Source: a virus. From it: DNA of 64,000 nucleotides. The stretch lies in the IMG/VR virus record IMGVR_UViG_3300021962_000060, positions 1 to 64,000 of that record; one strand, written 5' to 3'. Position numbers and translations under genes: made by a program. Under the pieces are notes generated by a model. It saw only the letters and a program-made list of their open reading frames with translations. It made no database searches and had not been told where the DNA came from. The number at the start of each line of letters is the position of its first letter. The first letter of the stretch is position 1. This document shows, piece after piece, positions 1-64,000 of the stretch.

Positions 1-244
1 TGAAACCGGACTGCCGGTGGAAATCACCGACCTGTTCACCGAAACCGATGCCAAGGCTCCGGCGTACCATCTCGCCCACCGGATCCTGTCCGCCGGCGTG
101 GTTCGCCCCGAATGGGCGAATGTTCAGGTGGTCACGATGCGAACCGGAACCATCACCACCGGAAAGGGTGGAACCATCACCGGCGAAACCACCACCACCG
201 GAAAGGTCGGCACCGTTCGGGTGTTCATCACGCCGGTGTCCTGA
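1..244 (+). CDS. Array family A protein, 5'-truncated by window edge
   Basis: C-terminus (YHLAHRILS..RPEWANV..ITGETTTT..RVFITP) aligns by eye with 706-1089 and 2059-2448; followed by terminator. Confidence 0.8.
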   Translation, partial: ETGLPVEITDLFTETDAKAPAYHLAHRILSAGVVRPEWANVQVVTMRTGTITTGKGGTITGETTTTGKVGTVRVFITPVS

Positions 245-260
245 CCGAACCGAACCACCG

Positions 261-300
261 AAAGGGAACCCCGACCCGAAAGGGTCGGGGTTCTCCCTTT
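261..300. terminator. Intrinsic terminator hairpin
   Basis: AAAGGGAACCCCGACCC-GAAA-GGGTCGGGGTTCTCCCTTT directly after stop at 244. Confidence 0.85.
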
Positions 301-303
301 CCC

Positions 304-367
304 GACCCACTTTCGGGTCTGGCGTACTGACCCACTTTCGGGTCGAGCGTACTGACCCACTTTCGGG
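304..367. repeat. Tandem repeat, 25-bp period, about 2.6 copies
   Basis: GACCCACTTTCGGG starts at 304, 329, 354, linked by TCnnGCGTACT. Confidence 0.9.
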
Positions 368-515
368 CAGGGATCCCTGGAACCAAACGGCTGCCAGATC
401 GAGGTCGGCTGGAGTACTGATCTAACGTTAGACCCGATTGAGTAAACAATCCCTTCCCATCGGCTGAGTCCGATCAGATAAGAAAACTCTAACGTTAGAC
501 CGCAAAATCCTAAAG

Positions 516-560
516 GCGGGTGTACAGCGGGGTCGCTACGCTGGGGAGCCGTACACCCGC
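516..560. repeat. Spacer hairpin, variant II
   Basis: GCGGGTGTAC...GTACACCCGC enclosing GGGTCGCTACGCTGGGGA; paralog at 1847-1892. Confidence 0.85.
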
Positions 561-650
561 TGGGCAGATTGTTGCGATTGCAACTAGTTGAGTGAATGTT
601 GCAATTGCAACGAACACGTTTCTGGGCGGCGCATCGACCCAATCCCAGAA

Positions 651-686
651 ACGGAGAAGCCCCGCCGTTTCCGGCGGGGCTTCCGT
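651..686 (-). terminator. Terminator for 706-1089
   Basis: GAAGCCCCGCCG-TTTC-CGGCGGGGCTTC hairpin downstream of the stop. Confidence 0.75.
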
Positions 687-705
687 TGTTGCGGTGCGGT
701 GCGGG

Positions 706-1089
706 TCAGGCCACGGGTGCGATGACCACGTGTGTCGCACGTGTCGTCGTCGTTTCGCCGGTAATCTCCGTGCGGGTCGCCGTAACGTTCCGCATTCCGA
801 CAACGGCGACATTGTGCCAGTAGGGACGAATTGCGCCGTGTGAGAGCGCACGGTGCGCCGTGTGGTACACCTTGTCCGAACCGTCCACGGGGAACAGGTC
901 AGAAACGTCCACGCTCTTGCCGGTGCGGATGACCGTCAGCACCACGGCGAGAAGAGCGGTGACCCGCGCCCAATTCGCACGGTTGGAACCGTTGCCATTG
1001 TCGCGGTACTCCGTGACCAATTTCTGCGCCTGTTGCGCGTCGGACGGCGACACTTTCGCCGTGGTGAATGTTGCCTGCTTTGTGTCCAT
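706..1089 (-). CDS. Array family A protein (MDTKQ...)
   Basis: AGGAGG SD before ATG at 1089; homologous to 1-244 and 2059-2448. Confidence 0.85.
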   Translation of the reverse strand: MDTKQATFTTAKVSPSDAQQAQKLVTEYRDNGNGSNRANWARVTALLAVVLTVIRTGKSVDVSDLFPVDGSDKVYHTAHRALSHGAIRPYWHNVAVVGMRNVTATRTEITGETTTTRATHVVIAPVA

Positions 1090-1344
1090 CGGACACCTCC
1101 TTGTGTGCCGGTGCGATGACCGGATGAGAAGAGCGTAGCAGAAACAAACGGAGAAACACAACGCTAGGGCAACAATTAGAGAATGTTCACCTAAAGTTTA
1201 CTTACACAATGCAAATAATAATCATTCACTAATTTGCATAATAATGCAGTCGAGAAGATGACGGTTCTATCGTTAGAGCCGGCGACCACACCCCTGGTTT
1301 CTAACGTTAGAAATCTGACTTTATGAGAGGCTTGCATCTGGCCG

Positions 1345-1386
1345 GCTGGTGCGCTATTACGCTCGTTCCTCACTTAGCGCACCAGC
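1345..1386. repeat. Spacer hairpin, variant III
   Basis: GCTGGTGCGCTA...TAGCGCACCAGC with GCTCGTTCCTCAC loop; paralog at 2654-2694. Confidence 0.9.
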
Positions 1387-1478
1387 GGCTCTAACGTTAT
1401 ATACATTATAACTTTATTACACATTTCTAACGATACAAATATTTCTTCTAACGTTGGGAAAAATCTAGTCTAGGGTCG

Positions 1479-1506
1479 TTGACTTTCCCTGACGAGTTAC
1501 TAAGAT
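1479..1506 (+). promoter_or_regulatory. Sigma70/SigA-type promoter for a leaderless transcript
   Basis: TTGACT-N16-TAAGAT; ATG 6 nt after the -10 box, no SD. Confidence 0.7.
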
Positions 1507-1512
1507 GAAGAC

Positions 1513-1713
1513 ATGGCAAAACAAATACACACACTCACCATTCAGTTCCCGACCCGCCAAGCATTAGCAGACTTTGTGCGAGACCATTTCGAGGCTGGTC
1601 TAGCAGTCTACGAGGCTGACGCTCTTGACCCCGAATATGTTGGCAATCCTGGTTCCAACTCATACGTCCTGCGTCGTGCCGGTCACAAGCCTGAAGAAAT
1701 GCGGGTCGCCTAA
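1513..1713 (+). CDS. Cassette hypothetical protein (66 aa)
   Basis: ORF between promoter and terminator hairpins. Confidence 0.8.
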   Translation: MAKQIHTLTIQFPTRQALADFVRDHFEAGLAVYEADALDPEYVGNPGSNSYVLRRAGHKPEEMRVA

Positions 1714-1846
1714 CGACCCTCGTTCATGGTCATGCCGATCCGAAAGAGGGTCGTCATGACCACAACCAAACGTTAGAACCCGCCCCAAAAGGCGGGTCTC
1801 TTTCGGATAACAATTCTAACGTTAGGAATACAGTTCTAACGTTAGG

Positions 1847-1892
1847 GCGGGCGTGCGGTGGGGTCGCTACGCTGGGGAACAAGCACGCCCGC
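1847..1892. repeat. Spacer hairpin, variant II
   Basis: GCGGGCGTGC...GCACGCCCGC; compensatory changes relative to 516-560. Confidence 0.85.
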
Positions 1893-2058
1893 TGGCACGA
1901 TAGTTGCAAACGCAACAAGTTGAGTGAATGTTGTAAATGCAACGAACGCAATAGTTCTAACGATAGGAACCGGACTTTATTCGACCGTCGCGGCACTTCG
2001 GTACAAACGAAAGACCCCGCCCTCTCGGGCGGGGTCTCGTTGCCGTCGCTCTCGTTTG

Positions 2059-2448
2059 TCAGTTTGGCGTGATGAAGACTCGCCCGTGCCCCTTGCTCGT
2101 TGCCGTCTTGCCCGTGATGCTCGTTGCCGTTTCGCCTTCCACGCTCACGAACATAGTCACGCTGAAAGTCTTCCCGAGCATCTTCTCAAACGTGCGAGTC
2201 CGAGACCACGCAACGTGGTACTCGTTGCTCTTGCCAATGAGAGGTCGAACCTCGTTGGTGACTTCCACGCTGTCGCCCGTGATGAGAGCGACGAGGACAG
2301 CAAGGCGAATCGCATCGCCAGCCTTGCGAGTGTCCGAGTCGGGACTTCCCGAGCGATTGCCCAACGGGGGGAGACTTGCGAGGTGAGCGACAGCCTTCGC
2401 CATTGTCGCTTTGTTCACCTTCGCCTTTCGTAGTGTCGTAGTTTCCAT
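2059..2448 (-). CDS. Array family A protein (METTTLRKAKV...)
   Basis: GAAAGG SD; upstream TTGACT-N17-TAGTTT; terminator at 2011-2040; homologous to 706-1089. Confidence 0.85.
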   Translation of the reverse strand: METTTLRKAKVNKATMAKAVAHLASLPPLGNRSGSPDSDTRKAGDAIRLAVLVALITGDSVEVTNEVRPLIGKSNEYHVAWSRTRTFEKMLGKTFSVTMFVSVEGETATSITGKTATSKGHGRVFITPN

Positions 2449-2653
2449 TGCCTTGCCTTTCGTGAATCGGCGTTATTGCCGTACCTAGGAAACTAATCGG
2501 TATTCGCAAGCGAGTCAAGGGGAAATGTTTATTCATAGTCACGCATAACGATACAAGAAACCGGCGAGTCGAATCTCTATCGTTAGAGCCGGCAAGTCGA
2601 GCCTACTTTCTAACGTTAGAGAAATGACTTTATGAAAGCCCTAACGTTAGAGC

Positions 2654-2694
2654 GCTGGTGCGCTATTTGCTCGTTCCTCACGTAGCGCACCAGC
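2654..2694. repeat. Spacer hairpin, variant III
   Basis: GCTGGTGCGCTA...TAGCGCACCAGC flanked by CTAACGTTAG at 2641 and 2699. Confidence 0.9.
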
Positions 2695-2805
2695 CGCTCT
2701 AACGTTAGAGAACAGCAGAAGTTTAGCGTATTTCTAACGATAGGAACTCGACTTTATGAAGGCTCTAACGTTTCAAAAAAACTTTGTAACGATACAAAAC
2801 AATGC

Positions 2806-2834
2806 TTGACCACCTTGTAGGTATCGCATAGGAT
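2806..2834 (+). promoter_or_regulatory. Sigma70/SigA-type promoter
   Basis: TTGACC-N17-TAGGAT. Confidence 0.7.
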
Positions 2835-2873
2835 TATCTCATCGGGAACGGAGTACCGATACGAAAGGAAGTT

Positions 2874-3089
2874 ATGGCAGTTTCACGGGCAGTCAAGGAC
2901 TTGTTCCTGACCGACGAACTCGGTTGGCAAGAAGCAGAACAAATCGAGGCTATCGTTAGCACGGTGTCTCCCGAATGGCAGAACGCTCTGCGGTTCTGTA
3001 TCGTTATCGGTCGCAAGGGCGACAGCGACGCTTTCCGCGACCTCGCCAAGCGTATCCTGCGGAACGAGCAAACGTTAGGGGGTGAGTGA
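2874..3089 (+). CDS. Cassette hypothetical protein (71 aa)
   Basis: GAAAGGAAG SD, promoter upstream. Confidence 0.8.
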   Translation: MAVSRAVKDLFLTDELGWQEAEQIEAIVSTVSPEWQNALRFCIVIGRKGDSDAFRDLAKRILRNEQTLGGE

Positions 3090-3090
3090 G

Positions 3091-3246
3091 ATGCCCAAGC
3101 GTTCACGCTGGTACTACGAAATCCGTTGGCTGGTTCGTGTAACGTTCTGGACAGCCGTATGCCTGATAGCGACGGCGACCCTCGTATCGTTAGCGGTGTT
3201 CCTGACGGACTTCGTGAACTACGTCTGGCACGGTACAGGTCGATAG
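3091..3246 (+). CDS. Small single-pass membrane protein (51 aa; not in ORF track)
   Basis: MPKRSRWYYEIRWLVRVTFWTAVCLIATATLVSLAVFLTDFVNYVWHGTGR*; purine-rich SD; followed by terminator at about 3265-3296. Confidence 0.7.
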   Translation: MPKRSRWYYEIRWLVRVTFWTAVCLIATATLVSLAVFLTDFVNYVWHGTGR

Positions 3247-3323
3247 CGTATCGTTAGACAAGTCGAAACCGGCCCTATCGTTAGGGTCGGTTTTCGCTTC
3301 CGCCATGCCCTAACGTTAGAAGC

Positions 3324-3364
3324 GCCGGTGTTCTAACGTTGATGCTCAACGTTAGAACACCGGC
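3324..3364. repeat. Spacer hairpin, variant I
   Basis: Perfect 19-bp stem GCCGGTGTTCTAACGTTGA, loop TGC. Confidence 0.95.
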
Positions 3365-3510
3365 TTGTCTAACGATAGAAAAGTTATTGTATTTAGTAGA
3401 TTTCTAACGATAGCAATCAGACTTTATCAGAGCTCTAACGTTTCAAAATATTTCTAAAGATTTCCTACAATAGTGTGGAATAGCCTTACTGGTCGCCTAG
3501 AGTTACTGAC

Positions 3511-3795
3511 ATGAACACATACACAGAACACAACAGCCCCGAAGAAGCCATCGCCTACTGCGCCGAGCACAATGACGAACTCTTCCCCGAAGCCAAAGAA
3601 CTCACCATCACCGGCACACTCTCCTGCCCGATGTGCCGTTCCAAAGCGTGGATCATCATGCCTGCCGAGTGGGTCGATGCGTTCCTGTCCGGTGCGTTCG
3701 CACAGGATGCGTTTCCGAACATGACATCCTCACAGCGAGAGCGGTTCATCACAGGGATCTGCCCATCCTGCTGGGGCAAGATGTTCGCACGCTGA
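3511..3795 (+). CDS. Cassette protein with two CxxC motifs (Zn-binding)
   Basis: CPMC...CPSC; leaderless (TAGAGT 7 nt before ATG); terminator at 3806-3836. Confidence 0.85.
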   Translation: MNTYTEHNSPEEAIAYCAEHNDELFPEAKELTITGTLSCPMCRSKAWIIMPAEWVDAFLSGAFAQDAFPNMTSSQRERFITGICPSCWGKMFAR

Positions 3796-3859
3796 ACCAA
3801 CGTTAGAAGCCCGCCCTACGGGGCGGGCTTCTTTCGGCTAGCGACACTAACGTTAGAGC

Positions 3860-3901
3860 GCCGGTGTTCCAACGTTAGCTCGCTAACGTTGGAACACCGG
3901 C
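3860..3901. repeat. Spacer hairpin, variant I
   Basis: GCCGGTGTTCCAACGTTAGC-TC-GCTAACGTTGGAACACCGGC; compensatory T-A to C-G. Confidence 0.95.
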
Positions 3902-4036
3902 TGTGCTAACGTTACAGCCGAACTGGTATTTAGTACGGTTCTAACGATACAGGCTCGACTTTACCTGAGCTCTAACGTTTCAAAATATTTCCTAAATAGT
4001 TGTGAAATGGTCTTTCGGGCTGTTACCATCTTGTCT

Positions 4037-4351
4037 ATGAGCATTCATCACATCACAGACCAAGACATTGTTGATCACCTCGTCTATTCAGGTGCGAGCC
4101 AGTACAGTTGGTATCGTATCTTGGAATGGGACGGCAAGGACGTTCACGTTGAGATGTACACAGGTGAGGGCGGCATCGTTACAAAGTCTTTCCTCATCTC
4201 TCAGTTGCGAGATGTTATCGTTAGCATCCTCAACGATGTGGAACCCTACAGCCCCCGGATTGCGCGAGCAGTCGTAGAAGATGACTTTGACTCGGACGAC
4301 GCGGATGTGGTTCTCCAGATCGCAACGTTAGGGGAGGTGGTCTTCGGCTGA
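4037..4351 (+). CDS. Cassette acidic hypothetical protein
   Basis: Start re-called at ATG 4037 (TACCAT -10 box 7 nt upstream); terminator at 4377-4406. Confidence 0.85.
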   Translation: MSIHHITDQDIVDHLVYSGASQYSWYRILEWDGKDVHVEMYTGEGGIVTKSFLISQLRDVIVSILNDVEPYSPRIARAVVEDDFDSDDADVVLQIATLGEVVFG

Positions 4352-4429
4352 CGAACCCCCAGTCGGTCGAACGTTAGAACCCGCCCTTCGGGGCGGGTTT
4401 CTTTCGACCCGGTACTCTAACGTTAGAGC

Positions 4430-4470
4430 GCCGGTGTTCTAACGTTGACGCTCAACGTTAGAACACCGGC
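4430..4470. repeat. Spacer hairpin, variant I
   Basis: Perfect 19-bp stem, loop CGC. Confidence 0.95.
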
Positions 4471-4604
4471 TGTTCTAACGTTAGAACTTTTACTGACTTT
4501 AGCACATTTCTAACGATAGATAAGTGACTTTATGTCGGCTCTAACGTTTCAAAATAATTTGTAAACATTAGTCTGGAATTGGTAGAACTTGCTAGAATCT
4601 CTCT

Positions 4605-5234
4605 ATGAACAAAACCACCTGTATCTACTGCGGAGTACCGAGAGTCCACCCTGAACGAATCTATCGTTACTGCAACAGCGAAGAGTGCGTGAAGAGGGGA
4701 CAGTCCTACGAATCACCTATCTATGACAGCACCACGGTGACTGACAGCACGGCAGAACTGACCGATACCATCGCCACGCTGGAATCAGAACTAGCAATCG
4801 CTAGCGATAGAATCGCAACCCTCACGGGGCGGGTCGCTGAATTTCAGGCACAAATTGACAAGGGGTTCGCTGATGCCCACAAGGTGTACGACAACGCTAT
4901 CAGCGTCGGTCGGTTTGATTGTCTCCGTTCTATGGTTAGGCAGCATAACGAATTCGTGATGTCTAGTGGGCTATCGACCCACCCTGATGAATACGTTAGA
5001 GACATCTACGGGCAGATGTTGTCACTACTGGAAAGAGACATGAAGAAGGTAGGAATCAGAACATACGGAACGTTAGGCGAGTGGGTCGTTCTCTCTCCTG
5101 ACACCGAATACAACCATGCCCGATACTTGGCAGAGGACAAGGGGACACGCATCTACGAAGGTGAAGTGGTGCGGGTCGGTTACGAAACCGAAACCGGAAT
5201 GGTCATAGAACCAGCCCTCGTTATCAAATACTGA
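4605..5234 (+). CDS. Cassette protein: N-terminal C4 Zn ribbon, coiled coil, GrpE-like C-terminus
   Basis: CIYC..YC..EC; heptad region; VGIRTYGTLGE...VVRVGY...VIEPALV resembles the GrpE head; leaderless TAGAAT. Confidence 0.7.
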   Translation: MNKTTCIYCGVPRVHPERIYRYCNSEECVKRGQSYESPIYDSTTVTDSTAELTDTIATLESELAIASDRIATLTGRVAEFQAQIDKGFADAHKVYDNAISVGRFDCLRSMVRQHNEFVMSSGLSTHPDEYVRDIYGQMLSLLERDMKKVGIRTYGTLGEWVVLSPDTEYNHARYLAEDKGTRIYEGEVVRVGYETETGMVIEPALVIKY

Positions 5235-5299
5235 ATCCAACGTTAGAGGCCGGCTCCGAAGCCGGCTCTCTTTCGCTGGCATCCCCTAACGTTAGAAGC

Positions 5300-5340
5300 G
5301 CCGGTGTTCTAACGTTGAGCATCAACGTTAGAACACCGGC
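5300..5340. repeat. Spacer hairpin, variant I
   Basis: Perfect 19-bp stem, loop GCA. Confidence 0.95.
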
Positions 5341-5474
5341 TGTGCTAACGTTAGAGAATCGCATAGATTGAGTGAACTTCTAACGATAGAGGCTCGACTT
5401 TATCCAAGCTCTAACGTTTCAAAATAATCTAGAAATAGTAGTGAAATGGTTAGTGGAGTCGCTAAGATGTCGCT

Positions 5475-5855
5475 ATGACCTACAACCTCAGATTCACCTA
5501 TCGACCCCTTTCCGATTCGTTGATGATTTACGTTGATAACGATAGATTCACGAACGCTGATACCGTGATTCAAGCCCAGTTGGGCGATGACCTAACATTG
5601 GAGATTGCCAACATTGACGGATTCCCGCTGTTCTCCGGTGTTCAGATTATGAACGCATCGTTCATTCCGGTGTGGACGGAACCCCTTGACAAGTTCCTAA
5701 CAATACAACTGCTGGACGCATTCGTTGATACCCTCTCCCGTCTTTCGTGGAAAGCCAACGAAACGGAACCGGAGAACATCTTTGAGCGAATCATTGGGGA
5801 ACGCTGGACGATGCTGGCAGAACGGAAAGACCTTGCTATCACGATGCCCGACTGA
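5475..5855 (+). CDS. Cassette hypothetical protein (126 aa)
   Basis: Leaderless (TAAGAT 6 nt before ATG); terminator at 5881-5910. Confidence 0.85.
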   Translation: MTYNLRFTYRPLSDSLMIYVDNDRFTNADTVIQAQLGDDLTLEIANIDGFPLFSGVQIMNASFIPVWTEPLDKFLTIQLLDAFVDTLSRLSWKANETEPENIFERIIGERWTMLAERKDLAITMPD

Positions 5856-5933
5856 ATCGACCCACTCGGCACAAACGTTAGAGGCCGCCCTTCGGGGCGG
5901 CTCTCTTTCGCCATCATCCCCTAACGTTAGAGC

Positions 5934-5974
5934 GCCGGTGTTCTAACGTTGACGCTCAACGTTAGAACACCGGC
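5934..5974. repeat. Spacer hairpin, variant I
   Basis: Identical to 4430-4470. Confidence 0.95.
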
Positions 5975-6154
5975 TGTTCTAACGTTAGAAGATCTCTAAC
6001 GTTTAGTGAGTTTCTAACGATAGGAGCTCGACTTTATGAGCTCTCTAACGTTTCAAATTTCTTTCTAACGATACAAGAAAGTCGGGAAAGAATGTCGGAA
6101 AGGGTAGGGTAGGTGCTAGTCTTTCTCTTGTCGGAAGGGCAGTCCTCCCGACAG

Positions 6155-6170
6155 TGTTCCACGTGGAACA
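6155..6170. promoter_or_regulatory. parS: parS-consensus palindrome
   Basis: TGTTCCACGTGGAACA matches the bacterial chromosomal parS consensus TGTTYCACGTGRAACA. Confidence 0.7.
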
Positions 6171-6191
6171 CTCCAAACGAAAGGTACAAGA

Positions 6192-6467
6192 ATGTCGGAC
6201 TTTGAGATTGTGGATGCGAAGAGCGTTCAGTTCGTGAAGAGGGGTCGCAAGTCGGTCGCTGATCCCAAGTTGGTGGAAGCCCTCAAGAAACTGCCTAACG
6301 GCAAGGCGATGGTCATCGCAAGCCTCAAGCAGGATCCCAAGGCGGACACTTACGCTAACGATAAGGCGCGGGTCGCTAGTCAGATCCGCACGGCTTGTAA
6401 GTCGGCAGGGCTGGACAGTTTCTCCATTCGGTGGACTGAGACCGGCGTTCCGCAGGTCGTTCGCTGA
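6192..6467 (+). CDS. Array family B small basic protein (FVKRGRKS), putative DNA-binding
   Basis: GAAAGG SD; clear similarity to 7306-7599 and 7921-8211. Confidence 0.9.
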   Translation: MSDFEIVDAKSVQFVKRGRKSVADPKLVEALKKLPNGKAMVIASLKQDPKADTYANDKARVASQIRTACKSAGLDSFSIRWTETGVPQVVR

Positions 6468-6545
6468 ATCGACCCACTCAGGGCAAACGTTAGGGGTTGG
6501 GCTTGCCGCCCGGCCCCTTTCGTTCGCTCCGGCCTCTAACGTTAG

Positions 6546-6589
6546 GGCAGGTGTTCTAACGTTAGCACGCTAACGTTAGAACACCTGCC
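6546..6589. repeat. Spacer hairpin, variant I
   Basis: GGCAGGTGTTCTAACGTTAGC-AC-GCTAACGTTAGAACACCTGCC; compensatory C-G to A-T. Confidence 0.95.
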
Positions 6590-6718
6590 GCGCTAACGTT
6601 AGCGTGATGCTCCAATTGAGTACACATCTAACGATACAAGAAATCCGCATAATAGTTCTTATTTCACCAATTCGACCGGCTAGGATAGTCTCACCATCCA
6701 ATAGAGAAAGGTCAAGTA

Positions 6719-7003
6719 ATGGAAAGAGTTAGTGGACAACTGAGCATCCCTACTGAGAACTGGGTCATCTTCTGTAAATACATGGATGTTCTGACCGACA
6801 TGATCCCAGTGATCGACGCACATGATAAGATTATTTCCGAAATCCCCTCCATTCTTCTGGGTGTTCCCCAGAAATTGGCAAACATCATCGTTCACCATTT
6901 GATCGGCTTGGACATTATGGGGAACATTGGTTACGCCAAGGAATTAGTCGAAGAAGCACTGTCCTATCATTACAAGATGCCGATGACGCTTGTGATTGAC
7001 TGA
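6719..7003 (+). CDS. Cassette hypothetical protein (94 aa)
   Basis: GAAAGG SD; terminator at 7022-7051. Confidence 0.8.
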   Translation: MERVSGQLSIPTENWVIFCKYMDVLTDMIPVIDAHDKIISEIPSILLGVPQKLANIIVHHLIGLDIMGNIGYAKELVEEALSYHYKMPMTLVID

Positions 7004-7075
7004 TAGTCGGCTGAAACGTTAGAACCCGCCCGAAAGGGCGGGTTTCTTTCGCATCGGAGTCCTAACGTTAGAAGC

Positions 7076-7116
7076 GCCGGTGTTCTAACGTTAGATGCTA
7101 ACGTTAGAACACCGGC
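7076..7116. repeat. Spacer hairpin, variant I
   Basis: Perfect 19-bp stem, loop ATG. Confidence 0.95.
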
Positions 7117-7305
7117 TGGGCTAACGTTAGAGGAGCTCTAACGTTTAGTGCGGTTCTAACGATAGACACTCGACTTTATGAGCTGTCTAACGTTTCAAAA
7201 TATTTTCTAACGATACAACAAAGTCCTAGAATAGTAGGGGAACGCCTAGTGGAACTGGTAGTGTCTTACTTGTCGGGGAACAAACGAACCGACAGAGAGG
7301 TAGAA

Positions 7306-7599
7306 ATGTCCAATCCGAAGTCCGGCGACGAGTTTGAGATTGTCTCGTCGTCATCTATCCAGTTCGTGAAGCGTGGTCGTAAGTCACTCGCAGACCCGAA
7401 ACTCATCGAACAACTCAAGATGCTCAACAAGGGACAAGCGATGGTGATTCGCAAGTACCAGCAAGACCCGAAGTCGGCAACCTACGCTAACGATAAGGCT
7501 CGCGTCGCCAGCCAGATTCGGACAGCGTGTAAGACCGCCAACCTCGTCGGATTCAGCATCGTCTGGTCGCCCGAGGGAATCCCGCAGGTCAAACTCTGA
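7306..7599 (+). CDS. Array family B protein
   Basis: GAGAGG SD before ATG 7306; FVKRGRKS...YANDKARVASQIRTAC. Confidence 0.9.
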   Translation: MSNPKSGDEFEIVSSSSIQFVKRGRKSLADPKLIEQLKMLNKGQAMVIRKYQQDPKSATYANDKARVASQIRTACKTANLVGFSIVWSPEGIPQVKL

Positions 7600-7687
7600 C
7601 CTAGCGTTAGAGAGGGAGCCGCCCCAACGTTAGGGGCGGCTTTCTTTCGACCCAGCTCTCTAACGTTAGACGCTAACGTTAGACGGA

Positions 7688-7724
7688 CGGGCGTAACGTT
7701 AGAAACGCTCTAACGTTACGCCCG
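7688..7724. repeat. Spacer hairpin (diverged)
   Basis: CGGGCGTAACGTTAGA-AACGC-TCTAACGTTACGCCCG. Confidence 0.9.
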
Positions 7725-7920
7725 CGCTAACGTTAGAACCTTATCCATAAAATTTTGTATCCAATTCCTAACACAAATACCATCAATCGACTTTATCTAA
7801 AATCTAATCCTAATGTTATAAAAACTTTATAAGGCCTAACGTTAGAACCTTATCTAAAGGAAATGCCTCGACTTTCGCCGAGGCATTCCTTAGGACTAGG
7901 CTTTGGGTTTGTGTTCGGAA

Positions 7921-8211
7921 TTACCGAACGATTTGGGGAATGCCCTCAGGTGACCAAAGGATTCGGAATTCCGTAACCTTTGCCTCACGGCAAGCGGTGC
8001 GGATTTGCGAGGCAATGCGAGCCTTTTCGTTTGCGAAATTCGCAGACTTTGGATCGACCGCAAGGCTTTTCACAGCCATTGCCTTGCCCACTCCGAGGGT
8101 TTTGAGTGCCTCAACGAGTGCGGGATTGACTTTGGATTTGCGTCCCCGCTTGACGAAGGAAATTTCGGTGGAATTGACCACCTCAAATTCCGGGTTGTTT
8201 GATGTTGCCAT
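7921..8211 (-). CDS. Array family B protein (inverted cassette)
   Basis: AAAGG SD; extended -10 TGCTATGAT at 8274-8282; terminator at 7857-7892. Confidence 0.9.
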   Translation of the reverse strand: MATSNNPEFEVVNSTEISFVKRGRKSKVNPALVEALKTLGVGKAMAVKSLAVDPKSANFANEKARIASQIRTACREAKVTEFRILWSPEGIPQIVR

Positions 8212-8432
8212 TGTGTTGCCTTTCTTTGGGATTTGATTGGAATTTGTGTGAATAGCCTTGTCCACGAATTCCATCATAGCATAGTGAAATTGTGAATAAA
8301 AATTCTGGGTATTTGTAGGTCATTGCAGATGCAATAAGTCGAGCTTTAGGTCGAGCTTTGTGCCGGCCTTGTTTGTAACGTTAGAGCTCATAGGCAAAGG
8401 CTAACGTTAGAGAAAATCTAACGTTAAGCAGG

Positions 8433-8473
8433 CGGGTGCTCTAACGTTAGATTTTCTAACGTTAGAGCACCCG
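8433..8473. repeat. Last spacer hairpin of the array
   Basis: CGGGTGCTCTAACGTTAGA-TTT-TCTAACGTTAGAGCACCCG. Confidence 0.95.
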
Positions 8474-9072
8474 TTCTAACGTTAGAGCTTTAAATAAAAA
8501 ATTTAATGCAAATCCTAATCCTTATTCTTACAATAACTTTACGGGGAACTTTTCAATTGATCTTTTCAATCAATTATGCTCAACCGCTCATAAAGCCAGG
8601 GGAATGCTCGACCTTACCCCTGTATCTATCCCTACTGATAGGGACACCTATAACCGCCGGCTAACCCGATCATATTTCTGACCGGAATTCCTGAACAATA
8701 CCGATTATTGCCGGCTACAAAGAACCAAATTTCATTGATGTAATCAACCAGAATATTTCTTCTGATAGTCTGATTTGATAATCAAGATTATTACTACATA
8801 GATTTTTTCTAATATGATCCAACCTTTATACGGAGCTCATTTTGAGTCCGATCAAACACTTTTCTATATAGGCTGCTCTAACCAAAACACTAACCGGCCG
8901 GCTAAGGAGATACCTTCCCAGTGTCAATATTACTAGAGAGAACTATAACACACCCCAGGTATATTTTTCGCTAGAAAACACACAAAAACCAAAACAAACA
9001 AACAAAAAAACCTGAGAACACCCATCAATTTAACAAAAATTGAACATTATTGAGCGTAAAACACAAGCCTGT

Positions 9073-9137
9073 AAAGGACGTATTGCCTTTAGATAGACGT
9101 ATTGCCTTATCAAGGAAGTATTGTCTTGTAAAGGATC
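9073..9137. repeat. Three short direct repeats GTATTG(C/T)CTT
   Basis: GACGTATTGCCTT twice plus GAAGTATTGTCTT, about 19-20 bp period. Confidence 0.7.
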
Positions 9138-9200
9138 TATTTGATCTTAAAGGGTCTATCGGTTCTTATAGATGTTCTCAGGTTATTGATCTATGGTTCT

Positions 9201-9398
9201 TTAGTCTTCTATTTCTTCTATGTCTGTGAGACTATATATTTCTTTCCATTTAGCCCCGCAATTTTGACATTCAACAACCTGAGGAATCTGATCATATTCA
9301 GCATAAACAATATGGATAGCCATAATGTCCTCTGAACCACAATACAAACAGTTATACGGATGCTTAACATACCGTCTTTTCGTAAAATCATCAATCAT
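9201..9398 (-). CDS. Small Zn-ribbon protein
   Basis: CLYC...CQNC. Confidence 0.75.
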   Translation of the reverse strand: MIDDFTKRRYVKHPYNCLYCGSEDIMAIHIVYAEYDQIPQVVECQNCGAKWKEIYSLTDIEEIED

Positions 9399-9781
9399 TT
9401 CTTACCCCCAAAAGTTCCAACAGTAGCCCAAAACTTGTAGTCATTTTTTATTTCGTCCCACTCGTCCTGATCAAAAAGAGGCAAAGAATCATAATTAACC
9501 TCATAATTCACAATCCTATACCATCCCATACCCTCGATAAAAGCCTGGAAAAAGTCCTGAAGATTAGGAACATAAGTGAAAACCTTATAGGCATCAAAAA
9601 GACTCAGTTCTTCCGAAACCTTAGTGATATCCTGAATATCAACCCCGATCCCAATAAAGGCCGGATAAAAAGACGCACCCTCACCGTTATCAGTAACGCA
9701 AAGATCACACCAAATAAAATCAAAATCCCCCTCAGGGAAAGTAACAGTAATAATATCCGGCATGTAAACAGTTTTACTCAT
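9395..9781 (-). CDS. Hypothetical protein
   Basis: Start re-called after GAGG; coupled to neighbours. Confidence 0.65.
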   Translation of the reverse strand: MSKTVYMPDIITVTFPEGDFDFIWCDLCVTDNGEGASFYPAFIGIGVDIQDITKVSEELSLFDAYKVFTYVPNLQDFFQAFIEGMGWYRIVNYEVNYDSLPLFDQDEWDEIKNDYKFWATVGTFGGKK

Positions 9782-10037
9782 CATCATCCTCTGACTCAGG
9801 GAAGTCTTCCCAATCAACATAAATTTCATGAGGCTTACAGTCAACCAAAGAAAAACCATAATGATCTTTGATAAAGACCTCGGCATTTGTAATAATATAA
9901 TCCTCAGCCGTAGCGTAGTCTACAATCTCCTCTAACTCAAGATAAGACCTATGACTGACAGTCATATAGTCAAACACAAACGTGACATTAGCTGTATATT
10001 CATATACCCATTCAGGCTCAGTCATTTCTAAATCCAT
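9774..10037 (-). CDS. Acidic hypothetical protein
   Basis: ORF in packed minus-strand operon. Confidence 0.65.
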   Translation of the reverse strand: MDLEMTEPEWVYEYTANVTFVFDYMTVSHRSYLELEEIVDYATAEDYIITNAEVFIKDHYGFSLVDCKPHEIYVDWEDFPESEDDDE

Positions 10038-10158
10038 TCTTAATAATTACGGCCATTGCCATAAAAACTGATAAGTACAAAACAAAACTTATAAAATTCA
10101 TAGTCATTCCTCCCGATGAATAATTATACATTAATCATTATGATAATTATACAACAAG

Positions 10159-10202
10159 ATTGGGTGTATTTCCATCATTTCTATAGACAGAAATACACCC
10201 AA
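10159..10202. terminator. Inverted repeat, probable terminator
   Basis: TTGGGTGTATTTC...GAAATACACCCAA after the stop at 10209. Confidence 0.6.
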
Positions 10203-10208
10203 AACTTG

Positions 10209-10469
10209 TTATTGATCTAAAGGAAGCCCATACAAAAAGCCTGGCACTCCCAGATCATAAGCACTAAGAAGTTCACAAGTAAACAACTCACCATTTGCTG
10301 ATTCAATCTTAAAAATTGGGATTGCTATTGTAGGATCATCTTCGTAAATGCCTAGCATAACATCATTAATTTTTGCACCTTTGAGGTGTCGATAATAATT
10401 AGCTAAAAAACCGTGGTTCTTCCTAGCATCTTCTAACTCTTTAGGGGTTATATTGTATCTATATTCCAT
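10209..10469 (-). CDS. Hypothetical protein, tandem paralog of 10469-10726
   Basis: Shared YYxxLxG...P.FK...NGE...EL.S...PGFL(Y/F)GLP. Confidence 0.8.
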   Translation of the reverse strand: MEYRYNITPKELEDARKNHGFLANYYRHLKGAKINDVMLGIYEDDPTIAIPIFKIESANGELFTCELLSAYDLGVPGFLYGLPLDQ

Positions 10470-10726
10470 CAGTGTTTCACCGGCTCAACACTCGGCAAAC
10501 CAAACAGAAATCCAGGCTCATTACCCTCTTCATCAGAAGATAATTCAATCTGAATAACCTCCCCATTCATTAACTTAACTTTGAAGCAAGGCCAGTAGTC
10601 TTTTCCTCCCCAATCATCATCTTCTTCGACGATTCCAAATCCGACTATTACACTACCTACCAATTGACCGTAATAATCTTCCCAAAACTGCTTGTAACTA
10701 CGCTTCATTTCCTTATCTCTTTCCAT
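10469..10726 (-). CDS. Hypothetical protein, tandem paralog of 10209-10469
   Basis: SSDEEGNEPGFLFGLP motif. Confidence 0.8.
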   Translation of the reverse strand: MERDKEMKRSYKQFWEDYYGQLVGSVIVGFGIVEEDDDWGGKDYWPCFKVKLMNGEVIQIELSSDEEGNEPGFLFGLPSVEPVKH

Positions 10727-10732
10727 TTGTAT

Positions 10733-10981
10733 TTAAACATCAATTTTGTTGTAATGAGGATCAAAATAGATTATTTCGTCATCACGATTCAATTCATGCC
10801 CCCAAGGGCAACCGAAATCATCAGTAACCCAGCCCTGAATAAATTGTCTAATGTCTTCTTCCGAAGGATCCGTAATACCGACATCAAGGAGGCATGCTTT
10901 TATTTCGCTCATACTGTACGTAATTTCGCGTCTGACGATAATAAAATCAAGATCCCCCAATTCACCTGTCATTGATATCAT
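10733..10981 (-). CDS. Hypothetical protein
   Basis: Start re-called after GGAG. Confidence 0.6.
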   Translation of the reverse strand: MISMTGELGDLDFIIVRREITYSMSEIKACLLDVGITDPSEEDIRQFIQGWVTDDFGCPWGHELNRDDEIIYFDPHYNKIDV

Positions 10982-11138
10982 AAAACTCCACAGCGACGAT
11001 TTTGAAGTTGTCCAAGGCCATAAATTCCTCAATGGTGCCAAAAATCTCTTCACCAATGACTTCCGCTGACTCTTCAGGAGTTCCATCCATATCAGTAGCA
11101 GTAACCTCGATGGTATATTTAATACAATGTGTAGCCAT
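10962..11138 (-). CDS. Small acidic protein
   Basis: ORF in packed operon. Confidence 0.55.
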   Translation of the reverse strand: MATHCIKYTIEVTATDMDGTPEESAEVIGEEIFGTIEEFMALDNFKIVAVEFYDINDR

Positions 11139-11174
11139 AATACTCAATCTTTCTACTATTATTCCCAACTATAC

Positions 11175-11375
11175 TTATAGCCGTTCCGCAAGGCATTTCC
11201 TTGAGCAAGCTTGGATCTTGTCTTTTTCATAGACGATCCCCTTGCTAAGAATCCTATTACAACTAGGGCAAGTGAAACGCTTATCGCCAATCCCAAAATA
11301 AAGGACAGCATTGCCAACAAGCGTATTAGCAACTTTTTCATATGACGCAACTTTCGCCGGCTTCTTTCCTACCAT
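11175..11375 (-). CDS. Small Cys-rich protein
   Basis: CPSC...CSRKC; GAGG SD. Confidence 0.65.
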   Translation of the reverse strand: MVGKKPAKVASYEKVANTLVGNAVLYFGIGDKRFTCPSCNRILSKGIVYEKDKIQACSRKCLAERL

Positions 11376-11482
11376 TTAACTTTCCTCATCTTCCTCTGGG
11401 ATATATTCACAATCATGACCATAAGAGTATTCCTCGGCAGAATACCATCTGTCACATTCTTCACAATAAAACTGTAGTGCCA

Positions 11483-12067
11483 TTATTCCCCCCAAAATTG
11501 CTTAAATTCAAAATACAATCTTGATTTTACAAAATCCATAATTACATTTCTCATATTGACAATCCCAATATCATGATTGGCAACCATACTTATATAACCA
11601 CTGAAATTCACATTATGATCTTTGTCAAAGAAAATAAAACCTCTTAAGTAATCCAAAGCTTTTTGCCAATGTTTAACTGGTAAAGTATCGTGAATATACT
11701 GACAGCAAAGTAGCATAATGGTTGTATTCTTGTTAATGTGCCAATCAGGATGTGAATCACTTAAAGAATTGTGGACATTTACTTCGTCGGCTGAATTATC
11801 TTCCAAACTAGAATCATAAAACTTATCCTTGATCAGAATACCGACAGCGCAGCTTTTGTTATTTGGAACAAATTCAAATTCCACAGCCTCTCCGGTTTCT
11901 GGATCCTGAATATATATTGTTTCTTCACCTCTATAAGCACAACTTCCAGTCGAGTATCCATCACTCATACTACGAGAATTTTGTGTCAAAAGATGTTTTT
12001 CAATAATATTAAAAGCTTGCAAATCGTTTGTAATTTGTACATCTACTAATTCACTAACTAATGTCAT
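11483..12067 (-). CDS. Phage hypothetical protein (CAYRG...CAVG motif)
   Basis: AAGGAG SD; Cys/His motif CAYR..CAVG..QYIHD. Confidence 0.8.
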   Translation of the reverse strand: MTLVSELVDVQITNDLQAFNIIEKHLLTQNSRSMSDGYSTGSCAYRGEETIYIQDPETGEAVEFEFVPNNKSCAVGILIKDKFYDSSLEDNSADEVNVHNSLSDSHPDWHINKNTTIMLLCCQYIHDTLPVKHWQKALDYLRGFIFFDKDHNVNFSGYISMVANHDIGIVNMRNVIMDFVKSRLYFEFKQFWGE

Positions 12068-12076
12068 TTTATCTCC

Positions 12077-12445
12077 TTATTTTTTCTTGATTAAAATATT
12101 TAAAATTTCAGCAGCATCAGATCTAAATGCTTCAAGCACCTGAATGGTATTAAACCTGTCTGCTGAATAAAATGGTCCAAGTTGCATTGACTTAAGCAAA
12201 GTCGCTTCGACTGTCAAATACTCAACCCATCCGCTTTGTCTAAGGACATAAAGTTTTCCATAACTCTGGAAATCATAGGAGTTAATTCTAATAAACACTT
12301 TGTAAGTGTTTCCAGGGCTGGGTTCGTATATTTGGATATAAATACCATCATTCTGGTTGTGATACCAATCTTCATAAACAACTCTATCAGACCAGCCATC
12401 ACGATCCCTGCGATTAACTGGTCCTCTATACTTATACTTTGTCAT
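12077..12445 (-). CDS. Hypothetical protein
   Basis: GAGG SD, coupled. Confidence 0.75.
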   Translation of the reverse strand: MTKYKYRGPVNRRDRDGWSDRVVYEDWYHNQNDGIYIQIYEPSPGNTYKVFIRINSYDFQSYGKLYVLRQSGWVEYLTVEATLLKSMQLGPFYSADRFNTIQVLEAFRSDAAEILNILIKKK

Positions 12446-12786
12446 AGCAACCCTCTTTCTTTAAACAAATCAACAATGGAATCACTAACATCTGTACTAT
12501 TGCCATCTCTATCTGTAGGACCAACCAAAACACAATTTCCTACAATCACATCATAAAACCCCATATAAGATGGATTCTGTTCAAAAAGAAAATTAGCAAT
12601 ATTAGTAGCTACATCATTAATATCAAAGCCAATTATTTTTCCTTCTTCATTAACAATAAATGAATGCCCGTCAGGAAAAGTAAGAGATTCAATCCAACCA
12701 TCAACAAATGTATTGAAGTCAACCAATTCCCATTTCTCGTCAATTAAATTGCACTGGCCATCAGTAGTGATTGTTATCATCCTCAT
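12442..12786 (-). CDS. DUF3846-like protein
   Basis: VDGWIE...VNEEGK...N.AT...D.IVGN.VLVG pattern. Confidence 0.7.
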   Translation of the reverse strand: MRMITITTDGQCNLIDEKWELVDFNTFVDGWIESLTFPDGHSFIVNEEGKIIGFDINDVATNIANFLFEQNPSYMGFYDVIVGNCVLVGPTDRDGNSTDVSDSIVDLFKERGLL

Positions 12787-12787
12787 A

Positions 12788-13276
12788 TTACTCATCCTCT
12801 TCTTCACTAAAATTGTTGTCAATAATTTTGTAAAAAGTCTCTTGTTGATTTTCATGTTCTTCAACAATTCTTTTCATAATATTAGTCATTTGTTCTCTAA
12901 TTTCTTTTAACCCCTCCAGTTCTTCTTCCGACAAAGTGCTTTCATCAAGTTCTTCAAAATTGTACTCAGCCTCAATGTATTCTTGACGCTCGCTATCAGA
13001 CATATTCCTCATATTTTCATATTCATGAATAGCAGCGCCATATCTATACACCATGTCTAGATCATCATTACTCAAACCAGTTTCTTGCTGAATTTTTTCT
13101 AAAGAAAGTTTTTTGATCATAATAATCTTTCTAATATCAACTTCATCATCATCCTCAATACTGCTCATGTAATCTTCACTCATTTGACATATGATTTCTT
13201 CTCTTCTATTGAATAGCCAAAGCATCATATATGGATGTACATTATTGATATTATAAAAGTCTTTTGCTGTATACAC
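12788..13276 (-). CDS. Acidic hypothetical protein
   Basis: AGGAGG SD before GTG at 13276. Confidence 0.75.
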   Translation of the reverse strand: MYTAKDFYNINNVHPYMMLWLFNRREEIICQMSEDYMSSIEDDDEVDIRKIIMIKKLSLEKIQQETGLSNDDLDMVYRYGAAIHEYENMRNMSDSERQEYIEAEYNFEELDESTLSEEELEGLKEIREQMTNIMKRIVEEHENQQETFYKIIDNNFSEEEDE

Positions 13277-13305
13277 ATTTCCTCCTGATTTGATATATAA
13301 AAAAA

Positions 13306-13425
13306 AGAATAGGCAAGAATCCTTTGCAAAGACCAATTGCTTTAATATCAACTACTGAACAACCGCGCACAGTAATCAATACAGGATTCTCTTAAGCCAA
13401 CCTAGGGGAAGCTTTAGCCTATTCT
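13306..13425 (-). ncRNA. Unknown structured RNA, copy 1 (about 120 nt)
   Basis: Closing stem AGAATAGGC/GCCTATTCT, inner stem AGAATCCT/AGGATTCT; paralog at 13814-13925; abuts tRNA-Arg 3' end. Confidence 0.7.
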
Positions 13426-13428
13426 TAG

Positions 13429-13501
13429 CACCTCAAGTAGGACTTGAACCTACAACCTACAGATTAGAAGTCTGTTGCTCTATCCATTAAGCTATTGAGG
13501 T
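13429..13501 (-). tRNA. tRNA-Arg(TCT)
   Basis: Acceptor ACCTCAA/TTGAGGT, anticodon loop CTTCTAA, GGTTCAAGTCC T-arm; no encoded CCA. Confidence 0.92.
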
Positions 13502-13510
13502 ATTTAATTA

Positions 13511-13735
13511 CTAAAAACTATATTCTTGAAGATCAATAATTGTCCCAACTCTACTGCTAACACAACTATCACAAATATAAATACGACTAAAAGTCATATC
13601 ATATTCAGAACCATAGTTACCCACAAAATCGAGGCTGGTTCCTTTGTAGATGTTATCATCACTTTTGAAAAGACACTCCAACTCTTTGAAGCACACAAAG
13701 CAAAGTACATTTCCATTATTTGTTTTATTTTCCAT
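13511..13735 (-). CDS. Small Zn-binding protein between tRNAs
   Basis: CFVC...GNYGSEYD...ICDSC. Confidence 0.7.
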   Translation of the reverse strand: MENKTNNGNVLCFVCFKELECLFKSDDNIYKGTSLDFVGNYGSEYDMTFSRIYICDSCVSSRVGTIIDLQEYSF

Positions 13736-13737
13736 AG

Positions 13738-13809
13738 TATCTCAGGTAGGATTTGAACCTACAACCAATAGATTAAAAGTCTACTGCTCTACCATTGAGC
13801 TACTGAGAT
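13738..13809 (-). tRNA. tRNA-Lys(TTT)
   Basis: Acceptor ATCTCAG/CTGAGAT, loop CTTTTAA, GGTTCAAATCC. Confidence 0.92.
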
Positions 13810-13813
13810 AAAT

Positions 13814-13925
13814 TAGAATAGGCAGAGAACCTTTGTTGCAATGGCAAACTTTGATATCTTGCCGAAGCAAAGATACAGGTTCTCCTTAATGTTTCAGAAA
13901 GGGGTAAAACACTTAGCCTATTCTA
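13814..13925 (-). ncRNA. Unknown structured RNA, copy 2 (about 112 nt)
   Basis: TAGAATAGGC/GCCTATTCTA closing stem, GAGAACCT/AGGTTCTC, TTCG-capped hairpin; 4 nt upstream of tRNA-Lys. Confidence 0.7.
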
Positions 13926-13937
13926 AACCTTTTGTGG

Positions 13938-14504
13938 TTAGCAGGCCAAAGACCAAGGCTTCCAACCACACAAACCTTTTTCTTCTCTTGAAGAGTAAAG
14001 TTTGTAAGCAAACTCCAAGTTTATTCTAGGATCAAACATATCGTCTGGATGACTATAACCCATTTGGCTCAGCCATTCAGAGTGAATTTGGTTAATCTGA
14101 GTCAAGCCGGCATCGTGACCATTCCAAGCGTCAGTTGTGCAACGACTTTCTTTCCATATAATCTGAGAAACATTAGGCCATTCTTCTTCTGTAAACCCAA
14201 CATCAATAGCTAGGTCATGCCATTCACCACACTTGCCATACTTTTCTCTGAGTTGCTCAACAGTTAAAGTTTCTTCTGCTTCAATCGCAACATTCACAGA
14301 ATCAATATCAACAGGTGGAATCGTTATGACAGGCATAGTTGTTGTAGTTGTTGTAGTGGTTTCCACCTCTGTAGAAGAAACTACATAATATCCACTATCA
14401 CCTTCAATAGGATTATTTTTCAAATCATCATTTGATGCTAATACTGATATGCCAGTCAATCCTAAACTGATACCAATAATTGTAATTATAATAATACGTT
14501 TCAT
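13938..14504 (-). CDS. Secreted or membrane-anchored lysozyme-like (SLT) transglycosylase
   Basis: N-terminal signal/TM, Thr-rich linker, IIWKESRC (catalytic E), GLTQIN, DPRINLEFA, GWKPWS. Confidence 0.8.
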   Translation of the reverse strand: MKRIIIITIIGISLGLTGISVLASNDDLKNNPIEGDSGYYVVSSTEVETTTTTTTTMPVITIPPVDIDSVNVAIEAEETLTVEQLREKYGKCGEWHDLAIDVGFTEEEWPNVSQIIWKESRCTTDAWNGHDAGLTQINQIHSEWLSQMGYSHPDDMFDPRINLEFAYKLYSSREEKGLCGWKPWSLAC

Positions 14505-14672
14505 ATTTGCTCCTTAAGTAGTGTGTCTAAACGAAAACCGTTTCGGCATCGCTAAATCAGTAGCAAAACGAAATTGTCTACAAACCAAAATCGCTTTACT
14601 AGTAAGTTATATCAATAAGCATCACCTCCATATAAGTACATCTCTCTATTATACCATTTATACAAGCACTAG

Positions 14673-14744
14673 TACCCCTGCGTGGAATCGAACCACGTTT
14701 ATCATTTTATAAGAATGACATCCTAACCAGTAGATGACAGGGGC
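14673..14744 (-). tRNA. tRNA-Ile(TAT)
   Basis: Acceptor GCCCCTG/CAGGGGT, anticodon arm TCATT-CTTATAA-AATGA, GGTTCGATTCC. Confidence 0.85.
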
Positions 14745-14755
14745 ATTTACTTGAA

Positions 14756-14968
14756 TTATTTGTTATTTATCCAAACGTATGCCTGGTTGACCAAAGAACC
14801 GTAAAGATACTTATAGTCAATAAGCCAGCATCTCAAGTTAAATTCTTTTTGATCTCTCAAATAAAACATAAACGATCTATAAGAGATAATATCAACAGAT
14901 GAGGCGTTGGCTTCTATCAATTTGAGAATAATTCTATTATAGATTTTATCATTAATAATTGTTGACAT
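14756..14968 (-). CDS. Hypothetical protein
   Basis: GGAGG SD. Confidence 0.55.
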   Translation of the reverse strand: MSTIINDKIYNRIILKLIEANASSVDIISYRSFMFYLRDQKEFNLRCWLIDYKYLYGSLVNQAYVWINNK

Positions 14969-15458
14969 TGAAATCCTCCACCAAAACAACATTTTTAGGA
15001 CTCATTTCATCCATCGTAACTTTAATACGATGCCTAAGAATATGAACATTCTTATCATTAGGATTCATAATCATAGACCAATATCTATCTTCAAGTTCAA
15101 ACTCATCGACTTCGTGATAAATATCAAGACTGTACAAATAAGGACTCATCGCAACAAAAAAGATTTCGTGTTGACCCCATTTGTCATTGTAATGAAAATT
15201 ATGGCTAACAAGATCATCTTCAACAATCGTATCGTATTCAAAACCAAGAAGATGAAAGATATCCTCAACCCTCGTCATATCCTTGTCGTAATCAGGAGGG
15301 AACCAAGAAAACCATTTTTCACGATAACCATTCTTGCTAAGAGTCCCACCTCTCTTGTATTCATCATGCTTGTTCAATTCTTTCATAGCTTCAACCATAG
15401 CCATAGCGTTCTCTTTCTTGTATGCGATATGGCCGGATATGTTAATGTAAGTACCCAT
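14952..15458 (-). CDS. Hypothetical protein
   Basis: AAGGAG SD, 168 aa. Confidence 0.8.
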   Translation of the reverse strand: MGTYINISGHIAYKKENAMAMVEAMKELNKHDEYKRGGTLSKNGYREKWFSWFPPDYDKDMTRVEDIFHLLGFEYDTIVEDDLVSHNFHYNDKWGQHEIFFVAMSPYLYSLDIYHEVDEFELEDRYWSMIMNPNDKNVHILRHRIKVTMDEMSPKNVVLVEDFNVNNY

Positions 15459-15483
15459 AGTTTCTCTCCTTAGATTTTAAGTT

Positions 15484-15894
15484 TTATGCTAATCCATAAA
15501 GGTCTAGTTCTGATTCTTCAACAATAGTTACAACAGTTGAACTACCCATAGGGGCATCGTGATGAGATAGAGAATAATGAATTTCATTTTTCAGAATTTC
15601 CCCTCTCATTGTCCATTCACTATTAACAACCATGCCTCTAAGCAATTCAGAAGCATCATATGCCTGAATAAAACCGCTATGGTCTCCATTCCATAAACGG
15701 AAATTGTTAATCTTCCACCACCCTGTCTCGTTAAGCTCAAACAAGTCCAATGTGATGTTTTTAAAATTTTCAATCATATCATCATAGCAATATCCATAAC
15801 AGTCGTCTGAGCTATAATACTCATTATTAATTTCATCATAAACTTCACAAGTACAAGAATTGGTATAACTAAATTCTACTTTGGTATCATTCAT
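15484..15894 (-). CDS. Phage hypothetical protein (SHHDAPMG motif)
   Basis: AAGGAG SD. Confidence 0.8.
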   Translation of the reverse strand: MNDTKVEFSYTNSCTCEVYDEINNEYYSSDDCYGYCYDDMIENFKNITLDLFELNETGWWKINNFRLWNGDHSGFIQAYDASELLRGMVVNSEWTMRGEILKNEIHYSLSHHDAPMGSSTVVTIVEESELDLYGLA

Positions 15895-15925
15895 ATTTGT
15901 CTCCTTTGCTGATTAATGGTAATAG

Positions 15926-15998
15926 TGAGCGTGATGGGACTCGAACCCATACTGTAAAGATTTTAAGTCTTCTGCCTCTGCCATTGGGCTACACGCCC
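15926..15998 (-). tRNA. tRNA-Leu(TAA), short variable arm
   Basis: GGGCGTG/CACGCTC acceptor, TAGCCCAATGGCAGAGGC D-arm, loop CTTAAAA. Confidence 0.9.
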
Positions 15999-16003
15999 CG
16001 TAT

Positions 16004-16270
16004 CTATTTCTTATCTACAACTTTAGCTAGAAGATAAGCAAATACATCCATCTTTTGCTGGTCATCAAGATTATTGCCATAATACAACACAGCAGAATGA
16101 ATAACTTCAGAAATAAACTCGTCATCTCTCTTGTGTTTCTTCAAAAGATTAACTAAATGATCAACCCATTGAACTGTAAACAGCAATCCTGTTTCATCTG
16201 CGGAATCAGAATCATTTCTGATACGCTTAAACTTTTTTAAAATTGAATTAACTTTAGACATTAGATACAT
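16004..16270 (-). CDS. Hypothetical protein
   Basis: Packed ORF. Confidence 0.6.
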   Translation of the reverse strand: MYLMSKVNSILKKFKRIRNDSDSADETGLLFTVQWVDHLVNLLKKHKRDDEFISEVIHSAVLYYGNNLDDQQKMDVFAYLLAKVVDKK

Positions 16271-16535
16271 TCACCTCTTCTGATTCGTACTTCCTTTTGA
16301 TTACTTCATTAACAGCTTTACCAATTGAGAATGAAGCAAGACAGAAAGCAACATCTCCCAAAACAACATCAAGATACTTGTAAGTTCTATTATTATTGTA
16401 AGTGATATAAAGATCACCTATAATTTCCATATGAGACTTATAAATATTTTTATCACAGTCATCATGAGTTATGTAACTAATTTCAACAATATTGCTACTA
16501 ATAACATTTTCAAACTTCATCTTAGCTCTCATCAT
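16254..16535 (-). CDS. KTSC-domain-like protein
   Basis: VISSNIVEISY...LYITY...YKYLDV...ASFSIGKAVNEVIK. Confidence 0.7.
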   Translation of the reverse strand: MMRAKMKFENVISSNIVEISYITHDDCDKNIYKSHMEIIGDLYITYNNNRTYKYLDVVLGDVAFCLASFSIGKAVNEVIKRKYESEEVNVSNV

Positions 16536-16884
16536 TATCTCCTTCTACTCCAATTTCTTCCATGACGTTTTCATAATTAAAACTATCTTCAGGTGTTATG
16601 CCTGCTTTTATAAGATCATTATGATAGCCAATATTCTTTTCAATCTCGCGATAAGTTGCTGAGTACGGATTGTAAAAGTATTCCTTAAAAGGGCCGGCAA
16701 CATTCTCACCAGTAGTATACTCAAAGATACGAGCATACCAATTGTCAGGCTTAAATCCATGTTGATGCTGGCAAATTCTATTAGCTTTACTCAAAGCTTC
16801 TTGAACAGAACCGGTATCATCAACACGAATAGGAATTCTAAACTCAACTACATAATATCCATCAAACTTAGGCATATCATCCAA
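16522..16884 (-). CDS. Hypothetical protein
   Basis: Packed ORF. Confidence 0.7.
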   Translation of the reverse strand: MDDMPKFDGYYVVEFRIPIRVDDTGSVQEALSKANRICQHQHGFKPDNWYARIFEYTTGENVAGPFKEYFYNPYSATYREIEKNIGYHNDLIKAGITPEDSFNYENVMEEIGVEGDNDES

Positions 16885-17012
16885 TCATTGCCAATAAAGC
16901 GACTAATCCATAAGCACCTGCTACAACAAGAAATATTGGGAAAAATGCTATAGCGCAAATTATAACAACAAGAGTACACCAGAAATAAATAAACTTTTCC
17001 ATAAACATCCAA

Positions 17013-18680
17013 TCAATTAATAGTAGTAACTTCAATTACATTTGTAAGGCCATCAATACGCATTCCAGTTCCATCACTATTGATGGAAAGCATTCCAGAT
17101 AATTCGGAATTGATAATTGACCTATGATACAACGCAGTGCTGTTGATAAGCATAATTGATGAACCAACAGAAAGAATGAGTTTGTCAAACATATTTGATT
17201 TTGTGATAATCCAGTTAAGATTATTGCCCAAAAGTGACAACTTGCTCAATGGGAATACTACCATACCGTCAACTACCGAACAGAGCGTTTGCTTGAAATT
17301 ATTCATCATTAGTTTGCCGATTCGCTTATCAGCCAAATCTCTGAACTCTCTACCAGCATTATTGCCATCAACAAAACCAGTGCTAGCATGATCGTATTCA
17401 TGAACGATTGTAGCAATAATGTTTTCAACCGAATCATTGACATGATTCAAATTCACAAGAATAACACGCTCAGACGTTGGTTTAGCCATGTTAATAGTAA
17501 GCCCAAGATTGCTATCAATATCAGAAGCAAAAATACCAATCCTATTTGATTCACAAAACTCAAGCAAGCCTGGCTCAAAAGTCGAAACTATCTGTACAGC
17601 CTTTGAAACATTCGCATACGAATCAATTTTGTAATCAATATTGAATTTGTATTCATCGGATAGAATGCTATCATACGTTTTTATACCAGCAGCTGATAGA
17701 AGTACATATAGATTGCCATCATTGATTACAACAGGATTGTATCCACGAATTTTGACTGCTGTATTTGCTCCTTGCAAAAAACCAAAGCTATCACAAATAA
17801 CAGAATTTTCTGGATAGATATCAAAGAATGCTGACTTCCACTCTTGAGAAATATTGTATGAAGTCAAATAAGATGCCATCATTCTGCTAAACTCATAAGC
17901 TGCAGAAAGCATATCTTCTGAATCAGCAAGAAGAAATGACTTAATTACACCTGTGTCAGTCAGCTTAGCGATAGCTAAAGTCATCTCGTATTCAAAGTCC
18001 CATTGACTAGCAATGGTTCTTTCTTCGTTAAGCCGGAGCGAATCAATGTTGTAATCATACATGGATATGTAATCATTATCGGAAAGCACAAGAACACCAT
18101 GATTGTAAACTCTCAACTTGTTATCAATTTTGCTATAAAACTTTGTATTATTAGAATGACAAAGAGGATAACGATTTGTCAAAAAATACTTATCAAAATC
18201 ATTATGTATTTCTATCAAGGATGGAGCAGCAGTAATGTAAACACTAAAAATTCCGGGCTTAGATTCAATAGAATTTTCATCTACAATATCAATACCCCAA
18301 GAACGACCATTAACTCCCTCATCCATTGCATTAGCAACTGCTTCACGGTAAATTTGGAAATCATCATCCCAAGAAAGAATACCTGCGTCTAAGGTAAAAG
18401 AAGAACTTTTCTTGCAGTCTCCATAGTTATAAACAATGCAAGGCACACCCTCTTCATTTTCAACAGCATATTCCATAACATATGAACCACTAGAATCCTG
18501 TCCAGCAAAAAACCACTGCCAACCATTACGCAATGCAGCAATAGGAGCAAACTTAATACCAGAGCCAAATTGACCAATAGTAGCAGGGTCATTTCTTTTA
18601 GTTGAAAGGCCCAACTTTTCCAAGGCAATTCGTGAAACGAATTCACTCTCGTTCCAGATATGAATATACTTTTTAGACAT
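17013..18680 (-). CDS. GHKL (Hsp90-like) ATPase-domain protein with HExxH motif
   Basis: LGLSTKR...IGQFGSGIK; REAVANAMDEG; TIVHEYDH. Confidence 0.7.
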   Translation of the reverse strand: MSKKYIHIWNESEFVSRIALEKLGLSTKRNDPATIGQFGSGIKFAPIAALRNGWQWFFAGQDSSGSYVMEYAVENEEGVPCIVYNYGDCKKSSSFTLDAGILSWDDDFQIYREAVANAMDEGVNGRSWGIDIVDENSIESKPGIFSVYITAAPSLIEIHNDFDKYFLTNRYPLCHSNNTKFYSKIDNKLRVYNHGVLVLSDNDYISMYDYNIDSLRLNEERTIASQWDFEYEMTLAIAKLTDTGVIKSFLLADSEDMLSAAYEFSRMMASYLTSYNISQEWKSAFFDIYPENSVICDSFGFLQGANTAVKIRGYNPVVINDGNLYVLLSAAGIKTYDSILSDEYKFNIDYKIDSYANVSKAVQIVSTFEPGLLEFCESNRIGIFASDIDSNLGLTINMAKPTSERVILVNLNHVNDSVENIIATIVHEYDHASTGFVDGNNAGREFRDLADKRIGKLMMNNFKQTLCSVVDGMVVFPLSKLSLLGNNLNWIITKSNMFDKLILSVGSSIMLINSTALYHRSIINSELSGMLSINSDGTGMRIDGLTNVIEVTTIN

Positions 18681-18681
18681 T

Positions 18682-19140
18682 TTACTTACCAAACCTTTCC
18701 TTGTATTCCATTGCATGGTATTTAATATACGTTTTAGCGTCAGCTTTGCTCATACAAGATTCAAACTTCTTGTCTCTCTTGTATCTGGTGTCAAGCCAAA
18801 GAGTATTTGATTCAAAACTGACATTTGTTGATAAACCAATATACTTGTTGATAATATCAACTGTAGCATACTGATATCCAATAGTATTATCTGATTCGTC
18901 TACATACGAATACAAATATAGATCATCGACTTTTTCCAAAAACTTCATTCTACCATAAAACTCAGAAGCGTTGGCATTGGTAATAGTACCAATGCCAACG
19001 CTCATTGTTGAAAAAACAATAGATTTAGCTTCTGGATTCAAGTCTTCGTATTCACTCCCGAACTGGGAGTATTTCACATAAAGACTATCAAAGTCAGATT
19101 GATAGTGCTTGACATTGCTGAAATTATAATTCAAAGACAT
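18682..19140 (-). CDS. Hypothetical protein
   Basis: GGAG SD, 152 aa. Confidence 0.75.
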   Translation of the reverse strand: MSLNYNFSNVKHYQSDFDSLYVKYSQFGSEYEDLNPEAKSIVFSTMSVGIGTITNANASEFYGRMKFLEKVDDLYLYSYVDESDNTIGYQYATVDIINKYIGLSTNVSFESNTLWLDTRYKRDKKFESCMSKADAKTYIKYHAMEYKERFGK

Positions 19141-19161
19141 GATTCTCCAATCAAATTATTA

Positions 19162-19725
19162 TTACTGAATACTATTCTTTTTCTCTTCATTCTGAATCTT
19201 CAAACGAATATCCACAGGGAAAAGACTAATCAATCTAGTACGACAAGGAATGAAATTATTACTTTCTTTTGTAATTACAATGTCAAGAACAACTGTCTCA
19301 ATAATACGAATTACATCATCATATGTAAAAGTTGGCTGTGAATTTTCCTGACCATTAGAGTCATTGGTAGAATTATTTATTTGTTCAGCGTTCTCTGTAA
19401 TGATCGATAAAACAATTGGAGTTAGAGCTTTATAAAAATTCGCACTATTTTCAAGAGTATAAATCATACCACGCTCAACAGCACTATTTGCTTCTCTAAT
19501 TGTTTCACATTGATCATTTCTTTCAGGACGATATCTATACAATAAATCCCCAACAGCATCTGTAATATCAATTTCAACATTCTCAGAAATCTTATGATAA
19601 TCAAGATGCTCCTCAACTTGCGAAGCAATTTCTTCATAGTCCATTTCTGTTACAAGTTCATCCAGTAAATCACTTATAGTACTGGAATCAAGTTCAATTT
19701 CAACATTGCCATTAATTGTAGTCAT
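19162..19725 (-). CDS. Acidic hypothetical protein
   Basis: AAGGAG SD. Confidence 0.75.
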   Translation of the reverse strand: MTTINGNVEIELDSSTISDLLDELVTEMDYEEIASQVEEHLDYHKISENVEIDITDAVGDLLYRYRPERNDQCETIREANSAVERGMIYTLENSANFYKALTPIVLSIITENAEQINNSTNDSNGQENSQPTFTYDDVIRIIETVVLDIVITKESNNFIPCRTRLISLFPVDIRLKIQNEEKKNSIQ

Positions 19726-19743
19726 TTCTTTTCTCCTTTATAA

Positions 19744-20127
19744 TTAATTGTTCTCTAGCATTTGGACAAGACGTTCAGCATATTCATACATTGGTGATTT
19801 TTCATCCAATACTCTGAAAGCATGGTCAAACCAATCATTGAAATGATACTCAACTTTATAGATTTCACCACTGCTGTTTTCATCATAAAGATAAATCTCT
19901 AACCAATCACCAGGGCCACCTGTAGAGATTTGGACAGTAATAACTTTTCTTGTATTGATATCTAATGGATATTCATGGAAAGCATCATAGGCATCTTCAT
20001 ACCCATCAAAAGTCATTCCGTCATCCATTGCGGCAAGCATCTCCATCATGTAGTCATTACGACTTTTAAGATGACTATCAATTCTTAGTTCACAAGAATT
20101 GTCTCGGATTTGATCTTCAATATTCAT
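19744..20127 (-). CDS. Phage hypothetical protein (STGGPGD...YHFNDWFD motif)
   Basis: AAGGAG SD, coupled. Confidence 0.8.
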   Translation of the reverse strand: MNIEDQIRDNSCELRIDSHLKSRNDYMMEMLAAMDDGMTFDGYEDAYDAFHEYPLDINTRKVITVQISTGGPGDWLEIYLYDENSSGEIYKVEYHFNDWFDHAFRVLDEKSPMYEYAERLVQMLENN

Positions 20128-21029
20128 TCTACTCCTTGTAGGTAATTTCTTGCATCAAGAGAAAGAACAACAATAGAATTCAACTTGCTAGCACGAAGTC
20201 TATAGTTGTAACTATCAATAATCATAAGGCACAAAGCAATATTGTTAGCAAAAGGTGTCGATCCTCTGCTGGAAGATTTAGCTTTTGCAATCACATTAGT
20301 AGGGTCACCAAGAGAGGCAATACACGACGCAAGACGAGTCAGATTAACCAACTTATAGTTGACAATAATCGTCGCAACAGCAGTCAAATATTCAGCCTGA
20401 AATGCTGTCGAGTTTGTGCCGTTTGCTTCTTTCAAAACTTTGATCACATTGTTCAAGTTGTTAATTCCTACTTTGGAATTGACTTTATACAAAGTATCAA
20501 TAGCTCTAATTACTCCATCACCAGGTCTATTCTCAACAGAAAGGTTATGAGAGCGAAGCATAGCATCAATAGCAACTGAATCAGGATTGCCCGAACTAAC
20601 GCCGGCCTTATGCAAGTCAGCTTTCTTAGGCTTAGTCCTGTTCTCATTTATAGTAATATACAAGTCTGCTTCATCCTGAATAGACAGATCAAGAAAAACA
20701 ATTGCATTCAAATCACTATTGCCTTTACCCATAATCTTGAGAGCCTCAACACGGTGAGAACCATCAATAATATACAGATCACCATTCTCACGGTAAGACA
20801 AAGTAATAACGCCAATGGCATTCTCATTGTAATTCTTCACAATGAGATTAACCTTGTTTTGATTTACTTCGCGCTGGTAAGACATATCAATCTTCAATTC
20901 AGAAGCTTTGACAAGAGAAGTTAACTTACTTTTCTGCTTAAACTTGACATTGAGATTACTCTCGATTTCTTGAATTGATACAGATTCCATCTGCTCTTTC
21001 ATGATCAAATCAAAATCTTCAGTTTGCAT
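20124..21029 (-). CDS. ParB/Srx N-terminal domain protein
   Basis: LKIDMSYQRE...IGVITLSYRENGDLYIIDGSHRVEAL...EADLYITIN. Confidence 0.8.
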   Translation of the reverse strand: MQTEDFDLIMKEQMESVSIQEIESNLNVKFKQKSKLTSLVKASELKIDMSYQREVNQNKVNLIVKNYNENAIGVITLSYRENGDLYIIDGSHRVEALKIMGKGNSDLNAIVFLDLSIQDEADLYITINENRTKPKKADLHKAGVSSGNPDSVAIDAMLRSHNLSVENRPGDGVIRAIDTLYKVNSKVGINNLNNVIKVLKEANGTNSTAFQAEYLTAVATIIVNYKLVNLTRLASCIASLGDPTNVIAKAKSSSRGSTPFANNIALCLMIIDSYNYRLRASKLNSIVVLSLDARNYLQGVE

Positions 21030-21173
21030 ATTCTAACTCCTTAACTTCTGATGTAATGTACAACAAATTACCAGCAAAATTGTCTTTGCATTCTCTATCC
21101 ATTAACATTTTTGCTACTTCTTGTGCTTCCCCCTCGGAATCCAAGGGGATAACAGCAGTTTTAGTTAATGTGA

Positions 21174-21473
21174 TTACAAATTTCTTTTCCATAGCACAGC
21201 CTCCTTTGCTGTATCAAAAGTGATAGAACCACCAAACATTTTCCTTCTTTCTTTTGCAGTAAAACCACCCCAAATACCAAATTCTTCATTATTGGTAACA
21301 GCATTAACTAGACATTCAATTTGAACATCACAAGTGTTACAAATAGTCACAGCTTTGCCAATAGCAATTCTAATCTTTGAATTAGAAATTGGCCCCTCAT
21401 CAACAAAGAACATATCTGCACCTTTGTCTTTGCAAGCTGCTTTTGATTTAATATTTTGAGCATCAATCTTCAT
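21174..21473 (-). CDS. whiB: WhiB-family transcription factor
   Basis: C...CxxCx5C and GIWGG followed by basic ERRK. Confidence 0.9.
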   Translation of the reverse strand: MKIDAQNIKSKAACKDKGADMFFVDEGPISNSKIRIAIGKAVTICNTCDVQIECLVNAVTNNEEFGIWGGFTAKERRKMFGGSITFDTAKEAVLWKRNL

Positions 21474-21900
21474 CAAAAAGTTCACCGCTTTCAATTATAT
21501 TTAAAATATTATTAACATCATTCTCTACATCATAAAATGGAATAATTGCAGCATTTTTATTCAAATCTGGAATAACCTCTTCACGTTGAACTTGTATATA
21601 TCTTTCTAGGAATTCTGAATCATCTGTACTATTGATCAAAGTCATTACAAAATACGACAAAGCAGTAACTGTATCCAATGACCGAGACTTACTAAATTCA
21701 TAAGGATCATCTGGGCTATAGCATTCGTTAACTGACTTCATAATAAAAGTAATATTTGATAGATATGAATCAGCTTTAATATCTGCAATATTCTCTACAA
21801 GACGAGAGAATATTTCTGCATATTGAGTGCCATCAATCAAACCATCAGGTGCTCTTGATTCATCATTAATAAGTTTTTCAGGATCGTTATCATCAAACAT
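21463..21900 (-). CDS. Hypothetical protein
   Basis: AAGGAG SD before ATG 21900. Confidence 0.7.
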   Translation of the reverse strand: MFDDNDPEKLINDESRAPDGLIDGTQYAEIFSRLVENIADIKADSYLSNITFIMKSVNECYSPDDPYEFSKSRSLDTVTALSYFVMTLINSTDDSEFLERYIQVQREEVIPDLNKNAAIIPFYDVENDVNNILNIIESGELFDED

Positions 21901-22465
21901 TTGTCTCCTTGTTGTCGTCATTTTCGGTATCAATAACAGCACTCTCCCAATAGTCATAAATAGATTCATTAATCCATTCAAACTTTTCATTCATATCACG
22001 AGTTTCAGCACCAAGCACTTTGCCATTCATACACCGGTAATAACCCTCAAAAGCCATACCTGGTTCCTCAAACTCTAAATGAAAGAAAAGATTTTCATAC
22101 ATACTAGAGATTGTCAAAATACCATCTTCGGGAGGTGCCCAAGCAGTATTGAAATACATTACAAAACTACTAATTGTATGGCCATCTTTGTGGAAATCAT
22201 CTGCTTCATCAGTAATATATGCATCATCAATATCCCATTTAGTGCCCCAATTATGAACTCTCCACCAATACCAATCAGGAGCGCCATAATCATCCATATT
22301 CTTCTGTCTCTGTTCTTCAGTTTCCGCATGACTATTCAAAAGAAATTGAGGTGTAGGAATATGACTCTCAAGCATTTTCAATTCATCCCCCATACGCTCA
22401 ACAAAGCTTTTGACTACATCAGCTCTACCGGCAACAATCATTTTATTTTCACACCAATTAGGCAT
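21893..22465 (-). CDS. DUF1281/YubB ferredoxin-like family protein
   Basis: MPNWCEN...DWYWWRVHNWGTKW...FNTAWAPP...FEEPG. Confidence 0.8.
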   Translation of the reverse strand: MPNWCENKMIVAGRADVVKSFVERMGDELKMLESHIPTPQFLLNSHAETEEQRQKNMDDYGAPDWYWWRVHNWGTKWDIDDAYITDEADDFHKDGHTISSFVMYFNTAWAPPEDGILTISSMYENLFFHLEFEEPGMAFEGYYRCMNGKVLGAETRDMNEKFEWINESIYDYWESAVIDTENDDNKETNV

Positions 22466-22474
22466 ATTTTCTCC

Positions 22475-22888
22475 TTATTTGTACCAAACGGTATAATTAT
22501 CTTCACACAAATTAACAACAGCAGACTTAATCATCGCAATATGAATATTGATATCATACTGCTCAGTACCGCCCTCATTGATTCTTTCAATAATATCTGT
22601 ATTAGTCATTCCTCCATCCATAAGTTCACACCACAAATAAGCAGTATCAATCAAATACTGATCCGAATACGGAACAAATGTGCTACCATCAATCCCATAA
22701 TAATAGTAAAAATCATCAATAAACTGAAACTCAGGACTATCATGAATACTAGAACTCAAATAAGTTGAAGTTGTAGTATCAATAAGAGGATCCAAAGTTG
22801 TAGTACTTGCCGATGAATTAGATGAACAGGCAGCAATAAATGGGAGCATAAGCAATGCTTTACTTTTTCTATTAAACATCAAAACCAA
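22475..22888 (-). CDS. Putative lipoprotein (DUF732-like)
   Basis: Lipobox IAAC, Ser/Thr linker, two C-terminal Cys. Confidence 0.65.
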   Translation of the reverse strand: MVLMFNRKSKALLMLPFIAACSSNSSASTTTLDPLIDTTTSTYLSSSIHDSPEFQFIDDFYYYYGIDGSTFVPYSDQYLIDTAYLWCELMDGGMTNTDIIERINEGGTEQYDINIHIAMIKSAVVNLCEDNYTVWYK

Positions 22889-23343
22889 CTCACAATCCCA
22901 TTACAATTTTTGGCTACAAACTCCAACCACCAAGAAATATAAAGCCAATCATCAGTAACATCTTCACCATCTTTTGATATTAGCTTATTGTTATTATGAT
23001 GAATATATTTCATGTAGTCACTCAATTCATAACACTGCTCAGAATCCAAGCCATATGATTCATCACCATTTTCATCATATGTGCCCTCACCATAGAAAGA
23101 AAACGGAGCATCATATGAATCAATCAAATATTGAGCATACTTACCACGATACCAGCAATCAGTACCGAACATACCCAATACAACTTTTGGTTTAATTCCA
23201 GAAGAATCCAACTCATTCTTCCAAGGACAACCACCTGAATTCTGAGTCAGAACACAATCAATTCGACCATCATCATCCAAAACAGCAGTGTTCTTATTCT
23301 TACACGCATAAGTTACAGGAATATTATCAAGACCCATTTTCAC
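22879..23343 (-). CDS. Hypothetical protein (MGLD... family)
   Basis: Packed ORF. Confidence 0.75.
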   Translation of the reverse strand: MKMGLDNIPVTYACKNKNTAVLDDDGRIDCVLTQNSGGCPWKNELDSSGIKPKVVLGMFGTDCWYRGKYAQYLIDSYDAPFSFYGEGTYDENGDESYGLDSEQCYELSDYMKYIHHNNNKLISKDGEDVTDDWLYISWWLEFVAKNCNGIVSWF

Positions 23344-23723
23344 TCCTCAATCTCAGGCAGAATCATAATGATTTCAACTTTAGCAATACGCCTACCCCAA
23401 TTTTCATCTTCAAGATAGGTAGCAAATACCGGATACAAGCCATCTCCATAGCCAGAAGCAAAAGCAACACCAGCACCTTGACCACCGTGTTCAAATGCCA
23501 ATTGTCCAGCCCTATCTTCAGACAAAGTAGCACCACAAGCACCGTTATAATTAAAAGGATAATAACCAGACTCATTAGAATCTGATGGATTAAACTCACC
23601 AAACCATTGGTGATCATCCTTAATATAACCAGGATCACATATCATAAGTTGACCACTATCAACGGCTACAAAGCCAATCAACTCTGTTTCAAACAAATCA
23701 TCTTCATTCATAACTATCCTCAT
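23340..23723 (-). CDS. DUF4241-like protein
   Basis: VAVDSGQLMICDP...SGYGDGLYPV. Confidence 0.75.
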   Translation of the reverse strand: MRIVMNEDDLFETELIGFVAVDSGQLMICDPGYIKDDHQWFGEFNPSDSNESGYYPFNYNGACGATLSEDRAGQLAFEHGGQGAGVAFASGYGDGLYPVFATYLEDENWGRRIAKVEIIMILPEIEE

Positions 23724-23956
23724 TTCTCACTAGTTTGGTTTCTAAACATAAGACTATCAATAAGTTTGTATGCTTTTTTTACATCTTCTTTGCTAAGGCC
23801 TAAATCATCAATAACAGAATCAATGAATTTGATATCTCCACGTTTGTTTTCAGGAAAAGAAACTTTGTCTAAAATCTTCTGTAGGAGAATAAAATCTGCA
23901 TTGGGATTTCTAATAACAAGATCGTTAAGCTTAGCCATTGTTACCATCCTCATCAA
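23720..23956 (-). CDS. Hypothetical protein
   Basis: Packed ORF. Confidence 0.6.
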   Translation of the reverse strand: MMRMVTMAKLNDLVIRNPNADFILLQKILDKVSFPENKRGDIKFIDSVIDDLGLSKEDVKKAYKLIDSLMFRNQTSEK

Positions 23957-24665
23957 ACAAACTCAATTGCCCCTCGGATTGCAAAAGTTTAATTTGAGAA
24001 ATACCAAAGTTATCTCCCCAAACAATAGGAGGCAAACCCTCTTGCTCAGTCCATTCATTCCAAAAATCTTGATAGTTAGCATCACACAAGCCTGATTCAT
24101 AACCGGCATACAGAACAACATTCTCTGTTATATAAGAACTATCAAAATCATAATCTTCAAACTGAACTATTTCAGAATAAAGAACCTCAGCAGTCACTCT
24201 CTTAGATTCAGCAACATAAATTTGTTCAGGAATCCACGCTTCAATAGTTTCAATTGTCTCTTCAACACAATATTCAGACCAAGCGTCATCATTGGCAACA
24301 GGATATTCACTCAAATCAATTAACCATTCAATTGCAGCACGAAAAGCTTCAGTAATATTATCTTCGACAACACCACTCTTTTCATTGATAAGCACTTTAC
24401 AAGTCAATCTATCAACGTGACCGACAGCCCAATGCCTGAGACCAACAATTTCAAAATCATCGGGGAAGCGAGTCATCAAATCTTTAGTGATGAAATCAAA
24501 ATTTGAAATCTCAATAGAGTCAGAAGCGTTATGCTTATCAATACCGGCCCAACCCCAAGAGACAAACATTTCCTCCTTGCCCCACCAACCAAAATCGTCA
24601 GGCTTCACCATTGACTGTGTTGCGAGTTCAACAATATCAAAATCTTGATATATTTTTTCCATCAT
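23931..24665 (-). CDS. Phage hypothetical protein (HWAVGH motif)
   Basis: 244 aa packed ORF. Confidence 0.8.
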   Translation of the reverse strand: MMEKIYQDFDIVELATQSMVKPDDFGWWGKEEMFVSWGWAGIDKHNASDSIEISNFDFITKDLMTRFPDDFEIVGLRHWAVGHVDRLTCKVLINEKSGVVEDNITEAFRAAIEWLIDLSEYPVANDDAWSEYCVEETIETIEAWIPEQIYVAESKRVTAEVLYSEIVQFEDYDFDSSYITENVVLYAGYESGLCDANYQDFWNEWTEQEGLPPIVWGDNFGISQIKLLQSEGQLSLFDEDGNNG

Positions 24666-24898
24666 TCATCAATCCCAATCTGTGTTCCATCAAACCCATT
24701 GTCAAAATACTTGTAATCACCCAACCAAAAAGCACCAGTGCCGTTTGATTTGTTCAACCACTCATCCAAGCAATCGTGCAAAAATTTGCGGTAATTGTCG
24801 GAAATGGCTTTTTGATCATCTTTTTCATGCCAACAAATATCGGAATGAACACCGCCATTCTCTCCATCATAGGCAATTTCACCACAAAATTCTTTCAC
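24662..24898 (-). CDS. Hypothetical protein
   Basis: GGAG SD. Confidence 0.65.
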   Translation of the reverse strand: MKEFCGEIAYDGENGGVHSDICWHEKDDQKAISDNYRKFLHDCLDEWLNKSNGTGAFWLGDYKYFDNGFDGTQIGIDE

Positions 24899-24913
24899 AA
24901 AAACTCCAATCTG

Positions 24914-25249
24914 TTATTGATCTACAAATTCAAAACCAGCATTAGTCAACTCAACAATAGCCTCATCATCCCAACGCATTGGCAAATGGGACTCAATAAA
25001 AAAAGCAGCTTTAGTTGACTCTTCATCTTCTGTATTATAGTAAACAACTACTTCGCCATAACTACCAAAGTCATGATTAAACCACTTCTTGCCGAAATCA
25101 ACATAATCTAAACGAGTAGCAAACTCTCGACAAAGTTGATTAATATAAGCAGTCATTTCTATATTTGAAATCTTCCTATAATCAGGAGTACCAAGTTGAG
25201 CACAATCCTCTTCACAAGGAGTTGGTCCAATCTCCATATATTCAATCAC
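24914..25249 (-). CDS. Phage hypothetical protein (GPTPCEEDCAQLG...HDFGSY)
   Basis: AAGGAG SD. Confidence 0.8.
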   Translation of the reverse strand: MIEYMEIGPTPCEEDCAQLGTPDYRKISNIEMTAYINQLCREFATRLDYVDFGKKWFNHDFGSYGEVVVYYNTEDEESTKAAFFIESHLPMRWDDEAIVELTNAGFEFVDQ

Positions 25250-25755
25250 AACATCTCCTTAATTTCTCCACGAACAATTCTATTCAACATATCAGCAACG
25301 TGTTTTGGATGAACACTTTGAGGTAAAATAAAAAACCTATGAGGATAATCAACATTACTCGCAGGTTTTGATACTAAAATATCATAATCTTCTCTGTACT
25401 TATACCACAAAGATTTTTCATTGACATAAAAAAGAAGCTCTGCTTGTTCAATTGTAAGATCAAGAATTTTTGCTGCTTCCCAACTAAAAACTTCATTAGT
25501 ATCGTAACCATCATCACCAATAAATCTGTCATAAAGATCATAGTAATCAGCAATACCATCGTTATAAATAGCGCAAGTCCAACCGGCAACACAACCAGCA
25601 GTATCACAATCATTAATATCTAATGTGATGTGATCATCATAGAAAAACTCTGACGAATCTGGATCGAAATAAGATGTCCAAGCTCCAATATAAAATCTTT
25701 CAGGAGGAAGATTCTCAAAAAAATCTGCCATTTCTTTCATTCTTGTAAAATTCAT
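25246..25755 (-). CDS. Hypothetical protein, tandem paralog (CDTAGCxAGW)
   Basis: Aligns end to end with 25761-26276. Confidence 0.85.
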   Translation of the reverse strand: MNFTRMKEMADFFENLPPERFYIGAWTSYFDPDSSEFFYDDHITLDINDCDTAGCVAGWTCAIYNDGIADYYDLYDRFIGDDGYDTNEVFSWEAAKILDLTIEQAELLFYVNEKSLWYKYREDYDILVSKPASNVDYPHRFFILPQSVHPKHVADMLNRIVRGEIKEML

Positions 25756-25760
25756 AATTT

Positions 25761-26276
25761 TCACCAATCCTTGTCATCATAGGGAATTTGAATTTCATTG
25801 TTTGCTAATCTACGAAGCATATCGGCTGCATACTTAGGATGAATATTGCTATAAAAATTCATTCCATTGTCTTTCTCAAGACCATAATCAGAAGCATATT
25901 TATCCCAAACAGACCAGCCGTCAGGAACAAAAAGCCTTTGAGCTTCCCAACTTGTAAGACCAAGCCAGTCAGCCGCTTTACGCGAAACCTCGGCAAGACG
26001 CATAGCGTTTTTGTTTTCCGTAAAATATAGATAATCAGACTCAGAATAATTGTCATCAAGAATGTAAACTTCACCACCATTCATCAAACAAACAGCCCAA
26101 CCAGCAATACAACCAGCAGTATCACAAACATTCATGCTAATAACATCGCTAGGCATATACTCAATTTCACCACCATCATAACGCTCAATAAGACTAATCC
26201 ATTCAGCAATATTGAATCTTTCGGATTCAACATTTTCCAAAAAGTTAGCAAGCTTTGTCATATTTTCAATGTTCAT
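25761..26276 (-). CDS. Hypothetical protein, tandem paralog (CDTAGCxAGW)
   Basis: AAGGAG SD; ..HPKyaADML.R.. shared. Confidence 0.85.
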   Translation of the reverse strand: MNIENMTKLANFLENVESERFNIAEWISLIERYDGGEIEYMPSDVISMNVCDTAGCIAGWAVCLMNGGEVYILDDNYSESDYLYFTENKNAMRLAEVSRKAADWLGLTSWEAQRLFVPDGWSVWDKYASDYGLEKDNGMNFYSNIHPKYAADMLRRLANNEIQIPYDDKDW

Positions 26277-26285
26277 TTTTTCTCC

Positions 26286-26594
26286 TTATCTTCCGTGTCC
26301 ACAACCAATTTGACCACAAGAACCACAAAACTCATCTTCATCAATCAATGAAAGATCTTCTTCATCAATACGATAAACTTGATCATCACCAACCATTATG
26401 CAATCGTAAATTTCATCACACTCAATTATTTCAAGCTCATCACCACTACAATACGGACAATAACTCTCATAAGTAACAGGATCGTGATCAATAGAACAAC
26501 CATCAAGTTCTACTTTAGAATTTCCAATTACATAAAGAGCAATACCTTTGAAACTCTCTGCTCTAACATAATCACCAGCTTTAAACTTATTCAT
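26286..26594 (-). CDS. Cys-rich hypothetical protein
   Basis: CPYC; MVGDD; FCGSCGQIGCGH. Confidence 0.7.
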   Translation of the reverse strand: MNKFKAGDYVRAESFKGIALYVIGNSKVELDGCSIDHDPVTYESYCPYCSGDELEIIECDEIYDCIMVGDDQVYRIDEEDLSLIDEDEFCGSCGQIGCGHGR

Positions 26595-26802
26595 CAAACA
26601 CATCCAATTCATGAATTTTAATTTCCTTTTCAGGAACCCAACCAGTCCATTGTTTGCTAAGCAAAGATTTCAGAAACACTTCCCCAGGTCTATCATTTTT
26701 AGGAAAAGCCTGGATAAACCTAGGGCCATTGTTTCTAATTCTATTCCTTGTCCTTTTGCTTGCTGTAGCACCATTTATAGTAACAAGAACAAGCTTTTCC
26801 AT
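26587..26802 (-). CDS. Small basic protein
   Basis: Packed ORF. Confidence 0.6.
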   Translation of the reverse strand: MEKLVLVTINGATASKRTRNRIRNNGPRFIQAFPKNDRPGEVFLKSLLSKQWTGWVPEKEIKIHELDVFDE

Positions 26803-27035
26803 TAGTCACCACTCAAATCTGCTCTTACATTAAGATCTTTCAGTTGATCACGCCTAGTCCAAAAGTAGTTACTTTTATGAAGTAAGGCCGGCGTATAAAT
26901 CTTAAGAAAAGCCTGTCGAGCTTCGCTAAGACCTTTGTTCTGGCAACTGTCAGCCATACAATAATTCAAACCAATCTCAGCACGCTCATCTGAATAATCA
27001 CAGTTACAATAAATGCATTTAGCCATTACTCCCAA
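26802..27035 (-). CDS. C4 Zn-finger small protein
   Basis: CIYC...ER...YC...C; resembles the N-terminus of 4605-5234. Confidence 0.7.
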   Translation of the reverse strand: MGVMAKCIYCNCDYSDERAEIGLNYCMADSCQNKGLSEARQAFLKIYTPALLHKSNYFWTRRDQLKDLNVRADLSGD

Positions 27036-27226
27036 CTCTTTCTCTCAAAGTTGCCATCAAACGATTCAATAATCAAAGCAAGCATCTTGGCCATTGACTT
27101 AAACTTTTCTTTTTCCCAAAAATCAAGAGAAGCACTTGTGCTCCAATAATGGCAAGATTCATACTCACTTTTCAATTTGTTAAGAATTTGTTCTGCGGAA
27201 GCCATCACAGCCATTCTTTCATCCAA
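27026..27226 (-). CDS. Hypothetical protein
   Basis: Packed ORF. Confidence 0.55.
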   Translation of the reverse strand: MDERMAVMASAEQILNKLKSEYESCHYWSTSASLDFWEKEKFKSMAKMLALIIESFDGNFERKSWE

Positions 27227-27426
27227 GCAATATCTTCTTCCTTAATACCACGAACAAAATCTGAAACAAAAGACATATAGAATCTAAGTTCACTCACAGT
27301 AATAGTTCCATCATGAATTTGATTCAAAAGATAATTCAACTCTTTTGTAACAAAAGCAAGCTGCATCCTTTCGACCAAATCAAAACGAGAAGCATAATCT
27401 GTGTAGTTATTCACTGGCTTCATCAA
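27205..27426 (-). CDS. Hypothetical protein
   Basis: Packed ORF. Confidence 0.55.
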   Translation of the reverse strand: MMKPVNNYTDYASRFDLVERMQLAFVTKELNYLLNQIHDGTITVSELRFYMSFVSDFVRGIKEEDIAWMKEWL

Positions 27427-27608
27427 ACCCTCGCTTTTGGCTTGTCTTCATCATTAATCCAAACAGAATTCATGGTTTTCTCAAATGCTTCACTATGAGA
27501 ATGACCATTGTAAACTCTTTCCATATAATATTCACGACAAAAAGCTTTTGACCATCCAAGATTCATTAGTAAATTAATTGCATTTTCATAGTTTTCTTTT
27601 TTGGACAT
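27423..27608 (-). CDS. Small protein, tandem paralog of 27586-27822
   Basis: GWS..F..EY......G.S...AF.K.MNS shared. Confidence 0.7.
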   Translation of the reverse strand: MSKKENYENAINLLMNLGWSKAFCREYYMERVYNGHSHSEAFEKTMNSVWINDEDKPKARV

Positions 27609-27822
27609 TAGATTTATCTCCTTTTGGTTTTTTTGAATTAGGAATATAAGGTGAATTCATTGCTTTTTTGAAAGCTCTTTCACTAGAAAGACCATCAAAA
27701 CGCTTTGCGATAAAATACTCTATTGCGAATGGATAAGACCAACCAAACTTCACAACAAGTTCTTCGATTTCTTTTCTGTACAGTGGATTAGAAAGCATAA
27801 TCAATCTCCTACATACCACCAA
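27586..27822 (-). CDS. Small protein, tandem paralog of 27423-27608
   Basis: Same GWS...AFKKAMNS motif; true start probably about 27798. Confidence 0.7.
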   Translation of the reverse strand: MVVCRRLIMLSNPLYRKEIEELVVKFGWSYPFAIEYFIAKRFDGLSSERAFKKAMNSPYIPNSKKPKGDKSNVQKRKL

Positions 27823-27995
27823 AGATCGCCAAAGTATTCGGAAAGATTATTCCAATCTTCCTTTGTAATAATACCGGCAGCAACAGCACTTTGGCAATAA
27901 CTAGCTCTACTATTATAATTAAATGTATCAGGAACATTCACTCTTGCCCATTCAGCAGCAATATTGAATACTTCTTTCATTTTAGCTCTGTCCAT
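27801..27995 (-). CDS. Hypothetical protein (MDRAKM...)
   Basis: GGAG SD. Confidence 0.65.
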   Translation of the reverse strand: MDRAKMKEVFNIAAEWARVNVPDTFNYNSRASYCQSAVAAGIITKEDWNNLSEYFGDLWWYVGD

Positions 27996-27996
27996 T

Positions 27997-28473
27997 TCAG
28001 TTCTCCGTTTCTTTGTATTCTTCTTCCAAATTACAGGCAATACACATACACAAACCATCTTCCTCAATCCACAATTCATCATTTGGATATTCTTCATCAC
28101 AGAAGTAGCAGAAGAAAGTTTGAAATTCTTCTTCTGTATCTTCTTCACAATCCTCATTGTCAATGATTACAACATCTTCAACAACATCTTCATCTTCAAC
28201 ATCAGAGACATTGGTGAAAACCGACTCAAGAGCAATCTCATAAAGCCATCTACCCTCAAGATACTTATCGTAAGGATTCTCCTTGCCAGAACCCTTATTC
28301 CTTCTCTCCCACATACGATAAAGAGTAAGATAGTGTCGAGTCTCATCTTTACCGTCACACAAACGAAAAGCACCAATAACCCACCTATCTCTAGGCTTGC
28401 GATTGCGTCGAGTTGTCTGAACAGAATCAGAATCAATAATCACAAAGTCATCATTCACATCAGTCATAATCAC
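27997..28473 (-). CDS. Hypothetical protein: family-B-like N-terminal peptide, acidic tract, C-terminal Zn ribbon
   Basis: DDFVIIDSDSVQTTRRNRK; CYFC...CIAC. Confidence 0.7.
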   Translation of the reverse strand: MIMTDVNDDFVIIDSDSVQTTRRNRKPRDRWVIGAFRLCDGKDETRHYLTLYRMWERRNKGSGKENPYDKYLEGRWLYEIALESVFTNVSDVEDEDVVEDVVIIDNEDCEEDTEEEFQTFFCYFCDEEYPNDELWIEEDGLCMCIACNLEEEYKETEN

Positions 28474-28793
28474 TTGCCTTTCTGTACGGGGAAATAAGCA
28501 ACATTCTTGATAGTAGAACCAAAGAAAGAACCACCGTTATGATTATGCTTTGCCCTACGGCCGGCTCGCAGTTTCATAACATAATCAGTACCTTGAGGAT
28601 AATGAATCTTCTTCTTGATGTAATCAAACAAGGAGTTTGCCTCAACTCGTTTGCCAGAACTAAACACAAAGACGTAATAATCTTTGCCATCTTTGCTGAC
28701 GATTTCCCAAGACATAATGCGACCGTAATCAACACCATTTACATCATAGGAAATACCAACAATAGCATTACATTTATCTTCCATCTCAGACAT
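28470..28793 (-). CDS. Hypothetical protein
   Basis: AAGGGA SD. Confidence 0.7.
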   Translation of the reverse strand: MSEMEDKCNAIVGISYDVNGVDYGRIMSWEIVSKDGKDYYVFVFSSGKRVEANSLFDYIKKKIHYPQGTDYVMKLRAGRRAKHNHNGGSFFGSTIKNVAYFPVQKGK

Positions 28794-29023
28794 AACTGTT
28801 TCCCTTTCTATGATTTATCTTGCCCAATACCTGAACACTTGCGAGATAATACGCAGAGATAATACCAAACAAACACTTACAGAAATAGTAAGCAATACTC
28901 TCGCATTTGACTCGCCCATTGCTTTCCACAAATACGAGACTATCATAGGGACAAACCCAGGGAAAACTGAACAGTAATTTTGTTTTTTGGCGAGAAAAGA
29001 TTTGCACAAACGCAAGGAAATGC

Positions 29024-29140
29024 GTCGAGACCGGCCCTCTAACGTTAGAGGGGTTCTAACGTTACAGATGCTCTAACGTTACAGAGGAAATACATCAAAG
29101 ATAGGGCCGGCTTTTAGAAAGAACAAGCTCGAGATTTTAC
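29024..29140. repeat. Isolated remnant of the array spacer module
   Basis: CTAACGTTA(G/C) at 29039, 29056, 29073 (17-bp spacing), preceded by TCGAGACCGGCCCT; GCTCGAGATTTTA downstream. Confidence 0.85.
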
Positions 29141-29227
29141 ATCGTCTTGGTATGTAAAACATAAGGTAATGAACACCACGCATTCTTTTACTCAATTCAT
29201 ACAAAAATTGAGTATGCGGCAGAGCGA

Positions 29228-30097
29228 CTATTTTTTCTTCTTAGAATTTTTGGATTTTGAAACTGAATTGACTGGATTACCATCATCATCAAGCACAGTT
29301 GCGTTATCGACAATCCAATCAATAAGCCGGCCCTTATACTCAAACCGACCTAGGTGAGTTAACTCAATAGAAGGATCCACCCAAACCTCTCCGCCAATCT
29401 TCTGCCAATACCTTCCAAATCCATAGTCCTCAGACAAGAATCTTCCATCTTCATCGACATAACTATTGAACAGAGCATAAGAATAATCTCTTTCTGGACC
29501 CTTTAATGCACCAGTATCATCAACATACTTTAACTCAGGATAGGCTTCAAACAACTTCTCAAAAGCAGAACGCTTGATCAACATAAATCCTGTGCCGGCA
29601 TCATAAATGGAAAGAGCACCATTTTCCATTCTAATCTTATTGTCGCCCTTAGTCGCAGGATTGACCACAAATCTTGTGCTCTTTTCGGCAATCTTATCTT
29701 TGTCAAAATCATTTTTAGCTAGATGGACGACTTTATCCCACAAAATTTCTTTGATCGGATAAGCACCTGTCATAATTTCTTTATCATGCCATAGCATCTT
29801 GAGAATATCTTCATAATTGTAACCAAGATCAACATCAATGAAAAGAAGATGCGTAAACATTGGATTAGCCATAAACTTAGCAACTAATTGATTTCGCGCT
29901 CTAGAGATTAGAGAATCACTAATAGTGCTAATACCAAACTTCATACCGTATTCCTTAAAAGCCATAGCTGCCTTTATGGTGGACATAAAAAAAGGCTCAG
30001 TGATTTGCCTATCATAACAAGGAAGGCAAATAAGAGGATGCCAAGATTGAATTTGATCGGCAGAAATTTCAATATTTTGTTCGGTGGTTTCAAGCAT
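29228..30097 (-). CDS. GT-A fold glycosyltransferase-like protein
   Basis: LISRARN, LLFIDVD (DxD), GTGFMLIKR, LSEDYGF, LTHLG; leaderless after TGGTATACT. Confidence 0.8.
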   Translation of the reverse strand: MLETTEQNIEISADQIQSWHPLICLPCYDRQITEPFFMSTIKAAMAFKEYGMKFGISTISDSLISRARNQLVAKFMANPMFTHLLFIDVDLGYNYEDILKMLWHDKEIMTGAYPIKEILWDKVVHLAKNDFDKDKIAEKSTRFVVNPATKGDNKIRMENGALSIYDAGTGFMLIKRSAFEKLFEAYPELKYVDDTGALKGPERDYSYALFNSYVDEDGRFLSEDYGFGRYWQKIGGEVWVDPSIELTHLGRFEYKGRLIDWIVDNATVLDDDGNPVNSVSKSKNSKKKK

Positions 30098-30112
30098 GAA
30101 ACAAGTATACCA

Positions 30113-30155
30113 AAACAAAAAACCCTACGGTGTGAAACCGTAGGGTTTTTTGTTT
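30113..30155. terminator. Bidirectional intrinsic terminator
   Basis: AAACAAAAAACCCTACGG-TGTGAAA-CCGTAGGGTTTTTTGTTT. Confidence 0.9.
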
Positions 30156-30172
30156 GATTATTTTAATGAAGA

Positions 30173-30529
30173 TTACTTGCTGGAAGCCTTAGCATTGCTA
30201 GTCTTGATCGCCTTGATATCAGAAGTCTTTACTTCGGTAGTAGTGTTACGCTCAACACTATCAGCACCCATACGAGTAGCCTTGAAGTAGAGTTTCTGCT
30301 CAGTAGCATCAAAACGAATAATAACCTTGTAATTCAACTTCTTAGCCTGTGCGCGAATACGCTGTTGCATTGAATTATAAGCCTTACCAGGCTGAACGCC
30401 AGACAAAGCAAAACGCTCTCCGTTATTAGCAGACTCAGTTAAAGCGCTAATAATTGCCTGAAGTTCTTCACTAACACGACCGGAACGAGTAAGTTCGGGG
30501 AAAGTGTCCACTTTGCTCAGATTAATCAT
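30173..30529 (-). CDS. Small basic protein, possible distant family B homolog or nucleoid-type protein
   Basis: AAGGAG SD, own promoter (TATAGT) and terminator; RSGR...ALT..NGERF...QRIRAQAK...IRF. Confidence 0.75.
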   Translation of the reverse strand: MINLSKVDTFPELTRSGRVSEELQAIISALTESANNGERFALSGVQPGKAYNSMQQRIRAQAKKLNYKVIIRFDATEQKLYFKATRMGADSVERNTTTEVKTSDIKAIKTSNAKASSK

Positions 30530-30639
30530 TTGTATTCTCCTTGATAGTGGGCGGTTGCCCTTGACGGAAAACACTATACACGCCCCATAGGGCAGGCGTT
30601 GCGAAAAGGCAAGAAATGTTATTTCTCTCGAAAAGAAAT

Positions 30640-30843
30640 TTAATTCTTGGTCTTATTCCTCGTCAAGGGCGTATCGGGAGGAGTAGAGAAATCGTCGGTA
30701 TTACCAGATGCAATCTTCTCCAATTTTGTGATATAAATCCTTGCAACAGCCAGTTCAAAATTCAAAGTAGCTATTTGATTATTAAGCACAGAAATAATCT
30801 CACTAGGCTCGATCTCTATATTGCTCATATTGATTCTATCCAT
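30640..30843 (-). CDS. Small coiled-coil protein
   Basis: Overlaps terminase stop. Confidence 0.6.
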   Translation of the reverse strand: MDRINMSNIEIEPSEIISVLNNQIATLNFELAVARIYITKLEKIASGNTDDFSTPPDTPLTRNKTKN

Positions 30844-32567
30844 TTCTCATTATTAATATAGTCAACATTGTGTTGACCATACCCTGGTGTAAACTCACCA
30901 AGATCTCTATTGTACACCTTTACAGTGCCAAAATCTTCCATTTCCTCTTCATAATCCCATACTTTGTCAGGTGTCAATATTTCAATATCAACTTCTGTAT
31001 CGTAGGCCATATTTTGAATACAATTAAATACAGCGCCGGCTAATGCATCTGCTAAGTCTTTAGAACCACTACTTGGGTGATCTATCTTGTTATTATTAAA
31101 CAACCTTAACTTCAAGAGCTCTTCTTCAACAAGAAGTTCATTCCAATATCCGCGAAGTCGAGTATCGTATATTGAAGTCATAAGAGTATCATAATCTGAC
31201 TTTTTAACAGAATGGAAGTCGGCATTAATACCTTGAGATCTTAATGATTGAATCATTTCTACAGACTGCCATCTATCAAAAGTTACTAATCCAACTTGAA
31301 ATTTACGACAAAGATCAACAACCATCTGTCTTACAGAAGCAAAGTTAATTTCCGCACCAACACTTGCTTCCCAAGAATGAACTAGATCAACATTAACCAC
31401 AGGTAGTGTTTCAACACCCATAGAAGTTTTAACTTCTTTAAAGCCGGCCCCATGAGCCATGCATAAAGCAGCCCTATCTCGTTTTAAACCCAAGTCAATA
31501 TGTATAAACCTTGTGTGACCGTCAGTACCATTAAACCACTTCTTAAAGTTGCCATCCTCTTCATCAATAGGATCCTCACCATAAGTAAAAGCTTTTCTAA
31601 CAAGATCAGCATCTCTAAAATATGCGTCTTCCATATTCGGCGGTTCACACTCAAAACGCGCTCTTGCCTCAATAGGATTTCTAATAAACTCAGACTCAAG
31701 ATCACTACGCTTAATCGTAGGATTAACTTCCCAAGTTGCAGCTTTGATAAACCAAGTTTTTGGTTCTTTATTCTTCTCAGCACCAAAATATCTTTGCTGA
31801 ATAAAGTCACCTTTGTACCGAGGGAAAGACAATAGAATTACCTTACCAACTTCTGGGAAACGTGACATTACAGATAATTTACTCATGTTATAAATAGCAG
31901 AAGCGGAGCCTTTAGATCTTGTTTCTCCACGTAATTCAGCATCAGTTTTGAAAGCAGAAATTTCGTCTAAAATCACAGACATAACCTCATAACCTTCCCA
32001 TCCTTCACTTTCAGAGTGACCAGAGAAACACCTTACAGGTCTAGAGAAGAAAAAGATTTCCGATACTCTTGGCTCAAATCCAACTTCATTGAAGAAAGGT
32101 GAAGATAGCAAAAGATTTTTTAAAGGCTCAAAGAAAACTCTCTGAGCTTGCTGAGCGTTCACTGCAAGGTTTAATAGATCTATATACACACCAGTAGCTT
32201 TGCCGTAATAAGCCAATGGATCCCTTAAGCAGTGTAACAAATATGCTGTATAAGCAATAGAGATTCTGGCACAGTGATCCTTACCGGATCCCTTTCCAAG
32301 CATGCATATAACCTCATTGTCAGTATATTTGTTATACCACTCTTCACCGGCCTGTTCACCCATAATCTTTTGTAACGTATGTTTTTTTAAAATTTGTGTG
32401 GAATGGCGCACAATTTCCAATTGGATGGGCGATAATGGTGGTAGCCCAAGGTATTTTTTGTCTTGCACAAAAACTTCAATAGGAACAGGTTCTGTGGACA
32501 ATTCATCTTGCTTTAATAATCTATCAAAATCTTTAAACTCAAGATTCATTCCAATAAAATCTGACAT
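30825..32567 (-). CDS. terL: Terminase large subunit
   Basis: Walker A GKGSGKD, Walker B VILDE, nuclease HIDLG...TFDRWQS...KDLADALAG. Confidence 0.93.
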   Translation of the reverse strand: MSDFIGMNLEFKDFDRLLKQDELSTEPVPIEVFVQDKKYLGLPPLSPIQLEIVRHSTQILKKHTLQKIMGEQAGEEWYNKYTDNEVICMLGKGSGKDHCARISIAYTAYLLHCLRDPLAYYGKATGVYIDLLNLAVNAQQAQRVFFEPLKNLLLSSPFFNEVGFEPRVSEIFFFSRPVRCFSGHSESEGWEGYEVMSVILDEISAFKTDAELRGETRSKGSASAIYNMSKLSVMSRFPEVGKVILLSFPRYKGDFIQQRYFGAEKNKEPKTWFIKAATWEVNPTIKRSDLESEFIRNPIEARARFECEPPNMEDAYFRDADLVRKAFTYGEDPIDEEDGNFKKWFNGTDGHTRFIHIDLGLKRDRAALCMAHGAGFKEVKTSMGVETLPVVNVDLVHSWEASVGAEINFASVRQMVVDLCRKFQVGLVTFDRWQSVEMIQSLRSQGINADFHSVKKSDYDTLMTSIYDTRLRGYWNELLVEEELLKLRLFNNNKIDHPSSGSKDLADALAGAVFNCIQNMAYDTEVDIEILTPDKVWDYEEEMEDFGTVKVYNRDLGEFTPGYGQHNVDYINNEKWIESI

Positions 32568-32600
32568 TATAAACCATCTCCTATACGCAACATGATTCCT

Positions 32601-32676
32601 CTGACTTTATGTGAGCTAATTTTTGAGTCCGAATGAATGACTTTATGAGAGCTCAATTTTACGTCCGAATGAATCA
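32601..32676. repeat. Tandem 36-bp repeat in terminase intergenic region
   Basis: TGACTTTATG(T/A)GAGCT..TTTT...GTCCGAATGAAT twice; shares GACTTTATGAG..CT with array spacers. Confidence 0.85.
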
Positions 32677-32683
32677 TTTTTTA

Positions 32684-33298
32684 CTATTCAACAATTTCTG
32701 CATCGTCAATGTCGGTAGTATTATAAGTATCTGGATCAGACGCTGATTCAGCGTTACCGTTCATTATTTCAAATGCGAGAGCAAGTTCTTTTCTAACTTC
32801 TTCAGCAATTTCTGGATATTTTGATATAACATCTCTCAAAATTTTTGAGAGAATTTGATTGACACTCTCTGCTTTTTGCATTCGTGCAATGTAGTCACTG
32901 TCAGTAGAATTTCCTCCACTAATCAATTTATGGAGTTGAGCCTTTTTGCCGGCAATATCTGACGCAAGTTTTAAAGCCTGGATTCTAACAGCAACCATGC
33001 CATGATCAGTAGCGATATTAACAGTCTCCCAGGCTTCTTTGCTTATTTGATCAAATTCCTGCAGCGCTTTGATAGTATTAAACTGTATTTTTTCTAGGAA
33101 GTAAGGATCTTCATCAGCCTTTTTTTGCAAGAAATTTTTATACTGTTGAACATACTCTTTTGCCTTAGTGGAAGATACAGATAAAAGAGATCCTATCTCG
33201 CTGTAAGAGTAGCCTTTAATATGCAGAATACCAGCATCCTCTATATCTTTAAGTTCAGATAAAATATCTTTACTGTTTGACTTTTCTATTTCAGTCAT
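32684..33298 (-). CDS. HTH protein, probable terminase small subunit
   Basis: N-terminal HTH (KGYSYSEIGSLLSVS), helical body, acidic tail, directly upstream of terL. Confidence 0.6.
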   Translation of the reverse strand: MTEIEKSNSKDILSELKDIEDAGILHIKGYSYSEIGSLLSVSSTKAKEYVQQYKNFLQKKADEDPYFLEKIQFNTIKALQEFDQISKEAWETVNIATDHGMVAVRIQALKLASDIAGKKAQLHKLISGGNSTDSDYIARMQKAESVNQILSKILRDVISKYPEIAEEVRKELALAFEIMNGNAESASDPDTYNTTDIDDAEIVE

Positions 33299-34347
33299 AC
33301 AAGTTCCATCAACCTCTGTTTATAAGGTAAGACAACATTATCCCAAGAATAACGGTTATGAATGTAATGCGACCCATGTTTTGTCTTTTCTAATATCATG
33401 TCATAATTATTAATGACATATAACATTTTATCACAAACATCATCAATTTTTGGGTCAGCCCAGTCACCATTTTCATAAATTCCAAACTGGTAAGCACTTG
33501 ACATATCAGCCTCCAGAGGCACGGAGAGGTACGCAAATTCGCTACAGGCTGTTCTATTTGTACAGATGGTCGGTAGCCCCGTAGCAATTGATTGAAAAGG
33601 AGCCATGCCCCACCCTTCACCTCTGGTTGGGTACACCATACAATGACACCTATTAAACAAAGCAGCAAGTTCTTCGTCTGTTAGATAGTAATCAATGATT
33701 TCAATATTAGAGATATCATAAAGACCACCTATATTTTGACCGTCAACAATGACTCTAGCATCAGGCTGACCATTGCTTTTTAAAACTAACTTATAATTAG
33801 GATTATCTTTAAAAAGTCTAAGAAATGCATTAACAACAAGTTGCGTATTTTTTCTTGTAGACGGGCTGCCTACATGAATAAAGGTAAATGGGCCAACACA
33901 GTTTGAGCGATTAAAATAAGAAAAAACATTTGTATCAACACCAAGATCAAAACCATACACAGGAACACTTACACCACTATTTAAAAATACATCAACAGCC
34001 CAAGACGATGTAGTCCACACCTCATCACACAAATTTATTCTTTCAACCCAGTCAGGCGGCAACATTGTTGTTTCCCAGTATGTAAAACCTATAGTGTAAT
34101 CTTGATCATATGAGTAATCTGTTGGAAGACAATTATTCACCACAATATCAATATTCTCTGGTTGGGGAATAAGACGTATCCCATCAATTTCTGAGATAGA
34201 AATGCTATATGTATCGCTACAAGAAATATCCTCAAGACTTAGAACATTCATAGATCTAAGCCTTGAGGATATATTCATAGACGCATAGGAATAACCGTCA
34301 GCCTTCGCTTTCGTCAGTGTTCTCCAATATACGCTCTTCATTCTCAA
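33295..34347 (-). CDS. GT-B (GT4) glycosyltransferase
   Basis: YWET, RKN, YPTRGEGWGMAPFQSIATGLP. Confidence 0.88.
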   Translation of the reverse strand: MRMKSVYWRTLTKAKADGYSYASMNISSRLRSMNVLSLEDISCSDTYSISISEIDGIRLIPQPENIDIVVNNCLPTDYSYDQDYTIGFTYWETTMLPPDWVERINLCDEVWTTSSWAVDVFLNSGVSVPVYGFDLGVDTNVFSYFNRSNCVGPFTFIHVGSPSTRKNTQLVVNAFLRLFKDNPNYKLVLKSNGQPDARVIVDGQNIGGLYDISNIEIIDYYLTDEELAALFNRCHCMVYPTRGEGWGMAPFQSIATGLPTICTNRTACSEFAYLSVPLEADMSSAYQFGIYENGDWADPKIDDVCDKMLYVINNYDMILEKTKHGSHYIHNRYSWDNVVLPYKQRLMELV

Positions 34348-34472
34348 TTACCTTATAAAGCTTCACATTGCCAAGATCCGCAATCAGAACCTCTTCCTGT
34401 TCCACTTTCTCAATTTTAACAGACATACTACCTCCTTTCTTCAATAAAATTAAAAGATATAGTAATACTTAG

Positions 34473-35381
34473 TCAGTCTTCAGTTGAATTACTAAATTCG
34501 CAAGTTGAGCATAAATCTCCAACTTGTAAATTCGCTTTATGCTTTATATTTTTCTCACTGCCCCATCCCCACTTTTTTCTTTCATCGGGTATGGAATTAT
34601 TACATTTAACTTTTTCTTCTAAAGTGTTTAAATATTCAACAAAATCTGGGAAGAAGAATTGCAATTGGTCTTTTTCTCCACGCTTAGCAAATGAACCACA
34701 CAAGCACTCACCAGACATATGAATCATATCAGAAACGGGATTCCTAGGGATATCTTTATTAATTTTTCTATACAAATTAATATCGGCTTTTGTCCAATTG
34801 ACAATCGGAGAAATCCATACAACAGATCTATTACGAACAAAAACAGGAGAGTCTTTTCTACGGGAAGACTCATCTCTTCTTTTACCACTTAAAAACACAA
34901 TTCTTTGCTTTTTTGGTATATTATTTTCTTTAACAGCTTTTCTTAAAGCCCTTTCTTTAAGTCTTTGATACATTACAAAATGTTGACTTGGGCCAGGAAA
35001 TCCATTTTCAATTATTAAATTTTCATAACTGTCTTTATCATCAGACATATATGTTTTTAAAGGAATATTGAAATTTAAACAAGTATTTTTTACATAATCA
35101 TACGTTTGAGAAATACCAATCCCTGTGTTTACATGAATTGCAAAATTTGCTATATCTTTGAATAAATAAAACAATACAGTCGAATCATTACCGCCAGAAA
35201 ATAAAATGCATGTATTTGACAATTCTTTTTTATCATCTAAGATATGACATTGAACTCCAAGATTGTATATCTCATAAGCTTCTTGAATCAATAAATTCAA
35301 TCTTAATAAAGCATCATCATCACTTAAAAGTAAGACTTCTTTATTAGTCATTTTTAAGTTTTGAAACTTGTCTAAGTCCAT
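34473..35381 (-). CDS. PAPS-reductase/PP-loop family protein
   Basis: FSGGNDS PP-loop, LKERAL, GKRRDESSRR, SPIVNW, SGECLCG. Confidence 0.85.
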   Translation of the reverse strand: MDLDKFQNLKMTNKEVLLLSDDDALLRLNLLIQEAYEIYNLGVQCHILDDKKELSNTCILFSGGNDSTVLFYLFKDIANFAIHVNTGIGISQTYDYVKNTCLNFNIPLKTYMSDDKDSYENLIIENGFPGPSQHFVMYQRLKERALRKAVKENNIPKKQRIVFLSGKRRDESSRRKDSPVFVRNRSVVWISPIVNWTKADINLYRKINKDIPRNPVSDMIHMSGECLCGSFAKRGEKDQLQFFFPDFVEYLNTLEEKVKCNNSIPDERKKWGWGSEKNIKHKANLQVGDLCSTCEFSNSTED

Positions 35382-35384
35382 AAA

Positions 35385-36137
35385 TCAACTCCATTGAAAA
35401 GCAATCGGTATACCGGATTCCGAGGATTCCTTTTCAAGTTTCTCTTTTTCATACCCATGAATTTTAGTAAACTCAACTCTATAGTTGAACCAGCCAATAA
35501 CGCCATTCCAAAACTTATCTTCTGTTGTATCGCGAAGTTTAATCAATTCCTCGTCTGTTAATAAAAAGCTTAAAACACCAAGAGGCATGTAAACTGTCAA
35601 ATCATAGTTAACATCTTTATCAGCAGAATACTTTTTTAGAAGCATCTGATAGTCTTCAACTATCCTTTTAACAGCAGGGCCGGCATAGTGATCAATTGCA
35701 TCATTTTCATTTCTTATTCTTGGACAAAAATCATCAACACTTGTTATGGTTCCAAAAGATCTACAAACAAGCGGTCTATAACCATATATACTGCATCCAC
35801 CTTTATAGAAGGCACAATGACGTTCAGTTTCTCCACCAGGCTTCCAGTCATCATCATGCATTGCATCAATTAAATCCTGAATGACACCGCCAATCCACTC
35901 ATTAGCAAAGTCTTCACCTTTGCTTTCCATGAGGCGATAGCATTCCTGCTTCAAACTAAAAGCAATATTCGCACATTCCATCATGGGAATGGTCAAACCA
36001 ATTTTACAACAATTACCAGAGCCAAGACACTTGTATTTTGTTTGATTTTGTTTGGCTTCTAAAACACGAACTTGATTGTAAATCATATCAAGATGTGCAA
36101 AAGTAGTAATATCTTTAATATCGACACTTCTTCTCAT
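35385..36137 (-). CDS. YkgJ-family Cys-cluster (Zn/Fe-S) protein
   Basis: CLGSGNCC...CAFY..GCSIYGYRPLVCR. Confidence 0.85.
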   Translation of the reverse strand: MRRSVDIKDITTFAHLDMIYNQVRVLEAKQNQTKYKCLGSGNCCKIGLTIPMMECANIAFSLKQECYRLMESKGEDFANEWIGGVIQDLIDAMHDDDWKPGGETERHCAFYKGGCSIYGYRPLVCRSFGTITSVDDFCPRIRNENDAIDHYAGPAVKRIVEDYQMLLKKYSADKDVNYDLTVYMPLGVLSFLLTDEELIKLRDTTEDKFWNGVIGWFNYRVEFTKIHGYEKEKLEKESSESGIPIAFQWS

Positions 36138-36433
36138 CTAAGTTTCTTACCCTTTTTTTTCAAAGCATTTGCTTTACGCATTTCTCGTCTTTTTCTTTCG
36201 ACCATCTCTTGCATTGGCGATTTAGGTCTCCTGAGAGTTGTACTCTTCAGATTACGACCTTTTCCTCTATACTTTAAAAGATCATACTTTTTAACCCAGT
36301 TGTACAAAGCCTGAGGTGTGACTTTAATGTTATAGGTCTTTTCAAGATGCTTACAGATATCAGTCAAATTCATACGGCGTTTAACATACATCTCGTAAAG
36401 AAACTGCTTATCTTTATATGGTTCTAAAGCCAT
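36134..36433 (-). CDS. Small basic HTH protein
   Basis: YKDKQFLYEMYV...LTDIC...TPQALYNWVKKY. Confidence 0.75.
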   Translation of the reverse strand: MALEPYKDKQFLYEMYVKRRMNLTDICKHLEKTYNIKVTPQALYNWVKKYDLLKYRGKGRNLKSTTLRRPKSPMQEMVERKRREMRKANALKKKGKKLR

Positions 36434-37004
36434 GAGTAATACCATACCACATCCCGATGCCTATTGCGTCGGTAATATCACTATCAAGCCCTTCAGAAAC
36501 AAAATTTTCTATTTTTTGATCCAAAATATCCTTGACGCGCTGTTTTCTTTCATTACTTAGTCTTTGCTGAATTCCCTTTTTACCGAATTCTTTTTCTATC
36601 GATGCAGCCTCTTTTTTAGAAACATTCTTATACCCAATTCCAGATTTCCAAGTTAAAGGATTTACATCAGTTACATTCTTACAATAATCATCAAGAATGC
36701 CCCATGTAAAACCAATAATATATGAAATAATACGACTTGATTGAAAGTTCTGAATAAATACAGATTGCTCAATCACGCAAGCATCGGGCTTGTAGTTACC
36801 ACATATTGCCGGCAATTCATTCTTTATTATTGTAAATTTACGACTCATTTCAGGAGTTGATGCAAGATGTATCTTGCCATAATCTACAACAGTGATATTG
36901 TTTTCACTTATATCAAGGACAGACCAAGCGAGCGAATGAGATGCAGGATCTATGGAAAGAACACGACAGTTTTTTACTTTAGAAACAAGAGAAGATATAC
37001 TCAT
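36414..37004 (-). CDS. ruvC: RuvC-like resolvase
   Basis: VLSIDPA, VIEQ, P.TWK, DITDAIGIG. Confidence 0.85.
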   Translation of the reverse strand: MSISSLVSKVKNCRVLSIDPASHSLAWSVLDISENNITVVDYGKIHLASTPEMSRKFTIIKNELPAICGNYKPDACVIEQSVFIQNFQSSRIISYIIGFTWGILDDYCKNVTDVNPLTWKSGIGYKNVSKKEAASIEKEFGKKGIQQRLSNERKQRVKDILDQKIENFVSEGLDSDITDAIGIGMWYGITHGFRTI

Positions 37005-37327
37005 TGATCTTCACTCCTTAGTTTGGCTTCATCCCAACCCCAAGAAACAAGTCTTTGAATAAATCTCTCTTTTTTGCACCTTTCGCAAATCTTTTCTTTA
37101 TTATATCTAGATAGTACTGTTGAACAATTCGGCGTAGAACAAACTCTTTTCTTTTTTCTATTACTTTTTGTTGTATAGTATTTTTCTAAAAGTTTTTTAT
37201 TTGTAACTATTTTTCTACACTCGGCTGAGCAATATATACCGTTATAAGTTTTTGGTATAAAGCTTACTGAACAATCAGTATTTGCACAAAACCTTTCTTT
37301 AAAAAGGTTCAAGTCCTTTTTCGTCAT
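37001..37327 (-). CDS. Cys-rich Zn-finger protein
   Basis: CANTDC..YCSAEC; CSTPNC..CERC. Confidence 0.75.
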   Translation of the reverse strand: MTKKDLNLFKERFCANTDCSVSFIPKTYNGIYCSAECRKIVTNKKLLEKYYTTKSNRKKKRVCSTPNCSTVLSRYNKEKICERCKKERFIQRLVSWGWDEAKLRSEDQ

Positions 37328-38057
37328 TTGTATCCGACCAGCATTGAGAATACAAATCGCAACCCGAACAATTCTTAGAAGTTTTCTTATAAGGCTGGTC
37401 GGGTATTGTACCCTCTGTGAAGTTTTTATAAAACTTCCTATATTTAGTAAACAATTTATCTATAAAATCATCATCTTTATCTATAAGAATCGGAAGAATC
37501 TGCTGATTGTTCTTATTTTCATAAATAACAAAAGCCTGATCAAGTTCTAGACAGCGCATATAGATTTGAGCCTGTCTATAGTGATCATCTTTAGGCTTAT
37601 TATAGATTCTACGATACTCAAAACCCTCATTAGAAATTGACTTTAGTTCAATAAGTTTATGGCCATAAAAATCAATAATACCATCAGCAGTACCTTCAAT
37701 CGGCGGATCAGAATAAGTAACAGGGATTTCTTCTGCTACGAGTATGCCCATATTTTTCAGATAACTATATATTCTTTCATGCACAGCATGACCATTATCA
37801 AAAATACGATATGTCTGAGGACTAAAAGAGGATTCAACATCAACCCCATTAAAAAGATAGTACCAGTATCTAGCACATTGATTTGTGTAACTAGGATGGA
37901 AACCACCAACCTTTTTGGTCTGGACAGCATTTCTAGACACAAAAGACTGATCAATTTTTTGGATCAACTCTAGTTCTAGGTCGGCTGAGCTTTTCTTAAT
38001 TTCATCAGTCTTAGTATTCTCAGTCTTAGGAGATTTAAGAGCCTGTAGCGACTTCAT
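37299..38057 (-). CDS. Cas4-like PD-(D/E)XK exonuclease
   Basis: CAR..G.AVH..GTADG..IELKS..QAQIYM..C-terminal CSGC..C. Confidence 0.88.
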   Translation of the reverse strand: MKSLQALKSPKTENTKTDEIKKSSADLELELIQKIDQSFVSRNAVQTKKVGGFHPSYTNQCARYWYYLFNGVDVESSFSPQTYRIFDNGHAVHERIYSYLKNMGILVAEEIPVTYSDPPIEGTADGIIDFYGHKLIELKSISNEGFEYRRIYNKPKDDHYRQAQIYMRCLELDQAFVIYENKNNQQILPILIDKDDDFIDKLFTKYRKFYKNFTEGTIPDQPYKKTSKNCSGCDLYSQCWSDTNDEKGLEPF

Positions 38058-38374
38058 CAGTTATTACCCTTTCCAATAATTTTTAACACATTAATATTTT
38101 CAACAAGAGCTTCGTACATAGTTCTCCAAACATCATTTACAAACTTATCCTGCTCAGTCATCATGCTAGACTTGCGCTTATAGGCCTGAGATTTAACAAT
38201 CATCATCGTTCTATAACCAGCAAGAACATTTGCATACTTCAGAGCCTGAGCGCCAACATAAAAATCAGGATTATCTATAATATCCTGAACAATACGCATG
38301 CATTCAAGAAACTCTTCAGCCTTATCGCCCATCTGCTCAGAAAGCCAATCAGGGTCTACAATAATATCTGCCAT
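38057..38374 (-). CDS. Hypothetical helical protein
   Basis: AAGGA SD, upstream TGGTATGAT. Confidence 0.75.
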   Translation of the reverse strand: MADIIVDPDWLSEQMGDKAEEFLECMRIVQDIIDNPDFYVGAQALKYANVLAGYRTMMIVKSQAYKRKSSMMTEQDKFVNDVWRTMYEALVENINVLKIIGKGNN

Positions 38375-38403
38375 ATTTATCCTTTATATCATACCATAGT
38401 GAA

Positions 38404-39849
38404 TTACAAATATTCTGTCATAACAGAAGCAATCCAAGAAACAACCGGAACAGCAACAGCATTTCCAATCATCTTGTATCGATTAGTGTTAGACACTTCT
38501 TTACCATCAGCACCATATCTAGTGTGATCATCATCAAAACCCATCAGACGCTCGCACTCAATAGGCGTAAGCCTTCTCAAGACCAAATCAGGTGTACAAA
38601 CACCATGCTGAGAAACGGTATCAAGAGTATAGGACGGGTCATTTGGCTCACCAAAACCCCTACCAGCAGGACCGGCAGAATCAGAACGCCCAATGATAGT
38701 ACCCTGAATCGGAATAGCAGTAGGATCGCCAATCATAGGAACATTATTACCACCAGTACCCATCCTAGCTTTCAAAGTTGGCATAATACCATCATCATAA
38801 ACACGAACATCATTGACTCTAGTACCATCCAAAATAAGAACAGTAGAACGAGATTCACTGTTATTATCAAAAGCATTCAAAGTGGGACTAACAGACTCAT
38901 TAGCCCAAACTTCAGGCGGTAAATTGCCTTCAGCATCACGGGCACCTGACCTAATCACCTTGACAAACGATTCAACATTAGAATGCAAAACAAAGTTTTC
39001 ATCAGGACGCTTATGACTAGTAGCCCTAAACGTAGAACCACCTTCCTTGTAATTACCAAAACCAGTCTTCCCATACAAGACAGGCTGGGCCACAGCGTTA
39101 CCAGTACTCTCACGCCTCATCGGTGGAAAAGCATCAAAAGAAGGTTGACAATCAATACCATTCTTGTGGTTAAAACCTATTGCTTCTCCGCCAACAAGTC
39201 CAGCGCTTTCTTCAGAGCCGGCGGAAGAGCGTTGCCTCTTCTTTCTGACCTTCTTAAGATTCCCACTGCTGTCTTCGGGGACAGGTAGTATTTGGTTTCC
39301 ACTTCTTCCAACGATTGCAGGATCGAAACAAGCAATGAGGAAGACTCTACGCCTTCTGTGTGGGATTCCAAACCATTGTGCATCCAACACGTGCCATTCA
39401 ATTGCCAATGCCCCGATGTTTGCCATTTCGTCAAGGACTGCTGCGAAGTCGTTTCCTTTATTACTTGTGAGGGCACCTGGGACGTTTTCCCAAATAGCGA
39501 CTCTTGGATATGTATTTCCTGTTGCATTTCTCATCTCCTTAATAATTCTGGTTGCTTCAAAAAACATAGACGATCTCTCGCCATCTAAACCGGCACGCTT
39601 ACCAGCAACAGACAAGTCCTGACAAGGCGAACCAAAACTAACAACATCAACAGGCTTAATATCAGCACCATTGACACCACAAACATCCAAATACTTATCA
39701 GTATCTGGCCAATGATAACTCAACACATTCTGGCAATGCTTATCCCATTCAATTTGCCAAGAACACTCCCAGCCGGCAGACTCAAAACCACGATCAAAAC
39801 CGCCGATACCAGCAAACATACTACCAAAAGTAATCTTATTCATAATCAC
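38404..39849 (-). CDS. DNA (cytosine-5)-methyltransferase with long multi-TRD variable region
   Basis: FAGIGG (I), GSPCQ (IV), ENV (VI), HRRRR (VIII), RRLTPIECERLMGF (IX), GNAV (X). Confidence 0.95.
   Translation of the reverse strand: MIMNKITFGSMFAGIGGFDRGFESAGWECSWQIEWDKHCQNVLSYHWPDTDKYLDVCGVNGADIKPVDVVSFGSPCQDLSVAGKRAGLDGERSSMFFEATRIIKEMRNATGNTYPRVAIWENVPGALTSNKGNDFAAVLDEMANIGALAIEWHVLDAQWFGIPHRRRRVFLIACFDPAIVGRSGNQILPVPEDSSGNLKKVRKKRQRSSAGSEESAGLVGGEAIGFNHKNGIDCQPSFDAFPPMRRESTGNAVAQPVLYGKTGFGNYKEGGSTFRATSHKRPDENFVLHSNVESFVKVIRSGARDAEGNLPPEVWANESVSPTLNAFDNNSESRSTVLILDGTRVNDVRVYDDGIMPTLKARMGTGGNNVPMIGDPTAIPIQGTIIGRSDSAGPAGRGFGEPNDPSYTLDTVSQHGVCTPDLVLRRLTPIECERLMGFDDDHTRYGADGKEVSNTNRYKMIGNAVAVPVVSWIASVMTEYL
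39177..39527 (-). CDS. Nested alternative-frame ORF resembling the M.EcoHK31I beta polypeptide
   Basis: Own AAGGAG SD; W.TSG....G.CWM.N.LE ... YLSP....IL.R..RRG..LP..L pattern. Confidence 0.7.
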   Translation of the reverse strand: MQQEIHIQESLFGKTSQVPSQVIKETTSQQSLTKWQTSGHWQLNGTCWMHNGLESHTEGVESSSLLVSILQSLEEVETKYYLSPKTAVGILRRSERRGNALPPALKKALDLLAEKQ

Positions 39850-40135
39850 TACCTTTAATCAAATCGTTGAAAACATCCCAATCAATAATTGCTACCTTGG
39901 TATCAGAATCCTCACCAAGAACAACAGAAATACAAGGATACTTGTAATTAGATCTCCAAGCATCCTTTCTCATCTTGATCCAAGCGTCACGACTTAAAGT
40001 AAAAGACGATCCATTATGCTTATAATCAAGTAAGAACTTATGGTAAGTAGCGTCACCTTTGTTGACACCCCGACCCGAATTTTTGACAGCCTTTGCCTTA
40101 TCACGCTTAATTTCTTCTTTCTCAGTACGCTTCAT
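39836..40135 (-). CDS. Small PD-(D/E)XK nuclease / Holliday junction resolvase-like
   Basis: NSGRG..KGD...LLDYK..SFTLS...W.K. Confidence 0.7.
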   Translation of the reverse strand: MKRTEKEEIKRDKAKAVKNSGRGVNKGDATYHKFLLDYKHNGSSFTLSRDAWIKMRKDAWRSNYKYPCISVVLGEDSDTKVAIIDWDVFNDLIKGSDYE

Positions 40136-40539
40136 TCTACCGGCCAGACATACTCAAGATCAACAGGATCATTGAAGAACTGCGAGTAATACTCAAAATT
40201 CTTACGCAACAAATTAGAACGATGAGACCTATGAAAATCATAGTTGCCAAACCAAGAAGGCATAACAACATTAGACTCATCAACAACCTCAAAAGACATG
40301 GTATTCTTATAACCACGCTTTACCCACTCTGCAATCGTCAAATTCTGATATACCTTCATGGCTTCCTCATAACCCCTCCACATACGAGTAACAGGATGAT
40401 TCCTCCAGCCTTGACTATCAGTACGACCAAGAAGTACGTTCAAAACTTGAAAAGTCTCAACACGTTGCTTCCCCAGCCGTCTATAATCCAAAACCTCAAC
40501 AGACTTCTTAAAGTCATCAAAAGGTAAAAAAGTTTGCAT
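40132..40539 (-). CDS. Pyrimidine-dimer DNA glycosylase-like (MSMEG_6728 family)
   Basis: MQTFLP..LDYRRLGKQRVE..GWRNHP..MW.G..SHRSNLLRK. Confidence 0.88.
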   Translation of the reverse strand: MQTFLPFDDFKKSVEVLDYRRLGKQRVETFQVLNVLLGRTDSQGWRNHPVTRMWRGYEEAMKVYQNLTIAEWVKRGYKNTMSFEVVDESNVVMPSWFGNYDFHRSHRSNLLRKNFEYYSQFFNDPVDLEYVWPVE

Positions 40540-40613
40540 ATATCCTCCAATCGGTTTTGCACAGTGTACCACACCAGCAACCAAAATTTCCCAATTGCAG
40601 ATTTATCACAAAA

Positions 40614-41846
40614 TTATTTATCAACAAAAGTTAGCTCTTCGTCCGACAAAGCACGAAACTGACTCTGCGACAACAAAGAAGTATATAGTTTTTCGTCCAC
40701 AGCCTGGATACGATGATCTGAATCAAATGTTATACCAGTATTTGTTGAATAACTCCCATTGCCTGAATAGTATAAATACAGAGATGAATTTTTATACCCT
40801 TCAATTTCATTGAACATCTTAATACCTACACGGCGTATTAGCGATTTTAACATAAAATCACATCTAGACTTCCAGTTGTATTCTGCATACACAGAATCCG
40901 CCTGATTATAAAAATATGAACATTCAGAAGATATATTGTTATACACTTTTTTCATTAGTTCAATCATTGAATCAAAATTAGCTAAAACAACATCTCCTTC
41001 AAAATATCCAGTATAAGTAGTAGGCCCAATTGTTGAATCTATTACATTATCACCAAGATATTTTTCATAAGAACACCATCTACCTGTCGATATTACCGGC
41101 ATACCTGTAGCAAGAGCCTGAAGAGGTATGAATCCAAAACCTTCGCCTTCCGATGGATAAACCAAAACATCATGAGAATAAAAAAGATCAATCATTTCTT
41201 CATGAGAAAGTGTTTTATAAATTTTCCGAATATTAGGAAGAAGAATTGATAAACCTTGATTGGAACTTCCTTCATGAGTGTGATACTTAAGAGTTAGTTC
41301 AACATTTGGATTATTTCCAAAAAGAATAATAAATGCTTGCTCAACCAGATCAGCACGCTTTCTTGGTGAACCGGAGTCAACATGCAAGAATCTAATCTTA
41401 TCTCCTTGACCACGAAGCTTTGGTTTCCACATATCATCAATGCCATGTTCAAAAACATAAGTAGGAGTTTTAACTCCTGAATTCAAAACAGCGTCAGCCG
41501 CAAATTGGTTGCCAACCCATATTTCATCAACACGATTCATTGGCTCAACCCAATGACTCCAAACTTTTGTAGCTTCTAAGTGAGTACCATATATTTTATA
41601 TTGATGATCATGGAACTTTTTAAAACCAGGTGCTCTTAAGTCCTGCATGTTTTTTAAGTTATACCACTCTGGTTCCATATAAAACATTTGTATTGGCGAC
41701 TGGCCACCATTCTGAACAACCTGCATTGTTTTATTTCTGTAGGTGAATTCAGAAAAATGTTTGCATATACGATTATACCCGTATGCATAACCAAAAATAT
41801 CAACAGCATCCTTAATATGCTGATCTGTATGCATTGAAAATATCAT
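40614..41846 (-). CDS. GT-B (GT4) glycosyltransferase
   Basis: FGYAY, PRKR, YPSEGEGFGFIPLQALATGMP; paralog of 33295-34347. Confidence 0.88.
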   Translation of the reverse strand: MIFSMHTDQHIKDAVDIFGYAYGYNRICKHFSEFTYRNKTMQVVQNGGQSPIQMFYMEPEWYNLKNMQDLRAPGFKKFHDHQYKIYGTHLEATKVWSHWVEPMNRVDEIWVGNQFAADAVLNSGVKTPTYVFEHGIDDMWKPKLRGQGDKIRFLHVDSGSPRKRADLVEQAFIILFGNNPNVELTLKYHTHEGSSNQGLSILLPNIRKIYKTLSHEEMIDLFYSHDVLVYPSEGEGFGFIPLQALATGMPVISTGRWCSYEKYLGDNVIDSTIGPTTYTGYFEGDVVLANFDSMIELMKKVYNNISSECSYFYNQADSVYAEYNWKSRCDFMLKSLIRRVGIKMFNEIEGYKNSSLYLYYSGNGSYSTNTGITFDSDHRIQAVDEKLYTSLLSQSQFRALSDEELTFVDK

Positions 41847-42763
41847 CAGGAATTCAAAATAATATTATAGATGTCCTGTCTATCAGACTCAGAAAGTTCT
41901 ATAGAAGACAGACCATTCCATTTCTTATCTCCATAAGCATACCAAGCGCCTCTGCGCTCAATTATATTTGACTCAACAGCCATGTCAATTAGTTCTCTAT
42001 CTTGGTCAATACGACCTTCATCAGGTAGAACATAGTAATAACCAGTAGTCCCAATAGTAGGCAACTGCTTAGTCTTCTCAATAGTCCATGTAGCACGCTG
42101 ACTTAGGATACGGCTTGACTCATCGCGCTCCATTTCTTTTTGCGACATGGAAAGAAAAAGCTTTACAATATTATGCATATTATGATGAACAGTATTACCC
42201 ATCTTAGCTTTTGTAACAGCATACATACCGCTCAAGTCAATAGTCTGATGGGCAATAAAAAGCATTATATTCTTTTCTTTATGAAGATGATTTACAAGCT
42301 TCTGCAAGAAGTAACCCTGAGAACGAGCCTGAAGTCCCATAGCTTTACCACCGTCAGGCTTATCATAAAACTCTTCTTTGATAATATTAGAAAGACTATC
42401 AAATAAGAAAATATGCTTTTCATCAGGATGATTCAAATATGGAACAAGGTTCTTTAAAATCTCTTCAACAATAGTTGACTGAATAACTACAATATCATCA
42501 ATATCGATACCGCACTTTTCCGCATAACTATCAGAGTAAGAATACTCTGAATCAATAATTACCGGCCTATACCCCATCTTTTGTGCCTCAGAAATAATCC
42601 TAAAGCACATAGTTGTCTTACCTACGGACGGAGTACCCCAGAATAAATGAGTAGCACCAGTATTCAGTCCACCACCAAGTGCTTTATTCAAACCCAAACT
42701 AGGAGTCGGAATAATATCGTGAGTGGGCATTTTATCGCCCTTACGCTTATCAACAAATAACAT
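41846..42763 (-). CDS. recA: RecA/UvsX-like recombinase
   Basis: LNKALGGG, GTPSVGKT, IDSE, FDSLS, GAWYAY. Confidence 0.92.
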   Translation of the reverse strand: MLFVDKRKGDKMPTHDIIPTPSLGLNKALGGGLNTGATHLFWGTPSVGKTTMCFRIISEAQKMGYRPVIIDSEYSYSDSYAEKCGIDIDDIVVIQSTIVEEILKNLVPYLNHPDEKHIFLFDSLSNIIKEEFYDKPDGGKAMGLQARSQGYFLQKLVNHLHKEKNIMLFIAHQTIDLSGMYAVTKAKMGNTVHHNMHNIVKLFLSMSQKEMERDESSRILSQRATWTIEKTKQLPTIGTTGYYYVLPDEGRIDQDRELIDMAVESNIIERRGAWYAYGDKKWNGLSSIELSESDRQDIYNIILNS

Positions 42764-43275
42764 TAGTTAACCTTTCTTAAAACAATCATTGTTCTTAAAT
42801 TATAAACTGGGAATCCATCAACTTCAACATTTGGAAGATTTAAAATAAACTTAGCTTCTCTTACAAAAGAAAAGCTTAAATCCATAATTAAACGATTCAA
42901 TTGATTAGCCGATGGCCCAAACTCGCTAGCACATTCTACTACTAAAACATCAACTTTGCTCAAAAAACGAACTAAATAATCCCATTCATTTTGATTATCT
43001 TCAAAATCAAAACCAAGAAGAGCCATGCCAACACTACCATGAATATATGGATTAGAATCGACCCATTCACTAAAAGTTCCATGAAAAGAATTATTTATTG
43101 TTTTCAATGGATCAATTGTATAAACAGTAGCATTATGTTTAATAGGCAGCTTTTTTCTAAAAGCACCTACGTCAATAATTGTTTCACAGTCATGCAAATA
43201 ATGACACGCAATAACTTTTCTAATTTCAAATTCAGAAGAGACCAGATACTCCCATTTCTTTGTATCCATTTTCAA
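42763..43275 (-). CDS. Hypothetical protein, possible degenerate SAM-methyltransferase fold
   Basis: IIDVGA..TIDP. Confidence 0.5.
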   Translation of the reverse strand: MKMDTKKWEYLVSSEFEIRKVIACHYLHDCETIIDVGAFRKKLPIKHNATVYTIDPLKTINNSFHGTFSEWVDSNPYIHGSVGMALLGFDFEDNQNEWDYLVRFLSKVDVLVVECASEFGPSANQLNRLIMDLSFSFVREAKFILNLPNVEVDGFPVYNLRTMIVLRKVN

Positions 43276-43858
43276 CCTCCTTTGGCATTATCAAGCCAGT
43301 ACCACAACCAATATAAAAATTAATATAATATAAATTATTAGAATCAGCATAATCCTTCATAGCATGAAAAGATCCAATTTCTGGATGATTGCCATTAGAA
43401 TTATTCCAAGTATCATGAACAGTTATAGCCCAATCGCCTGACATCTTTGCACCATAATTATTTAAATCATCTAAAACTTGATTGTAAGAATGATCAGCAT
43501 CTACATGTAGATAATTTATAGAGTCAAACATTTCAACAGCATCATTTGTAAGTTTTTTAATTACAGTGACTTCAGGATAGTTTTCAATATTATTTGTATA
43601 TTCAGGCCTACCCCAAGGGCCCACATCTGCATCGACCAAATAAACTTCTGTATTTTCTATGCAGCCTTCTTTGATAAGAGTCCGCTGTGCTTCTGCCATT
43701 AATTTAGGGACAAAGCCTGCGCCAGAACCAAGACACACACACCTTTGTGATTTCAGCATGTATGGCAATATAAAATAAAGACTTCCAGCCCCAAGATGCA
43801 ATCCATCAGCACCATGAGAATTAGCATATGGGGATGTACTAATTACATTATCAAACAT
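43232..43858 (-). CDS. Class I SAM-dependent methyltransferase (Methyltransf_24-like)
   Basis: LGSGAG, LHVDADHSY, ITVHD. Confidence 0.8.
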   Translation of the reverse strand: MFDNVISTSPYANSHGADGLHLGAGSLYFILPYMLKSQRCVCLGSGAGFVPKLMAEAQRTLIKEGCIENTEVYLVDADVGPWGRPEYTNNIENYPEVTVIKKLTNDAVEMFDSINYLHVDADHSYNQVLDDLNNYGAKMSGDWAITVHDTWNNSNGNHPEIGSFHAMKDYADSNNLYYINFYIGCGTGLIMPKEVENGYKEMGVSGLF

Positions 43859-46800
43859 AAGTATCTTTCACCAAATTTTTTCTAGCAATATAATCTTCAA
43901 TACAGATAATTGAACTGTCACTAGCAAGTTTATACGAATCCAGTCGCGTCAATGACTCTTTTTCAATAATCTTTGACATTTTTATAGCAAACCATCCAGT
44001 CTTTGAAATAATATGCTTAACTTTGCCATAAACAGCTGGGAAGATAACAATCTTTATAATCTTCACACCATCCCAAGCGTAAATATTAGCCATGCTTTTA
44101 CCTTTGGCTGTTACAAATGTTCTCATGCTAAAAACATGAACAAGACTTTTTTCGCTCTCTGATGTACCCATCTCTTCATTATAAAGCCATGAATATTCAT
44201 GATCCATTCCTTTATCCATCATTTCAATTAAAGACATCAAATCAGAAGAGTGACACTCATAAGCATCGCAAAAAGTATGCAAAGTTCTATCACCAATTAA
44301 TGCATAAATTAACTGTCTATTTGCTATCTCCGCATTCCGATCACAGAATATCGTGGTTGACCCAGATTGATCTTCTATTTCCACCCGTAGGTATTGAGGC
44401 GTTTTCTTTGTAGAACGCACCACAGCCTTCACCACGGTCAAAGGCGAGTTGATTTCATGGAAGTCCGCCAATGGCTGAACGTACTTATCTATCTCATTTT
44501 CATCTTGATTTAGATTAATAGCAAAACCCAAGATTGGCAAGTAGTATTTTTCATGATCATAGGCAGATACATGATTTAAACTTTTATAAGCTCCTACTTT
44601 ATCAAGAGTATCCCTCAATTTAGAATTGATACTTCTTTTGCTACATTTGGCATAAAACTCATCAATTGAATGAAAAGGCCTAAGAGAAAGTATTTCGGTA
44701 ATCGCAGTATTACCACAGCCCGATACATTTCTTAAACCAAATCTAATTCCTTCATCGTCAATTGTAAAAGATTCATCAGACAAGTTGATATCCGGTGGAT
44801 TTATCTTGATACCAAGACGATTTGCTTCCATTAGATATGCAGTAATTCTGTCTTGAGCATCCTCATTGTACAATAATGACCAGATGTATTCCATTGGGTA
44901 GTGTACTTTCAACCACATTGTCTGGTAAGACACCATAGAATACGCTACGGCATGAGATTTATTAAACATATATAGAGCCGCCATTTCAAACTCAGACCAC
45001 ATTTTTTCAGCAGCCTGTCTTGAAATAATTGCATTACTAATAAACTTATCACGATACTGATCAAATTCAGCAGCATCACGCTTTTTACCAATGATCTTAC
45101 GAAGTTTGTCAGCCTCAGCCCAACTAAACCCAGCAATACTCACAGCCATCTGCATTAGTTGCTCTTGAAAAATCACAGCACCGTATGTTTCAGATAAAAT
45201 CTCTTCAACAGATGGATGGGGATACTTTGCTTTTTCAATACCTTTTTTACAATTAATATACTTTTCACCTTGTGAAAGTAATGCACCAGGTCGAACAAGC
45301 GCATTACTTACAGCAAGATCACTAAAGTTATTAATACCCATTCTTTCAATAAGATTACGATATGCCGCAGCATCTACTTGGAAAATACCTACTGTATTTC
45401 CCTCATCAAAGTTTTTATAAACTAAGTCGTCATCAAGTAAAAGAGATAGACTACTAACATCAACACCATGACGCGCATTTATTTTCTCCAAACAGTCTTT
45501 TATAACAGAAACAGCCTTAAGACCCAAGATGTCAACTTTAATTAAGCCGACAGCCTCAGCGTCTTCCATATCAAATGCAGTAACAACTGATCTACCATTA
45601 TCATCATTACCACGCCTAGTTTCTACTGGGCATACTTCACTTAGCGGAACAGAAGAAACAACCATTCCGGCAGCATGAATGCCAGCAGTACGAACTCTAT
45701 TTTCAAGTTTACGTGCAATCGGAATAATATCAGGATATTTAGAGTTGAACACCTTACCCTTAGGAGATGACTCTAGTTCATCAAGAGTTTCAAAGAACGG
45801 TGTAATATTATTAATTTCTTCAAATGGAACTTGATATACTCTAGCAATATCCTTAATAACACTTTTTGCTTTAAATGTACCATAAATAGAAATAGCCGCA
45901 ACATTATTGCTACCCCATCTTTCACGAAGATACTGCTTGACCTTATCACGTTGCTTATCTTCAAAGTCTAAGTCAATATCTGGATAGTCATTTCTTTCTG
46001 GATTCAAGAATCTAGAGAAGAGAAGGCCATACTTGATTGGATCTACTTTGGATATATCAAGCAAATACGCCAATAAACTTCCACCAACAGAACCTCGACC
46101 AGGGCCACGACCAACTGAATTATTATCAGCCCATTTAATCAAATCCCAAACCATAAGGAAATAATCAGAGAAACCAAGTTTGGCAATAATCTGTAGTTCT
46201 TCATCAAGGCGATCTCGGTATTCAAGACCAAGACCACGACGATCTAATTCGTAAGTTGATATTTCTTTTAAGTATGAATCCGAATCAAGTGACTTTAAAT
46301 ACTTAGGTAATAACTTTTGTTTTACCGGTATCTGTGCTGTACACTTTTCAGCAATTTCCATTGAAGAATCAAATATGTCAGTTCTATCAATACCAACAGT
46401 TTGAAACCAAGATTGGATTTCATCAGCAGATGCTATATATGGATTAATTTGATCAAATCTCAAAAATCTATCAGGATACATAGCATTCATTTTTTCAATG
46501 ATGCTACCCTCATGCCTCATATTCTCTTTTGCTTTTCTAATGTCACCAGCATTTAAAGATGGGTACTGAGATATCATAAGCAAGACTTCTTCATGACCAT
46601 GATCTTCATGAGTAGGGAAATGACAGTCGGCAGTCGCTACAGGCTTCTTGTTAAAAGAAGATGCTAAATCAAATAAACCGCTGTTAATCTTTGACGGATT
46701 CCAAGCTTGAACTTCATAGTAAAAGTCGTCACCAAATATCTTGATAAAACGCTCAGATAGATATTCTGCTCTACTAGTGTTGCCGGCCTCTATAGCCTTG

Positions 46801-47234
46801 CATATTGCACCCCCAAGACAGCCTGAAAGGGCGACAATATCATTGTCAACCATATCTTCAAGTAATGCAAAATCAATACGAGGTTTATAGTAAAAATTAT
46901 CAGTCCATCCCGTTTGAGATGCTTTAAACAGTTTCTTTAACCCATCGTTATTTTTAGCCAAAAGAATAAGATGAAATCTCTCATGTCTCCCATCACCATC
47001 AGAATCAACCGAATCAACAAAATAAGCTTCAACACCAAAAATAGGCTTAACACTAGTTTTTTTGCAAGCATCTTGGAATTTAAGAACTCCACCCATAGTG
47101 CCATGATCAGTAATAGAAGCAGCATACTGCCCATTAACAGAAGCAATAGATGCAATATCCAATGGGGTTGACATCCCATCAAGCAATGAGTATTCGGAGT
47201 GACAATGTAGGTGTACAAAATCTTGCACTTTCAT
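43851..47234 (-). CDS. dnaE: DNA polymerase III alpha subunit
   Basis: PHP HLHCHSEYSLLDG, GRGSVGGS, PDIDLDF, KVDILGL, FNKSHA. Confidence 0.97.
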   Translation of the reverse strand: MKVQDFVHLHCHSEYSLLDGMSTPLDIASIASVNGQYAASITDHGTMGGVLKFQDACKKTSVKPIFGVEAYFVDSVDSDGDGRHERFHLILLAKNNDGLKKLFKASQTGWTDNFYYKPRIDFALLEDMVDNDIVALSGCLGGAICKAIEAGNTSRAEYLSERFIKIFGDDFYYEVQAWNPSKINSGLFDLASSFNKKPVATADCHFPTHEDHGHEEVLLMISQYPSLNAGDIRKAKENMRHEGSIIEKMNAMYPDRFLRFDQINPYIASADEIQSWFQTVGIDRTDIFDSSMEIAEKCTAQIPVKQKLLPKYLKSLDSDSYLKEISTYELDRRGLGLEYRDRLDEELQIIAKLGFSDYFLMVWDLIKWADNNSVGRGPGRGSVGGSLLAYLLDISKVDPIKYGLLFSRFLNPERNDYPDIDLDFEDKQRDKVKQYLRERWGSNNVAAISIYGTFKAKSVIKDIARVYQVPFEEINNITPFFETLDELESSPKGKVFNSKYPDIIPIARKLENRVRTAGIHAAGMVVSSVPLSEVCPVETRRGNDDNGRSVVTAFDMEDAEAVGLIKVDILGLKAVSVIKDCLEKINARHGVDVSSLSLLLDDDLVYKNFDEGNTVGIFQVDAAAYRNLIERMGINNFSDLAVSNALVRPGALLSQGEKYINCKKGIEKAKYPHPSVEEILSETYGAVIFQEQLMQMAVSIAGFSWAEADKLRKIIGKKRDAAEFDQYRDKFISNAIISRQAAEKMWSEFEMAALYMFNKSHAVAYSMVSYQTMWLKVHYPMEYIWSLLYNEDAQDRITAYLMEANRLGIKINPPDINLSDESFTIDDEGIRFGLRNVSGCGNTAITEILSLRPFHSIDEFYAKCSKRSINSKLRDTLDKVGAYKSLNHVSAYDHEKYYLPILGFAINLNQDENEIDKYVQPLADFHEINSPLTVVKAVVRSTKKTPQYLRVEIEDQSGSTTIFCDRNAEIANRQLIYALIGDRTLHTFCDAYECHSSDLMSLIEMMDKGMDHEYSWLYNEEMGTSESEKSLVHVFSMRTFVTAKGKSMANIYAWDGVKIIKIVIFPAVYGKVKHIISKTGWFAIKMSKIIEKESLTRLDSYKLASDSSIICIEDYIARKNLVKDTYV

Positions 47235-47767
47235 CCAATCTTCATGTCAGTTAAGTTTTTAACCGAATCAAATTTTTCTATTAAGTGACTATTGTACCAT
47301 GTCTCCATCACTGCGACAGTGGTATTTGTCATAGAACTTACTTTTTTTATTTCGCGAGGATTATCATCAATAAAAAATATTGGTTTAATCTTATCTATAA
47401 TTTCATATTTATGATACATGTCAGCAACAACAACATCATTATACTGAACGCACCATCCATCAAGCCAAGGATGTATCTCATTTTGTGAGATATCAGAGCG
47501 ACGAGATGTTATGAATATAATATCAAATCCATTACTAAACCAATCATTTATACAATGCCATGACTCTTTGATTGGCAAAAGATTCTTCCAAAATAAAGGA
47601 TCTTTATATATGTATTCGACTTCTTCAACACCATCGGGTGTTAATAAAGAATCACTAACTAGATTAAGGTTGTATTCAATACTAGAATTAGCTTTTATGT
47701 AATTTAAAACTTGTGATCCGATATCGGTAATAATACCATCCAGATCTAAACATATTGTTTTGTTCAT
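47231..47767 (-). CDS. HAD-family 5'(3')-deoxyribonucleotidase-like
   Basis: DLDGII, ITSR, IDDNP. Confidence 0.8.
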   Translation of the reverse strand: MNKTICLDLDGIITDIGSQVLNYIKANSSIEYNLNLVSDSLLTPDGVEEVEYIYKDPLFWKNLLPIKESWHCINDWFSNGFDIIFITSRRSDISQNEIHPWLDGWCVQYNDVVVADMYHKYEIIDKIKPIFFIDDNPREIKKVSSMTNTTVAVMETWYNSHLIEKFDSVKNLTDMKIG

Positions 47768-47775
47768 AATGAATA

Positions 47776-47806
47776 GTGCCGGCAGGCGTAAGATCCTGCC
47801 GGCACC
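47776..47806 (-). terminator. GC-rich hairpin after SSB gene
   Basis: GTGCCGGCAGG-N8-CCTGCCGGCAC. Confidence 0.7.
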
Positions 47807-47815
47807 ACTCCTTTC

Positions 47816-48454
47816 TCACCAAGAATCTTTGGCGAGTTCACCAGTCGTCAAATACTTTTCCTGATCGGCATAAGGAAGAGTCTTGTAGATATTATCAAGA
47901 TCATGCATCGGCAGAGACTTGATATTATCAGGCATAGGCGACTGATCCAAGGGGATCAAAGTATAATTTGTATCCTGAGGACCAGATCCAGTGCGTGAGC
48001 ACTTATAGTAACGATCAGTAATCGTACCAAACTCCTTAGCATACTCAATTAAAATCAAAGCCATATGGCGCTGATTGTAAGTGGTATCCATAACTCTAGG
48101 CTCCCAAGTGCCAGGCTCAACTTCAACAGCAATGTTGACAAGCAAGTGCGGCTTCGGTCTCCAACGAGTATCCTTAGCAATCTGCTCACTAGCCCAGCAT
48201 CTATAGTTGAAGTCCGGTAACTCACGTGTAGAAGCAACTCTCCACTTCCAGTTAATTGGCGAAGTAACAACGGGCACTGTTATGGCAGTACCAACTGCTT
48301 CGTCAAAATTCTTTGAGTCTTGTGCAAGTTCTTGACGAAAACGAATCTTAAAAGTATCTCCCGATTGTATTGAGAAAAACTTATTTTTGCTTACGCCTCC
48401 GCTTGACGGTATATTTTTTTCTAAGTCTTTAAGTGATTTTACTGAATTAAACAT
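47816..48454 (-). CDS. Single-stranded DNA-binding protein (phage type)
   Basis: KIRF..., RTGSGPQDTNYTLIP; located between primase and polymerase. Confidence 0.75.
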   Translation of the reverse strand: MFNSVKSLKDLEKNIPSSGGVSKNKFFSIQSGDTFKIRFRQELAQDSKNFDEAVGTAITVPVVTSPINWKWRVASTRELPDFNYRCWASEQIAKDTRWRPKPHLLVNIAVEVEPGTWEPRVMDTTYNQRHMALILIEYAKEFGTITDRYYKCSRTGSGPQDTNYTLIPLDQSPMPDNIKSLPMHDLDNIYKTLPYADQEKYLTTGELAKDSW

Positions 48455-48457
48455 TTC

Positions 48458-49441
48458 CTACCTACCTCCAATGATTGGTTCTTTATATGTGTATGATTTT
48501 TGTATTTCCTGCTCAGACATTTCACCTGGATCTTTAAGATTGTCAGGTATGACCATCTTAAACAGTTCTTTGCCTTCGCAAGAATCTATTATAGCATGAC
48601 GCATGGCATCGCCAGCATCATCTTTATCTGAAAAAATGATTATTCTGTCGAACCATTTTTTCAACATTGACACTTGATTAGCTGATACTTTTGCACCAAG
48701 TGTTGCTACACAATTTACATAACCGGCTTGAATTACTTTTGCACAGTCTAGACTTCCTTCAACAACAATACACTCATCAAATCTCTTAGCATTTTGAATA
48801 TTGAAGAGCACATCCGCACGCTTGAATCCCTTATTATATAAATAACGAGGATCTTGCCAGTCGTGAACTGCACGACCGATAAGGCCAACTATTTCATACT
48901 GTGTATTTCTAACAGGAATTACAACACGATCTTTAACTTTAGAGTATCCTATTTCAAGGAATGATAATGTTTCCTTAGTAAAGCCTCTTTCAATCAAAGA
49001 TTGCAAGTTTAACAACTCTTCACTATTATAATTAATCCTTATTGAATCAAGAGTCAACTCTTCCTCTTTTGGTGGATTTAGTGACATTTCAAGTTGATAC
49101 TGTAAATTGACAGGATCAACAATATTTTCACGACCATAAGATTTGCCAGTAATATGCTTATATAACTGCCTAAAGTTACCTTTTTTATCACAAGATGGAT
49201 TGAAGCACTGCCATAATCCTGTTTTAAGATTTATATAAAATGCAGGACTATGAGTGTTTTTGTGAAAAGGGCAGTATATCGTAGCTTCTTTTCCAGTTTC
49301 AGTTTGAATATTTATATTAAAAGAATCAAACAGGCTTCTAATATCTTGCTCTAAGTTATTTGATGAATACAATTTTAAACTCAAAAGTTTCAGTTTCTTG
49401 CTTATAATCAGTATAAAGCTTTGTTGTTGTAAAGTCACCAA
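48458..49441 (-). CDS. dnaG: DNA primase (true start probably about 25 codons downstream)
   Basis: CPFH..CFNPSC Zn finger, TOPRIM VEGSLD, DKDDAG, KDPGE. Confidence 0.92.
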   Translation of the reverse strand: MVTLQQQSFILIISKKLKLLSLKLYSSNNLEQDIRSLFDSFNINIQTETGKEATIYCPFHKNTHSPAFYINLKTGLWQCFNPSCDKKGNFRQLYKHITGKSYGRENIVDPVNLQYQLEMSLNPPKEEELTLDSIRINYNSEELLNLQSLIERGFTKETLSFLEIGYSKVKDRVVIPVRNTQYEIVGLIGRAVHDWQDPRYLYNKGFKRADVLFNIQNAKRFDECIVVEGSLDCAKVIQAGYVNCVATLGAKVSANQVSMLKKWFDRIIIFSDKDDAGDAMRHAIIDSCEGKELFKMVIPDNLKDPGEMSEQEIQKSYTYKEPIIGGR

Positions 49442-49550
49442 TTGATGATCTTATTTCATCTTCGATCCAAGGTCTTAGTCTAATGATTGTTTCAACATCA
49501 CGACTAGTCCCATGTGATACATGAATAATTGAATCATTTTTAGTACTCAT
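49356..49550 (-). CDS. Small hypothetical protein
   Basis: Coupled to helicase stop. Confidence 0.6.
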   Translation of the reverse strand: MSTKNDSIIHVSHGTSRDVETIIRLRPWIEDEIRSSIGDFTTTKLYTDYKQETETFEFKIVFIK

Positions 49551-50773
49551 CACAGATCCCATTCCTCACTCCACTTTCCTGTTTCAAGATTCCATCTAAG
49601 ATAGAATCCAAAATGTGTAGCTCTTCTAACTTTTCTAGAAACAACCTGAAATAGATCAGAGTTATATTCGCGATGGATGGCCAAAACCAAGTCAGCATCA
49701 TAAGCCAACTGCTTAGACCAAGCAACTTCTTCAAGCTCCGGTGGTCTTTCACTATGACCTTCACTCATCGTAACAGCCGCAACGTCAATAATCGGAATAT
49801 TGTTCTTTACAGCAATACGCTTGAAAGCTTTAGATAGATTCTTGGCCTTCTCAGTTTCATTCCTAGCACCACTAGAGTCATCAAAAAGACCATGATAATC
49901 AAGAATCACCATGTCGGGTTGGTACTGATCAATCTTAGCCTGCACCATGTTCTGGTCTGCTGTCTCTAGCCCCTCCGAGGTGATAAGATAAATAGGTTGC
50001 TTTCCTTCAAATGTTTTAGCAGCCCATTGTTCATATCTACCAACAATACTGGCATTAGCCTTTACTAAATCAGTATTTGTAAAGTTACCTTCGCCATTAT
50101 TTAGTAAAGTATCAAGCCTTTGACCTTCTTGAAGTTTATTCATCTCCAAAGAAATAATCATTGGTCGATAGCCTGCTCTCCAAGCATTAGCAGCAAATAA
50201 TCTTGCTATAAATGATTTACCAACACCTGTCCAGCCAAGCAAAACAATAAAGTCTCCAGCCTGCCAACCACCAAAGACCTTATCAATAACAGAAATACCG
50301 CTAGGAATGCCTACAATATCTTTGTCGGGATTGAGTGATCTTTCTTTTAATTCATTGAAACGGTCACGCCATTCACCGGCTAAGTCTGTATCTTTTAAAT
50401 TGCTAGAATACTTATATAGTTTAGAAGTATTCTCCATTAAAAAAGACAAGGCTTCTTTAGGACCAAGTTCACCAAGCATTGAATGGGCCTGAGCAACTAT
50501 TCTACGTGTTTGTAGTGCTAACGATTCACGCTTTGCTTGTTCAATATAATAACTTAAAGGCTCAGAAGAATTGATAAATTCAAAATCACCAAAATGAGAT
50601 TTAATCGTATCTTTTGATGGAACCTTGCTGTGCTTATCATAGTGACCAAGAATAAAATTCCAAATATCACGGTATTCAGAAAATACACCATCAACTCCCT
50701 CGTTAACTGCGGAAACCATGTCACCGCTTTCAACAATAGAGTTTATTAATCTCATCTCATAGTTCATCTTCAA
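49550..50773 (-). CDS. dnaB: DnaB-like replicative helicase
   Basis: GWTGVGKS, SLEM, ILDY, YDADLVL. Confidence 0.93.
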   Translation of the reverse strand: MKMNYEMRLINSIVESGDMVSAVNEGVDGVFSEYRDIWNFILGHYDKHSKVPSKDTIKSHFGDFEFINSSEPLSYYIEQAKRESLALQTRRIVAQAHSMLGELGPKEALSFLMENTSKLYKYSSNLKDTDLAGEWRDRFNELKERSLNPDKDIVGIPSGISVIDKVFGGWQAGDFIVLLGWTGVGKSFIARLFAANAWRAGYRPMIISLEMNKLQEGQRLDTLLNNGEGNFTNTDLVKANASIVGRYEQWAAKTFEGKQPIYLITSEGLETADQNMVQAKIDQYQPDMVILDYHGLFDDSSGARNETEKAKNLSKAFKRIAVKNNIPIIDVAAVTMSEGHSERPPELEEVAWSKQLAYDADLVLAIHREYNSDLFQVVSRKVRRATHFGFYLRWNLETGKWSEEWDL

Positions 50774-51065
50774 GCAACTTTCTCGTATCTGCTACAACCT
50801 GTTTAAATTTATTTATTGAACTCTGCTCTCTTTTTATCTTGTCAACCAAATTTCTTGATTCAAGAGCAAAGTTGAATACAAGAATCGGGCCATCATTAGT
50901 ATCAATGTACCATTTGATGGCCATCAACAAATCATCGCTATCATAATGCTTTGCTAAACTATCTGCAACATCATCTTGCCTAGGAGAATCTGGAAGAAAC
51001 AATTTCCCTTTTTCTTCACAAAAAACTCTAAAAGCAGATACAACATCACTCCCAATTATTGTCAT
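50757..51065 (-). CDS. Hypothetical protein
   Basis: Packed ORF upstream of helicase. Confidence 0.65.
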   Translation of the reverse strand: MTIIGSDVVSAFRVFCEEKGKLFLPDSPRQDDVADSLAKHYDSDDLLMAIKWYIDTNDGPILVFNFALESRNLVDKIKREQSSINKFKQVVADTRKLLEDEL

Positions 51066-51291
51066 TTACATCCTCAACTTTTTTCCATTTTGACATTAAA
51101 CGATCAAACTCTGTTGTGCCGGCTACAACTCCAATAACTTCTTCTAATTCAGAATTATATAATATACATTCGTTAACGACAGTACATTTTTTGCACCCAT
51201 TAACAGCATACTCAATTTTTTCTAAATTATAAGAAACCCAATGGGAGTGATGATTGTCATTGGCACAAATAGCTTGATTTCGCCAATTCAC
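51046..51291 (-). CDS. Divergent WhiB-like protein
   Basis: WRNQAIC...CKKCTVVNEC...GVVAG. Confidence 0.75.
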   Translation of the reverse strand: MNWRNQAICANDNHHSHWVSYNLEKIEYAVNGCKKCTVVNECILYNSELEEVIGVVAGTTEFDRLMSKWKKVEDVNDNNWE

Positions 51292-51482
51292 TTATCTAAC
51301 TCTTTAAGCTTTGCTTCAATCTGCTCATCAAGAGATGCCCAAAGCTTTTGCCAAGAGGATTCATCATCTAAAGACGAAGCCAAAATCTTTGCCCCTGCAT
51401 CTAAACGAAGTGACTCATAGTTTCCAAGATTTTTGGTGATTCCAATGGAAGCCCAAATTTCTGCTTTGTCATTATCAATCAT
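51288..51482 (-). CDS. Small phage protein (TKNLGNYESLRLD)
   Basis: Packed ORF. Confidence 0.75.
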   Translation of the reverse strand: MIDNDKAEIWASIGITKNLGNYESLRLDAGAKILASSLDDESSWQKLWASLDEQIEAKLKELDK

Positions 51483-51913
51483 AGGTTATCCACCTTTTGT
51501 TTAAGAGAAACAATGCTGTTTCTAATGTTGTTATTTTTTACGCTGACAGGTCTACCAGGTGACCTGCCAGAGAAGAATGCTACCACATCAAGAACCTCAG
51601 ATTCGCTGTAGAAGCGCCAATTTTTATAACAATTTTGCTCATCATCAATAACAAAAGATGGTTTTGGAAGCAAACCATTCTTTTCATACTTTCTTATTGT
51701 GTCAGAGCGTTTGTTTGTAATTTTAGATAACTCACCAATTGTATACAAACGACTAAGTAAAATTTCAGATCCAGCAAGAGGCACCACTTCTTCTACTTCT
51801 ATATTAACAAATCTAACAATAATGCTATTAGAAGATTTGTGAATTTTTTTGACTTTTACAAGTTGTGCTTTGTATAAATAAAATTTATTTTCTATAATTT
51901 TATTTGTTATCAT
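51479..51913 (-). CDS. MerR-type HTH DNA-binding protein
   Basis: YTIGELSKITNKRSDTIRKYEKNGLL...WRFYS. Confidence 0.85.
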   Translation of the reverse strand: MITNKIIENKFYLYKAQLVKVKKIHKSSNSIIVRFVNIEVEEVVPLAGSEILLSRLYTIGELSKITNKRSDTIRKYEKNGLLPKPSFVIDDEQNCYKNWRFYSESEVLDVVAFFSGRSPGRPVSVKNNNIRNSIVSLKQKVDNL

Positions 51914-52103
51914 TTTGAATCTTCTTTTGAGTTTGTTCAATAAACTTTTCAAGTTTAGCAACTTCAATATCTACAGAATGAGCACACTGAATACAGGTGA
52001 CATCAACCCATAACTCACCTAGACTATAATATTGTTCACCAATATATTTAGTACCACCGCATCTTTTACATATCCAATTTATTGGCGGAAACTTAATCAC
52101 CAT
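51900..52103 (-). CDS. Small Zn-ribbon protein
   Basis: CKRC...CIQC. Confidence 0.65.
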   Translation of the reverse strand: MVIKFPPINWICKRCGGTKYIGEQYYSLGELWVDVTCIQCAHSVDIEVAKLEKFIEQTQKKIQNDNK

Positions 52104-52299
52104 ACACCGCCTGTTCAAATGCTTCAATTTCTGGTGTAGTCATATGTTCACCGATTATCCTTATAGATAAACCATAGAGATCATTGGCAATATTACGCCA
52201 ACGGTCACGATCTGCTCGCATCTTTTCAAACATCACTCTTAGGATGTCAAAATCGTTTTCACAGTCTTCTAGTTTATATGCAAAACTCTCAGTCACCAC
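52093..52299 (-). CDS. Small hypothetical protein
   Basis: Packed ORF. Confidence 0.6.
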   Translation of the reverse strand: MVTESFAYKLEDCENDFDILRVMFEKMRADRDRWRNIANDLYGLSIRIIGEHMTTPEIEAFEQAVYGD

Positions 52300-52308
52300 G
52301 CACCGCCA

Positions 52309-53469
52309 TTACAACCAGCAGTTATACTCAGCAGTAACAATGCCCTTTTCAGGATGGACAAACATCAAAGGTTGTGAGGGCTGACCAATTGCAGCCAAAC
52401 GTTCCATAGCGTATGTGTTTGTAGACTCAGGGCTACCAGAGATTCTGAATTGAACCGTATTAAAAGTAAACTTAGTAGGGGTATGGAAATGTCCGCAATA
52501 AACATCATTAAACTCTTCAGGGACAGCACCAATCTTCCATCCATAAACTTTTTTCTGGAATGCATATAAAGTAGAAAGCGTACCAAACTGATCGCCATGA
52601 ATTAGCATTGATTTGTAATTGCCAATCTCATCTACAGCATACCAATTCCTATCACCTTTACCGTCTGGAATATTAAATGATATGCGCTTTTCATTCTCAT
52701 ACATCAACTGAACGATACGATATAGCATTCTATCGGCATTGGTTTCAGGATCATGATCTCGGCGCGATCTACCGCCAATAGCACCGTGATTACCAATAAC
52801 ACCGACAAAGACAACTTTTTCAAAGTTCTGTAGCATCTTGTCAATAAACTTACGCATAATTCTAGGCCCATCAACAGTCACTTGACGATATAAGCCTCCA
52901 TCGACCAAGAAGCTTTGACCTGGAAAAATAAGTTCACCTTCAACAATGTCTCCAAGACACCAGATATGAATCTCATTAACAGGATGATCTGCTCTTTGAA
53001 TATTTGTTAAATCAACAACTTTCTCTGCAAATCTTTCAATTCTTTCTTCACAAACAGAAGAGTTGTAGTCAGGAGTGACTTTTGCCAACTGCCAATCGGC
53101 AAGGACTGCTACAGCAACCTCTTGATTCTTGTTAGCTTTCTTAGATTTAATACCAACAAAATTTCTTTCAACAGGAGGCAGTGGATTCTGAGAAACAACA
53201 TCTTTAACGGCCATATAAACAGCATTAACAATCTCATCTTGTTTAGACTTTATCTTTTCATATTCAGAAAGTAGTTTTGCATATGCGACCTTGAGTTCGG
53301 GTCTGTCGGAATCCAAATCAACAGGAACGTTCACAAGACCGTTTTCCTTCCTAAATTTACAAAGACCCAATGAATCTATAGATTTACGGCAGCTAGGATG
53401 GGCGTACCTTTGATTAGCGGAGTTAGGCTCAAACTCTAAATCGCAATTATTTCCTTCACATTTTTTCAC
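52309..53469 (-). CDS. Calcineurin-like metallophosphoesterase
   Basis: DWQ, LGDIVEG, GNHG, HGD, GHFH. Confidence 0.9.
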   Translation of the reverse strand: MKKCEGNNCDLEFEPNSANQRYAHPSCRKSIDSLGLCKFRKENGLVNVPVDLDSDRPELKVAYAKLLSEYEKIKSKQDEIVNAVYMAVKDVVSQNPLPPVERNFVGIKSKKANKNQEVAVAVLADWQLAKVTPDYNSSVCEERIERFAEKVVDLTNIQRADHPVNEIHIWCLGDIVEGELIFPGQSFLVDGGLYRQVTVDGPRIMRKFIDKMLQNFEKVVFVGVIGNHGAIGGRSRRDHDPETNADRMLYRIVQLMYENEKRISFNIPDGKGDRNWYAVDEIGNYKSMLIHGDQFGTLSTLYAFQKKVYGWKIGAVPEEFNDVYCGHFHTPTKFTFNTVQFRISGSPESTNTYAMERLAAIGQPSQPLMFVHPEKGIVTAEYNCWL

Positions 53470-53519
53470 GGTGCCTCCTTCAGGCTTCCGTCTATCGTAT
53501 CACACCTGAGGGGAAGGAA

Positions 53520-53963
53520 TCAGTCATTAGGAATATTTTTTTGAATAATTCTTTTTCGTGAAATATCACGTTTTTTTGTATGGGGCTTAGTGCTTTTAAC
53601 AGTTTCTCTCTGTTTATCTCTTTGAGCTTGGGTGGGCTTTCTGCCTTCCATGTGTATGGCACTATGTTCTTTATGAAGACATAGAAAAAAATTTTCTATT
53701 CTATTATCTGTTTTAATTTCATTTATATGATGCACTGTCTCCCAAGGCTGTAAATATCGACCAAGATAATTTTCCATGACCAATCTATGCTCATAAACAT
53801 AACCACGAATATTACGTGGATGGTCTGGCAGGAGGACTCTCACATATCCTTTATCATCAATATACTTACCGCCAGCAAAATTAGGATTACTAGCTCCACT
53901 ATTGTTTTTTGAAGACCATTGAATATCTTTACGCTTAGACGCTAACTCTCTACGAGCAGACAA
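53520..53963 (-). CDS. HNH endonuclease
   Basis: EHRLVME..LGR.L...VHHINEIKTDNRIEN. Confidence 0.88.
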   Translation of the reverse strand: MSARRELASKRKDIQWSSKNNSGASNPNFAGGKYIDDKGYVRVLLPDHPRNIRGYVYEHRLVMENYLGRYLQPWETVHHINEIKTDNRIENFFLCLHKEHSAIHMEGRKPTQAQRDKQRETVKSTKPHTKKRDISRKRIIQKNIPND

Positions 53964-53965
53964 TT

Positions 53966-54643
53966 TTAGACACCGCCAGCGTCTTCGACATAAATCTGAA
54001 TAGGAGCACTAGCATTACCTTCAATTCTCCAGTTAGGAGCATTATTCGTATTAGCGCCAGCAGTGCGTGCAACAGTTAAAAAGAAACTCTGGTTAGTTAA
54101 AGCAGATCCAGTAGTCTTAAGCACGCTATACGTGCCTAAACCTATTTTGCTTGGATAAGTATTAGACTTTACTGCTTCATTAGCAATATTAGCAGGTAAT
54201 CCCGTAGATACGTTAAGGAGCGAATACGTATGGGGAGTTACTTCCCAGTACGCCAGTTTCTGCTTGCCAGAGTCTGCTAGGCTAGTGCCATTATACACAG
54301 TTATAACATACTTGGAATCCTCCGCGCCGGCAGAAAGCACAGAAATTGCTGGAATGTTTACAGTTATTTTATAATATCTATTTTCGGCAATAGTAACTCG
54401 TCTATCCGAGCCGCCAGTACCGCTTTCGTCTTTAAGATAAATAATTTCTGTTTCAGCAAACGTAGAATAGCCAGTCGAGTTAGGAACTTGAGATGTTAAC
54501 TCGTTCATTCTAATAACGCCAGTTGCTTTATCATCAATAACATCTTTAACTTGCTCAATATTGGTAGACATCTGAGCAAGGCGAGCTCCGGTTATAGGAG
54601 TTCCATCAGTCCAAGAAACAAAATTATAGTTTTCGTAAGCCAT
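53966..54643 (-). CDS. Virion/tail-associated protein
   Basis: W.DGTPITGARL..M N-terminus, VEDAG C-terminus. Confidence 0.6.
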   Translation of the reverse strand: MAYENYNFVSWTDGTPITGARLAQMSTNIEQVKDVIDDKATGVIRMNELTSQVPNSTGYSTFAETEIIYLKDESGTGGSDRRVTIAENRYYKITVNIPAISVLSAGAEDSKYVITVYNGTSLADSGKQKLAYWEVTPHTYSLLNVSTGLPANIANEAVKSNTYPSKIGLGTYSVLKTTGSALTNQSFFLTVARTAGANTNNAPNWRIEGNASAPIQIYVEDAGGV

Positions 54644-54669
54644 ATATCTCCATTATACTACAAAAATGA

Positions 54670-55419
54670 TTAAAAATGTATTGTGCCTCTATACTGGTAG
54701 TTTAATAGTTTACCCTCAATCCAAGACTCAAAAAGAGGAGTGATATTCGGGACTCCGGCCGGTCTGTTTTGTGCATCAGGATTTCCCTGTAAATAGAGAG
54801 CAACATGAGTATCTGGGAAAGATTCAAGAATTTCCTGCTTAACCAATTCTGGCATCTCTAATTTTTCAAGAATAATTTTACTAAGTTTTGCAGCAGGTTC
54901 CTGATTATTAAATGGCTCATCTGCAACCATACTCCATTCAATTATTAATTTAAAAAGTTCACCAAGAGTTCTTGCATGTCTTTGCGGATGAAGTTTAATA
55001 AGTTCATTTTCAACCCATTCAGAATGAATTTTTTTATCAGAGCCTGGTGCCCATCCGTTATCTATGGCATCACGCTGCCATTTTGGTAATGAGTCATATT
55101 GACGCTTTAAAATATCAGATTCTGACTCTTTCCATTCCGAATAGAGTATATAAAAGTGTGGAGAAAAGTCAATTATTGGAGTTAAAAATTGTATATTTTC
55201 AATCTTCATTCCTAGTGGTAATCTGTATGGATTACTAGGGTTCCAATCTAAACATACCGGTCCATATGTATTGTTATCGCACCTAGACTCGGATTGGTTG
55301 TATCTACTGATTTCAACCACGGATGTAAAAGAAAAAACTCCAACATTGTCATCTTGGTCTACTATTTTATCGTAGTAACCAATATTAGCTTTACTTGAAC
55401 CATAATTTTTAAGCCCCAT
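54670..55419 (-). CDS. Hypothetical protein downstream of tail fibre
   Basis: 249 aa ORF. Confidence 0.7.
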   Translation of the reverse strand: MGLKNYGSSKANIGYYDKIVDQDDNVGVFSFTSVVEISRYNQSESRCDNNTYGPVCLDWNPSNPYRLPLGMKIENIQFLTPIIDFSPHFYILYSEWKESESDILKRQYDSLPKWQRDAIDNGWAPGSDKKIHSEWVENELIKLHPQRHARTLGELFKLIIEWSMVADEPFNNQEPAAKLSKIILEKLEMPELVKQEILESFPDTHVALYLQGNPDAQNRPAGVPNITPLFESWIEGKLLNYQYRGTIHF

Positions 55420-57031
55420 TACTCATTACTCCTTCAATATTTTCAATTTTGATTATAAGCTCTTGAACAGCTTTTGTTAATATACTAACTATACCATTTA
55501 TATCATAAGATGAAGCAACAAAATTAGATGGATTGTCAAAATCAGAATCATTTACAGGTCCATTTTCGTATACATGGTCGTAGTTAATAAGCCCTCTATC
55601 TACAGATTCCACATCTTCAACAATAAAACCAGTCTTAATGTCATTATCTTTTAAATATTTTATAATATTAGAGCTATTTTCATTAACTCTAAATTTAAAA
55701 GTAACTGGATTTAATAATTTTACTTTATTTATTGCATTCTCTACAGATTGTATGTCGTATTTGTACTCTCTTCTTGAAACTGCTCTTACAAATTGACCTG
55801 AGCTATATAAAATATTTGATCCAGTTCCAGTTGGTAATTGTGCAAACATGGATACATTAGATCCACCATTGTAGATGTAAAATAGTGGACTTGCATCAAA
55901 AAAATTAGAGCCAGTATGTGTTATTGTTCTAATTCCTAGAAATGGATCAACACCGCCAGCAATAGAGCCGGCGTTAACACCAGTATATTTAAAATACACA
56001 ATTCCACCACTAATATCTGTTAAACGAGTTCCATCATCAACTTTGACACTATTTCGCAGCGTCACGCTTCCCTGTACAAAACTATTTGTACCCAATGCAA
56101 AACTTGCAAGATTACCTAAAATACTTTTTATATAGCCATTAGCATTGAATGCCGAAGCTCCAGCATTAATATTTGCGTCAGTAATTGAACCTCCACCATA
56201 AGATGCACTAGTAAACGAAGAACCAGTAGCAACAATATAGCCATTAGAGTATAAAGTAGTAGAACCACCAGAAAGCGTTGTGCTTGAAATAGACCAACCA
56301 CCAATATTCCCGCTATTGGCGGTTAAAGCACCACCATTTGTAACCCTAAAAGGCGCTGAAAGGAATGTTCCATTACCCAAAGACATACTGCCGTTTGAAT
56401 AAACTTTAAAAACATTAGGATCAGTACCAATTGTCAAACTACCACCAGTAATCGCTCCATTAGAAACAGAACCATTAGCAAAAGTACCACCAGCATTTAT
56501 AGTTCCAGTAAAGTTTCCAGAAGTAGCCTCAATCTGGCCTCTGACAATAATATTATTGTTAAATTCAGCACTGCCATTGCTTCTAATTTGCCATCCAGTA
56601 GTTCCTAAAACATAGTTATTACTGCTAATTGTGTCTCCAACTTGGACAACATTAATTGCTAGTTCAGCAGCAGTAATTGTATTAGATGCTATCTCATTAG
56701 CAGTAATTGTATTTGCAGCTATATTGTTTGCAGTAATTTCGTTAGCACCAATATGTACACCCCTAACAGAATTCTCTAGCAATTCGATGCCGGCCGGCGC
56801 TAATATCTGGGTTGATATAAAATTAGCAATATATTGATTAAATCTATTTTGATTATTTTGTCTAGTTATATCTCTTTGGGCATCCTGACCAGATGTTGTA
56901 TTATCAGTACCAAAGTCAAAAATGCTGTATTTACTAAAATCAATAAGTGACGAAGAAACTCCATCATGTTTATGGCCGCCAGATCTAAAAAATCTTATTG
57001 CTGACTCAGATGTGCTAGTGTTTGCTGGCAT
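55409..57031 (-). CDS. Tail fibre with C-terminal intramolecular chaperone (peptidase S74-like)
   Basis: ITANxIA repeats, Gly/Ser/Thr-rich shaft, SRREYKYDI..LNPVTF..GFIVEDV..KAVQEL. Confidence 0.85.
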   Translation of the reverse strand: MPANTSTSESAIRFFRSGGHKHDGVSSSLIDFSKYSIFDFGTDNTTSGQDAQRDITRQNNQNRFNQYIANFISTQILAPAGIELLENSVRGVHIGANEITANNIAANTITANEIASNTITAAELAINVVQVGDTISSNNYVLGTTGWQIRSNGSAEFNNNIIVRGQIEATSGNFTGTINAGGTFANGSVSNGAITGGSLTIGTDPNVFKVYSNGSMSLGNGTFLSAPFRVTNGGALTANSGNIGGWSISSTTLSGGSTTLYSNGYIVATGSSFTSASYGGGSITDANINAGASAFNANGYIKSILGNLASFALGTNSFVQGSVTLRNSVKVDDGTRLTDISGGIVYFKYTGVNAGSIAGGVDPFLGIRTITHTGSNFFDASPLFYIYNGGSNVSMFAQLPTGTGSNILYSSGQFVRAVSRREYKYDIQSVENAINKVKLLNPVTFKFRVNENSSNIIKYLKDNDIKTGFIVEDVESVDRGLINYDHVYENGPVNDSDFDNPSNFVASSYDINGIVSILTKAVQELIIKIENIEGVMSNGA

Positions 57032-60000
57032 TACACGACCTTCCTTAGTGTCATACTTTGAGAGTAATCAGATCCAACAGATGTAGAAATAGAAACAATC
57101 CAATAATCACCATTAATTATATCAAATTGATCAAATGAAGTTATTCTAATTCGATCACCAACCTGCAAAGTTGGAATTAAAACAGTTCTAACCTCAATAA
57201 TCGGGATAGGTTCGGATAATTTTTCTATAATAAAATCGGCAAGCGCCTGGGCTTGAAGAGTGTCTGTTATATAAGGGCTGTCAATAACAACCTCTTTAAG
57301 ACCATATTTTCTTCTATTTTCAGAATTAATAGCTTTTTGTTCAATAATTTGTGATTTGTTTTCACTAACCTCAATGGGTATTCCGGCTATGGATGTAAAA
57401 GCAACTTTTTCTGTTATTGGATTTGTACCTTCTGCAAAAACAATTGAATCGGATTCAATATTTTCTGACGCAGATATAATCAAATTCCCCTTGAATGGCG
57501 AAGCCGACCAGTGAAGTATGTTAATCTCATCTGGATCTTCAAACAAAATACCTGTAATAAAAGGATTTTTTACGTTCAAAGAAGGGGATTTATCATATTC
57601 AAAATTAAAATACCTAACCTCCCTAATCAAAGCATTTGCATTGTGAGAAGCAATAGTTGTCCCCAGCGCCCCTCTTTCAATTGAAAGAAAATTAAGTTTA
57701 TCTTTATTATTGTATTTAATAATTTCATTATCTATAATAATATATCCCGCATTGGAGAAAGGAACAAAATCAAAACCACTACACGGAATTGAAGTAACAG
57801 CATTAGAATTACTTACAGCACTAGTCAGCGTAATAACACCAAGAGTAGTATTATCAGGCGCTCTCCAGATTGGCTGAGTCTGTGTAGTATTTGAAGCAAT
57901 ACCTGATACTTTAACAATAACACTATTAACTTGAAGATTTTTATCTATTGAAGCCTCAGATATAAAGGTTGTGTCGGCAATTTCTTTTTGAACGTTTGCA
58001 TGTTGATCAATAGAGCTTTCAAAAAAAGCATAATAATGATCATACTTTATAAAATCTTTTTCATCAATAAATACTCTACCTAATTCAGCAAATGAAATAT
58101 CTTGAATTGTTTGATATATGGATTGATTTATGCCGTACAAAAAAGGAAATTTTTTAACTTCTTTAATTTGTGTTTCGCGATATCTTTTTAAAACATCAGA
58201 AGATGACATTGCCTTAGGATAAATAATAAACTCATCAATTCCAAGTTGCACCCCTTTTGAATCAACCGAGTTGGTCGGTTTCACAACCCCAGTGCCATTA
58301 ACAAAACTTACACCTCTTCCGCCAAACGCAAGATCGTTTTGACCAAATTCTGGGTAAACATTAGCGGCCAAAGTGGTATTACCATGCTTAACACCATCAA
58401 CATAATAAGTTAAAACTTTACTGTCATTATCATATGTTGTAATAAAATGATTCCAACCATTCGGATCTGGAAGAATAGTTGTACTCGTTATTGTTGCAGT
58501 ACCAACGGCATTGTTGGAAGAATTTAATGTTTTAAGCTTAACACCATGACTTGTTGAGTTAGAATGAAAAAATTCAATCCCAGCAGTAGAGCTAGCATTT
58601 GACCAACTACTAATATATTCACCGCCAACATTCGCAAAAGAAACAATATGTTCTATACTCCAGTTGCGATATGGATTAATAGAATCATCAGTTATATCCC
58701 ATGAAGAGTTATATGGAAGTCTAATAAAAGAATCAACCGTAGCGCTATTTGCAATAGGTTCAAGTTCAACACTTTTATCGGTAAGATCCCATGATATAGA
58801 TGGAAGTTGTTGAAAAACAACGCTTGGTGTCGCTATAGCATTATTTCTTTTATTAAAACTATTAATATTAGTTTTTGATCCAATATGATCTAACACAATA
58901 TTGGTAACCAACTCATTTGATTCTATAACTGTTCTTCCGGCACCAATTGTTAAATTTAAATCAAAAAGATCGTTATTACCAGAATGATAAAATTCCAATC
59001 TAATTTTGTATGGCACACCAGAAGTAAACGACGCTACACCAGAAGCATACGTTAAAACTGTATTTTCATTCCATGCATCAATAACTAAATTATCATCAAT
59101 ATAAAGCCTGGCTCCACCCTCGTCTATTTCAATACCAATTTCTTCATCAACCACAGTATAAATTGGGACATAGTAACCATCAAAAACACCCTGATAATTT
59201 TTATCATTTAAAAGTGCATCATCACTAGACAAAGTATATCCACTTAAATAAACATTAGATTTAAAACCGACAAAAGAAGGCGTAACAGAAGAAGCAAGAC
59301 CAAGAGCCTTGTCTAAATCAGACAACTCTTTCTCATTAATATCTAATTGCAAATCTTTTACAGTACTTTCAAACCCATCAGGTGGTTGATACACCCTAAA
59401 TCTAAGCCCTTCACCAACATAAATAGGACTTCCGGTATTTTTATTTTCATCATTAAATTTTAAATGCAATATAGCATCATTTAAAACAGCAGAATCTTGA
59501 AATCTATCATATTTAATAAATTTATTATTTGGAAAATTAGCAAAATATAGTAATTCTTTTAAAGCATCTCCGACAGTTGTGTTTTCTTTAAAAAATCCTT
59601 TTTCAATAACTTTGTCATTCAAGAATTTAAATCTATCACCAAGTTGAAGATTGACTGTCATATCAGCAGAAGAAGACGATATATCCTCAATAAAATATGT
59701 TCCTATTTCAACATACTCAAATGGATCAAAAGTTATAGTTGCGTTTTGAGAGTGAGAAACTGAATCGGTATTCCCAAAACCTCTTTCTGCAATTTCTAAA
59801 GAAACATTATCAATCTTCTTTTTTACAAGAATTTTTTCTTCAGAAAATTTATCTTTATCAATAGTGACTATGTAATAATTTGACTCAAGGCCTGTGTTAG
59901 ATACATCCCCACTAGGGAACTCTGTTGCATTATTAAGATATATGTAAGAAGCACCAGAAGAAGCAAGATTTGCAGTTAAAAAGGATTCTACGGTTAAGCC

Positions 60001-60879
60001 TTCAGACTCATACGATTTCCAGCCATAGCAAACATTAACTTTTAAATCTTTTTCTAAATACTTACCATACTCAGAATTTGTATTAAGAATATTAAATTTT
60101 TTATCTGTATTATCAATTACAAGATCACAGGACGACTGAGATGAGCCGGCGATGGGCAAAGAAGTTTCATGCAGATCTCTGATGCGATTATCGCTTATAG
60201 AAACAACATAATCTGATATATCTAATTCATAAACAGGAGACACGGACATTATTCTGGAATAATCAGGCGTATTTTTATTTGACACTATAGTAACAACAAC
60301 TCTTGTAATATCCGTATAAGTACTATCAAGATTAACGATTTTTTCAAAACCATTATTATCAAATGATAAAGATTTTGTTAAAACATTAACATTACCACTT
60401 CTATAAACATCTATATTAAAAGCATTAACCTTGCCCAGCTCATTAGATGTCACAATTTTAATTTTATTTGCTACTGTAGCATCAAATGATATATCTAATG
60501 TTGGATATGCAGCCCAGTTAATATTTTTATCCTTTGATCTCCAACCATATTTAAAATCACCGGACAAATCAGATGGCATAGCATAAAATTTACCATTTGC
60601 CGTAATGACTCTTCCTCTAGAATCAAGATCCCCAGCAACAGCCCAAGGGAAAGACTCATACTCGGCACCGCTAACAACTTGTGTTTTATCAAAATAATAA
60701 CCTATTGAGCCAGCAGTGTTGGTTGTATGATCATTATTTGTAGTAACAACAACATTAGATAAATGCCTACCATCTCTTAATACAATAGTAACTTTAGGTT
60801 TTACAAACTGAGAAGGTGCAATTGTTGCAGAATTAAAAGCATTACTAAGTGTTTTACCATTAAAGTCAATAGTCTGCAT
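57031..60879 (-). CDS. Large minor tail protein with PA14-like and LamG-like domains
   Basis: DEGGARLYIDDNLVIDAW..YKIRLEFY (PA14); WNHFITTYD..YYVDG..IDEFIIY (LamG); PTLQVGDRI tail C-terminus. Confidence 0.8.
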   Translation of the reverse strand: MQTIDFNGKTLSNAFNSATIAPSQFVKPKVTIVLRDGRHLSNVVVTTNNDHTTNTAGSIGYYFDKTQVVSGAEYESFPWAVAGDLDSRGRVITANGKFYAMPSDLSGDFKYGWRSKDKNINWAAYPTLDISFDATVANKIKIVTSNELGKVNAFNIDVYRSGNVNVLTKSLSFDNNGFEKIVNLDSTYTDITRVVVTIVSNKNTPDYSRIMSVSPVYELDISDYVVSISDNRIRDLHETSLPIAGSSQSSCDLVIDNTDKKFNILNTNSEYGKYLEKDLKVNVCYGWKSYESEGLTVESFLTANLASSGASYIYLNNATEFPSGDVSNTGLESNYYIVTIDKDKFSEEKILVKKKIDNVSLEIAERGFGNTDSVSHSQNATITFDPFEYVEIGTYFIEDISSSSADMTVNLQLGDRFKFLNDKVIEKGFFKENTTVGDALKELLYFANFPNNKFIKYDRFQDSAVLNDAILHLKFNDENKNTGSPIYVGEGLRFRVYQPPDGFESTVKDLQLDINEKELSDLDKALGLASSVTPSFVGFKSNVYLSGYTLSSDDALLNDKNYQGVFDGYYVPIYTVVDEEIGIEIDEGGARLYIDDNLVIDAWNENTVLTYASGVASFTSGVPYKIRLEFYHSGNNDLFDLNLTIGAGRTVIESNELVTNIVLDHIGSKTNINSFNKRNNAIATPSVVFQQLPSISWDLTDKSVELEPIANSATVDSFIRLPYNSSWDITDDSINPYRNWSIEHIVSFANVGGEYISSWSNASSTAGIEFFHSNSTSHGVKLKTLNSSNNAVGTATITSTTILPDPNGWNHFITTYDNDSKVLTYYVDGVKHGNTTLAANVYPEFGQNDLAFGGRGVSFVNGTGVVKPTNSVDSKGVQLGIDEFIIYPKAMSSSDVLKRYRETQIKEVKKFPFLYGINQSIYQTIQDISFAELGRVFIDEKDFIKYDHYYAFFESSIDQHANVQKEIADTTFISEASIDKNLQVNSVIVKVSGIASNTTQTQPIWRAPDNTTLGVITLTSAVSNSNAVTSIPCSGFDFVPFSNAGYIIIDNEIIKYNNKDKLNFLSIERGALGTTIASHNANALIREVRYFNFEYDKSPSLNVKNPFITGILFEDPDEINILHWSASPFKGNLIISASENIESDSIVFAEGTNPITEKVAFTSIAGIPIEVSENKSQIIEQKAINSENRRKYGLKEVVIDSPYITDTLQAQALADFIIEKLSEPIPIIEVRTVLIPTLQVGDRIRITSFDQFDIINGDYWIVSISTSVGSDYSQSMTLRKVV

Positions 60880-61395
60880 TTATACCTCTTGAAAACTTAT
60901 AGAACAATTCCAATAGTATTCATCATTGTTCAAATCCCTTCTAACAAGTTCTTCAGAATAATTTGTCACTAAAACAGTATAGCTTGTTTCTGTATAAGAA
61001 GTAAGACCATTGGCATCTAGATTTCTAATTTTTAAAGTATGAGATCTGGGATCTAGTGCTATTTTTTTAACATAATCCCGACCGGCCTTTAGGTCAACGG
61101 TGTTTTGCTGTTTTCCAGGCAGAAATGACCAATCAATATTTATAATTCTTTTATTATTTGCAATATTAAAATAAACACCTTTTCGACCATTAGCTCTTTC
61201 ATTTGTTACATAGTTAATATTATTAGAAAAAGATGTTTTTCTATTGTGCTCTGAAAGCGGGATGGAATCAACAGAAAACATCGGTTTAATATCCGATGTA
61301 TCCTCCAGAAAAGCAGATTTTAAAACATCTACGGAACTAACAAGAAAAGATGAAGATCCGCCAGTAGAAAAAGAAGTAATGGATACAGTAGCCAT
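60880..61395 (-). CDS. Tail protein (distal-tail position), paralog of 61395-61793
   Basis: EHNR...W.FLP....TVD...GRD shared. Confidence 0.7.
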   Translation of the reverse strand: MATVSITSFSTGGSSSFLVSSVDVLKSAFLEDTSDIKPMFSVDSIPLSEHNRKTSFSNNINYVTNERANGRKGVYFNIANNKRIINIDWSFLPGKQQNTVDLKAGRDYVKKIALDPRSHTLKIRNLDANGLTSYTETSYTVLVTNYSEELVRRDLNNDEYYWNCSISFQEV

Positions 61396-61793
61396 CAGAT
61401 TTCCTCTAGCACCATGTCTACATCAAAATACCTGCATTGACTTTGTATAACATTTTTTAACATAGTTTCATTATATGAGGATAAAAGACAGGTATAGTTG
61501 TTCCATTCATCTTTTCTATCATTTTGTATAGATAATGTAACAAGTGAGCCGGCTGTAACAAGTGAATACAAAAAGTCCCTACCAACTCTGGTATCAACAG
61601 TTTTTGCGGCTTTATCTGGTAGATATTTCCAAGAAAAAGAAAAAGAGTTTTTAGCCGGCTTATAAAATCTTTTCATAGAACCAGATGCAATACTGATATC
61701 AGTATTTTGATATATTGGTGAATCTGAAAATGCTCTATTATGCTCTGTGATTTCAGTATTATTAATTTTTATTAAAGCATTCAAAGTCATCAC
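61395..61793 (-). CDS. Tail protein (distal-tail position)
   Basis: Directly after tape measure; EHNR..WKYLP..TVD..GRD. Confidence 0.7.
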   Translation of the reverse strand: MMTLNALIKINNTEITEHNRAFSDSPIYQNTDISIASGSMKRFYKPAKNSFSFSWKYLPDKAAKTVDTRVGRDFLYSLVTAGSLVTLSIQNDRKDEWNNYTCLLSSYNETMLKNVIQSQCRYFDVDMVLEEI

Positions 61794-64000
61794 ATACCCC
61801 TAGATAGACCAGAGTAAGTTGTTACAACCCTATTCTCCATACCAGCAGACTTTTGTTTAGCCGGCAAAACATTCATATTGTATTGCTTAAGCATAGAATT
61901 AAACCACTCATCTTCACCAATAAAGTTTTCAACATAAATATTAGTTGTAGTAGTTGAGGAAGAAGTACTAGCATATTCAGGTGTTCTAGTCTGAGGCGTA
62001 GCAAATCTCATCTTATTAAGATTTTCTAATGCAGCATAGCCAATGTTTTTGACAGCATTTGAATTAATAACATACTCACCACCATGCAACATGGCCGGAA
62101 TACCCTGCGAACCAAACCCAGGAACAACATAACCACCAGCCCCAAATTTCGGAACACGACCACCATATCTTAGTGAATAGTGAATCTGGAAAAGACCAGC
62201 AACGCCGTTATCGCCAGCATCTTTTAATTTTTGAAGCTCCAATCCAGCTTTTGCATGTTTTTGTTGAGCAGTTCTACCCATCTGACTCATATCAAATTGA
62301 AAAATATAATTAGCTGCTTTTTTAATTAAAGCTTCTTTTTCTTGAGCGTTAAGTCTCCTCAATGTTTCAGAATTTTTATTCTTTTCAAAATTTGCCCTAG
62401 TTTGTCTTAATATAGCATTATAAGTTTCTGATGACGGCGCACCCCTAGTGGGCGTTGTGCTAGGTTCGTTATCACCAGCACCATCATCACCAGCAGCATC
62501 TTCTGCTTGATTCGCCAAATAATTAGCAACAGAAAGCCTAGCAAGCATCACATCAATTCTAGTAGCAAGACCATCAACCATACTACCAACAGCACCAACT
62601 GTTCCTGTAATTTCTCTAATCAAAGTTGTATTAGCAATTCTTATAGCCTCTTCAAACACAGTGAAAGGATTGTTTTCTTCTAAAATAGCAGCAATAGACT
62701 GCATCGCCGGTAAGAATATTGACTCTCCAATAGTTGAAAAACCAGCCGCTAAATCAAAAACATTATCAACAATTCCAGCAAAAGCAGCACTAATAGACTC
62801 TTGACTACCAACCATTTGACCTTCAATACCAGTCAACATCGCAACAGTTGCGCCAACAACTGAATTTTGATCAGATGCATCAGTTAAACCATATTTAGCC
62901 TGTGCAGTAGTAATCAATTGATCCAAAGAAGTTGCAAAAACACCAACAGCCTCATTGGGAAGAGCAATATTTTCAGTCATGCTGTTAAGCATTTCTTCAA
63001 ATATTTGAGAATTTTCTTGAGCAACCCCAGAAGCAGCCGTGTTCAACTGATCCAGCATTGATCTATATTCTTCAATTGTTTGCGGCGGGAATTGTGTTAT
63101 CTTTTTAGCAGCATCCTCAAAGCCCTTTATTTGCTCATCAAAAAACTTTCCCGCCTCATCTTTAGCAGCACTAATTGCATCTTTAAGAGCTTGCAAGTTC
63201 TCTTCAGCAAGATCTTTTCTTCTGCTCTCGTCAAGTTTGGCAAGATCCTTTGTGTAATCAAGACTGTTCTTCTGATCTTCAAGAGCCAAGACTCTTGCGT
63301 CATCAATACGGCCTTCATAAATAGCAAGAGCTCGTTCTCTCTGGTAGTTTTGCATTTGCAAGGCGCGTTCATCAATCATCCGCCTACGTTCAACTTGATA
63401 CTCTTTTTCTTTAGTTAGTGATTCTTCTGCTTTAGCAAGCTTATCTAATGTTTCAATCTGGGTATCATAAACAGCCAAAGCAGCATCTTTTTGACTCTGA
63501 AGGGCATCGTTTAAGCCTTCAACAACATCCTGAACTTTCTTAGAAACCTCATCAAGAACTAAGTCAACAAATCTTTGTTTTAAATCATTCAAGAACTTTG
63601 CAAGCTCACCGTCGGCTTCGTTATACACCTTATCCAAGCCAGCAGCAATCGGATCTGTAAAAGCATCAGCATATTCTTTACCATAATCATTTGCGTCCTC
63701 AACAATATTCTTTCCAGTACTATCCATTAAAGACTTAGTGCTTTCAATAATCTTATCAAGCATGCCTTGACCCCATTGACCAAGTTTTTCAATTGCTTTG
63801 ACACCAAAACCAAATCCAATGTCAATGGCTTTATTTACAACTTTGCCTAAACCATCAACACCATCAGCAGCAAGCTTCACAGCACCGGAGACACTCTTGC
63901 CGAAAACCTCAACGGTCTTTTTTAAACCATCAGCAATATTGTCTATACCCAGTAGTTTTCCAAGTCTTGATCGTCCAATAGAACCTACAGTTTTATCAAT
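61790..64000 (-). CDS. Tape measure protein, C-terminal part (open to window edge)
   Basis: Long helical Ala/Gln/Lys-rich ORF, PAMLHGGEYVINSNAV motif, frame open to 64000. Confidence 0.85.
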   Translation of the reverse strand: MDKTVGSIGRSRLGKLLGIDNIADGLKKTVEVFGKSVSGAVKLAADGVDGLGKVVNKAIDIGFGFGVKAIEKLGQWGQGMLDKIIESTKSLMDSTGKNIVEDANDYGKEYADAFTDPIAAGLDKVYNEADGELAKFLNDLKQRFVDLVLDEVSKKVQDVVEGLNDALQSQKDAALAVYDTQIETLDKLAKAEESLTKEKEYQVERRRMIDERALQMQNYQRERALAIYEGRIDDARVLALEDQKNSLDYTKDLAKLDESRRKDLAEENLQALKDAISAAKDEAGKFFDEQIKGFEDAAKKITQFPPQTIEEYRSMLDQLNTAASGVAQENSQIFEEMLNSMTENIALPNEAVGVFATSLDQLITTAQAKYGLTDASDQNSVVGATVAMLTGIEGQMVGSQESISAAFAGIVDNVFDLAAGFSTIGESIFLPAMQSIAAILEENNPFTVFEEAIRIANTTLIREITGTVGAVGSMVDGLATRIDVMLARLSVANYLANQAEDAAGDDGAGDNEPSTTPTRGAPSSETYNAILRQTRANFEKNKNSETLRRLNAQEKEALIKKAANYIFQFDMSQMGRTAQQKHAKAGLELQKLKDAGDNGVAGLFQIHYSLRYGGRVPKFGAGGYVVPGFGSQGIPAMLHGGEYVINSNAVKNIGYAALENLNKMRFATPQTRTPEYASTSSSTTTTNIYVENFIGEDEWFNSMLKQYNMNVLPAKQKSAGMENRVVTTYSGLSRGM

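What the first reader, a model, noticed from the sequence alone, without database searches (positions are those of the whole stretch)
1..8490. Phage gene-cassette array delimited by a conserved hairpin and CTAACGTTAG spacer module
Seen: 13 units, each a small ORF (one unit has two) with its own terminator and, where visible, its own promoter. Units occur in both orientations. A typical spacer reads stop-AACGTTAG-GC terminator-CTAACGTTAG-hairpin-CTAACGTTAG-CTAACGATAG-CTCGACTTTAT-CTAACGTTTCAAAA-promoter. Every interval has exactly one hairpin (516, 1345, 1847, 2654, 3324, 3860, 4430, 5300, 5934, 6546, 7076, 7688, 8433). Cargo is unrelated or paralogous while spacers are near-identical. Knowledge: this parallels integron arrays (CTAAC/GTTAG resemble attC R''/R' cores) and the promoter-stem-loop cassettes of T4-like phages. 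It differs from attC: no unpaired central spacer next to the R box, R' usually lacks the final pyrimidine, and no integrase is in the window. Inference: an undescribed platform for acquiring, shuffling, inverting and co-regulating single early genes, probably in first-injected or terminal-repeat DNA.
Basis: partly seen in the sequence, partly recalled or inferred. Interest (0 to 1): 0.95.

Follow-up and report, generated by a model that had tools for sequence, protein, structure and literature searches.

The report
Palindrome-studded phage early-gene cassette array
An uncultured ~100-kb phage, probably of actinobacteria, keeps about 13 small unknown genes as separate promoter-to-terminator units divided by one repeated spacer full of 10-bp palindromes, and relatives have gained, lost, moved and flipped these units at the spacers, much as T4-type phages do and unlike an integron.

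Summary
Bases 1-8490 hold 13 gene units separated by a repeated 240-460 bp spacer. CTAACGTTAG occurs 32 times there, against 0.06 expected in the whole window. Each of the 13 intervals has one strong hairpin.

It is not a misassembly: at least ten independent contigs carry the same array-to-body junction.

The refutation test failed. Relatives differ by whole cassettes (gain, loss, new slot, inversion), and the joints lie in the spacer. One cassette is 95.6% identical between phages whose flanks are 67-78% identical.

The integron reading is not supported. There is no tyrosine, serine or Y1-HUH recombinase. The hairpins are perfect, with none of the bulges that attC sites have, and the cassettes carry their own promoters.

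Best reading: an early "host-takeover" region whose spacer is terminator + operator array + promoter and also serves as a seam for ordinary homologous recombination, like T4-type PeSLs.

New here:
- The box changes with lineage (CTAACGTTAG, GTAATATTAC, TTAACGTTAA, GTAACTTTA).
- Three paralogs of an unknown basic protein always close the array.
- Array genes have GC3 of 0.49-0.76, against 0.18-0.34 in 11 of 12 body genes sampled.

The nearest cultured relatives are Streptomyces BE-cluster phages, which keep a similar small-gene set in 11-12 kb terminal repeats. This scan has noted similar palindrome-punctuated arrays in other phages.

The parts
1..244 (+). a1: 3' part of a gene cut by the contig end; paralog of a2
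   Evidence: Open frame to the stop at 244. 50% identity to a2 over 50 aa.
245..705 (.). Interval 1 (convergent). Holds the a1 terminator (266-293), three tandem mini-hairpin repeats (about 300-370), boxes at 422 and 489, a type-B hairpin (516-556), GTTGC..GCAAC palindromes (563-611) and the a2 terminator (656-683).
706..1089 (-). a2: 127-aa basic protein of unknown function. Homologs sit in either orientation in other arrays.
   Evidence: No Pfam or PHROG family.
1090..1512 (.). Interval 2 (divergent). Holds the AT-rich a2 promoter region, boxes at 1267, 1301, 1391, 1427 and 1448, GACTTTAT at 1317, a type-C hairpin (1345-1386) and the promoter TTGACT-16-TAAGAT (1479-1506).
1513..1713 (+). a3: 66 aa. 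Its ATG lies 6 nt after the -10 hexamer, so it looks leaderless.
1714..2058 (.). Interval 3 (convergent). Holds a terminator, boxes at 1816 and 1836, a type-B hairpin (1847-1892), GTTGC..GCAAC palindromes, CTAACGATAG at 1957 and the a4 terminator (2011-2038).
2059..2448 (-). a4: 129-aa basic protein of unknown function.
2449..2873 (.). Interval 4 (divergent). Holds boxes at 2577, 2610, 2641, 2699 and 2734, a type-C hairpin (2654-2694), GACTTTAT at 2626 and 2750, the promoter-proximal box at 2765 and the promoter TTGACC-17-TAGGAT (2806-2834).
2874..3246 (+). Two-gene unit a5 (2874-3089) and a5' (3091-3246, predicted membrane helix). Conserved in L053, L054, L060 and L063.
3247..3510 (+). Spacer module with hairpin 3324-3364.
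3511..3795 (+). a6: Cys-rich 94-aa protein, leaderless-like. Homologs are on the opposite strand in L060, L061 and L067.
3796..4036 (+). Spacer module with hairpin 3860-3901.
4037..4351 (+). a7: acidic 104-aa protein. It lies after a paralog in L054 and before one in L064.
4352..4604 (+). Spacer module with hairpin 4430-4470.
4605..5234 (+). a8: 209 aa with an N-terminal Cys cluster, leaderless-like. It follows a5' directly in L053 and lies between paralogs in L064 and L070.
5235..5474 (+). Spacer module with hairpin 5300-5340.
5475..5855 (+). a9: acidic 126-aa protein, leaderless-like.
5856..6191 (+). Spacer module with hairpin 5934-5974, followed by a roughly 70-nt leader holding a stem-loop and the palindrome GTGTTCCACGTGGAACAC (about 6153-6172).
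6192..6467 (+). Paralog 1 of the core family: 91 aa, pI 9.9, invariant RGRK.
6468..6718 (+). Spacer with four perfect boxes, hairpin 6546-6589 and an atypical promoter part.
6719..7003 (+). a11: 94-aa cassette that is absent from relatives L053 and G001.
7004..7305 (+). Spacer with four perfect boxes and hairpin 7076-7116, followed by a leader with a stem-loop.
7306..7599 (+). Paralog 2: 97 aa, pI 9.9.
7600..7920 (.). Convergent interval. Holds a terminator, boxes at 7660, 7673, 7727 and 7836, hairpin 7688-7724, an AT-rich stretch (7741-7835) and the paralog 3 terminator.
7921..8211 (-). Paralog 3: 96 aa, pI 10.1. It points the same way as the main body.
8212..8490 (.). Paralog 3 promoter region and the closing box cluster (8377-8485), with hairpin 8433-8473. 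GC content drops to about 35% beyond this point.
29030..29090 (.). Three boxes inside a GGCCGG/CCGGCC inverted repeat, in an intergenic gap of the main body. Conserved in about ten related contigs.

Best explanation
The stretch is the GC-rich part of the rightward early ('host-takeover' type) block of an uncultured ~100-kb lytic phage, probably of an actinobacterium.

Each small gene is its own transcription unit. It has a host sigma-70/SigA-type promoter, and five of the genes look leaderless. A GC-rich intrinsic terminator follows each gene.

The conserved spacer between units does three things.
1. It insulates neighbouring units, through the terminator plus one long perfect hairpin.
2. It carries 5-8 copies of a lineage-specific 10-bp palindrome at fixed spacings upstream of the promoter. 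These act as operators for one sequence-specific dimeric protein that switches the whole set together. The best candidate is the conserved trio of small basic paralogs at the inner end of the array.
3. Because it is repeated about a dozen times, it gives general homologous recombination a seam. Unequal or inter-phage crossovers at that seam add, delete, move and, through the palindromic parts, invert whole cassettes.

Shown: the anatomy, the lineage-specific boxes, cassette turnover with joints in the module, and the absence of a known site-specific recombinase.

Inferred: early timing, what binds the boxes, whether regulation is positive or negative, and the role of the hairpin.
For: Anatomy and statistics.

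Not a chimera: the array-to-body junction recurs in G001/G002, L053, L059, L060, L063, L070, L078 and in G004-G006.

A trans-acting reader of the boxes:
- The box differs by lineage while the spacer grammar stays the same. It is CTAACGTTAG in about 25 loci, GTAATATTAC in about 12, TTAACGTTAA in L052 and GTAACTTTA in L079, L080 and L091.
- Boxes also sit at one intergenic site of the main body, and that site is conserved in about ten relatives.
- Spacings between boxes are fixed, with peaks at 13-14, 16-17, 20-21, 23, 31 and 35-36 bp.
- Perfect boxes are densest (four per spacer) around the three paralogs.

Candidate reader: the paralog trio is the only protein family shared by all arrays. It has more than 426 metagenomic homologs, no Pfam family, pI 9.9-10.1 and an invariant RGRK motif.

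Cassette flux:
- L050 9430-9861 is 95.6% identical to L046 6410-6839, while the flanks are 67-78% identical. The cassette is absent from L049, which is 92% identical to L050. The filled site is flanked by a 25-bp direct repeat that ends in a box.
- Against L053 (80-90% identity), a6, a7 and a11 are missing or elsewhere and an extra gene is present.
- The a11 crossover maps just after the box that follows the hairpin.
- Homologs of a6, a7, a8 and a2 occupy other slots or the other strand in other arrays.

No recombinase: PF00589, PF00239 and PF01797 are absent from G000, G001 and G002.

Early timing and host:
- Array genes have GC3 of 0.49-0.76. Eleven of the twelve body genes sampled have 0.18-0.34. 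The twelfth, next to the array, has 0.42.
- The phage carries tRNAs for AGA, AAA, AUA and UUA.
- In five genes the -10 hexamer lies 6-7 nt before the ATG.
- The DNA polymerase and terminase are closest (39-42% identity) to those of Streptomyces BE-cluster phages.
- In the BE-cluster phage Coruscant, the small-gene terminal repeat has a terminator, palindrome and promoter module in its intergenic gaps.
Against: - No expression data exist, so early timing, promoters and terminators rest on sequence alone.
- The strict sigma-70 scan found no more promoter-like sites than shuffles give (5 against 7.8).
- The paralog fold has no informative match: Foldseek found nothing and the best VIA-align Z was 5.5. 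Its link to the boxes is circumstantial and is confounded with phylogeny.
- A tree of module cores pairs orthologous modules between A and L053 and clusters only weakly by genome (17 label changes against 19.5 in shuffles). Frequent homogenisation within a genome is therefore not shown.
- Homologous recombination is inferred from joints in shared sequence. A sequence-specific enzyme that acts at boxes would leave the same traces.
- Neither the perfect symmetry of the hairpins nor their conserved GGGYGTAA clamp is needed for a simple operator or terminator.
Confidence: 0.6

Rival explanations
1. An integron-like or otherwise dedicated site-specific platform. An unrecognised recombinase, possibly encoded in the missing 13% of the genome or of a new family, cuts and joins at the boxes or hairpins and so captures, excises and inverts cassettes.
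For: - Indel joints coincide with the 3' edge of a box in two independent events.
- There is exactly one hairpin per interval.
- The hairpin has a clamp (GGGYGTAA) that is conserved across lineages with different boxes.
- Cassettes occur in both orientations.
Against: - There is no tyrosine, serine or Y1-HUH recombinase in three records.
- The hairpins are perfect and lack extrahelical bases or an unpaired spacer.
- The cassettes carry their own promoters and terminators.
- The two mapped joints lie at different boxes of the module. One follows the hairpin and the other follows TTTAGT.
- Joints inside the longest identical stretch are what homologous exchange gives anyway.
Confidence: 0.07
2. 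The boxes are docking sites for a host protein (a transcription factor or nucleoid protein) that the phage recruits or titrates. The array would then be a sponge or decoy, or a host-sensing switch, rather than the target of a phage regulator.
For: - Immediate-early promoters must work before any phage protein is made.
- The promoter-proximal box is centred near -60 and the next near -91 from the leaderless ATG. These are positions typical of activator sites (the inference from class I activation geometry rests on my own knowledge).
Against: - Closely similar phages use four or more different boxes. A co-evolving phage-encoded reader explains this more simply.
- No known actinobacterial operator that I can recall matches CTAACGTTAG (memory only).
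- The box is not depleted in the main body: 10 observed against 8-16 expected.
Confidence: 0.15
3. The repeats serve DNA handling at a genome end rather than transcription. They could be packaging or terminase recognition sites, an injection stop as in T5 first-step-transfer DNA, or replication priming within a long terminal repeat.
For: - The arrays lie at contig ends in G000, G001 and G002.
- The nearest cultured relatives have 11-12 kb terminal repeats full of small ORFs (PMC5764925, PMC7650747).
- T5's first-injected DNA is rich in repeats and palindromes (my own knowledge).
Against: - The boxes keep fixed distances to each promoter and recur once per gene.
- In the 100%-complete relative G004 the array is internal (82.5-90.3 kb of 105.7 kb) and no end repeats were called.
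- A box cluster also lies between genes at 29 kb in the main body.
Confidence: 0.1
4. Assembly artefact: a GC-rich foreign fragment or a collapsed repeat wrongly joined to an AT-rich phage.
For: - GC content jumps from about 50% to about 35% at 8.5 kb.
- The array sits at the contig end, and repeats of this kind break assemblies. Many related contigs are short.
Against: - The same junction, with homologous genes on both sides, occurs in at least ten contigs from independent assemblies at 68-92% identity.
- The box recurs in the AT-rich body.
- AT-rich body-like sequence is interleaved with boxes at 7741-7835.
Confidence: 0.01

Closest known systems
PeSL (promoter-early stem-loop) regulatory cassettes of T4-type phages (Arbiol et al. 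2010, PMC2839356; Comeau et al. 2014, PMC4122927)
   Same: - Repeated intergenic motifs that combine a sigma-70-like early promoter, an AT-rich upstream part and a stem-loop terminator.
- They are concentrated in hyperplastic regions of small ORFan genes.
- Indels and replacements between relatives have their joints in the motif and are ascribed to homologous recombination.
   Different: - This is not a T4-like phage.
- The module is several times longer (240-460 bp).
- It carries 5-8 copies of a lineage-specific 10-bp palindrome at fixed spacings.
- It has a separate perfect 16-21 bp hairpin in addition to a canonical terminator.
- The array is compositionally distinct from the rest of the genome.
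- PeSL mini-circles could not be looked for here.
Long direct terminal repeats of Streptomyces BE-cluster phages (Stanwilliamsviridae; Hughes et al. 2018, PMC5764925; Hardy et al. 2020, PMC7650747), and by analogy the SPO1 host-takeover module and the T5 pre-early region
   Same: - Nearest cultured relatives by DNA polymerase and terminase (39-42% identity).
- Genome much more AT-rich than expected for the host, with phage tRNAs.
- 20-25 small unknown ORFs in one block next to a thymidylate synthase gene.
- In Coruscant, 12 copies of a GGCGCC-S-GGCGCC palindrome all lie in intergenic gaps of that block, and a conserved TTGCAT..TGTAAGCT promoter-like motif recurs in about ten gaps.
   Different: - No protein of the array has a detectable homolog in 50,697 GenBank phages.
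- Terminal redundancy is not shown here.
- The palindrome is different and is present in many copies per spacer.
- About 9 kb, not 1.5 kb, separate thyX from the array in the complete relative.
- The papers do not describe the repeated spacers.
Integron cassette arrays (attC sites and IntI)
   Same: Single-gene cassettes separated by structured repeats that contain CTAAC/GTTAG-like cores, with cassette content variable between relatives.
   Different: - No integrase.
- Perfect hairpins without extrahelical bases.
- Cassettes with their own promoters and terminators, and in both orientations.
- No common Pc promoter or attI site.
   Same: Dozens of copies of one short site in intergenic gaps of an actinobacteriophage. 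The site sequence is lineage-specific and co-evolves with a phage DNA-binding protein that controls many transcription units at once.
   Different: - Stoperators are asymmetric 13-bp sites, oriented with transcription and spread over the whole genome of temperate phages.
- Here the sites are palindromic and clustered 5-8 per spacer in one region of a probably lytic phage.
- Their reader is unidentified.

Membership tests
Integron | IntI-type tyrosine recombinase next to the array | tested here: not met
   PF00589 found nothing in G000 (87% complete), G001 or G002, while the control genomes all matched. There is also no PF00239 or PF01797.
Integron | attC sites: imperfect hairpins with extrahelical bases, an unpaired central spacer and R''/R' cores | tested here: not met
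   Nine hairpins are perfect 16-21 bp stems with 2-5 nt loops, and four are 10-12 bp stems with large loops. None is bulged.
Integron | Match to an attC covariance model (IntegronFinder) | not testable with these tools
   No attC model was on hand. The Rfam scan of 1-9500 gave nothing above any gathering score.
Integron | Promoterless, co-oriented cassettes read from one common promoter | tested here: not met
   Each unit has its own -10/-35-like elements and terminator. Three units are inverted.
PeSL-type regulatory cassettes | Repeated intergenic motif combining an early sigma-70-like promoter with a stem-loop terminator | tested here: met
   The spacer alignment shows a conserved terminator, hairpin, AT-rich part and -10 element. 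Activity was not tested.
PeSL-type regulatory cassettes | Lies in a hyperplastic region of small ORFan genes | tested here: met
   The array proteins have no Pfam family and no PHROG of known function. Content varies between relatives.
PeSL-type regulatory cassettes | Indels, replacements and moves between relatives with joints in the motif | tested here: met
PeSL-type regulatory cassettes | Circular excision products (mini-circles) | not testable with these tools
PeSL-type regulatory cassettes | Host genome is a T4-type myovirus, with the motif homologous to PeSLs | tested here: not met
   The core genes are closest to Streptomyces BE-cluster siphoviruses. The resemblance is therefore functional and does not reflect shared descent.
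Long-DTR early region (BE-cluster-like) | Core replication and packaging genes related to BE-cluster phages | tested here: met
   DnaE-like polymerase at 39% identity and terminase at 41-43% identity over at least 90% of their length.
Long-DTR early region (BE-cluster-like) | Block of about 20 small unknown ORFs with a repeated spacer, downstream of a thymidylate synthase gene | tested here: met
   Coruscant 1-14 kb. In G004, thyX at 72.9 kb is followed by rightward genes and then the array. The right end of G000 is collinear with that region.
Long-DTR early region (BE-cluster-like) | Direct terminal repeat shown by defined ends and 2x read depth | not testable with these tools
   No reads were available. 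IMG/VR calls all records linear without end repeats, which a collapsed long repeat would also give.
Stoperator-like operator arrays | Many copies of one short lineage-specific site in intergenic DNA | tested here: met
Stoperator-like operator arrays | Identified cognate DNA-binding protein | tested here: inconclusive
   The paralog trio is a candidate only. It has no family, no solved relative and no clear fold match.

The most novel reading that the evidence does not exclude
The boxes and the single perfect hairpin per spacer are the sites of a dedicated cassette-exchange system that needs no integrase. The conserved trio of small basic RGRK proteins, a family with no known relatives, would read the boxes and direct cutting and joining, or strand exchange, at their edges. 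The phage would then actively reshuffle and trade single early genes rather than rely on chance homologous crossovers.
Probability: 0.07. Interest if true: 0.9.

Novelty: new variant of a known kind. Interest (0 to 1): 0.55.

Why it matters
Early phage genes are where host-takeover and anti-defence functions sit, and they are the least understood part of phage genomes.

This group shows unusually clearly how such genes are packaged and traded. More than 426 homologs of its core protein occur in metagenomes, and none in 50,697 deposited phage genomes. Genes are held as self-contained units, and a shared spacer serves as both a switchboard and a recombination seam.

Three points make it a good system for study:
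- The spacer palindrome changes with lineage while the rest of the spacer grammar stays. That gives a natural specificity-swap series for finding the protein that reads it.
- A new small basic protein family is always present in three copies.
- The genome uses two codon dialects. Array genes fit a GC-richer host. Body genes fit the phage's own tRNAs. This is a testable model for how AT-rich phages get started in GC-richer hosts.

The kind of element, however, is already known from T4-type phages, and this scan has met similar arrays elsewhere.

Tried and rejected
- Integron reading: rejected, as set out in the membership test.
- Chimeric assembly: rejected, because the junction is conserved in many contigs.
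- Frequent homogenisation of modules within a genome: I expected it from the identical hairpin stems (four in A, three in L053). A tree of 28 module cores instead paired orthologs between A and L053 and gave only weak clustering by genome, so I do not claim it.
- Avoidance of AACGTT in the main body, as a sign of restriction or of spurious regulator sites: not found, with 10 observed against 8-16 expected.
- Simple 10.5-bp helical phasing of boxes: the spacings are fixed but not periodic.
- Fold of the paralog. The AF2 model has pLDDT 88. Foldseek against the PDB gave no match with E <= 0.001. VIA-align wide gave a best Z of 5.5, on generic small alpha/beta folds. The PDB sequence profile search, Pfam, PHROGs and the ESM Atlas gave no named relative.
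- Rfam on 1-9500: nothing above gathering scores.
- Literature search for the motif string: only unrelated primer sequences.
- Automated leaderless-start count over all loci: too noisy to use. Only the five manual cases in the window are reported.
No homodimer test of the paralog was run.

Full report
**What the window is.** The window is bases 1-64000 of a 90,921-bp linear IMG/VR virus record rated 87% complete. The first 8.5 kb have about 50% G+C and the remaining 82 kb about 35%. The body is transcribed leftward almost throughout. It encodes a DnaE-like polymerase, a DnaB helicase, an exonuclease, a DNA methyltransferase, glycosyltransferases, a terminase and tail proteins. The polymerase and terminase are closest, at 39-42% identity, to those of Streptomyces BE-cluster phages such as Samisti12, Mildred21 and Coruscant.

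- CTAACGTTAG occurs 33 times in the window against 0.06 expected. 32 copies are in 1-8490.
- I count 14 ORFs in 13 units, three of them leftward.
- Nine hairpins are perfect inverted repeats of 16-21 bp with 2-5 nt loops. Each arm holds a box-like sequence behind a GC clamp.
- The four hairpins next to the leftward genes a2 and a4 are of two other types, with 10-12 bp stems and large conserved loops.
- Stems differ between copies but stay perfectly complementary. For example, TTCTAAC/GTTAGAA becomes TTCCAAC/GTTGGAA at 3860, and GCCGG/CCGGC becomes GGCAGG/CCTGCC at 6546. The symmetry itself is therefore maintained.
- An alignment of the seven rightward-to-rightward spacers gives one grammar: stop codon, AACGTTAG, GC-rich terminator with TCTTTCG tail, box, hairpin, box, TTTAGT, CTAACGATAG, GACTTTAT, CTAACGTTTCAAAA, an AT-rich stretch, then a -10 hexamer.
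- In five genes (1513, 3511, 4037, 4605, 5475) the -10 hexamer lies 6-7 nt before the ATG, which suggests leaderless mRNAs. The others have leaders with Shine-Dalgarno sequences.

**It is not an assembly artefact.** A scan of IMG/VR for two nearby boxes found two contigs with full arrays (G001 and G002, 99.85% identical to each other). It also found about ten contigs that share only the triple-box site at 29 kb of the main body. Searching with the one protein family common to the arrays found four more viral contigs and 41 metagenome contigs. In all contigs long enough to show it, a GC-rich array abuts the same AT-rich leftward genes.

**Where the array sits in the genome.** In the 100%-complete relative G004 (105.7 kb) the array is internal, at 82.5-90.3 kb. 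It is preceded by about 9 kb of rightward AT-rich genes that start with thyX. The right end of the present record is collinear with that region and stops inside thyX. The record is therefore broken within the rightward block. The missing 13% is that block plus the outer part of the array.

**The boxes point to a trans-acting reader.** The spacer grammar, including the TTTAGT and CTTTATG elements and the GGGYGTAA clamp of the hairpin, is kept in all lineages. The 10-bp palindrome is not:
- CTAACGTTAG in about 25 loci;
- GTAATATTAC, with GTAACATTAC variants, in about 12 loci;
- TTAACGTTAA in L052;
- GTAACTTTA in L079, L080 and L091;
- something else in L081 and L082.

The common form is NTAA-NN-TTAN. 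A site that is swapped as a whole across dozens of copies per genome, keeps fixed spacings, and is reused at a conserved intergenic site in the body is best explained as the target of one sequence-specific dimeric protein that co-evolves with it.

**The candidate reader.** The only protein shared by all arrays is a family of about 95-aa basic proteins (pI about 10) with an invariant RGRK motif. It is always present as two rightward copies and one leftward copy at the inner end of the array. Perfect boxes are densest around these genes. The family has more than 426 metagenomic members but:
- no Pfam or PHROG family;
- no match in 50,697 GenBank phages;
- no solved relative;
- no clear structural neighbour for a confident model of pLDDT 88.

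Its assignment as the box reader is a hypothesis. I rate it at about one in three.

**Cassette turnover is real.**
- L049 and L050 are about 92% identical. L050 has an extra 393-bp unit holding a 47-aa ORF with its spacer. That unit is 95.6% identical to one in L046, whose flanks are only 67-78% identical to L050. It also sits in a different slot there: before paralog 1 in L046, between paralogs 1 and 2 in L050. The filled site is bounded by a 25-bp direct repeat that ends in a box, and the empty site has one copy.
- Against L053 (80-90% identical), the present array has a6 and a7 where L053 has none. It lacks a gene that L053 has between a8 and a9, and it has a11 between paralogs 1 and 2. A three-way alignment places the a11 crossover directly after the box that follows the hairpin.
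- A cluster map of 23 arrays shows a conserved frame (paralog, variable slot, paralog, inverted paralog, body). Homologs of a6, a7, a8 and a2 appear in other slots, and a6 and a2 on the other strand.

**How the turnover happens.**
- No tyrosine or serine recombinase and no Y1 transposase is encoded in three records.
- The hairpins lack every structural mark of attC sites.
- The two joints that could be mapped lie at different boxes of the module.
- The joints lie inside the longest identical stretches, where homologous exchange would put them.
- The perfect palindromes read the same in both orientations, so they could also support inversions. This last point is inference.

This is the mechanism proposed, and supported experimentally, for the PeSL cassettes of T4-type phages (PMC2839356, PMC4122927). 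I could not look for circular products because the read tools did not complete. A tree of module cores did not show strong homogenisation within genomes, so recombination between modules of one genome is not frequent on the A-to-L053 time scale.

**Why I call the block early.**
- Array genes have GC3 of 0.49-0.76.
- Eleven of the twelve body genes sampled have GC3 of 0.18-0.34. The twelfth, 9395-9886 next to the array, has 0.42.
- The phage encodes tRNAs for AGA, AAA, AUA and UUA, the A-ending codons its body genes need.
- Every array found is GC-enriched over its genome.

A simple reading is that array genes are tuned to the tRNA pool of a GC-richer host and can be translated at once, while the rest waits for the phage tRNAs. 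The likely host is actinobacterial, given the nearest relatives, the leaderless-type starts and the Atlas labels.

**Parallel with BE-cluster phages.** BE-cluster phages are likewise about 20% lower in G+C than their hosts. They carry many tRNAs and keep 20-25 small unknown ORFs in 11-12 kb direct terminal repeats (PMC5764925, PMC7650747). In Coruscant I found 12 copies of a GGCGCC-S-GGCGCC palindrome, all in intergenic gaps of that repeat, most of them beside a terminator. A conserved TTGCAT..TGTAAGCT promoter-like motif recurs in about ten gaps, and the repeat is GC-enriched. The papers do not mention this. The present array is thus probably the counterpart of that terminal-repeat block. Whether it is terminally repeated here is open.

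**Comparison and verdict.** The element works like PeSL cassettes, but it is not homologous to them and is more elaborate. It is probably the positional counterpart of the BE-cluster terminal-repeat genes. Its box arrays recall the stoperators of cluster A mycobacteriophages (from my own knowledge). It is not an integron.

Earlier notes of this scan describe similar palindrome-punctuated early cassette arrays in several other uncultured phages and reach the same reading. Those notes are unchecked and I did not use them as evidence.

I rate it a new variant of a known kind. The particular features of interest are lineage-specific multi-copy operators, a new triplicated basic protein family, and a two-dialect codon usage.

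Noticed in passing
window 1-8490 against 9000-64000; tRNAs at 13428-15998: The genome uses two codon dialects. Array genes have GC3 of 0.49-0.76, and 11 of 12 body genes sampled have 0.18-0.34. The phage tRNAs (Arg-TCT, Lys-TTT, Ile-TAT, Leu-TAA) read exactly the A-ending codons that the body genes need.
   Followed up: partly
window 29030-29090: Three CTAACGTTAG-type boxes lie inside a GGCCGG/CCGGCC inverted repeat, in a 430-bp intergenic gap downstream of the terminase operon. The site is conserved in about ten related contigs.
   Followed up: partly
window 6153-6172; also L046 7047, L053 3483 and 10 further loci: A single-copy palindrome, T(T/C)(T/C)CACGTG(G/A)(G/A)A, sits in the leader about 35 nt before one paralog gene. 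It is kept in both major box lineages, so it does not depend on the box type. It may be an autoregulatory RNA hairpin or a second operator.
   Followed up: partly
window 563-611 and 1904-1945; G001 (L041 about 10570-10600, minus strand): A second palindrome type, GTTGC(A/G)-N2-3-TGCAAC, accompanies the a2/a4-type cassettes. In G001 it overlaps the promoter of the a2 homolog, which there points the other way.
   Followed up: no
window 300-370: Three tandem copies of GTACTGACCCACTTTCGGG follow the a1 terminator. Each copy is a small hairpin. Function unknown.
   Followed up: no
window 7741-7835 and 8490-8560: AT-rich stretches with short aatcctaa-type repeats and CTTTAT elements lie on both sides of paralog 3, at the point where rightward and leftward transcription converge. 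The same is seen in G001 and L046. This could mark a terminus or a replication or packaging site.
   Followed up: no
G000 9001-90921: TTCGAA is absent from 82 kb (5-17 expected), and ATCGAT and TACGTA occur only 4 times each. GCCGGC occurs 37 times (6-30 expected, depending on model order). This suggests restriction avoidance and a separate over-represented palindrome.
   Followed up: partly
G000 about 90400-90650 (beyond the window): The divergent region between the leftward body and thyX carries a run of GCTTAGC/GCTAAGC repeats. It may be the switch region for both blocks.
   Followed up: no
L094 (Streptomyces phage Coruscant, NC_070782.1, 1-12000): The 12-kb terminal repeat of this cultured phage holds 12 intergenic copies of the palindrome GGCGCC-S-GGCGCC. 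It also has about 10 intergenic copies of a TGTAAGCT -10-like motif with TTGCAT-type -35 elements, and it is GC-enriched. The genome papers do not mention this.
   Followed up: partly
window array proteins: Most cargo proteins are strongly acidic (pI 4.2-5.8 for seven of them, four below 5), while the three paralogs, a2, a4 and a5' are basic (pI about 10). Small acidic early proteins are often inhibitors or DNA mimics.
   Followed up: no

What the first reader, a model, noticed from the sequence alone, without database searches (positions are those of the whole stretch)
516..8473. Spacer hairpins conserve structure and length rather than sequence
Seen: the variant I stem GCCGGTGTTCTAACGTT(GA/AG) stays a perfect 19-21 bp inverted repeat despite substitutions. 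Examples: TTCCAAC/GTTGGAA at 3860, GCAGG/CCTGC at 6546, CGGGTGCTC/GAGCACCCG at 8433. The loop is TGC at 3343 and its reverse complement GCA at 5319. Two other sequence families (516/1847 and 1345/2654) fill the same slot with the same 41-46 nt span. Flanking CTAACG boxes sit 57-59 bp apart in nine modules and can pair beyond a short bubble. Inference: selection on an extruded cruciform or ssDNA hairpin (recombination, nicking or injection-pause substrate), or template-switch homogenisation. These are separate from the terminators, which lie upstream.
Basis: partly seen in the sequence, partly recalled or inferred. Interest (0 to 1): 0.8.

Follow-up and report, generated by a model that had tools for sequence, protein, structure and literature searches.

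The report
Clamped palindromes between actinophage gene cassettes
At one end of an uncultivated freshwater actinobacterial phage, every small early-gene cassette is separated from the next by a near-perfect DNA palindrome whose two arms change together. This is a real and unusually elaborate boundary/operator element, but its function is not yet known.

Summary
Window 1-8500 is a GC-rich array of about 14 one-gene cassettes at the end of a 91-kb siphovirus with two WhiB genes, so probably an actinophage. Each spacer carries a terminator, then an interrupted palindrome, then oriented CTAACGWTAG boxes, then a promoter, often leaderless.

The 16-21 bp hairpin arms are perfectly complementary. Across 48 hairpins from 13 contigs of related phages, 97.5% of stem cells pair. 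There are 80 double (compensatory) changes against 21±3 in shuffles, almost no wobbles, and no pairing just outside the stem.

"Structure rather than sequence" is only half right. Eight of 18 stem pairs never vary. The true invariant is a frame, CNGGNG-N25-33-CNCCNG, that encloses at least seven unrelated interiors, and one of these does not fold. Orthologous hairpins keep their sequence while their loops drift.

My best reading (0.45) is a sequence-specific, protein-bound boundary/operator element. Its arms would be equalised by intrastrand template switching, and it supplies the homology for PeSL-like cassette shuffling: three G0/L088 crossovers map inside the spacer. A functional DNA hairpin or cruciform (0.25) remains open. 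An RNA role and an attC-like role are disfavoured.

The scan has noted conceptually similar cassette-bounding palindromes on other DNA.

The parts
3324..3364 (.). Type I clamp hairpin (spacer E): GCCGGTG-TT-CTAACGTTGA / loop TGC / mirror arm
   Evidence: 19-bp perfect inverted repeat
3860..3901 (.). Type I clamp hairpin (spacer F), box change CCAACGTT mirrored in both arms
   Evidence: 20-bp perfect inverted repeat, loop TC
4430..4470 (.). Type I clamp hairpin (spacer G); the extended interrupted palindrome runs 4417-4484
   Evidence: DNA fold -35.8 kcal/mol, z -11.9
5300..5340 (.). Type I clamp hairpin (spacer H), loop GCA
5934..5974 (.). Type I clamp hairpin (spacer I)
6546..6589 (.). Type I clamp hairpin (spacer J), clamp variant CAGGTG/CACCTG
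   Evidence: 21-bp perfect inverted repeat; the same variant sits at the orthologous place in L088
7076..7116 (.). Type I clamp hairpin (spacer K); the four-box palindrome runs 7062-7130
7688..7724 (.). Type I variant hairpin CGGGCG-TAACGTTAGA in a convergent spacer that has no promoter
   Evidence: 16-bp perfect inverted repeat; orthologues in L088, L098, G1, L118, L139, L158
8433..8473 (.). Boundary hairpin CGGGTGCTCTAACGTTAGA, between the array and the low-GC core, upstream of the family A gene 7921-8214(-)
   Evidence: orthologues in 10 lineages, with the stem conserved, or changed on both arms, and the loop free
517..559 (.). Type II clamp hairpin (CGGGTG...CACCCG, no box inside), convergent spacer
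1848..1891 (.). Type II clamp hairpin (CGGGCG...CGCCCG); two stem positions changed on both arms relative to 517
1346..1385 (.). Type III clamp hairpin (CTGGTG...CACCAG) with a conserved 18-nt loop, divergent spacer
2655..2693 (.). Type III clamp hairpin, framed by boxes at 2641 and 2699 with the same geometry as type I
422..8485 (.). Field of about 55 palindromic CTAACGWTAS boxes, 6-8 per spacer. The oriented imperfect boxes CTAACGATAG and CTAACGTTTC lie 35 and 66 bp after the outer-right box
29039..29082 (.). The only box cluster outside the array (3 boxes), in a 430-bp spacer of the core. A single box also lies 21.4 kb from the array in the two related records G001 and G002
3805..3832 (+). 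Intrinsic terminator of cassette 3511-3795 (GC stem followed by TTCTTTCG), upstream of the hairpin. Equivalent terminators lie in every spacer, for example 6499-6516 and 7028-7043
4593..4607 (+). -10 box TAGAAT lying 6 nt before the ATG (leaderless-type promoter). The same layout occurs at 5463-5477, 3497-3513 and 1501-1515
6192..6467 (+). Family A gene (invariant VKRGRK arm); paralogues at 7306-7599(+) and 7921-8214(-). Always flanked by type I hairpins
706..1092 (-). Family B gene; paralogues at 2-244(+) and 2059-2448(-). Always flanked by clamp hairpins without boxes

Best explanation
The hairpins are the dyad-symmetric cores of protein-bound boundary/operator modules. These modules punctuate an array of independently transcribed early-gene cassettes at one end of a lytic actinobacterial siphovirus.

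**Shown**
- Each spacer reads: terminator, outer box, inverted CNGGNG clamps 25-33 nt apart, outer box, oriented boxes, promoter.
- In tandem spacers the clamps enclose two inverted CTAACGTTAG boxes.
- The frame and the box are conserved as sequence.
- The few tolerant positions change on both arms together.
- The spacer is where cassettes are exchanged between related phages.

**Inferred**
- A dimeric or oligomeric DNA-binding protein reads the boxes and clamps on duplex DNA. Candidates are the phage MerR-type protein at 51479-51967, the array-encoded families A and B, or a host factor.
- Binding coats the spacer, which switches all early promoters together and/or blocks read-through between cassettes.
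- Arm-to-arm identity at unconstrained positions is kept by intrastrand template switching in the quasi-palindrome during replication (concerted evolution). It is not kept by selection on every base pair.
- The long, near-identical palindrome gives the phage RecA/RuvC machinery its best homology for cassette shuffling.
For: - Boxes: 33 copies against 0.06 expected, confined to the array plus one conserved remote site.
- Oriented box variants follow the direction of transcription, and the 35/31-bp spacing to the promoter is fixed.
- Eight of 18 stem pairs are invariant. The clamp keeps C, GG and G even in hairpins whose arms are not complementary, as in the L158/L126 lineage.
- Clamp pairs occur 14 times in the array against 0.18 in shuffles and 0 in the other 55 kb. 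The gap is narrow at 25-33 nt (mode 26-28) whatever lies inside, including a type V interior that does not fold.
- Orthologous boundary hairpins in 10 lineages keep the stem sequence while the loops differ.
- Perfect stems with no bulges and almost no wobbles exceed what hairpin stability would need. That is what templated copying produces.
- G0 and G1 share the spacers (74-82% identity) but not the cassette genes.
- Three G0/L088 crossovers map to the outer-right box, to box 5 and to the hairpin.
- The phage encodes RecA-like, RuvC-like and PD-(D/E)XK proteins.
- Array genes avoid exactly the four codons read by the phage's own tRNAs. This fits earliest expression.
- Precedent: palindromic repeats of unknown function in the right-arm spacers of actinophages (PMC4351075, PMC7302621).
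Against: - No box-binding or clamp-binding protein was identified. Families A and B gave confident models (pLDDT 83 and 92) with no informative PDB match (best Z 5.8 and 4.7).
- A protein reading two half-sites does not by itself explain why the N positions match. That needs the added, untested template-switch assumption.
- Imperfect arms have persisted through several module duplications in the L158 lineage, so homogenisation is not always fast.
- Inner-box spacing varies from 13 to 15 bp (17-18 bp in one variant), which is awkward for rigid cooperative binding on duplex DNA.
- Hairpins also sit in convergent spacers that have no promoter.
- There are no expression or binding data.
Confidence: 0.45

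Rival explanations
1. The DNA secondary structure itself is the functional element. A hairpin in single-stranded DNA (at replication forks or in recombination intermediates), or a cruciform extruded by the negative supercoiling behind each strong cassette promoter, acts as a torsional insulator, a recombination hotspot cut by the phage RuvC-like resolvase, or a priming or loading signal.
For: - Double changes far exceed shuffles and are Watson-Crick only.
- Pairing stops sharply at the clamp.
- Sixteen distinct perfect arm variants were seen, against 0.6 expected on random re-pairing.
- Seven different interiors share the stem base and the overall span.
- Type I has 0-8 nt loops, an AT-richer centre and a GC clamp, with z -10 to -12.
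- The hairpins lie in DNA outside the transcription units, including convergent spacers.
- A RuvC-like gene is present.
Against: - Types II to VII have 13-25 nt loops, and type V has no stable fold, so a cruciform cannot be general.
- Eight of 18 pairs never vary, and orthologues conserve sequence rather than just pairing.
- Imperfect arms are tolerated in one lineage.
- Hairpin stability does not require perfect stems.
Confidence: 0.25
2. The element works in RNA. Read-through transcripts fold the palindrome into a back-up bidirectional terminator, an RNase III site or a protein-binding stem-loop that separates the cassette messages, as between the T7 early genes.
For: - Stems of 19-21 bp are the length RNase III accepts.
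- Types II and III show covarying stems with conserved loops, a pattern typical of RNA.
- A palindrome folds on transcripts of either strand.
Against: - Every hairpin lies downstream of a canonical terminator and upstream of the next promoter, or between two convergent terminators.
- No U-tract follows the hairpin.
- Only 5 wobble cells were counted against 80 double changes.
- No Rfam family reached its gathering score.
- RNA data could not be obtained.
Confidence: 0.1
3. The palindromes are site-specific recombination sites of a cassette system, like attC: a folded R box, a bubble, an L box and a short loop. A recombinase encoded in the missing ~13% of the genome, or by the host, would act on them.
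For: - The box reads YYYAAC|GTTRRR, like the integron inverse-core and core sites (this consensus is recalled from my own knowledge).
- The extended palindrome of 68-70 nt has a conserved 2-4 nt bubble.
- The hairpin travels with the 3' end of the upstream cassette in three crossovers.
- Cassette content differs between relatives.
Against: - No tyrosine recombinase, serine recombinase or Y1 transposase in 91 kb.
- The cassettes carry their own promoters and terminators.
- There are 6-8 boxes per spacer, not one site.
- The stems are perfect, without the extrahelical bases that give attC its strand choice.
- The crossovers fall at three different places in the spacer, as homologous exchange would predict.
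Confidence: 0.07
4. The palindromes have no function of their own. They are selfish or hitch-hiking quasi-palindromes that spread with the spacer by duplication and stay perfect only through template switching.
For: - The perfection of the stems.
- Variants are paralogue-specific and copied along with their modules.
Against: - They are kept at the same slot, with the same frame and span, in phages only 70-83% identical in core genes and in at least 12 further contigs.
- Stems are conserved while loops and flanks drift.
- The bubble is never erased.
Confidence: 0.08

Closest known systems
PeSLs (promoter-early stem-loops) of T4-type phages (PMC2839356, PMC4122927)
   Same: Both are repeated composite terminator/promoter spacers that flank small genes of unknown function in a hyperplastic region. 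In both, insertions, deletions and replacements between close relatives map to the repeats. The mechanism inferred is homologous exchange.
   Different: - The host and phage type differ: an actinobacterial siphovirus with leaderless-type promoters.
- In a PeSL the stem-loop is the terminator. Here the palindrome is a separate third element, framed by clamps and embedded in 6-8 palindromic boxes.
- The whole array forms one terminal block with its own codon usage.
- Mini-circles were not tested.
Palindromic intergenic repeats of actinophages: the Cluster O 17-bp TGTTCGGNNNCCGAACA (PMC4351075) and the Cluster EG 18-bp GATCAACCNNGGTTGATC (PMC7302621)
   Same: Both are short dyad-symmetric boxes in many copies, concentrated in the spacers of the right-end small genes. 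They are conserved although the neighbouring genes differ. They are presumed to be sites for dimeric binding proteins, with function unknown. Leaderless SigA-type promoters lie nearby.
   Different: Here the sequence is different, and the boxes are stacked 6-8 per spacer at fixed spacings. They are combined with a 38-46 bp clamp-framed palindrome that shows compensatory change. Those papers describe nothing comparable.
Stoperators of Cluster A mycobacteriophages (cited within PMC4351075)
   Same: Both are many copies of one repressor site placed between genes, proposed to stop transcription across the genome.
   Different: Stoperators are asymmetric, single, oriented with transcription, and belong to temperate phages with a known repressor. 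Here the sites are palindromic and clustered, the phage record has no integrase, and no repressor is known.
Integron attC sites / CALINs
   Same: Both involve gene cassettes separated by imperfect palindromes of conserved length and structure. The ends resemble AAC/GTT core sites, there is a central bubble, and the element sits at the 3' end of the cassette.
   Different: - No integrase.
- The cassettes have their own promoters and terminators.
- The stems are perfect, without extrahelical bases.
- There are many boxes per spacer.
- The crossovers are not at one fixed point.
Hairpin promoters of phage N4 virion RNA polymerase (from my own knowledge)
   Same: Both are DNA hairpins with 3-nt loops, next to small early genes at the genome end that enters first.
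   Different: N4 stems are 5-7 bp and transcription starts about 11 nt from the loop. Here the stems are 16-21 bp and lie 125-175 bp upstream of SigA-like -10 boxes. The 2195-aa ORF is a tape measure protein, not a virion RNA polymerase.

Membership tests
PeSL-like mobile regulatory cassette | Repeated spacer that combines a terminator and an early promoter, flanking small genes of unknown function | tested here: met
   Terminator plus a -10/leaderless promoter in each of 7 aligned spacers. The cassette proteins have no Pfam or PHROG function.
PeSL-like mobile regulatory cassette | Insertions, deletions and replacements between close relatives have their endpoints in the repeats | tested here: met
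   G0 against L088: three junctions, all inside the spacer. G0 against G1: spacers shared, genes not.
PeSL-like mobile regulatory cassette | The stem-loop of the repeat is itself the transcription terminator; the phage is T4-type | tested here: not met
   The palindrome is separate from the terminator and lacks a T-run. The phage is a siphovirus with WhiB genes.
PeSL-like mobile regulatory cassette | Excised mini-circles | not testable with these tools
Actinophage palindromic operator-like repeats (Cluster O / EG type) | Short dyad-symmetric motif in many intergenic copies, conserved across related phages despite gene turnover | tested here: met
Actinophage palindromic operator-like repeats (Cluster O / EG type) | Bound by a dimeric regulator | not testable with these tools
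   Only candidates were found: a MerR-type HTH at 51479-51967 and a weak wHTH at 36134-36445.
Integron / attC | An IntI tyrosine recombinase next to the array | tested here: not met
   PF00589 is absent from the 91-kb record, which is 87% complete. A gene in the missing part cannot be excluded.
Integron / attC | Promoterless cassettes, each with one attC carrying extrahelical bases | tested here: not met
   The cassettes have their own promoters and terminators, there are 6-8 boxes per spacer, and the stems are perfect.
Structured RNA family (Rfam) | A match at or above a family's gathering score | tested here: not met
   The best hits score 34 bits or less against gathering scores of 50 or more. 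They are generic hairpin look-alikes.
REP/RAYT or IS200/IS605-type hairpin elements | An associated Y1 (HUH) transposase | tested here: not met
   PF01797 is absent from the record.
N4-type hairpin promoter | A 5-7 bp stem with a 3-nt loop, the start site about 11 nt downstream, and a giant virion RNA polymerase | tested here: not met
   The stems are 16-21 bp and lie 125-175 bp from the -10 boxes. The largest ORF is a tape measure protein.

The most novel reading that the evidence does not exclude
The clamp frame (CNGGNG-N26-28-CNCCNG) is a DNA-level 'cassette joint' in which the hairpin form matters. Each cassette class would carry its own interior (types I to VII), recognised by the protein that the cassette encodes: family A with box-type hairpins, family B with non-box hairpins. 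Together they would form an integrase-free, hairpin-guided system for exchanging and insulating early or anti-host genes in freshwater actinophages.
Probability: 0.12. Interest if true: 0.8.

Novelty: new variant of a known kind. Interest (0 to 1): 0.55.

Why it matters
Repeated palindromes in the early-gene arms of actinophages have been catalogued for years without a function. This family offers an unusually informative case for four reasons.

- There are dozens of copies spread over many diverged lineages.
- The compensatory change is clean.
- A fixed clamp frame accepts different interiors.
- Hairpin type is tied to the neighbouring gene family.

It gives a concrete system for asking how lytic phages insulate, co-regulate and shuffle one-gene early cassettes. 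It also allows a test of whether perfect palindromes in phage DNA are kept by selection or by template switching.

The accompanying split in codon usage, with host-like early genes and a core that matches the phage's own tRNAs, adds an independent handle on the timing of expression.

Tried and rejected
**Searches for close relatives or hosts**
- INPHARED phages gave no match, near or distant.
- Representative bacterial and archaeal genomes showed only scattered single box pairs in unrelated phyla, with no array, prophage or host clue.
- IMG/VR held only two relatives, which are the same species.

**RNA evidence**

**RNA families**
- Rfam gave nothing at gathering score.

**Recombinases and transposases**
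- PF00589, PF00239 and PF01797 were absent.
- The 'resolvase-like' ORF at 39836 has no domain.

**Binding protein**
- HTH_3 was absent.
- Pfam on 20 small ORFs in 9-20 kb found no DNA binder.
- Family A: AF2 pLDDT 83, best Foldseek E 0.05, best VIA Z 5.8.
- Family B: pLDDT 92, best Z 4.7.
- The protein atlas gave only unnamed viral clusters.
- Families A and B are not detectably homologous.

**Ideas considered and dropped**
- N4-type hairpin promoter: the giant ORF is a tape measure protein.
- Chimeric assembly as the cause of the GC jump: the same junction recurs in independent assemblies.
- Chi-like reading of CTGGTG: the N positions vary.
- L120 and L152 carry CGATACTAACGTTAGTATCG palindromes but are unrelated phages, so they were left out of the statistics.

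**Literature**
- A search for the box sequence found nothing relevant.

Full report
**Setting.** The window is bases 1-64000 of a 90,921-b IMG/VR virus record, classed as linear and 87% complete.
- The first 8.5 kb has 49-55% GC and the rest has 32-42%.
- The core encodes a 2195-aa tape measure protein, portal, protease and capsid-like proteins.
- It also encodes DNA polymerase III alpha, DnaB, a DnaG-type primase, RecA-like, RuvC-like and PD-(D/E)XK proteins, and two WhiB proteins.
- It is therefore a siphovirus, most likely of an actinobacterium. Related contigs come mostly from freshwater and estuarine metagenomes.
- All core genes lie on the minus strand. The left 8.5 kb holds about 14 small genes, mostly on the plus strand.

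**The observation.**
- CTAACGTTAG occurs 33 times against 0.06 expected: 32 copies in 422-8485 and one at 29039.
- An alignment of the seven tandem spacers gives the module order:
  - stop codon;
  - intrinsic terminator (GC stem followed by TTCTTTCG);
  - outer box;
  - a 2-4 nt mismatch;
  - hairpin;
  - a second mismatch;
  - outer box;
  - 35 bp on, the oriented box CTAACGATAG;
  - 31 bp on, CTAACGTTTC;
  - the promoter.
- In four spacers a TANNNT -10 box ends 6-7 nt before the ATG, which indicates leaderless messages. The same spacing holds in the L088 orthologues.
- As single-stranded DNA the extended palindromes fold at -30 to -36 kcal/mol, z -10 to -12.

**Not an assembly artefact, and not unique.**
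- Two IMG/VR records, G001 and G002, are 99.8% identical to each other and 71-83% identical to this phage in collinear core genes. They have the same GC jump, the same terminal array, and a single remote box 21.4 kb away.
- One metagenome scan returned many further arrays, for example L158 with 102 boxes, and L126, L088, L139, L084, L140 and L059.
- Between G0 and G1 only the spacers (74-82% identity) and the boundary gene are shared. The cassette genes differ.

**Covariation.** I chose hairpins by their inner box pair, 13-15 bp apart, and not by flank pairing.
- This gave 48 hairpins and 23 unique arm pairs.
- Sixteen of the 23 are perfect over 16 nt, and all 16 differ from one another. Random re-pairing of arms gives 0.6 perfect pairs, with a maximum of 7 in 10,000 trials.
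- On alignment A3 the 18 stem pairs are 97.5% paired, and nine pairs carry double changes.
- There are 80 double-change cells against 20.9±3.3 in shuffles (0/500). One pair shows all four Watson-Crick types (GC 15, CG 11, UA 11, AU 9). Only five cells are wobbles.
- Sliding the register collapses pairing to 27-40%. The four columns just outside the stem pair at 41.7%, no better than shuffles.

**Sequence is conserved too.**
- Eight of the 18 pairs never vary.
- The arm reads C-N-G-G-N-G-Y-T followed by CTAACGTT. C1, G3, G4, G6 and most of the box are fixed. Variation sits at N2, N5, Y7 and a few box positions.
- In the L158/L126/L074/L102 lineage several hairpins are imperfect, for example CTGGTGCT opposite CTGGAGTC. 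Both arms still keep the CNGGNG pattern, and these imperfect pairs recur in several modules.
- The boundary hairpin next to the conserved family A gene can be followed through ten lineages. Seven share CGGGTGCT and three have CGGGCGTT on both arms. The loops differ (ttt, ata, atg, aaa, caa, atac, gtat) and so do the flanks.
- Clamp variants are stable between G0 and L088 at orthologous places. So most of the covariation is between paralogous modules. I estimate that at least 10-12 independent double changes are needed to explain it.

**The frame.** I searched for CNGGNG followed 20-39 nt later by its exact complement.
- This finds 14 sites in the G0 array, 0.18 in shuffles and none in the other 55 kb.
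- Among 93 unique motif pairs across the family, 66 have both N positions complementary.
- The gap is 25-33 nt, with a mode of 26-28.
- The frame encloses at least seven unrelated interiors:
  - type I, the box pair;
  - types IV and V, in L158, L126 and L153;
  - type VI, in L140, with a T-to-A change at N2 mirrored on the other arm;
  - type VII, in G1 and L103.
- Type III at 2655-2693 sits between boxes at exactly the type I distances.
- Types II, III, IV and VI have 9-13 bp stems with 13-25 nt loops. Type V has only the six clamp pairs and does not fold better than shuffles (z -0.8).
- Hairpin type follows the neighbouring gene family in every array examined. Family A genes lie among type I hairpins, or type VI in L140. 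Family B genes lie among types II/III, IV/V or VII.

**Cassette exchange.** L088 is 80-92% identical to G0 and lacks G0 3453-4417 and 6603-7130.
- Three-way alignments place the crossovers at the outer-right box (spacers J/K), at the oriented box 5 (spacers E/G), and within the hairpin or outer-right box (spacers H/F).
- All three lie inside the conserved spacer. The left arm stays with the upstream gene each time.
- Three different positions fit homologous exchange between repeats, as described for PeSLs (PMC2839356, PMC4122927). They do not fit a single site-specific cut.
- No tyrosine recombinase, serine recombinase or Y1 transposase is present in the record.

**Weighing the mechanisms.**
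- RNA is disfavoured. The hairpins lie after canonical terminators and before the next promoter, or between two convergent terminators. No U-tract follows them, wobbles are nearly absent, and no Rfam family reaches its threshold. Expression data could not be obtained.
- The Watson-Crick-only symmetry points to DNA.
- Pure structural selection fits poorly for three reasons. The stems are conserved as sequence. Stability does not need perfection. The same frame holds interiors that cannot extrude or even fold.
- A pure protein-site model does not explain why the unconstrained N positions match.
- I therefore favour (0.45) a sequence-specific, protein-bound boundary/operator element. Its arms would be equalised by intrastrand template switching, an established property of quasi-palindromes (from my own knowledge), and it doubles as the homology for shuffling.
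- A DNA hairpin that functions in its own right remains a serious rival (0.25).
- Candidate binders are a MerR-type protein (51479-51967), a weak winged-helix protein (36134-36445), families A and B, or a host factor. Families A and B gave confident models with no informative fold match.

**Comparison with known systems.**
- As a spacer, the module works like a PeSL.
- As a box field, it resembles the unexplained 17-18 bp palindromes of Cluster O and Cluster EG actinophages (PMC4351075, PMC7302621).
- The clamp-framed, covarying palindrome with exchangeable interiors is not described in those papers. The box sequence finds no relevant literature.
- I class it as a new variant of a known kind.
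- The scan has recorded conceptually similar palindromes bounding phage cassettes on other DNA. I treat that as a lead, not as evidence.

Noticed in passing
window 1-8300 versus 9000-64000; tRNAs at 13428-13501, 13737-13809, 14672-14744, 15925-15998: There is a sharp split in codon usage inside one phage. Array genes have GC3 0.49-0.76, while the five long core genes sampled have GC3 0.27-0.32. The four phage tRNAs (Arg-TCT, Lys-TTT, Ile-TAT, Leu-TAA) read AGA/AAA/ATA/TTA. Those codons make up 52/62/22/25% of their codon families in core genes but only 10/26/4/6% in array genes. This suggests the array is host-adapted and expressed first, while the core depends on the phage's own tRNAs.
   Followed up: partly
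window 2-2448 and 6192-8214; loci L059, L126, L153, L158, L103, L139, L084, L140: The interior type of the hairpin tracks the neighbouring gene family in all arrays. Family A genes lie among box-type hairpins, and family B genes lie among clamp hairpins without boxes. The arrays share a large-scale order: core, then the family A block, then varied cassettes, then the family B block.
   Followed up: partly
window 568-612 and 1900-1945; also next to type V hairpins in L158, L126, L059: A second palindromic box, GTTGCA-NN-TGCAAC, occurs in pairs about 30 bp apart in the convergent spacers beside type II and type V hairpins.
   Followed up: no
window 300-365: The unit ACTGACCCACTTTCGGG(T/C) is directly repeated (three copies of GACCCACTTTCGGG) just after the terminator of the truncated first gene.
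   Followed up: no
window 29020-29110: The remote three-box cluster is bracketed by the 9-bp inverted repeat ACCGGCCCT...AGGGCCGGC followed by TTTT, in a 430-bp spacer between minus-strand genes. A single box at the same relative position occurs in G001 and G002.
   Followed up: partly
window 30173-30574 (-): This 133-aa core protein shows weak similarity (19% identity; shared GR.S, L, G, P, R, Q columns) to the array's family A proteins. It may be a distant fourth paralogue.
   Followed up: no
window 706-1092 (-) and homologues (alignment A4): Family B gives a very confident AlphaFold model (pLDDT 92, pTM 0.85). The model has no match better than Z 4.7 among 48,161 PDB representatives.
   Followed up: partly
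window 21237-21446 (-) and 51100-51285 (-): Two WhiB-family genes are present, both above the Pfam cut-off. This points to an actinobacterial host for a phage with only about 35% GC.
   Followed up: partly
loci L120 (827-1395) and L152 (572-635): An unrelated low-GC contig family uses the same core box inside a different 20-bp palindrome, CGATACTAACGTTAGTATCG. The palindromes are stacked into perfect inverted repeats of up to 33 bp. There is no protein similarity to this phage.
   Followed up: no
contig ends of G000, G001, G002, L088, L158: In five assemblies (four distinct phages, since G001 and G002 are 99.8% identical) the array runs into a contig end. The terminase is missing from the 91-kb record. 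Either the repeats break the assemblies, or the array abuts the physical genome end.
   Followed up: no

What the first reader, a model, noticed from the sequence alone, without database searches (positions are those of the whole stretch)
8300..64000. GCCGGC (and CCGGC) is strongly over-represented in the AT-rich genome
Seen: about 30 GCCGGC counted by eye (e.g. 11356, 14106, 16693, 20601, 26887, 29594, 31035, 32948, 36748, 39772, 46782, 51118, 55967, 60145, 61654), plus many ACCGGC on the + strand. A zero-order estimate at about 35% GC predicts 1-2. They occur in genes and in intergenic DNA, and GCCGG/CCGGC closes the array hairpins. Knowledge: phages usually deplete palindromic restriction sites; enrichment recalls cyanobacterial HIP1, which is linked to methyltransferases. 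Inference: a selected genome-wide mark (self-recognition, modification target of the phage C5 methyltransferase or glycosyltransferases, or a Chi-like or packaging signal).
Basis: partly seen in the sequence, partly recalled or inferred. Interest (0 to 1): 0.7.

Follow-up and report, generated by a model that had tools for sequence, protein, structure and literature searches.

The report
Iterated GCCGGC palindrome in a phage
An uncultured 91-kb phage, probably of actinobacteria, removes almost every other six-letter palindrome but carries GCCGGC about 12-20 times too often, while most sampled relatives lack the word, so a process of unknown kind acts on the DNA word itself.

Summary
Observation confirmed. 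GCCGGC occurs 38 times in the window, 32 of them in 8300-64000, and 47 times in the 90.9-kb record. About 1.5-3 are expected.

- **Statistics.** It is the most over-represented of all 4096 hexamers. A synonymous-codon shuffle gives 35 observed against 7.3±2.4 (z 11.8). Ala-Gly is written GCC-GGC 19 times against 2.0 expected. The excess also appears in frame 2 and between genes.
- **The word.** It is the bare hexamer, with no flank signal and random spacing. None of the other seven all-G/C palindromic hexamers is in excess.
- **Relatives.** Four lineages of one clade share the excess (O/E 5-23). A nested sister group has none and no DCCGGH at all. Thirteen outgroup loci have 1 site against 15 expected.
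- **Evolution.** Sites are kept far better than other synonymous codon pairs (16/21 against 24%). They are gained in several steps, some of which change the protein.
- **Mechanism.** My best reading is a restriction-type site, shielded by the phage's multi-module C5 methylase, that a directional force then pushes upward. This resembles the 'alternate HIPs' of cyanobacteria. The force itself is not identified.
- **Not supported.** VSP repair, TET and glycosyl hypermodification, Chi or pac signals, and codon bias.

Unchecked notes of this scan report similar GCCGGC excesses in other phages.

The parts
8362..61865 (.). 32 copies of GCCGGC in the 36% G+C part of the window. They start at 8362, 8656, 8710, 8897, 11356, 14106, 16693, 20601, 26887, 28560, 29106, 29326, 29594, 31035, 31443, 32948, 35679, 36808, 39217, 39772, 46782, 47778, 47798, 51118, 54326, 55967, 56789, 56793, 60145, 61548, 61654 and 61860.
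92..5266 (.). Six GCCGGC (92, 1278, 1341, 2588, 5249, 5261) in the 50% G+C cassette array, together with 12 ACCGGC and 12 GCCGGT that close the array hairpins.
38404..39849 (-). C5 cytosine DNA methyltransferase, 481 aa. Its long variable region is built of about five TL-type target-recognition modules. It is the candidate shield for the site. Module D reads PTLKARMGTGG in all strongly enriched genomes.
47771..47808 (.). Intergenic hairpin whose two arms each hold GCCGGC. The stem is kept by paired changes in relatives: GCCGGT/ACCGGC in G005 and GCTGGC/GCCAGC in G002.
35679..35684 (-). Site made by three substitutions, one of which changes the protein: GGT-GGT (Gly-Gly) in nine other genomes, GCC-GGC (Ala-Gly) here.
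4430..4470 (.). Example of an array hairpin closed by GCCGGT...ACCGGC.
   Evidence: I10

Best explanation
GCCGGC here is a restriction/modification-type recognition word of NaeI/NgoMIV specificity, a subset of RCCGGY.

Shown:
- The unit is the exact six-base palindrome.
- The wider phage family avoids it, as it would a restriction target.
- NaeI-type enzymes exist in the probable host class and deplete the word in the genomes that carry them.
- In one clade the sign flips to a 5-23-fold excess.
- Sites in that clade are conserved far above synonymous background.
- New sites arise by changes at all six positions, including transversions and amino-acid replacements.

Inferred:
- In this clade the site is shielded from restriction by the phage's multi-module C5 methylase. 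Module D, with the clade-specific TLKAR variant, is the candidate.
- Once the site is shielded, a directional force acting on the whole hexamer raises its number. I think this is most likely selection on the density of methylated sites, used as a mark on phage DNA or a methyl-directed repair signal. A biased-fixation ratchet of the kind proposed for the alternate HIPs of cyanobacteria is the other form of this idea.
- Placement does not matter; number does.
For: - Exact hexamer with no flank information. It is the only one of the eight all-G/C palindromic hexamers in excess.
- Top hexamer after synonymous shuffling in G000, G001, G003 and G005, with z 11.8, 9.5, 6.9 and 17.9.
- Family-wide avoidance: 1 against 15.4 expected in 284 kb of outgroup loci.
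- The nested sister group has 0 sites, and all DCCGGH are absent (0 of about 97 expected).
- Ten other six-base palindromes are absent from G000.
- NaeI, methylase and Vsr cassettes occur in Actinomycetes genomes that are 4-15x depleted in the word.
- Two WhiB genes point to an actinobacterial host.
- Conservation at conserved Ala-Gly: 16/21 against 216/900 for other four-fold codon pairs.
- Private multi-step and nonsynonymous gains.
- The structural module, which is closest to the site-free relative G002, has the lower site density.
- The residue pair after TL in module D changes KH to KA to MS, in step with avoid, excess, avoid.
- The one-off pattern GCCGGC >> GCCGGT/ACCGGC > ACCGGT matches that described for Oscillatoria PCC 10802 (PMC4390886).
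Against: - The methylase's specificity is not known. Comparison with NaeI-linked methylases gave only the generic PTL...GG pattern.
- The TRD correlation rests on two changes on one tree.
- G003 keeps only two modules and is still enriched, though more weakly.
- G411 (80% complete) and G409 have no C5 or N4/N6 methylase, yet show a 4-6x excess of GCCGGC and a stronger excess of TGCCGG/CCGGCA.
- No benefit of extra sites is known.
- Spacing is random, which also fits a neutral drive.
- Polarity of changes was inferred partly from relatives that themselves purge CCGG.
Confidence: 0.4

Rival explanations
1. Neutral biased repair. A methyl-linked mismatch process creates and protects sites without any benefit to the phage. 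It could be host VSP repair (Vsr) or the G-5mC-directed mismatch repair that Elhai proposed.
For: - Random spacing and no positional preference.
- The commonest change is T to C at the third base of Ala codons.
- GCYGGC precursors are depleted in the most enriched phage (O/E 0.94 against 2.5-3.5).
- The three-of-four RCCGGY pattern is what the model predicts (PMC4390886).
- Vsr sits inside NaeI cassettes of Actinomycetes.
Against: - No Vsr in the phage.
- GTCGGC/GCCGAC is not depleted (O/E about 1.0).
- Gains use all six positions, transversions and amino-acid changes.
- Genomes that have the methylase, Vsr and NaeI are depleted, not enriched.
- None of 401 Actinomycetes genomes exceeds a 2.7-fold ratio.
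- From established knowledge: actinobacteria lack MutS and MutL.
Confidence: 0.2
2. A binding site that does not depend on methylation. A dimeric phage (or host) DNA-binding protein uses GCCGGC, for example for genome organisation, regulation or recombination. The word can accumulate only where restriction allows.
For: - Exact palindrome.
- High conservation.
- The word or its RCCGGY relatives sit next to the CTAACGTTAG boxes and close the hairpins of the cassette array.
- A weaker excess exists in methylase-less relatives.
Against: - Most sites lie inside genes at random places.
- The word is wholly dispensable in most relatives.
- No candidate protein is present in all enriched genomes and absent from the others in the shared region.
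Confidence: 0.2
3. Imitation of a host signal, such as a Chi-like protector against host exonuclease or another host-abundant word.
For: - Known Chi words are G+C-rich.
- The phage has its own recombination genes, as many Chi-using phages do.
Against: - A palindrome has no orientation.
- None of the 401 sampled Actinomycetes genomes is strongly enriched; the small 1.3-1.5 Mb genomes have ratios of 1.3-2.3.
- Relatives avoid the word like a restriction site.
Confidence: 0.07
4. By-product of translation or of avoiding other words: codon-pair bias, or recoding of Ala-Gly to escape GCAGG or GCTGG.
For: - Most sites are Ala-Gly.
- GCA-GGN is depleted in all these genomes.
Against: - The excess survives synonymous shuffling.
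- It is present in frame 2 and between genes.
- It is absent in relatives with the same proteins and the same GCA-GGN depletion.
- GCT-GGN is not depleted in G000.
Confidence: 0.03

Closest known systems
Alternate highly iterated palindromes of cyanobacteria: rCCGGy (GCCGGC, GCCGGT, ACCGGC) in Oscillatoria PCC 10802 and GGCGCC in Calothrix PCC 7103 (Elhai 2015, PMC4390886)
   Same: - The same word.
- The same three-of-four RCCGGY pattern.
- An m5C methylase gene in the same genome.
- Relatives with a similar methylase under-represent the word.
- Sites occur in genes and between them.
   Different: - A virus, not a cell, with a probable actinobacterial host.
- The palindromic form dominates here, whereas it made up about 32% of instances in Oscillatoria.
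- The methylase is a multi-module phage type of unknown target.
- The sign flips within one narrow clade.
- A weaker excess occurs without any methylase.
HIP1 (GCGATCGC) of cyanobacteria (Xu, Lawrence and Durand 2018, PMC5861425)
   Same: - A hyper-abundant palindrome, 15-300x there and 5-23x here.
- Conserved between genomes beyond background.
- No evident peptide or RNA role.
   Different: - Six bases, not eight.
- No periodicity detectable here.
- The genome is too short to test the 10-90 kb periods.
Restriction-site avoidance in phages, and NaeI/NgoMIV (GCCGGC) restriction-modification systems with a linked Vsr
   Same: - The word is a classical type II site.
- Relatives avoid it.
- NaeI, Vsr and methylase cassettes were found in Actinomycetes genomes that deplete the word.
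   Different: Here the direction is reversed: excess, not avoidance.
Multispecific C5 methylases of Bacillus phages (SPR, phi3T, rho11s; from memory)
   Same: Tandem TL-type target-recognition modules lie between motifs VIII and IX, and modules are gained and lost among relatives.

Membership tests
Highly iterated palindromes (HIP1 and alternate HIPs) | Short palindrome over-represented at least 10-fold genome-wide, beyond codon and dipeptide usage | tested here: met
   O/E 11.8 in G000 and 22.7 in G005+L003. Shuffle z 11.8 and 17.9.
Highly iterated palindromes (HIP1 and alternate HIPs) | Present in several reading frames and in non-coding DNA | tested here: met
   19 in frame 0, 6 in frame 2, 1 in frame 1, 6 intergenic.
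Highly iterated palindromes (HIP1 and alternate HIPs) | Methylase specific for the word encoded in the same genome | tested here: inconclusive
   A C5 methylase is present but its target is unknown. Comparison with NaeI-linked methylases was uninformative. The TRD variant correlates with the excess. Methylase-less relatives are weakly enriched.
Highly iterated palindromes (HIP1 and alternate HIPs) | Sites conserved between related genomes above background | tested here: met
   16/21 against 216/900 at synonymous level. This does not hold with G003 (0/10).
Highly iterated palindromes (HIP1 and alternate HIPs) | One-off variants biased to the outer positions (GCCGGT/ACCGGC up, ACCGGT not) | tested here: met
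   G000 2.6x, G005+L003 5.6-6.1x, G001 2.1x, with ACCGGT at about 1x or below. Not met in G003.
Highly iterated palindromes (HIP1 and alternate HIPs) | Periodic or regular distribution | tested here: not met
   The CV of the gaps equals that of random placement. The genome is too short for 10-90 kb periods.
VSP (Vsr) repair-driven excess | Vsr endonuclease available, and T-containing deamination neighbours depleted | tested here: not met
   No Vsr in the phage. GTCGGC/GCCGAC O/E is about 1.0. GCYGGC is lowered only in G005. Hosts with methylase plus Vsr are depleted in the word.
TET/JBP-glycosyl hypermodification of 5mC | TET/JBP dioxygenase together with a methylase and glycosyltransferases | tested here: not met
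   No PF12851 match. The only 2OG oxygenase is PF13640 and lies in the tail module.
Phage-borne GCCGGC restriction enzyme | NaeI, NgoMIV or Cfr10I/Bse634I family gene in the phage | tested here: not met
   No match in G000. The record is 87% complete.
Chi-like signal | Oriented word that is enriched in the host genome | tested here: not met
   The word is a palindrome, so it has no orientation. The highest ratio among 401 Actinomycetes genomes is 2.7. The true host is unknown.

The most novel reading that the evidence does not exclude
A phage lineage has turned a restriction site that its relatives purge into a positively selected, densely repeated mark on its own DNA, and phages do this repeatedly. 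This would be a viral counterpart of the cyanobacterial HIPs. Because sister phages with and without the excess exist, the unknown function or drive behind HIPs could be tested directly.
Probability: 0.35. Interest if true: 0.8.

Novelty: new variant of a known kind. Interest (0 to 1): 0.66.

Why it matters
Phages are known for avoiding palindromic restriction sites. A reproducible 5-23-fold excess of one such site, next to total loss of the same site in sister phages, is the opposite behaviour and has no accepted mechanism.

The same unexplained phenomenon in cyanobacteria (HIP1 and the alternate HIPs) has been open for decades. Here it occurs in a small genome with natural 'on' and 'off' relatives. 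It comes with a candidate methylase whose variable modules differ at a few residues.

That makes two long-standing questions testable by standard cloning, methylome and recoding experiments: whether methylation is involved, and whether selection or biased repair is the cause. It also matters for host prediction and for k-mer-based virus classification, because a single word can shift strongly between near relatives.

Tried and rejected
1. Codon, dipeptide and junction bias: rejected.
2. Part of a longer repeat: rejected, no flank information.
3. A general excess of G+C-rich palindromes, a lead from earlier notes: not the case here, only 1 of the 8 is in excess.
4. Phage Vsr, TET/JBP, N4/N6 methylase, or NaeI, NgoMIV or Cfr10I enzymes: none found.
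5. A gene present in all enriched genomes and absent from non-enriched ones within the shared 32-63 kb: none found. The early region is not covered by the site-free contigs.
6. A replacement motif in the site-free sister phage G002: none.
7. Inferring the methylase target by aligning it with NaeI-linked methylases: uninformative.
8. Host identification through WhiB in genome contigs: only distant hits, to Nocardioides, Streptomyces and a Saccharimonas MAG.
9. A HIP-like host among 401 Actinomycetes genomes: none.
10. Regular spacing or position within genes: none.
11. Megablast of 20 kb against isolated phages: no match. The polymerase is at most 39% identical to those of Streptomyces phages.
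12. Rfam on 1-16500: only the four tRNAs pass threshold.
Full report
**What the window is.** The window is the first 64 kb of a 90,921-base IMG/VR virus record, linear and estimated 87% complete. Bases 1-8300 have about 50% G+C. They hold an array of small cassettes separated by CTAACGTTAG boxes, terminator hairpins and long hairpins. From about 8900 onward the DNA has 36% G+C, and almost every gene lies on the minus strand.

Genes include:
- a DnaE-type polymerase, a DnaB-like helicase, RecA/UvsX-like, RuvC-like, Cas4-like and SbcD-like nucleases, and a T4 endoV-like glycosylase;
- three GT4 glycosyltransferases and a class II ribonucleotide reductase;
- portal, capsid and tail genes, and four tRNAs;
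- one C5 cytosine methylase at 38404-39849.

Two WhiB genes (21174-21494 and 51046-51291) point to an actinobacterial host. Gene calls in my scripts are simple longest-ORF calls on the minus strand. They cover 94-95% of the AT-rich part.

GCCGGC occurs 38 times in the window, 32 times in 8300-64000 and 47 times in the record. Markov expectations for 8300-64000 are 1.6, 1.5, 3.1 and 8.7 for orders 0-3. At each of these orders it is the most over-represented of all 4096 hexamers.

I shuffled synonymous codons within each gene, which keeps every protein and each gene's codon counts. This gives 7.3 ± 2.35 against 35 observed (z 11.8). The highest shuffle reached 13, and the next-best hexamer has z 5.9.

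Of the 32 sites, 19 are GCC-GGC (Ala-Gly), 6 are in frame 2 (CCG-GCN, Pro-Ala), 1 is in frame 1 and 6 are intergenic. Given 84 Ala-Gly dipeptides and the genome's codon usage, 2.0 GCC-GGC are expected and 19 are seen. CCG-GCC is seen 5 times against 0.4. Other codons in front of GGC are mostly T-ending (ATT, AAT, GAT, TAT, GTT), so there is no general liking for a C|G junction.

**What kind of word it is.**
- Across 109 sites from four genomes, read in both orientations, no flanking position carries more than 0.04 bit. The unit is the bare six-base palindrome, as for a type II restriction or methylase site.
- Of the eight palindromic hexamers made only of G and C, GCCGGC alone is in excess. 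Five of the other seven are absent, and GGGCCC (2) and CGGCCG (6) stay near the 3.1 expected.
- The same genome has no TTCGAA, CCATGG, TCCGGA, CGATCG, GACGTC, GGTACC, GTCGAC, GTGCAC, ACGCGT or CGTACG, although 9-27 of each are expected. The phage is under strong restriction pressure, which makes the excess of one site stand out.
- Spacing is indistinguishable from random placement, and there is no preferred position within genes.

**Relatives.** A scan with the polymerase gave 80 related viral loci.

*Enriched lineages.* On the polymerase tree the strong excess lies in one well-supported 11-member clade:

| Lineage | Sites | O/E | Shuffle z |
|---|---|---|---|
| G000 (this record) | 37 in 82 kb (AT-rich part, beyond 8900) | 11.8 | 11.8 |
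| G005 + L003 (one phage) | 24 in 27 kb | about 23 | 17.9 |
| G001 | 33 in 63 kb | 12.3 | 9.5 |
| G003 | 18 in 75 kb | 4.6 | 6.9 |

 In G005, 14 of 26 Ala-Gly dipeptides are written GCC-GGC.

*Site-free sister group.* Nested in the same clade is a group (G002, G004, L005, L007, L011, L102, L103) with no GCCGGC at all in more than 130 kb. Among its CCGG sites only those in the CCCGG/CCGGG context remain. All DCCGGH forms are absent, 0 of about 97 expected. It has no substitute motif in excess.

*Outgroups.* Thirteen outgroup loci that tolerate CCGG in general (284 kb) hold 1 GCCGGC against 15.4 expected. Several further clades have no CCGG at all.

So the family treats the word as a restriction target, and one clade reverses the sign. 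Two more distant lineages show a weaker excess: G411 with 15 sites in 84 kb, and G409 with 8 in 50 kb. Their strongest hexamers are TGCCGG/CCGGCA.

**How sites arise and persist.**
- In codon alignments of the shared genes, most sites sit on conserved Ala-Gly. The site-free phages write these as GCT-GGN.
- Among G000, G001 and G005, a GCC-GGC at a conserved Ala-Gly is identical in the partner in 16 of 21 cases. The figure is 216 of 900 (24%) for other pairs of four-fold codons and 7 of 41 for other Ala-Gly pairs. These pairs are not independent. With G003, 0 of 10 are shared.
- Each lineage also has private sites.
- Relative to the majority state of the non-enriched genomes, sites differ at 2.1-2.3 of six positions, against 1.55-1.72 for control hexamers. 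The changes fall on all six positions and include transversions.
- Gly-Gly (GGT-GGT), conserved in nine other genomes, became GCC-GGC in G000 at 35679. The same replacement happened independently in another gene of G005. L100, which is 88% identical to G000 in DNA, turned GTAGAA into GCCGGC.
- An intergenic hairpin at 47771-47808 keeps its stem through paired changes: GCCGGC/GCCGGC here, GCCGGT/ACCGGC in G005 and GCTGGC/GCCAGC in G002.
- G000's structural module is closest to the site-free G002 and has the lower density, 9 sites beyond 63 kb. This fits ongoing accumulation.
- Caveat: polarity was partly judged against relatives that themselves remove CCGG.

**The methylase.** The 481-aa enzyme has the catalytic motifs of C5 methylases and a long variable region made of about five TL-type modules. 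These modules come and go among relatives.
- Enriched and site-free phages carry versions 76-82% identical with the same architecture, so presence alone explains nothing.
- G003 keeps only modules C and D and is still enriched.
- In module D the two residues after the TL motif are KA in all five strongly enriched genomes, MS in the site-free sister group, and KH (QH in one) in the outgroup loci that carry the module.
- This matches the sequence avoid, excess, avoid on the tree. It amounts to only two changes, so it is a lead and not proof.
- NaeI-linked methylases fetched from three Actinomycetes genomes share only the generic PTL...GG pattern with it.
- G411 and G409 have no detectable C5 or N4/N6 methylase. 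A weak form of the excess therefore does not need a phage methylase.

**Host side.**
- In a sample of 401 Actinomycetes genomes, the ratio of GCCGGC to its reverse CGGCCG never exceeds 2.7. Genomes of 1.3-1.5 Mb have ratios of 1.3-2.3.
- Some large genomes are strongly depleted: G036 at 0.07, G369 at 0.17 and G356 at 0.28.
- These three carry a NaeI-family enzyme, two of them also an NgoMIV-type gene, with a C5 methylase and a Vsr gene in the same locus.
- GCCGGC restriction is therefore real in this bacterial class. A methylase plus Vsr goes with depletion there, not excess.
- The sample includes ten unpublished genomes: G270, G380, G014, G043, G037, G050, G039, G031, G022 and G311. Only the survey-wide statement (no ratio above 2.7) rests partly on them. 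No genome that I name individually is among them.

**Explanations.**
- *Codon or translation effects* are excluded.
- *Classical VSP overshoot* is unlikely. The phage has no Vsr. The deamination neighbour GTCGGC/GCCGAC is not depleted, and GCYGGC is lowered only in G005. Gains are not limited to one position. Genomes with methylase plus Vsr are depleted.
- *Hypermodification* is not supported: there is no TET/JBP, and the 2OG oxygenase is a PF13640 protein in the tail module.
- *A phage-borne GCCGGC nuclease* was not found.
- *A Chi-like or packaging signal* does not fit a randomly placed palindrome that relatives avoid.
- *Closest precedent.* Elhai described three of the four RCCGGY words (GCCGGC, GCCGGT, ACCGGC) in excess in Oscillatoria PCC 10802, together with an rCCGGy methylase. 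Most genomes with that methylase under-represent them (PMC4390886). G000, G005 and G001 show the same three-of-four pattern.
- *Bias or selection.* Elhai proposed a methyl-directed repair ratchet. Xu and co-workers argued from conservation for selection on HIP1 (PMC5861425). My data lean toward a force acting on the whole hexamer: conservation, multi-position and protein-changing gains, and lower density in the module closest to the site-free relative. They cannot separate selection on site density from a strong ratchet.
- *What I commit to.* A restriction-type site is shielded in this clade, most likely by the phage methylase, and its number is then pushed up by a methylation-linked directional force. 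Confidence about 0.4.

**Earlier notes of the scan.** Unchecked notes report GCCGGC excesses in several marine T4-like phages and in a 115-kb freshwater phage. Some of them also have relatives that lack the word, and one report says the excess does not depend on the phage methylase.

My results agree on two points: near relatives purge the word, and a weak excess exists without a methylase. They differ from the notes that describe a general excess of G+C-rich palindromes, because here only GCCGGC is affected.

If the recurrence is real, it argues for a cause more general than this clade's enzyme. That is one reason my confidence in the methylase link is moderate.

Noticed in passing
window 1-8300: A 50% G+C array of small cassettes. 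Many CTAACGTTAG palindromic boxes recur at fixed offsets, with GC-rich terminator hairpins and long hairpins closed by GCCGGT...ACCGGC. G001 has a similar array at 58-63 kb, in which GCCGGC itself sits next to the boxes.
   Followed up: partly
window 38404-39849 and its homologues in L005-L117: The C5 methylase is built of tandem TL-type modules (A-E and others) that are gained, lost and moved among relatives. G003 keeps two modules and L075 has extra ones.
   Followed up: partly
G002, G004, L005, L102 (sister phages): All CCGG sites of the form DCCGGH are gone (0 of about 97 expected), while CCCGG/CCGGG sites are at expectation. This suggests a CCGG-cutting host enzyme together with protection of CCSGG-type sites.
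   Followed up: no
whole record G000: Ten six-base palindromes are completely absent, although 9-27 of each are expected: TTCGAA, CCATGG, TCCGGA, CGATCG, GACGTC, GGTACC, GTCGAC, GTGCAC, ACGCGT and CGTACG. The set differs between relatives; for example G003 has 14 TTCGAA and no AACGTT.
   Followed up: partly
G036:C4:174508-178389, G369:C2:2885-6275, G356:C1:343917-346137: Actinomycetes genomes that are 4-15x depleted in GCCGGC carry a methylase, a Vsr and a NaeI-family enzyme in one locus. Two of them also have an NgoMIV-type gene.
   Followed up: partly
window 21174-21494 and 51046-51291: Two WhiB-family genes, a marker of actinobacteria and their phages.
   Followed up: partly
all six compared genomes: The codon pair GCA-GGN, above all GCA-GGT, is 2-5x rarer than expected in enriched and non-enriched phages alike. 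The effect is separate from the GCCGGC excess.
   Followed up: no
G411 (83.6 kb) and G409 (50 kb), distant relatives: The most over-represented hexamers are CCGGCA and TGCCGG (25 against 6.3, and 20 against 5.3). No DNA methylase was detected in these records.
   Followed up: partly
G000 55-91 kb compared with 29-55 kb: Mosaic genome. The structural genes are 70-95% identical to G002 but only 30-50% identical to G001 and G003. The replication genes are about equally distant from all of them.
   Followed up: no
window 39836-40584: A highly conserved 99-aa protein (phrog_2002, annotated as 'resolvase') overlaps the start of the methylase gene. Just upstream lies a T4 endoV-like glycosylase. Both are also present in the site-free relative G002.
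   Followed up: no
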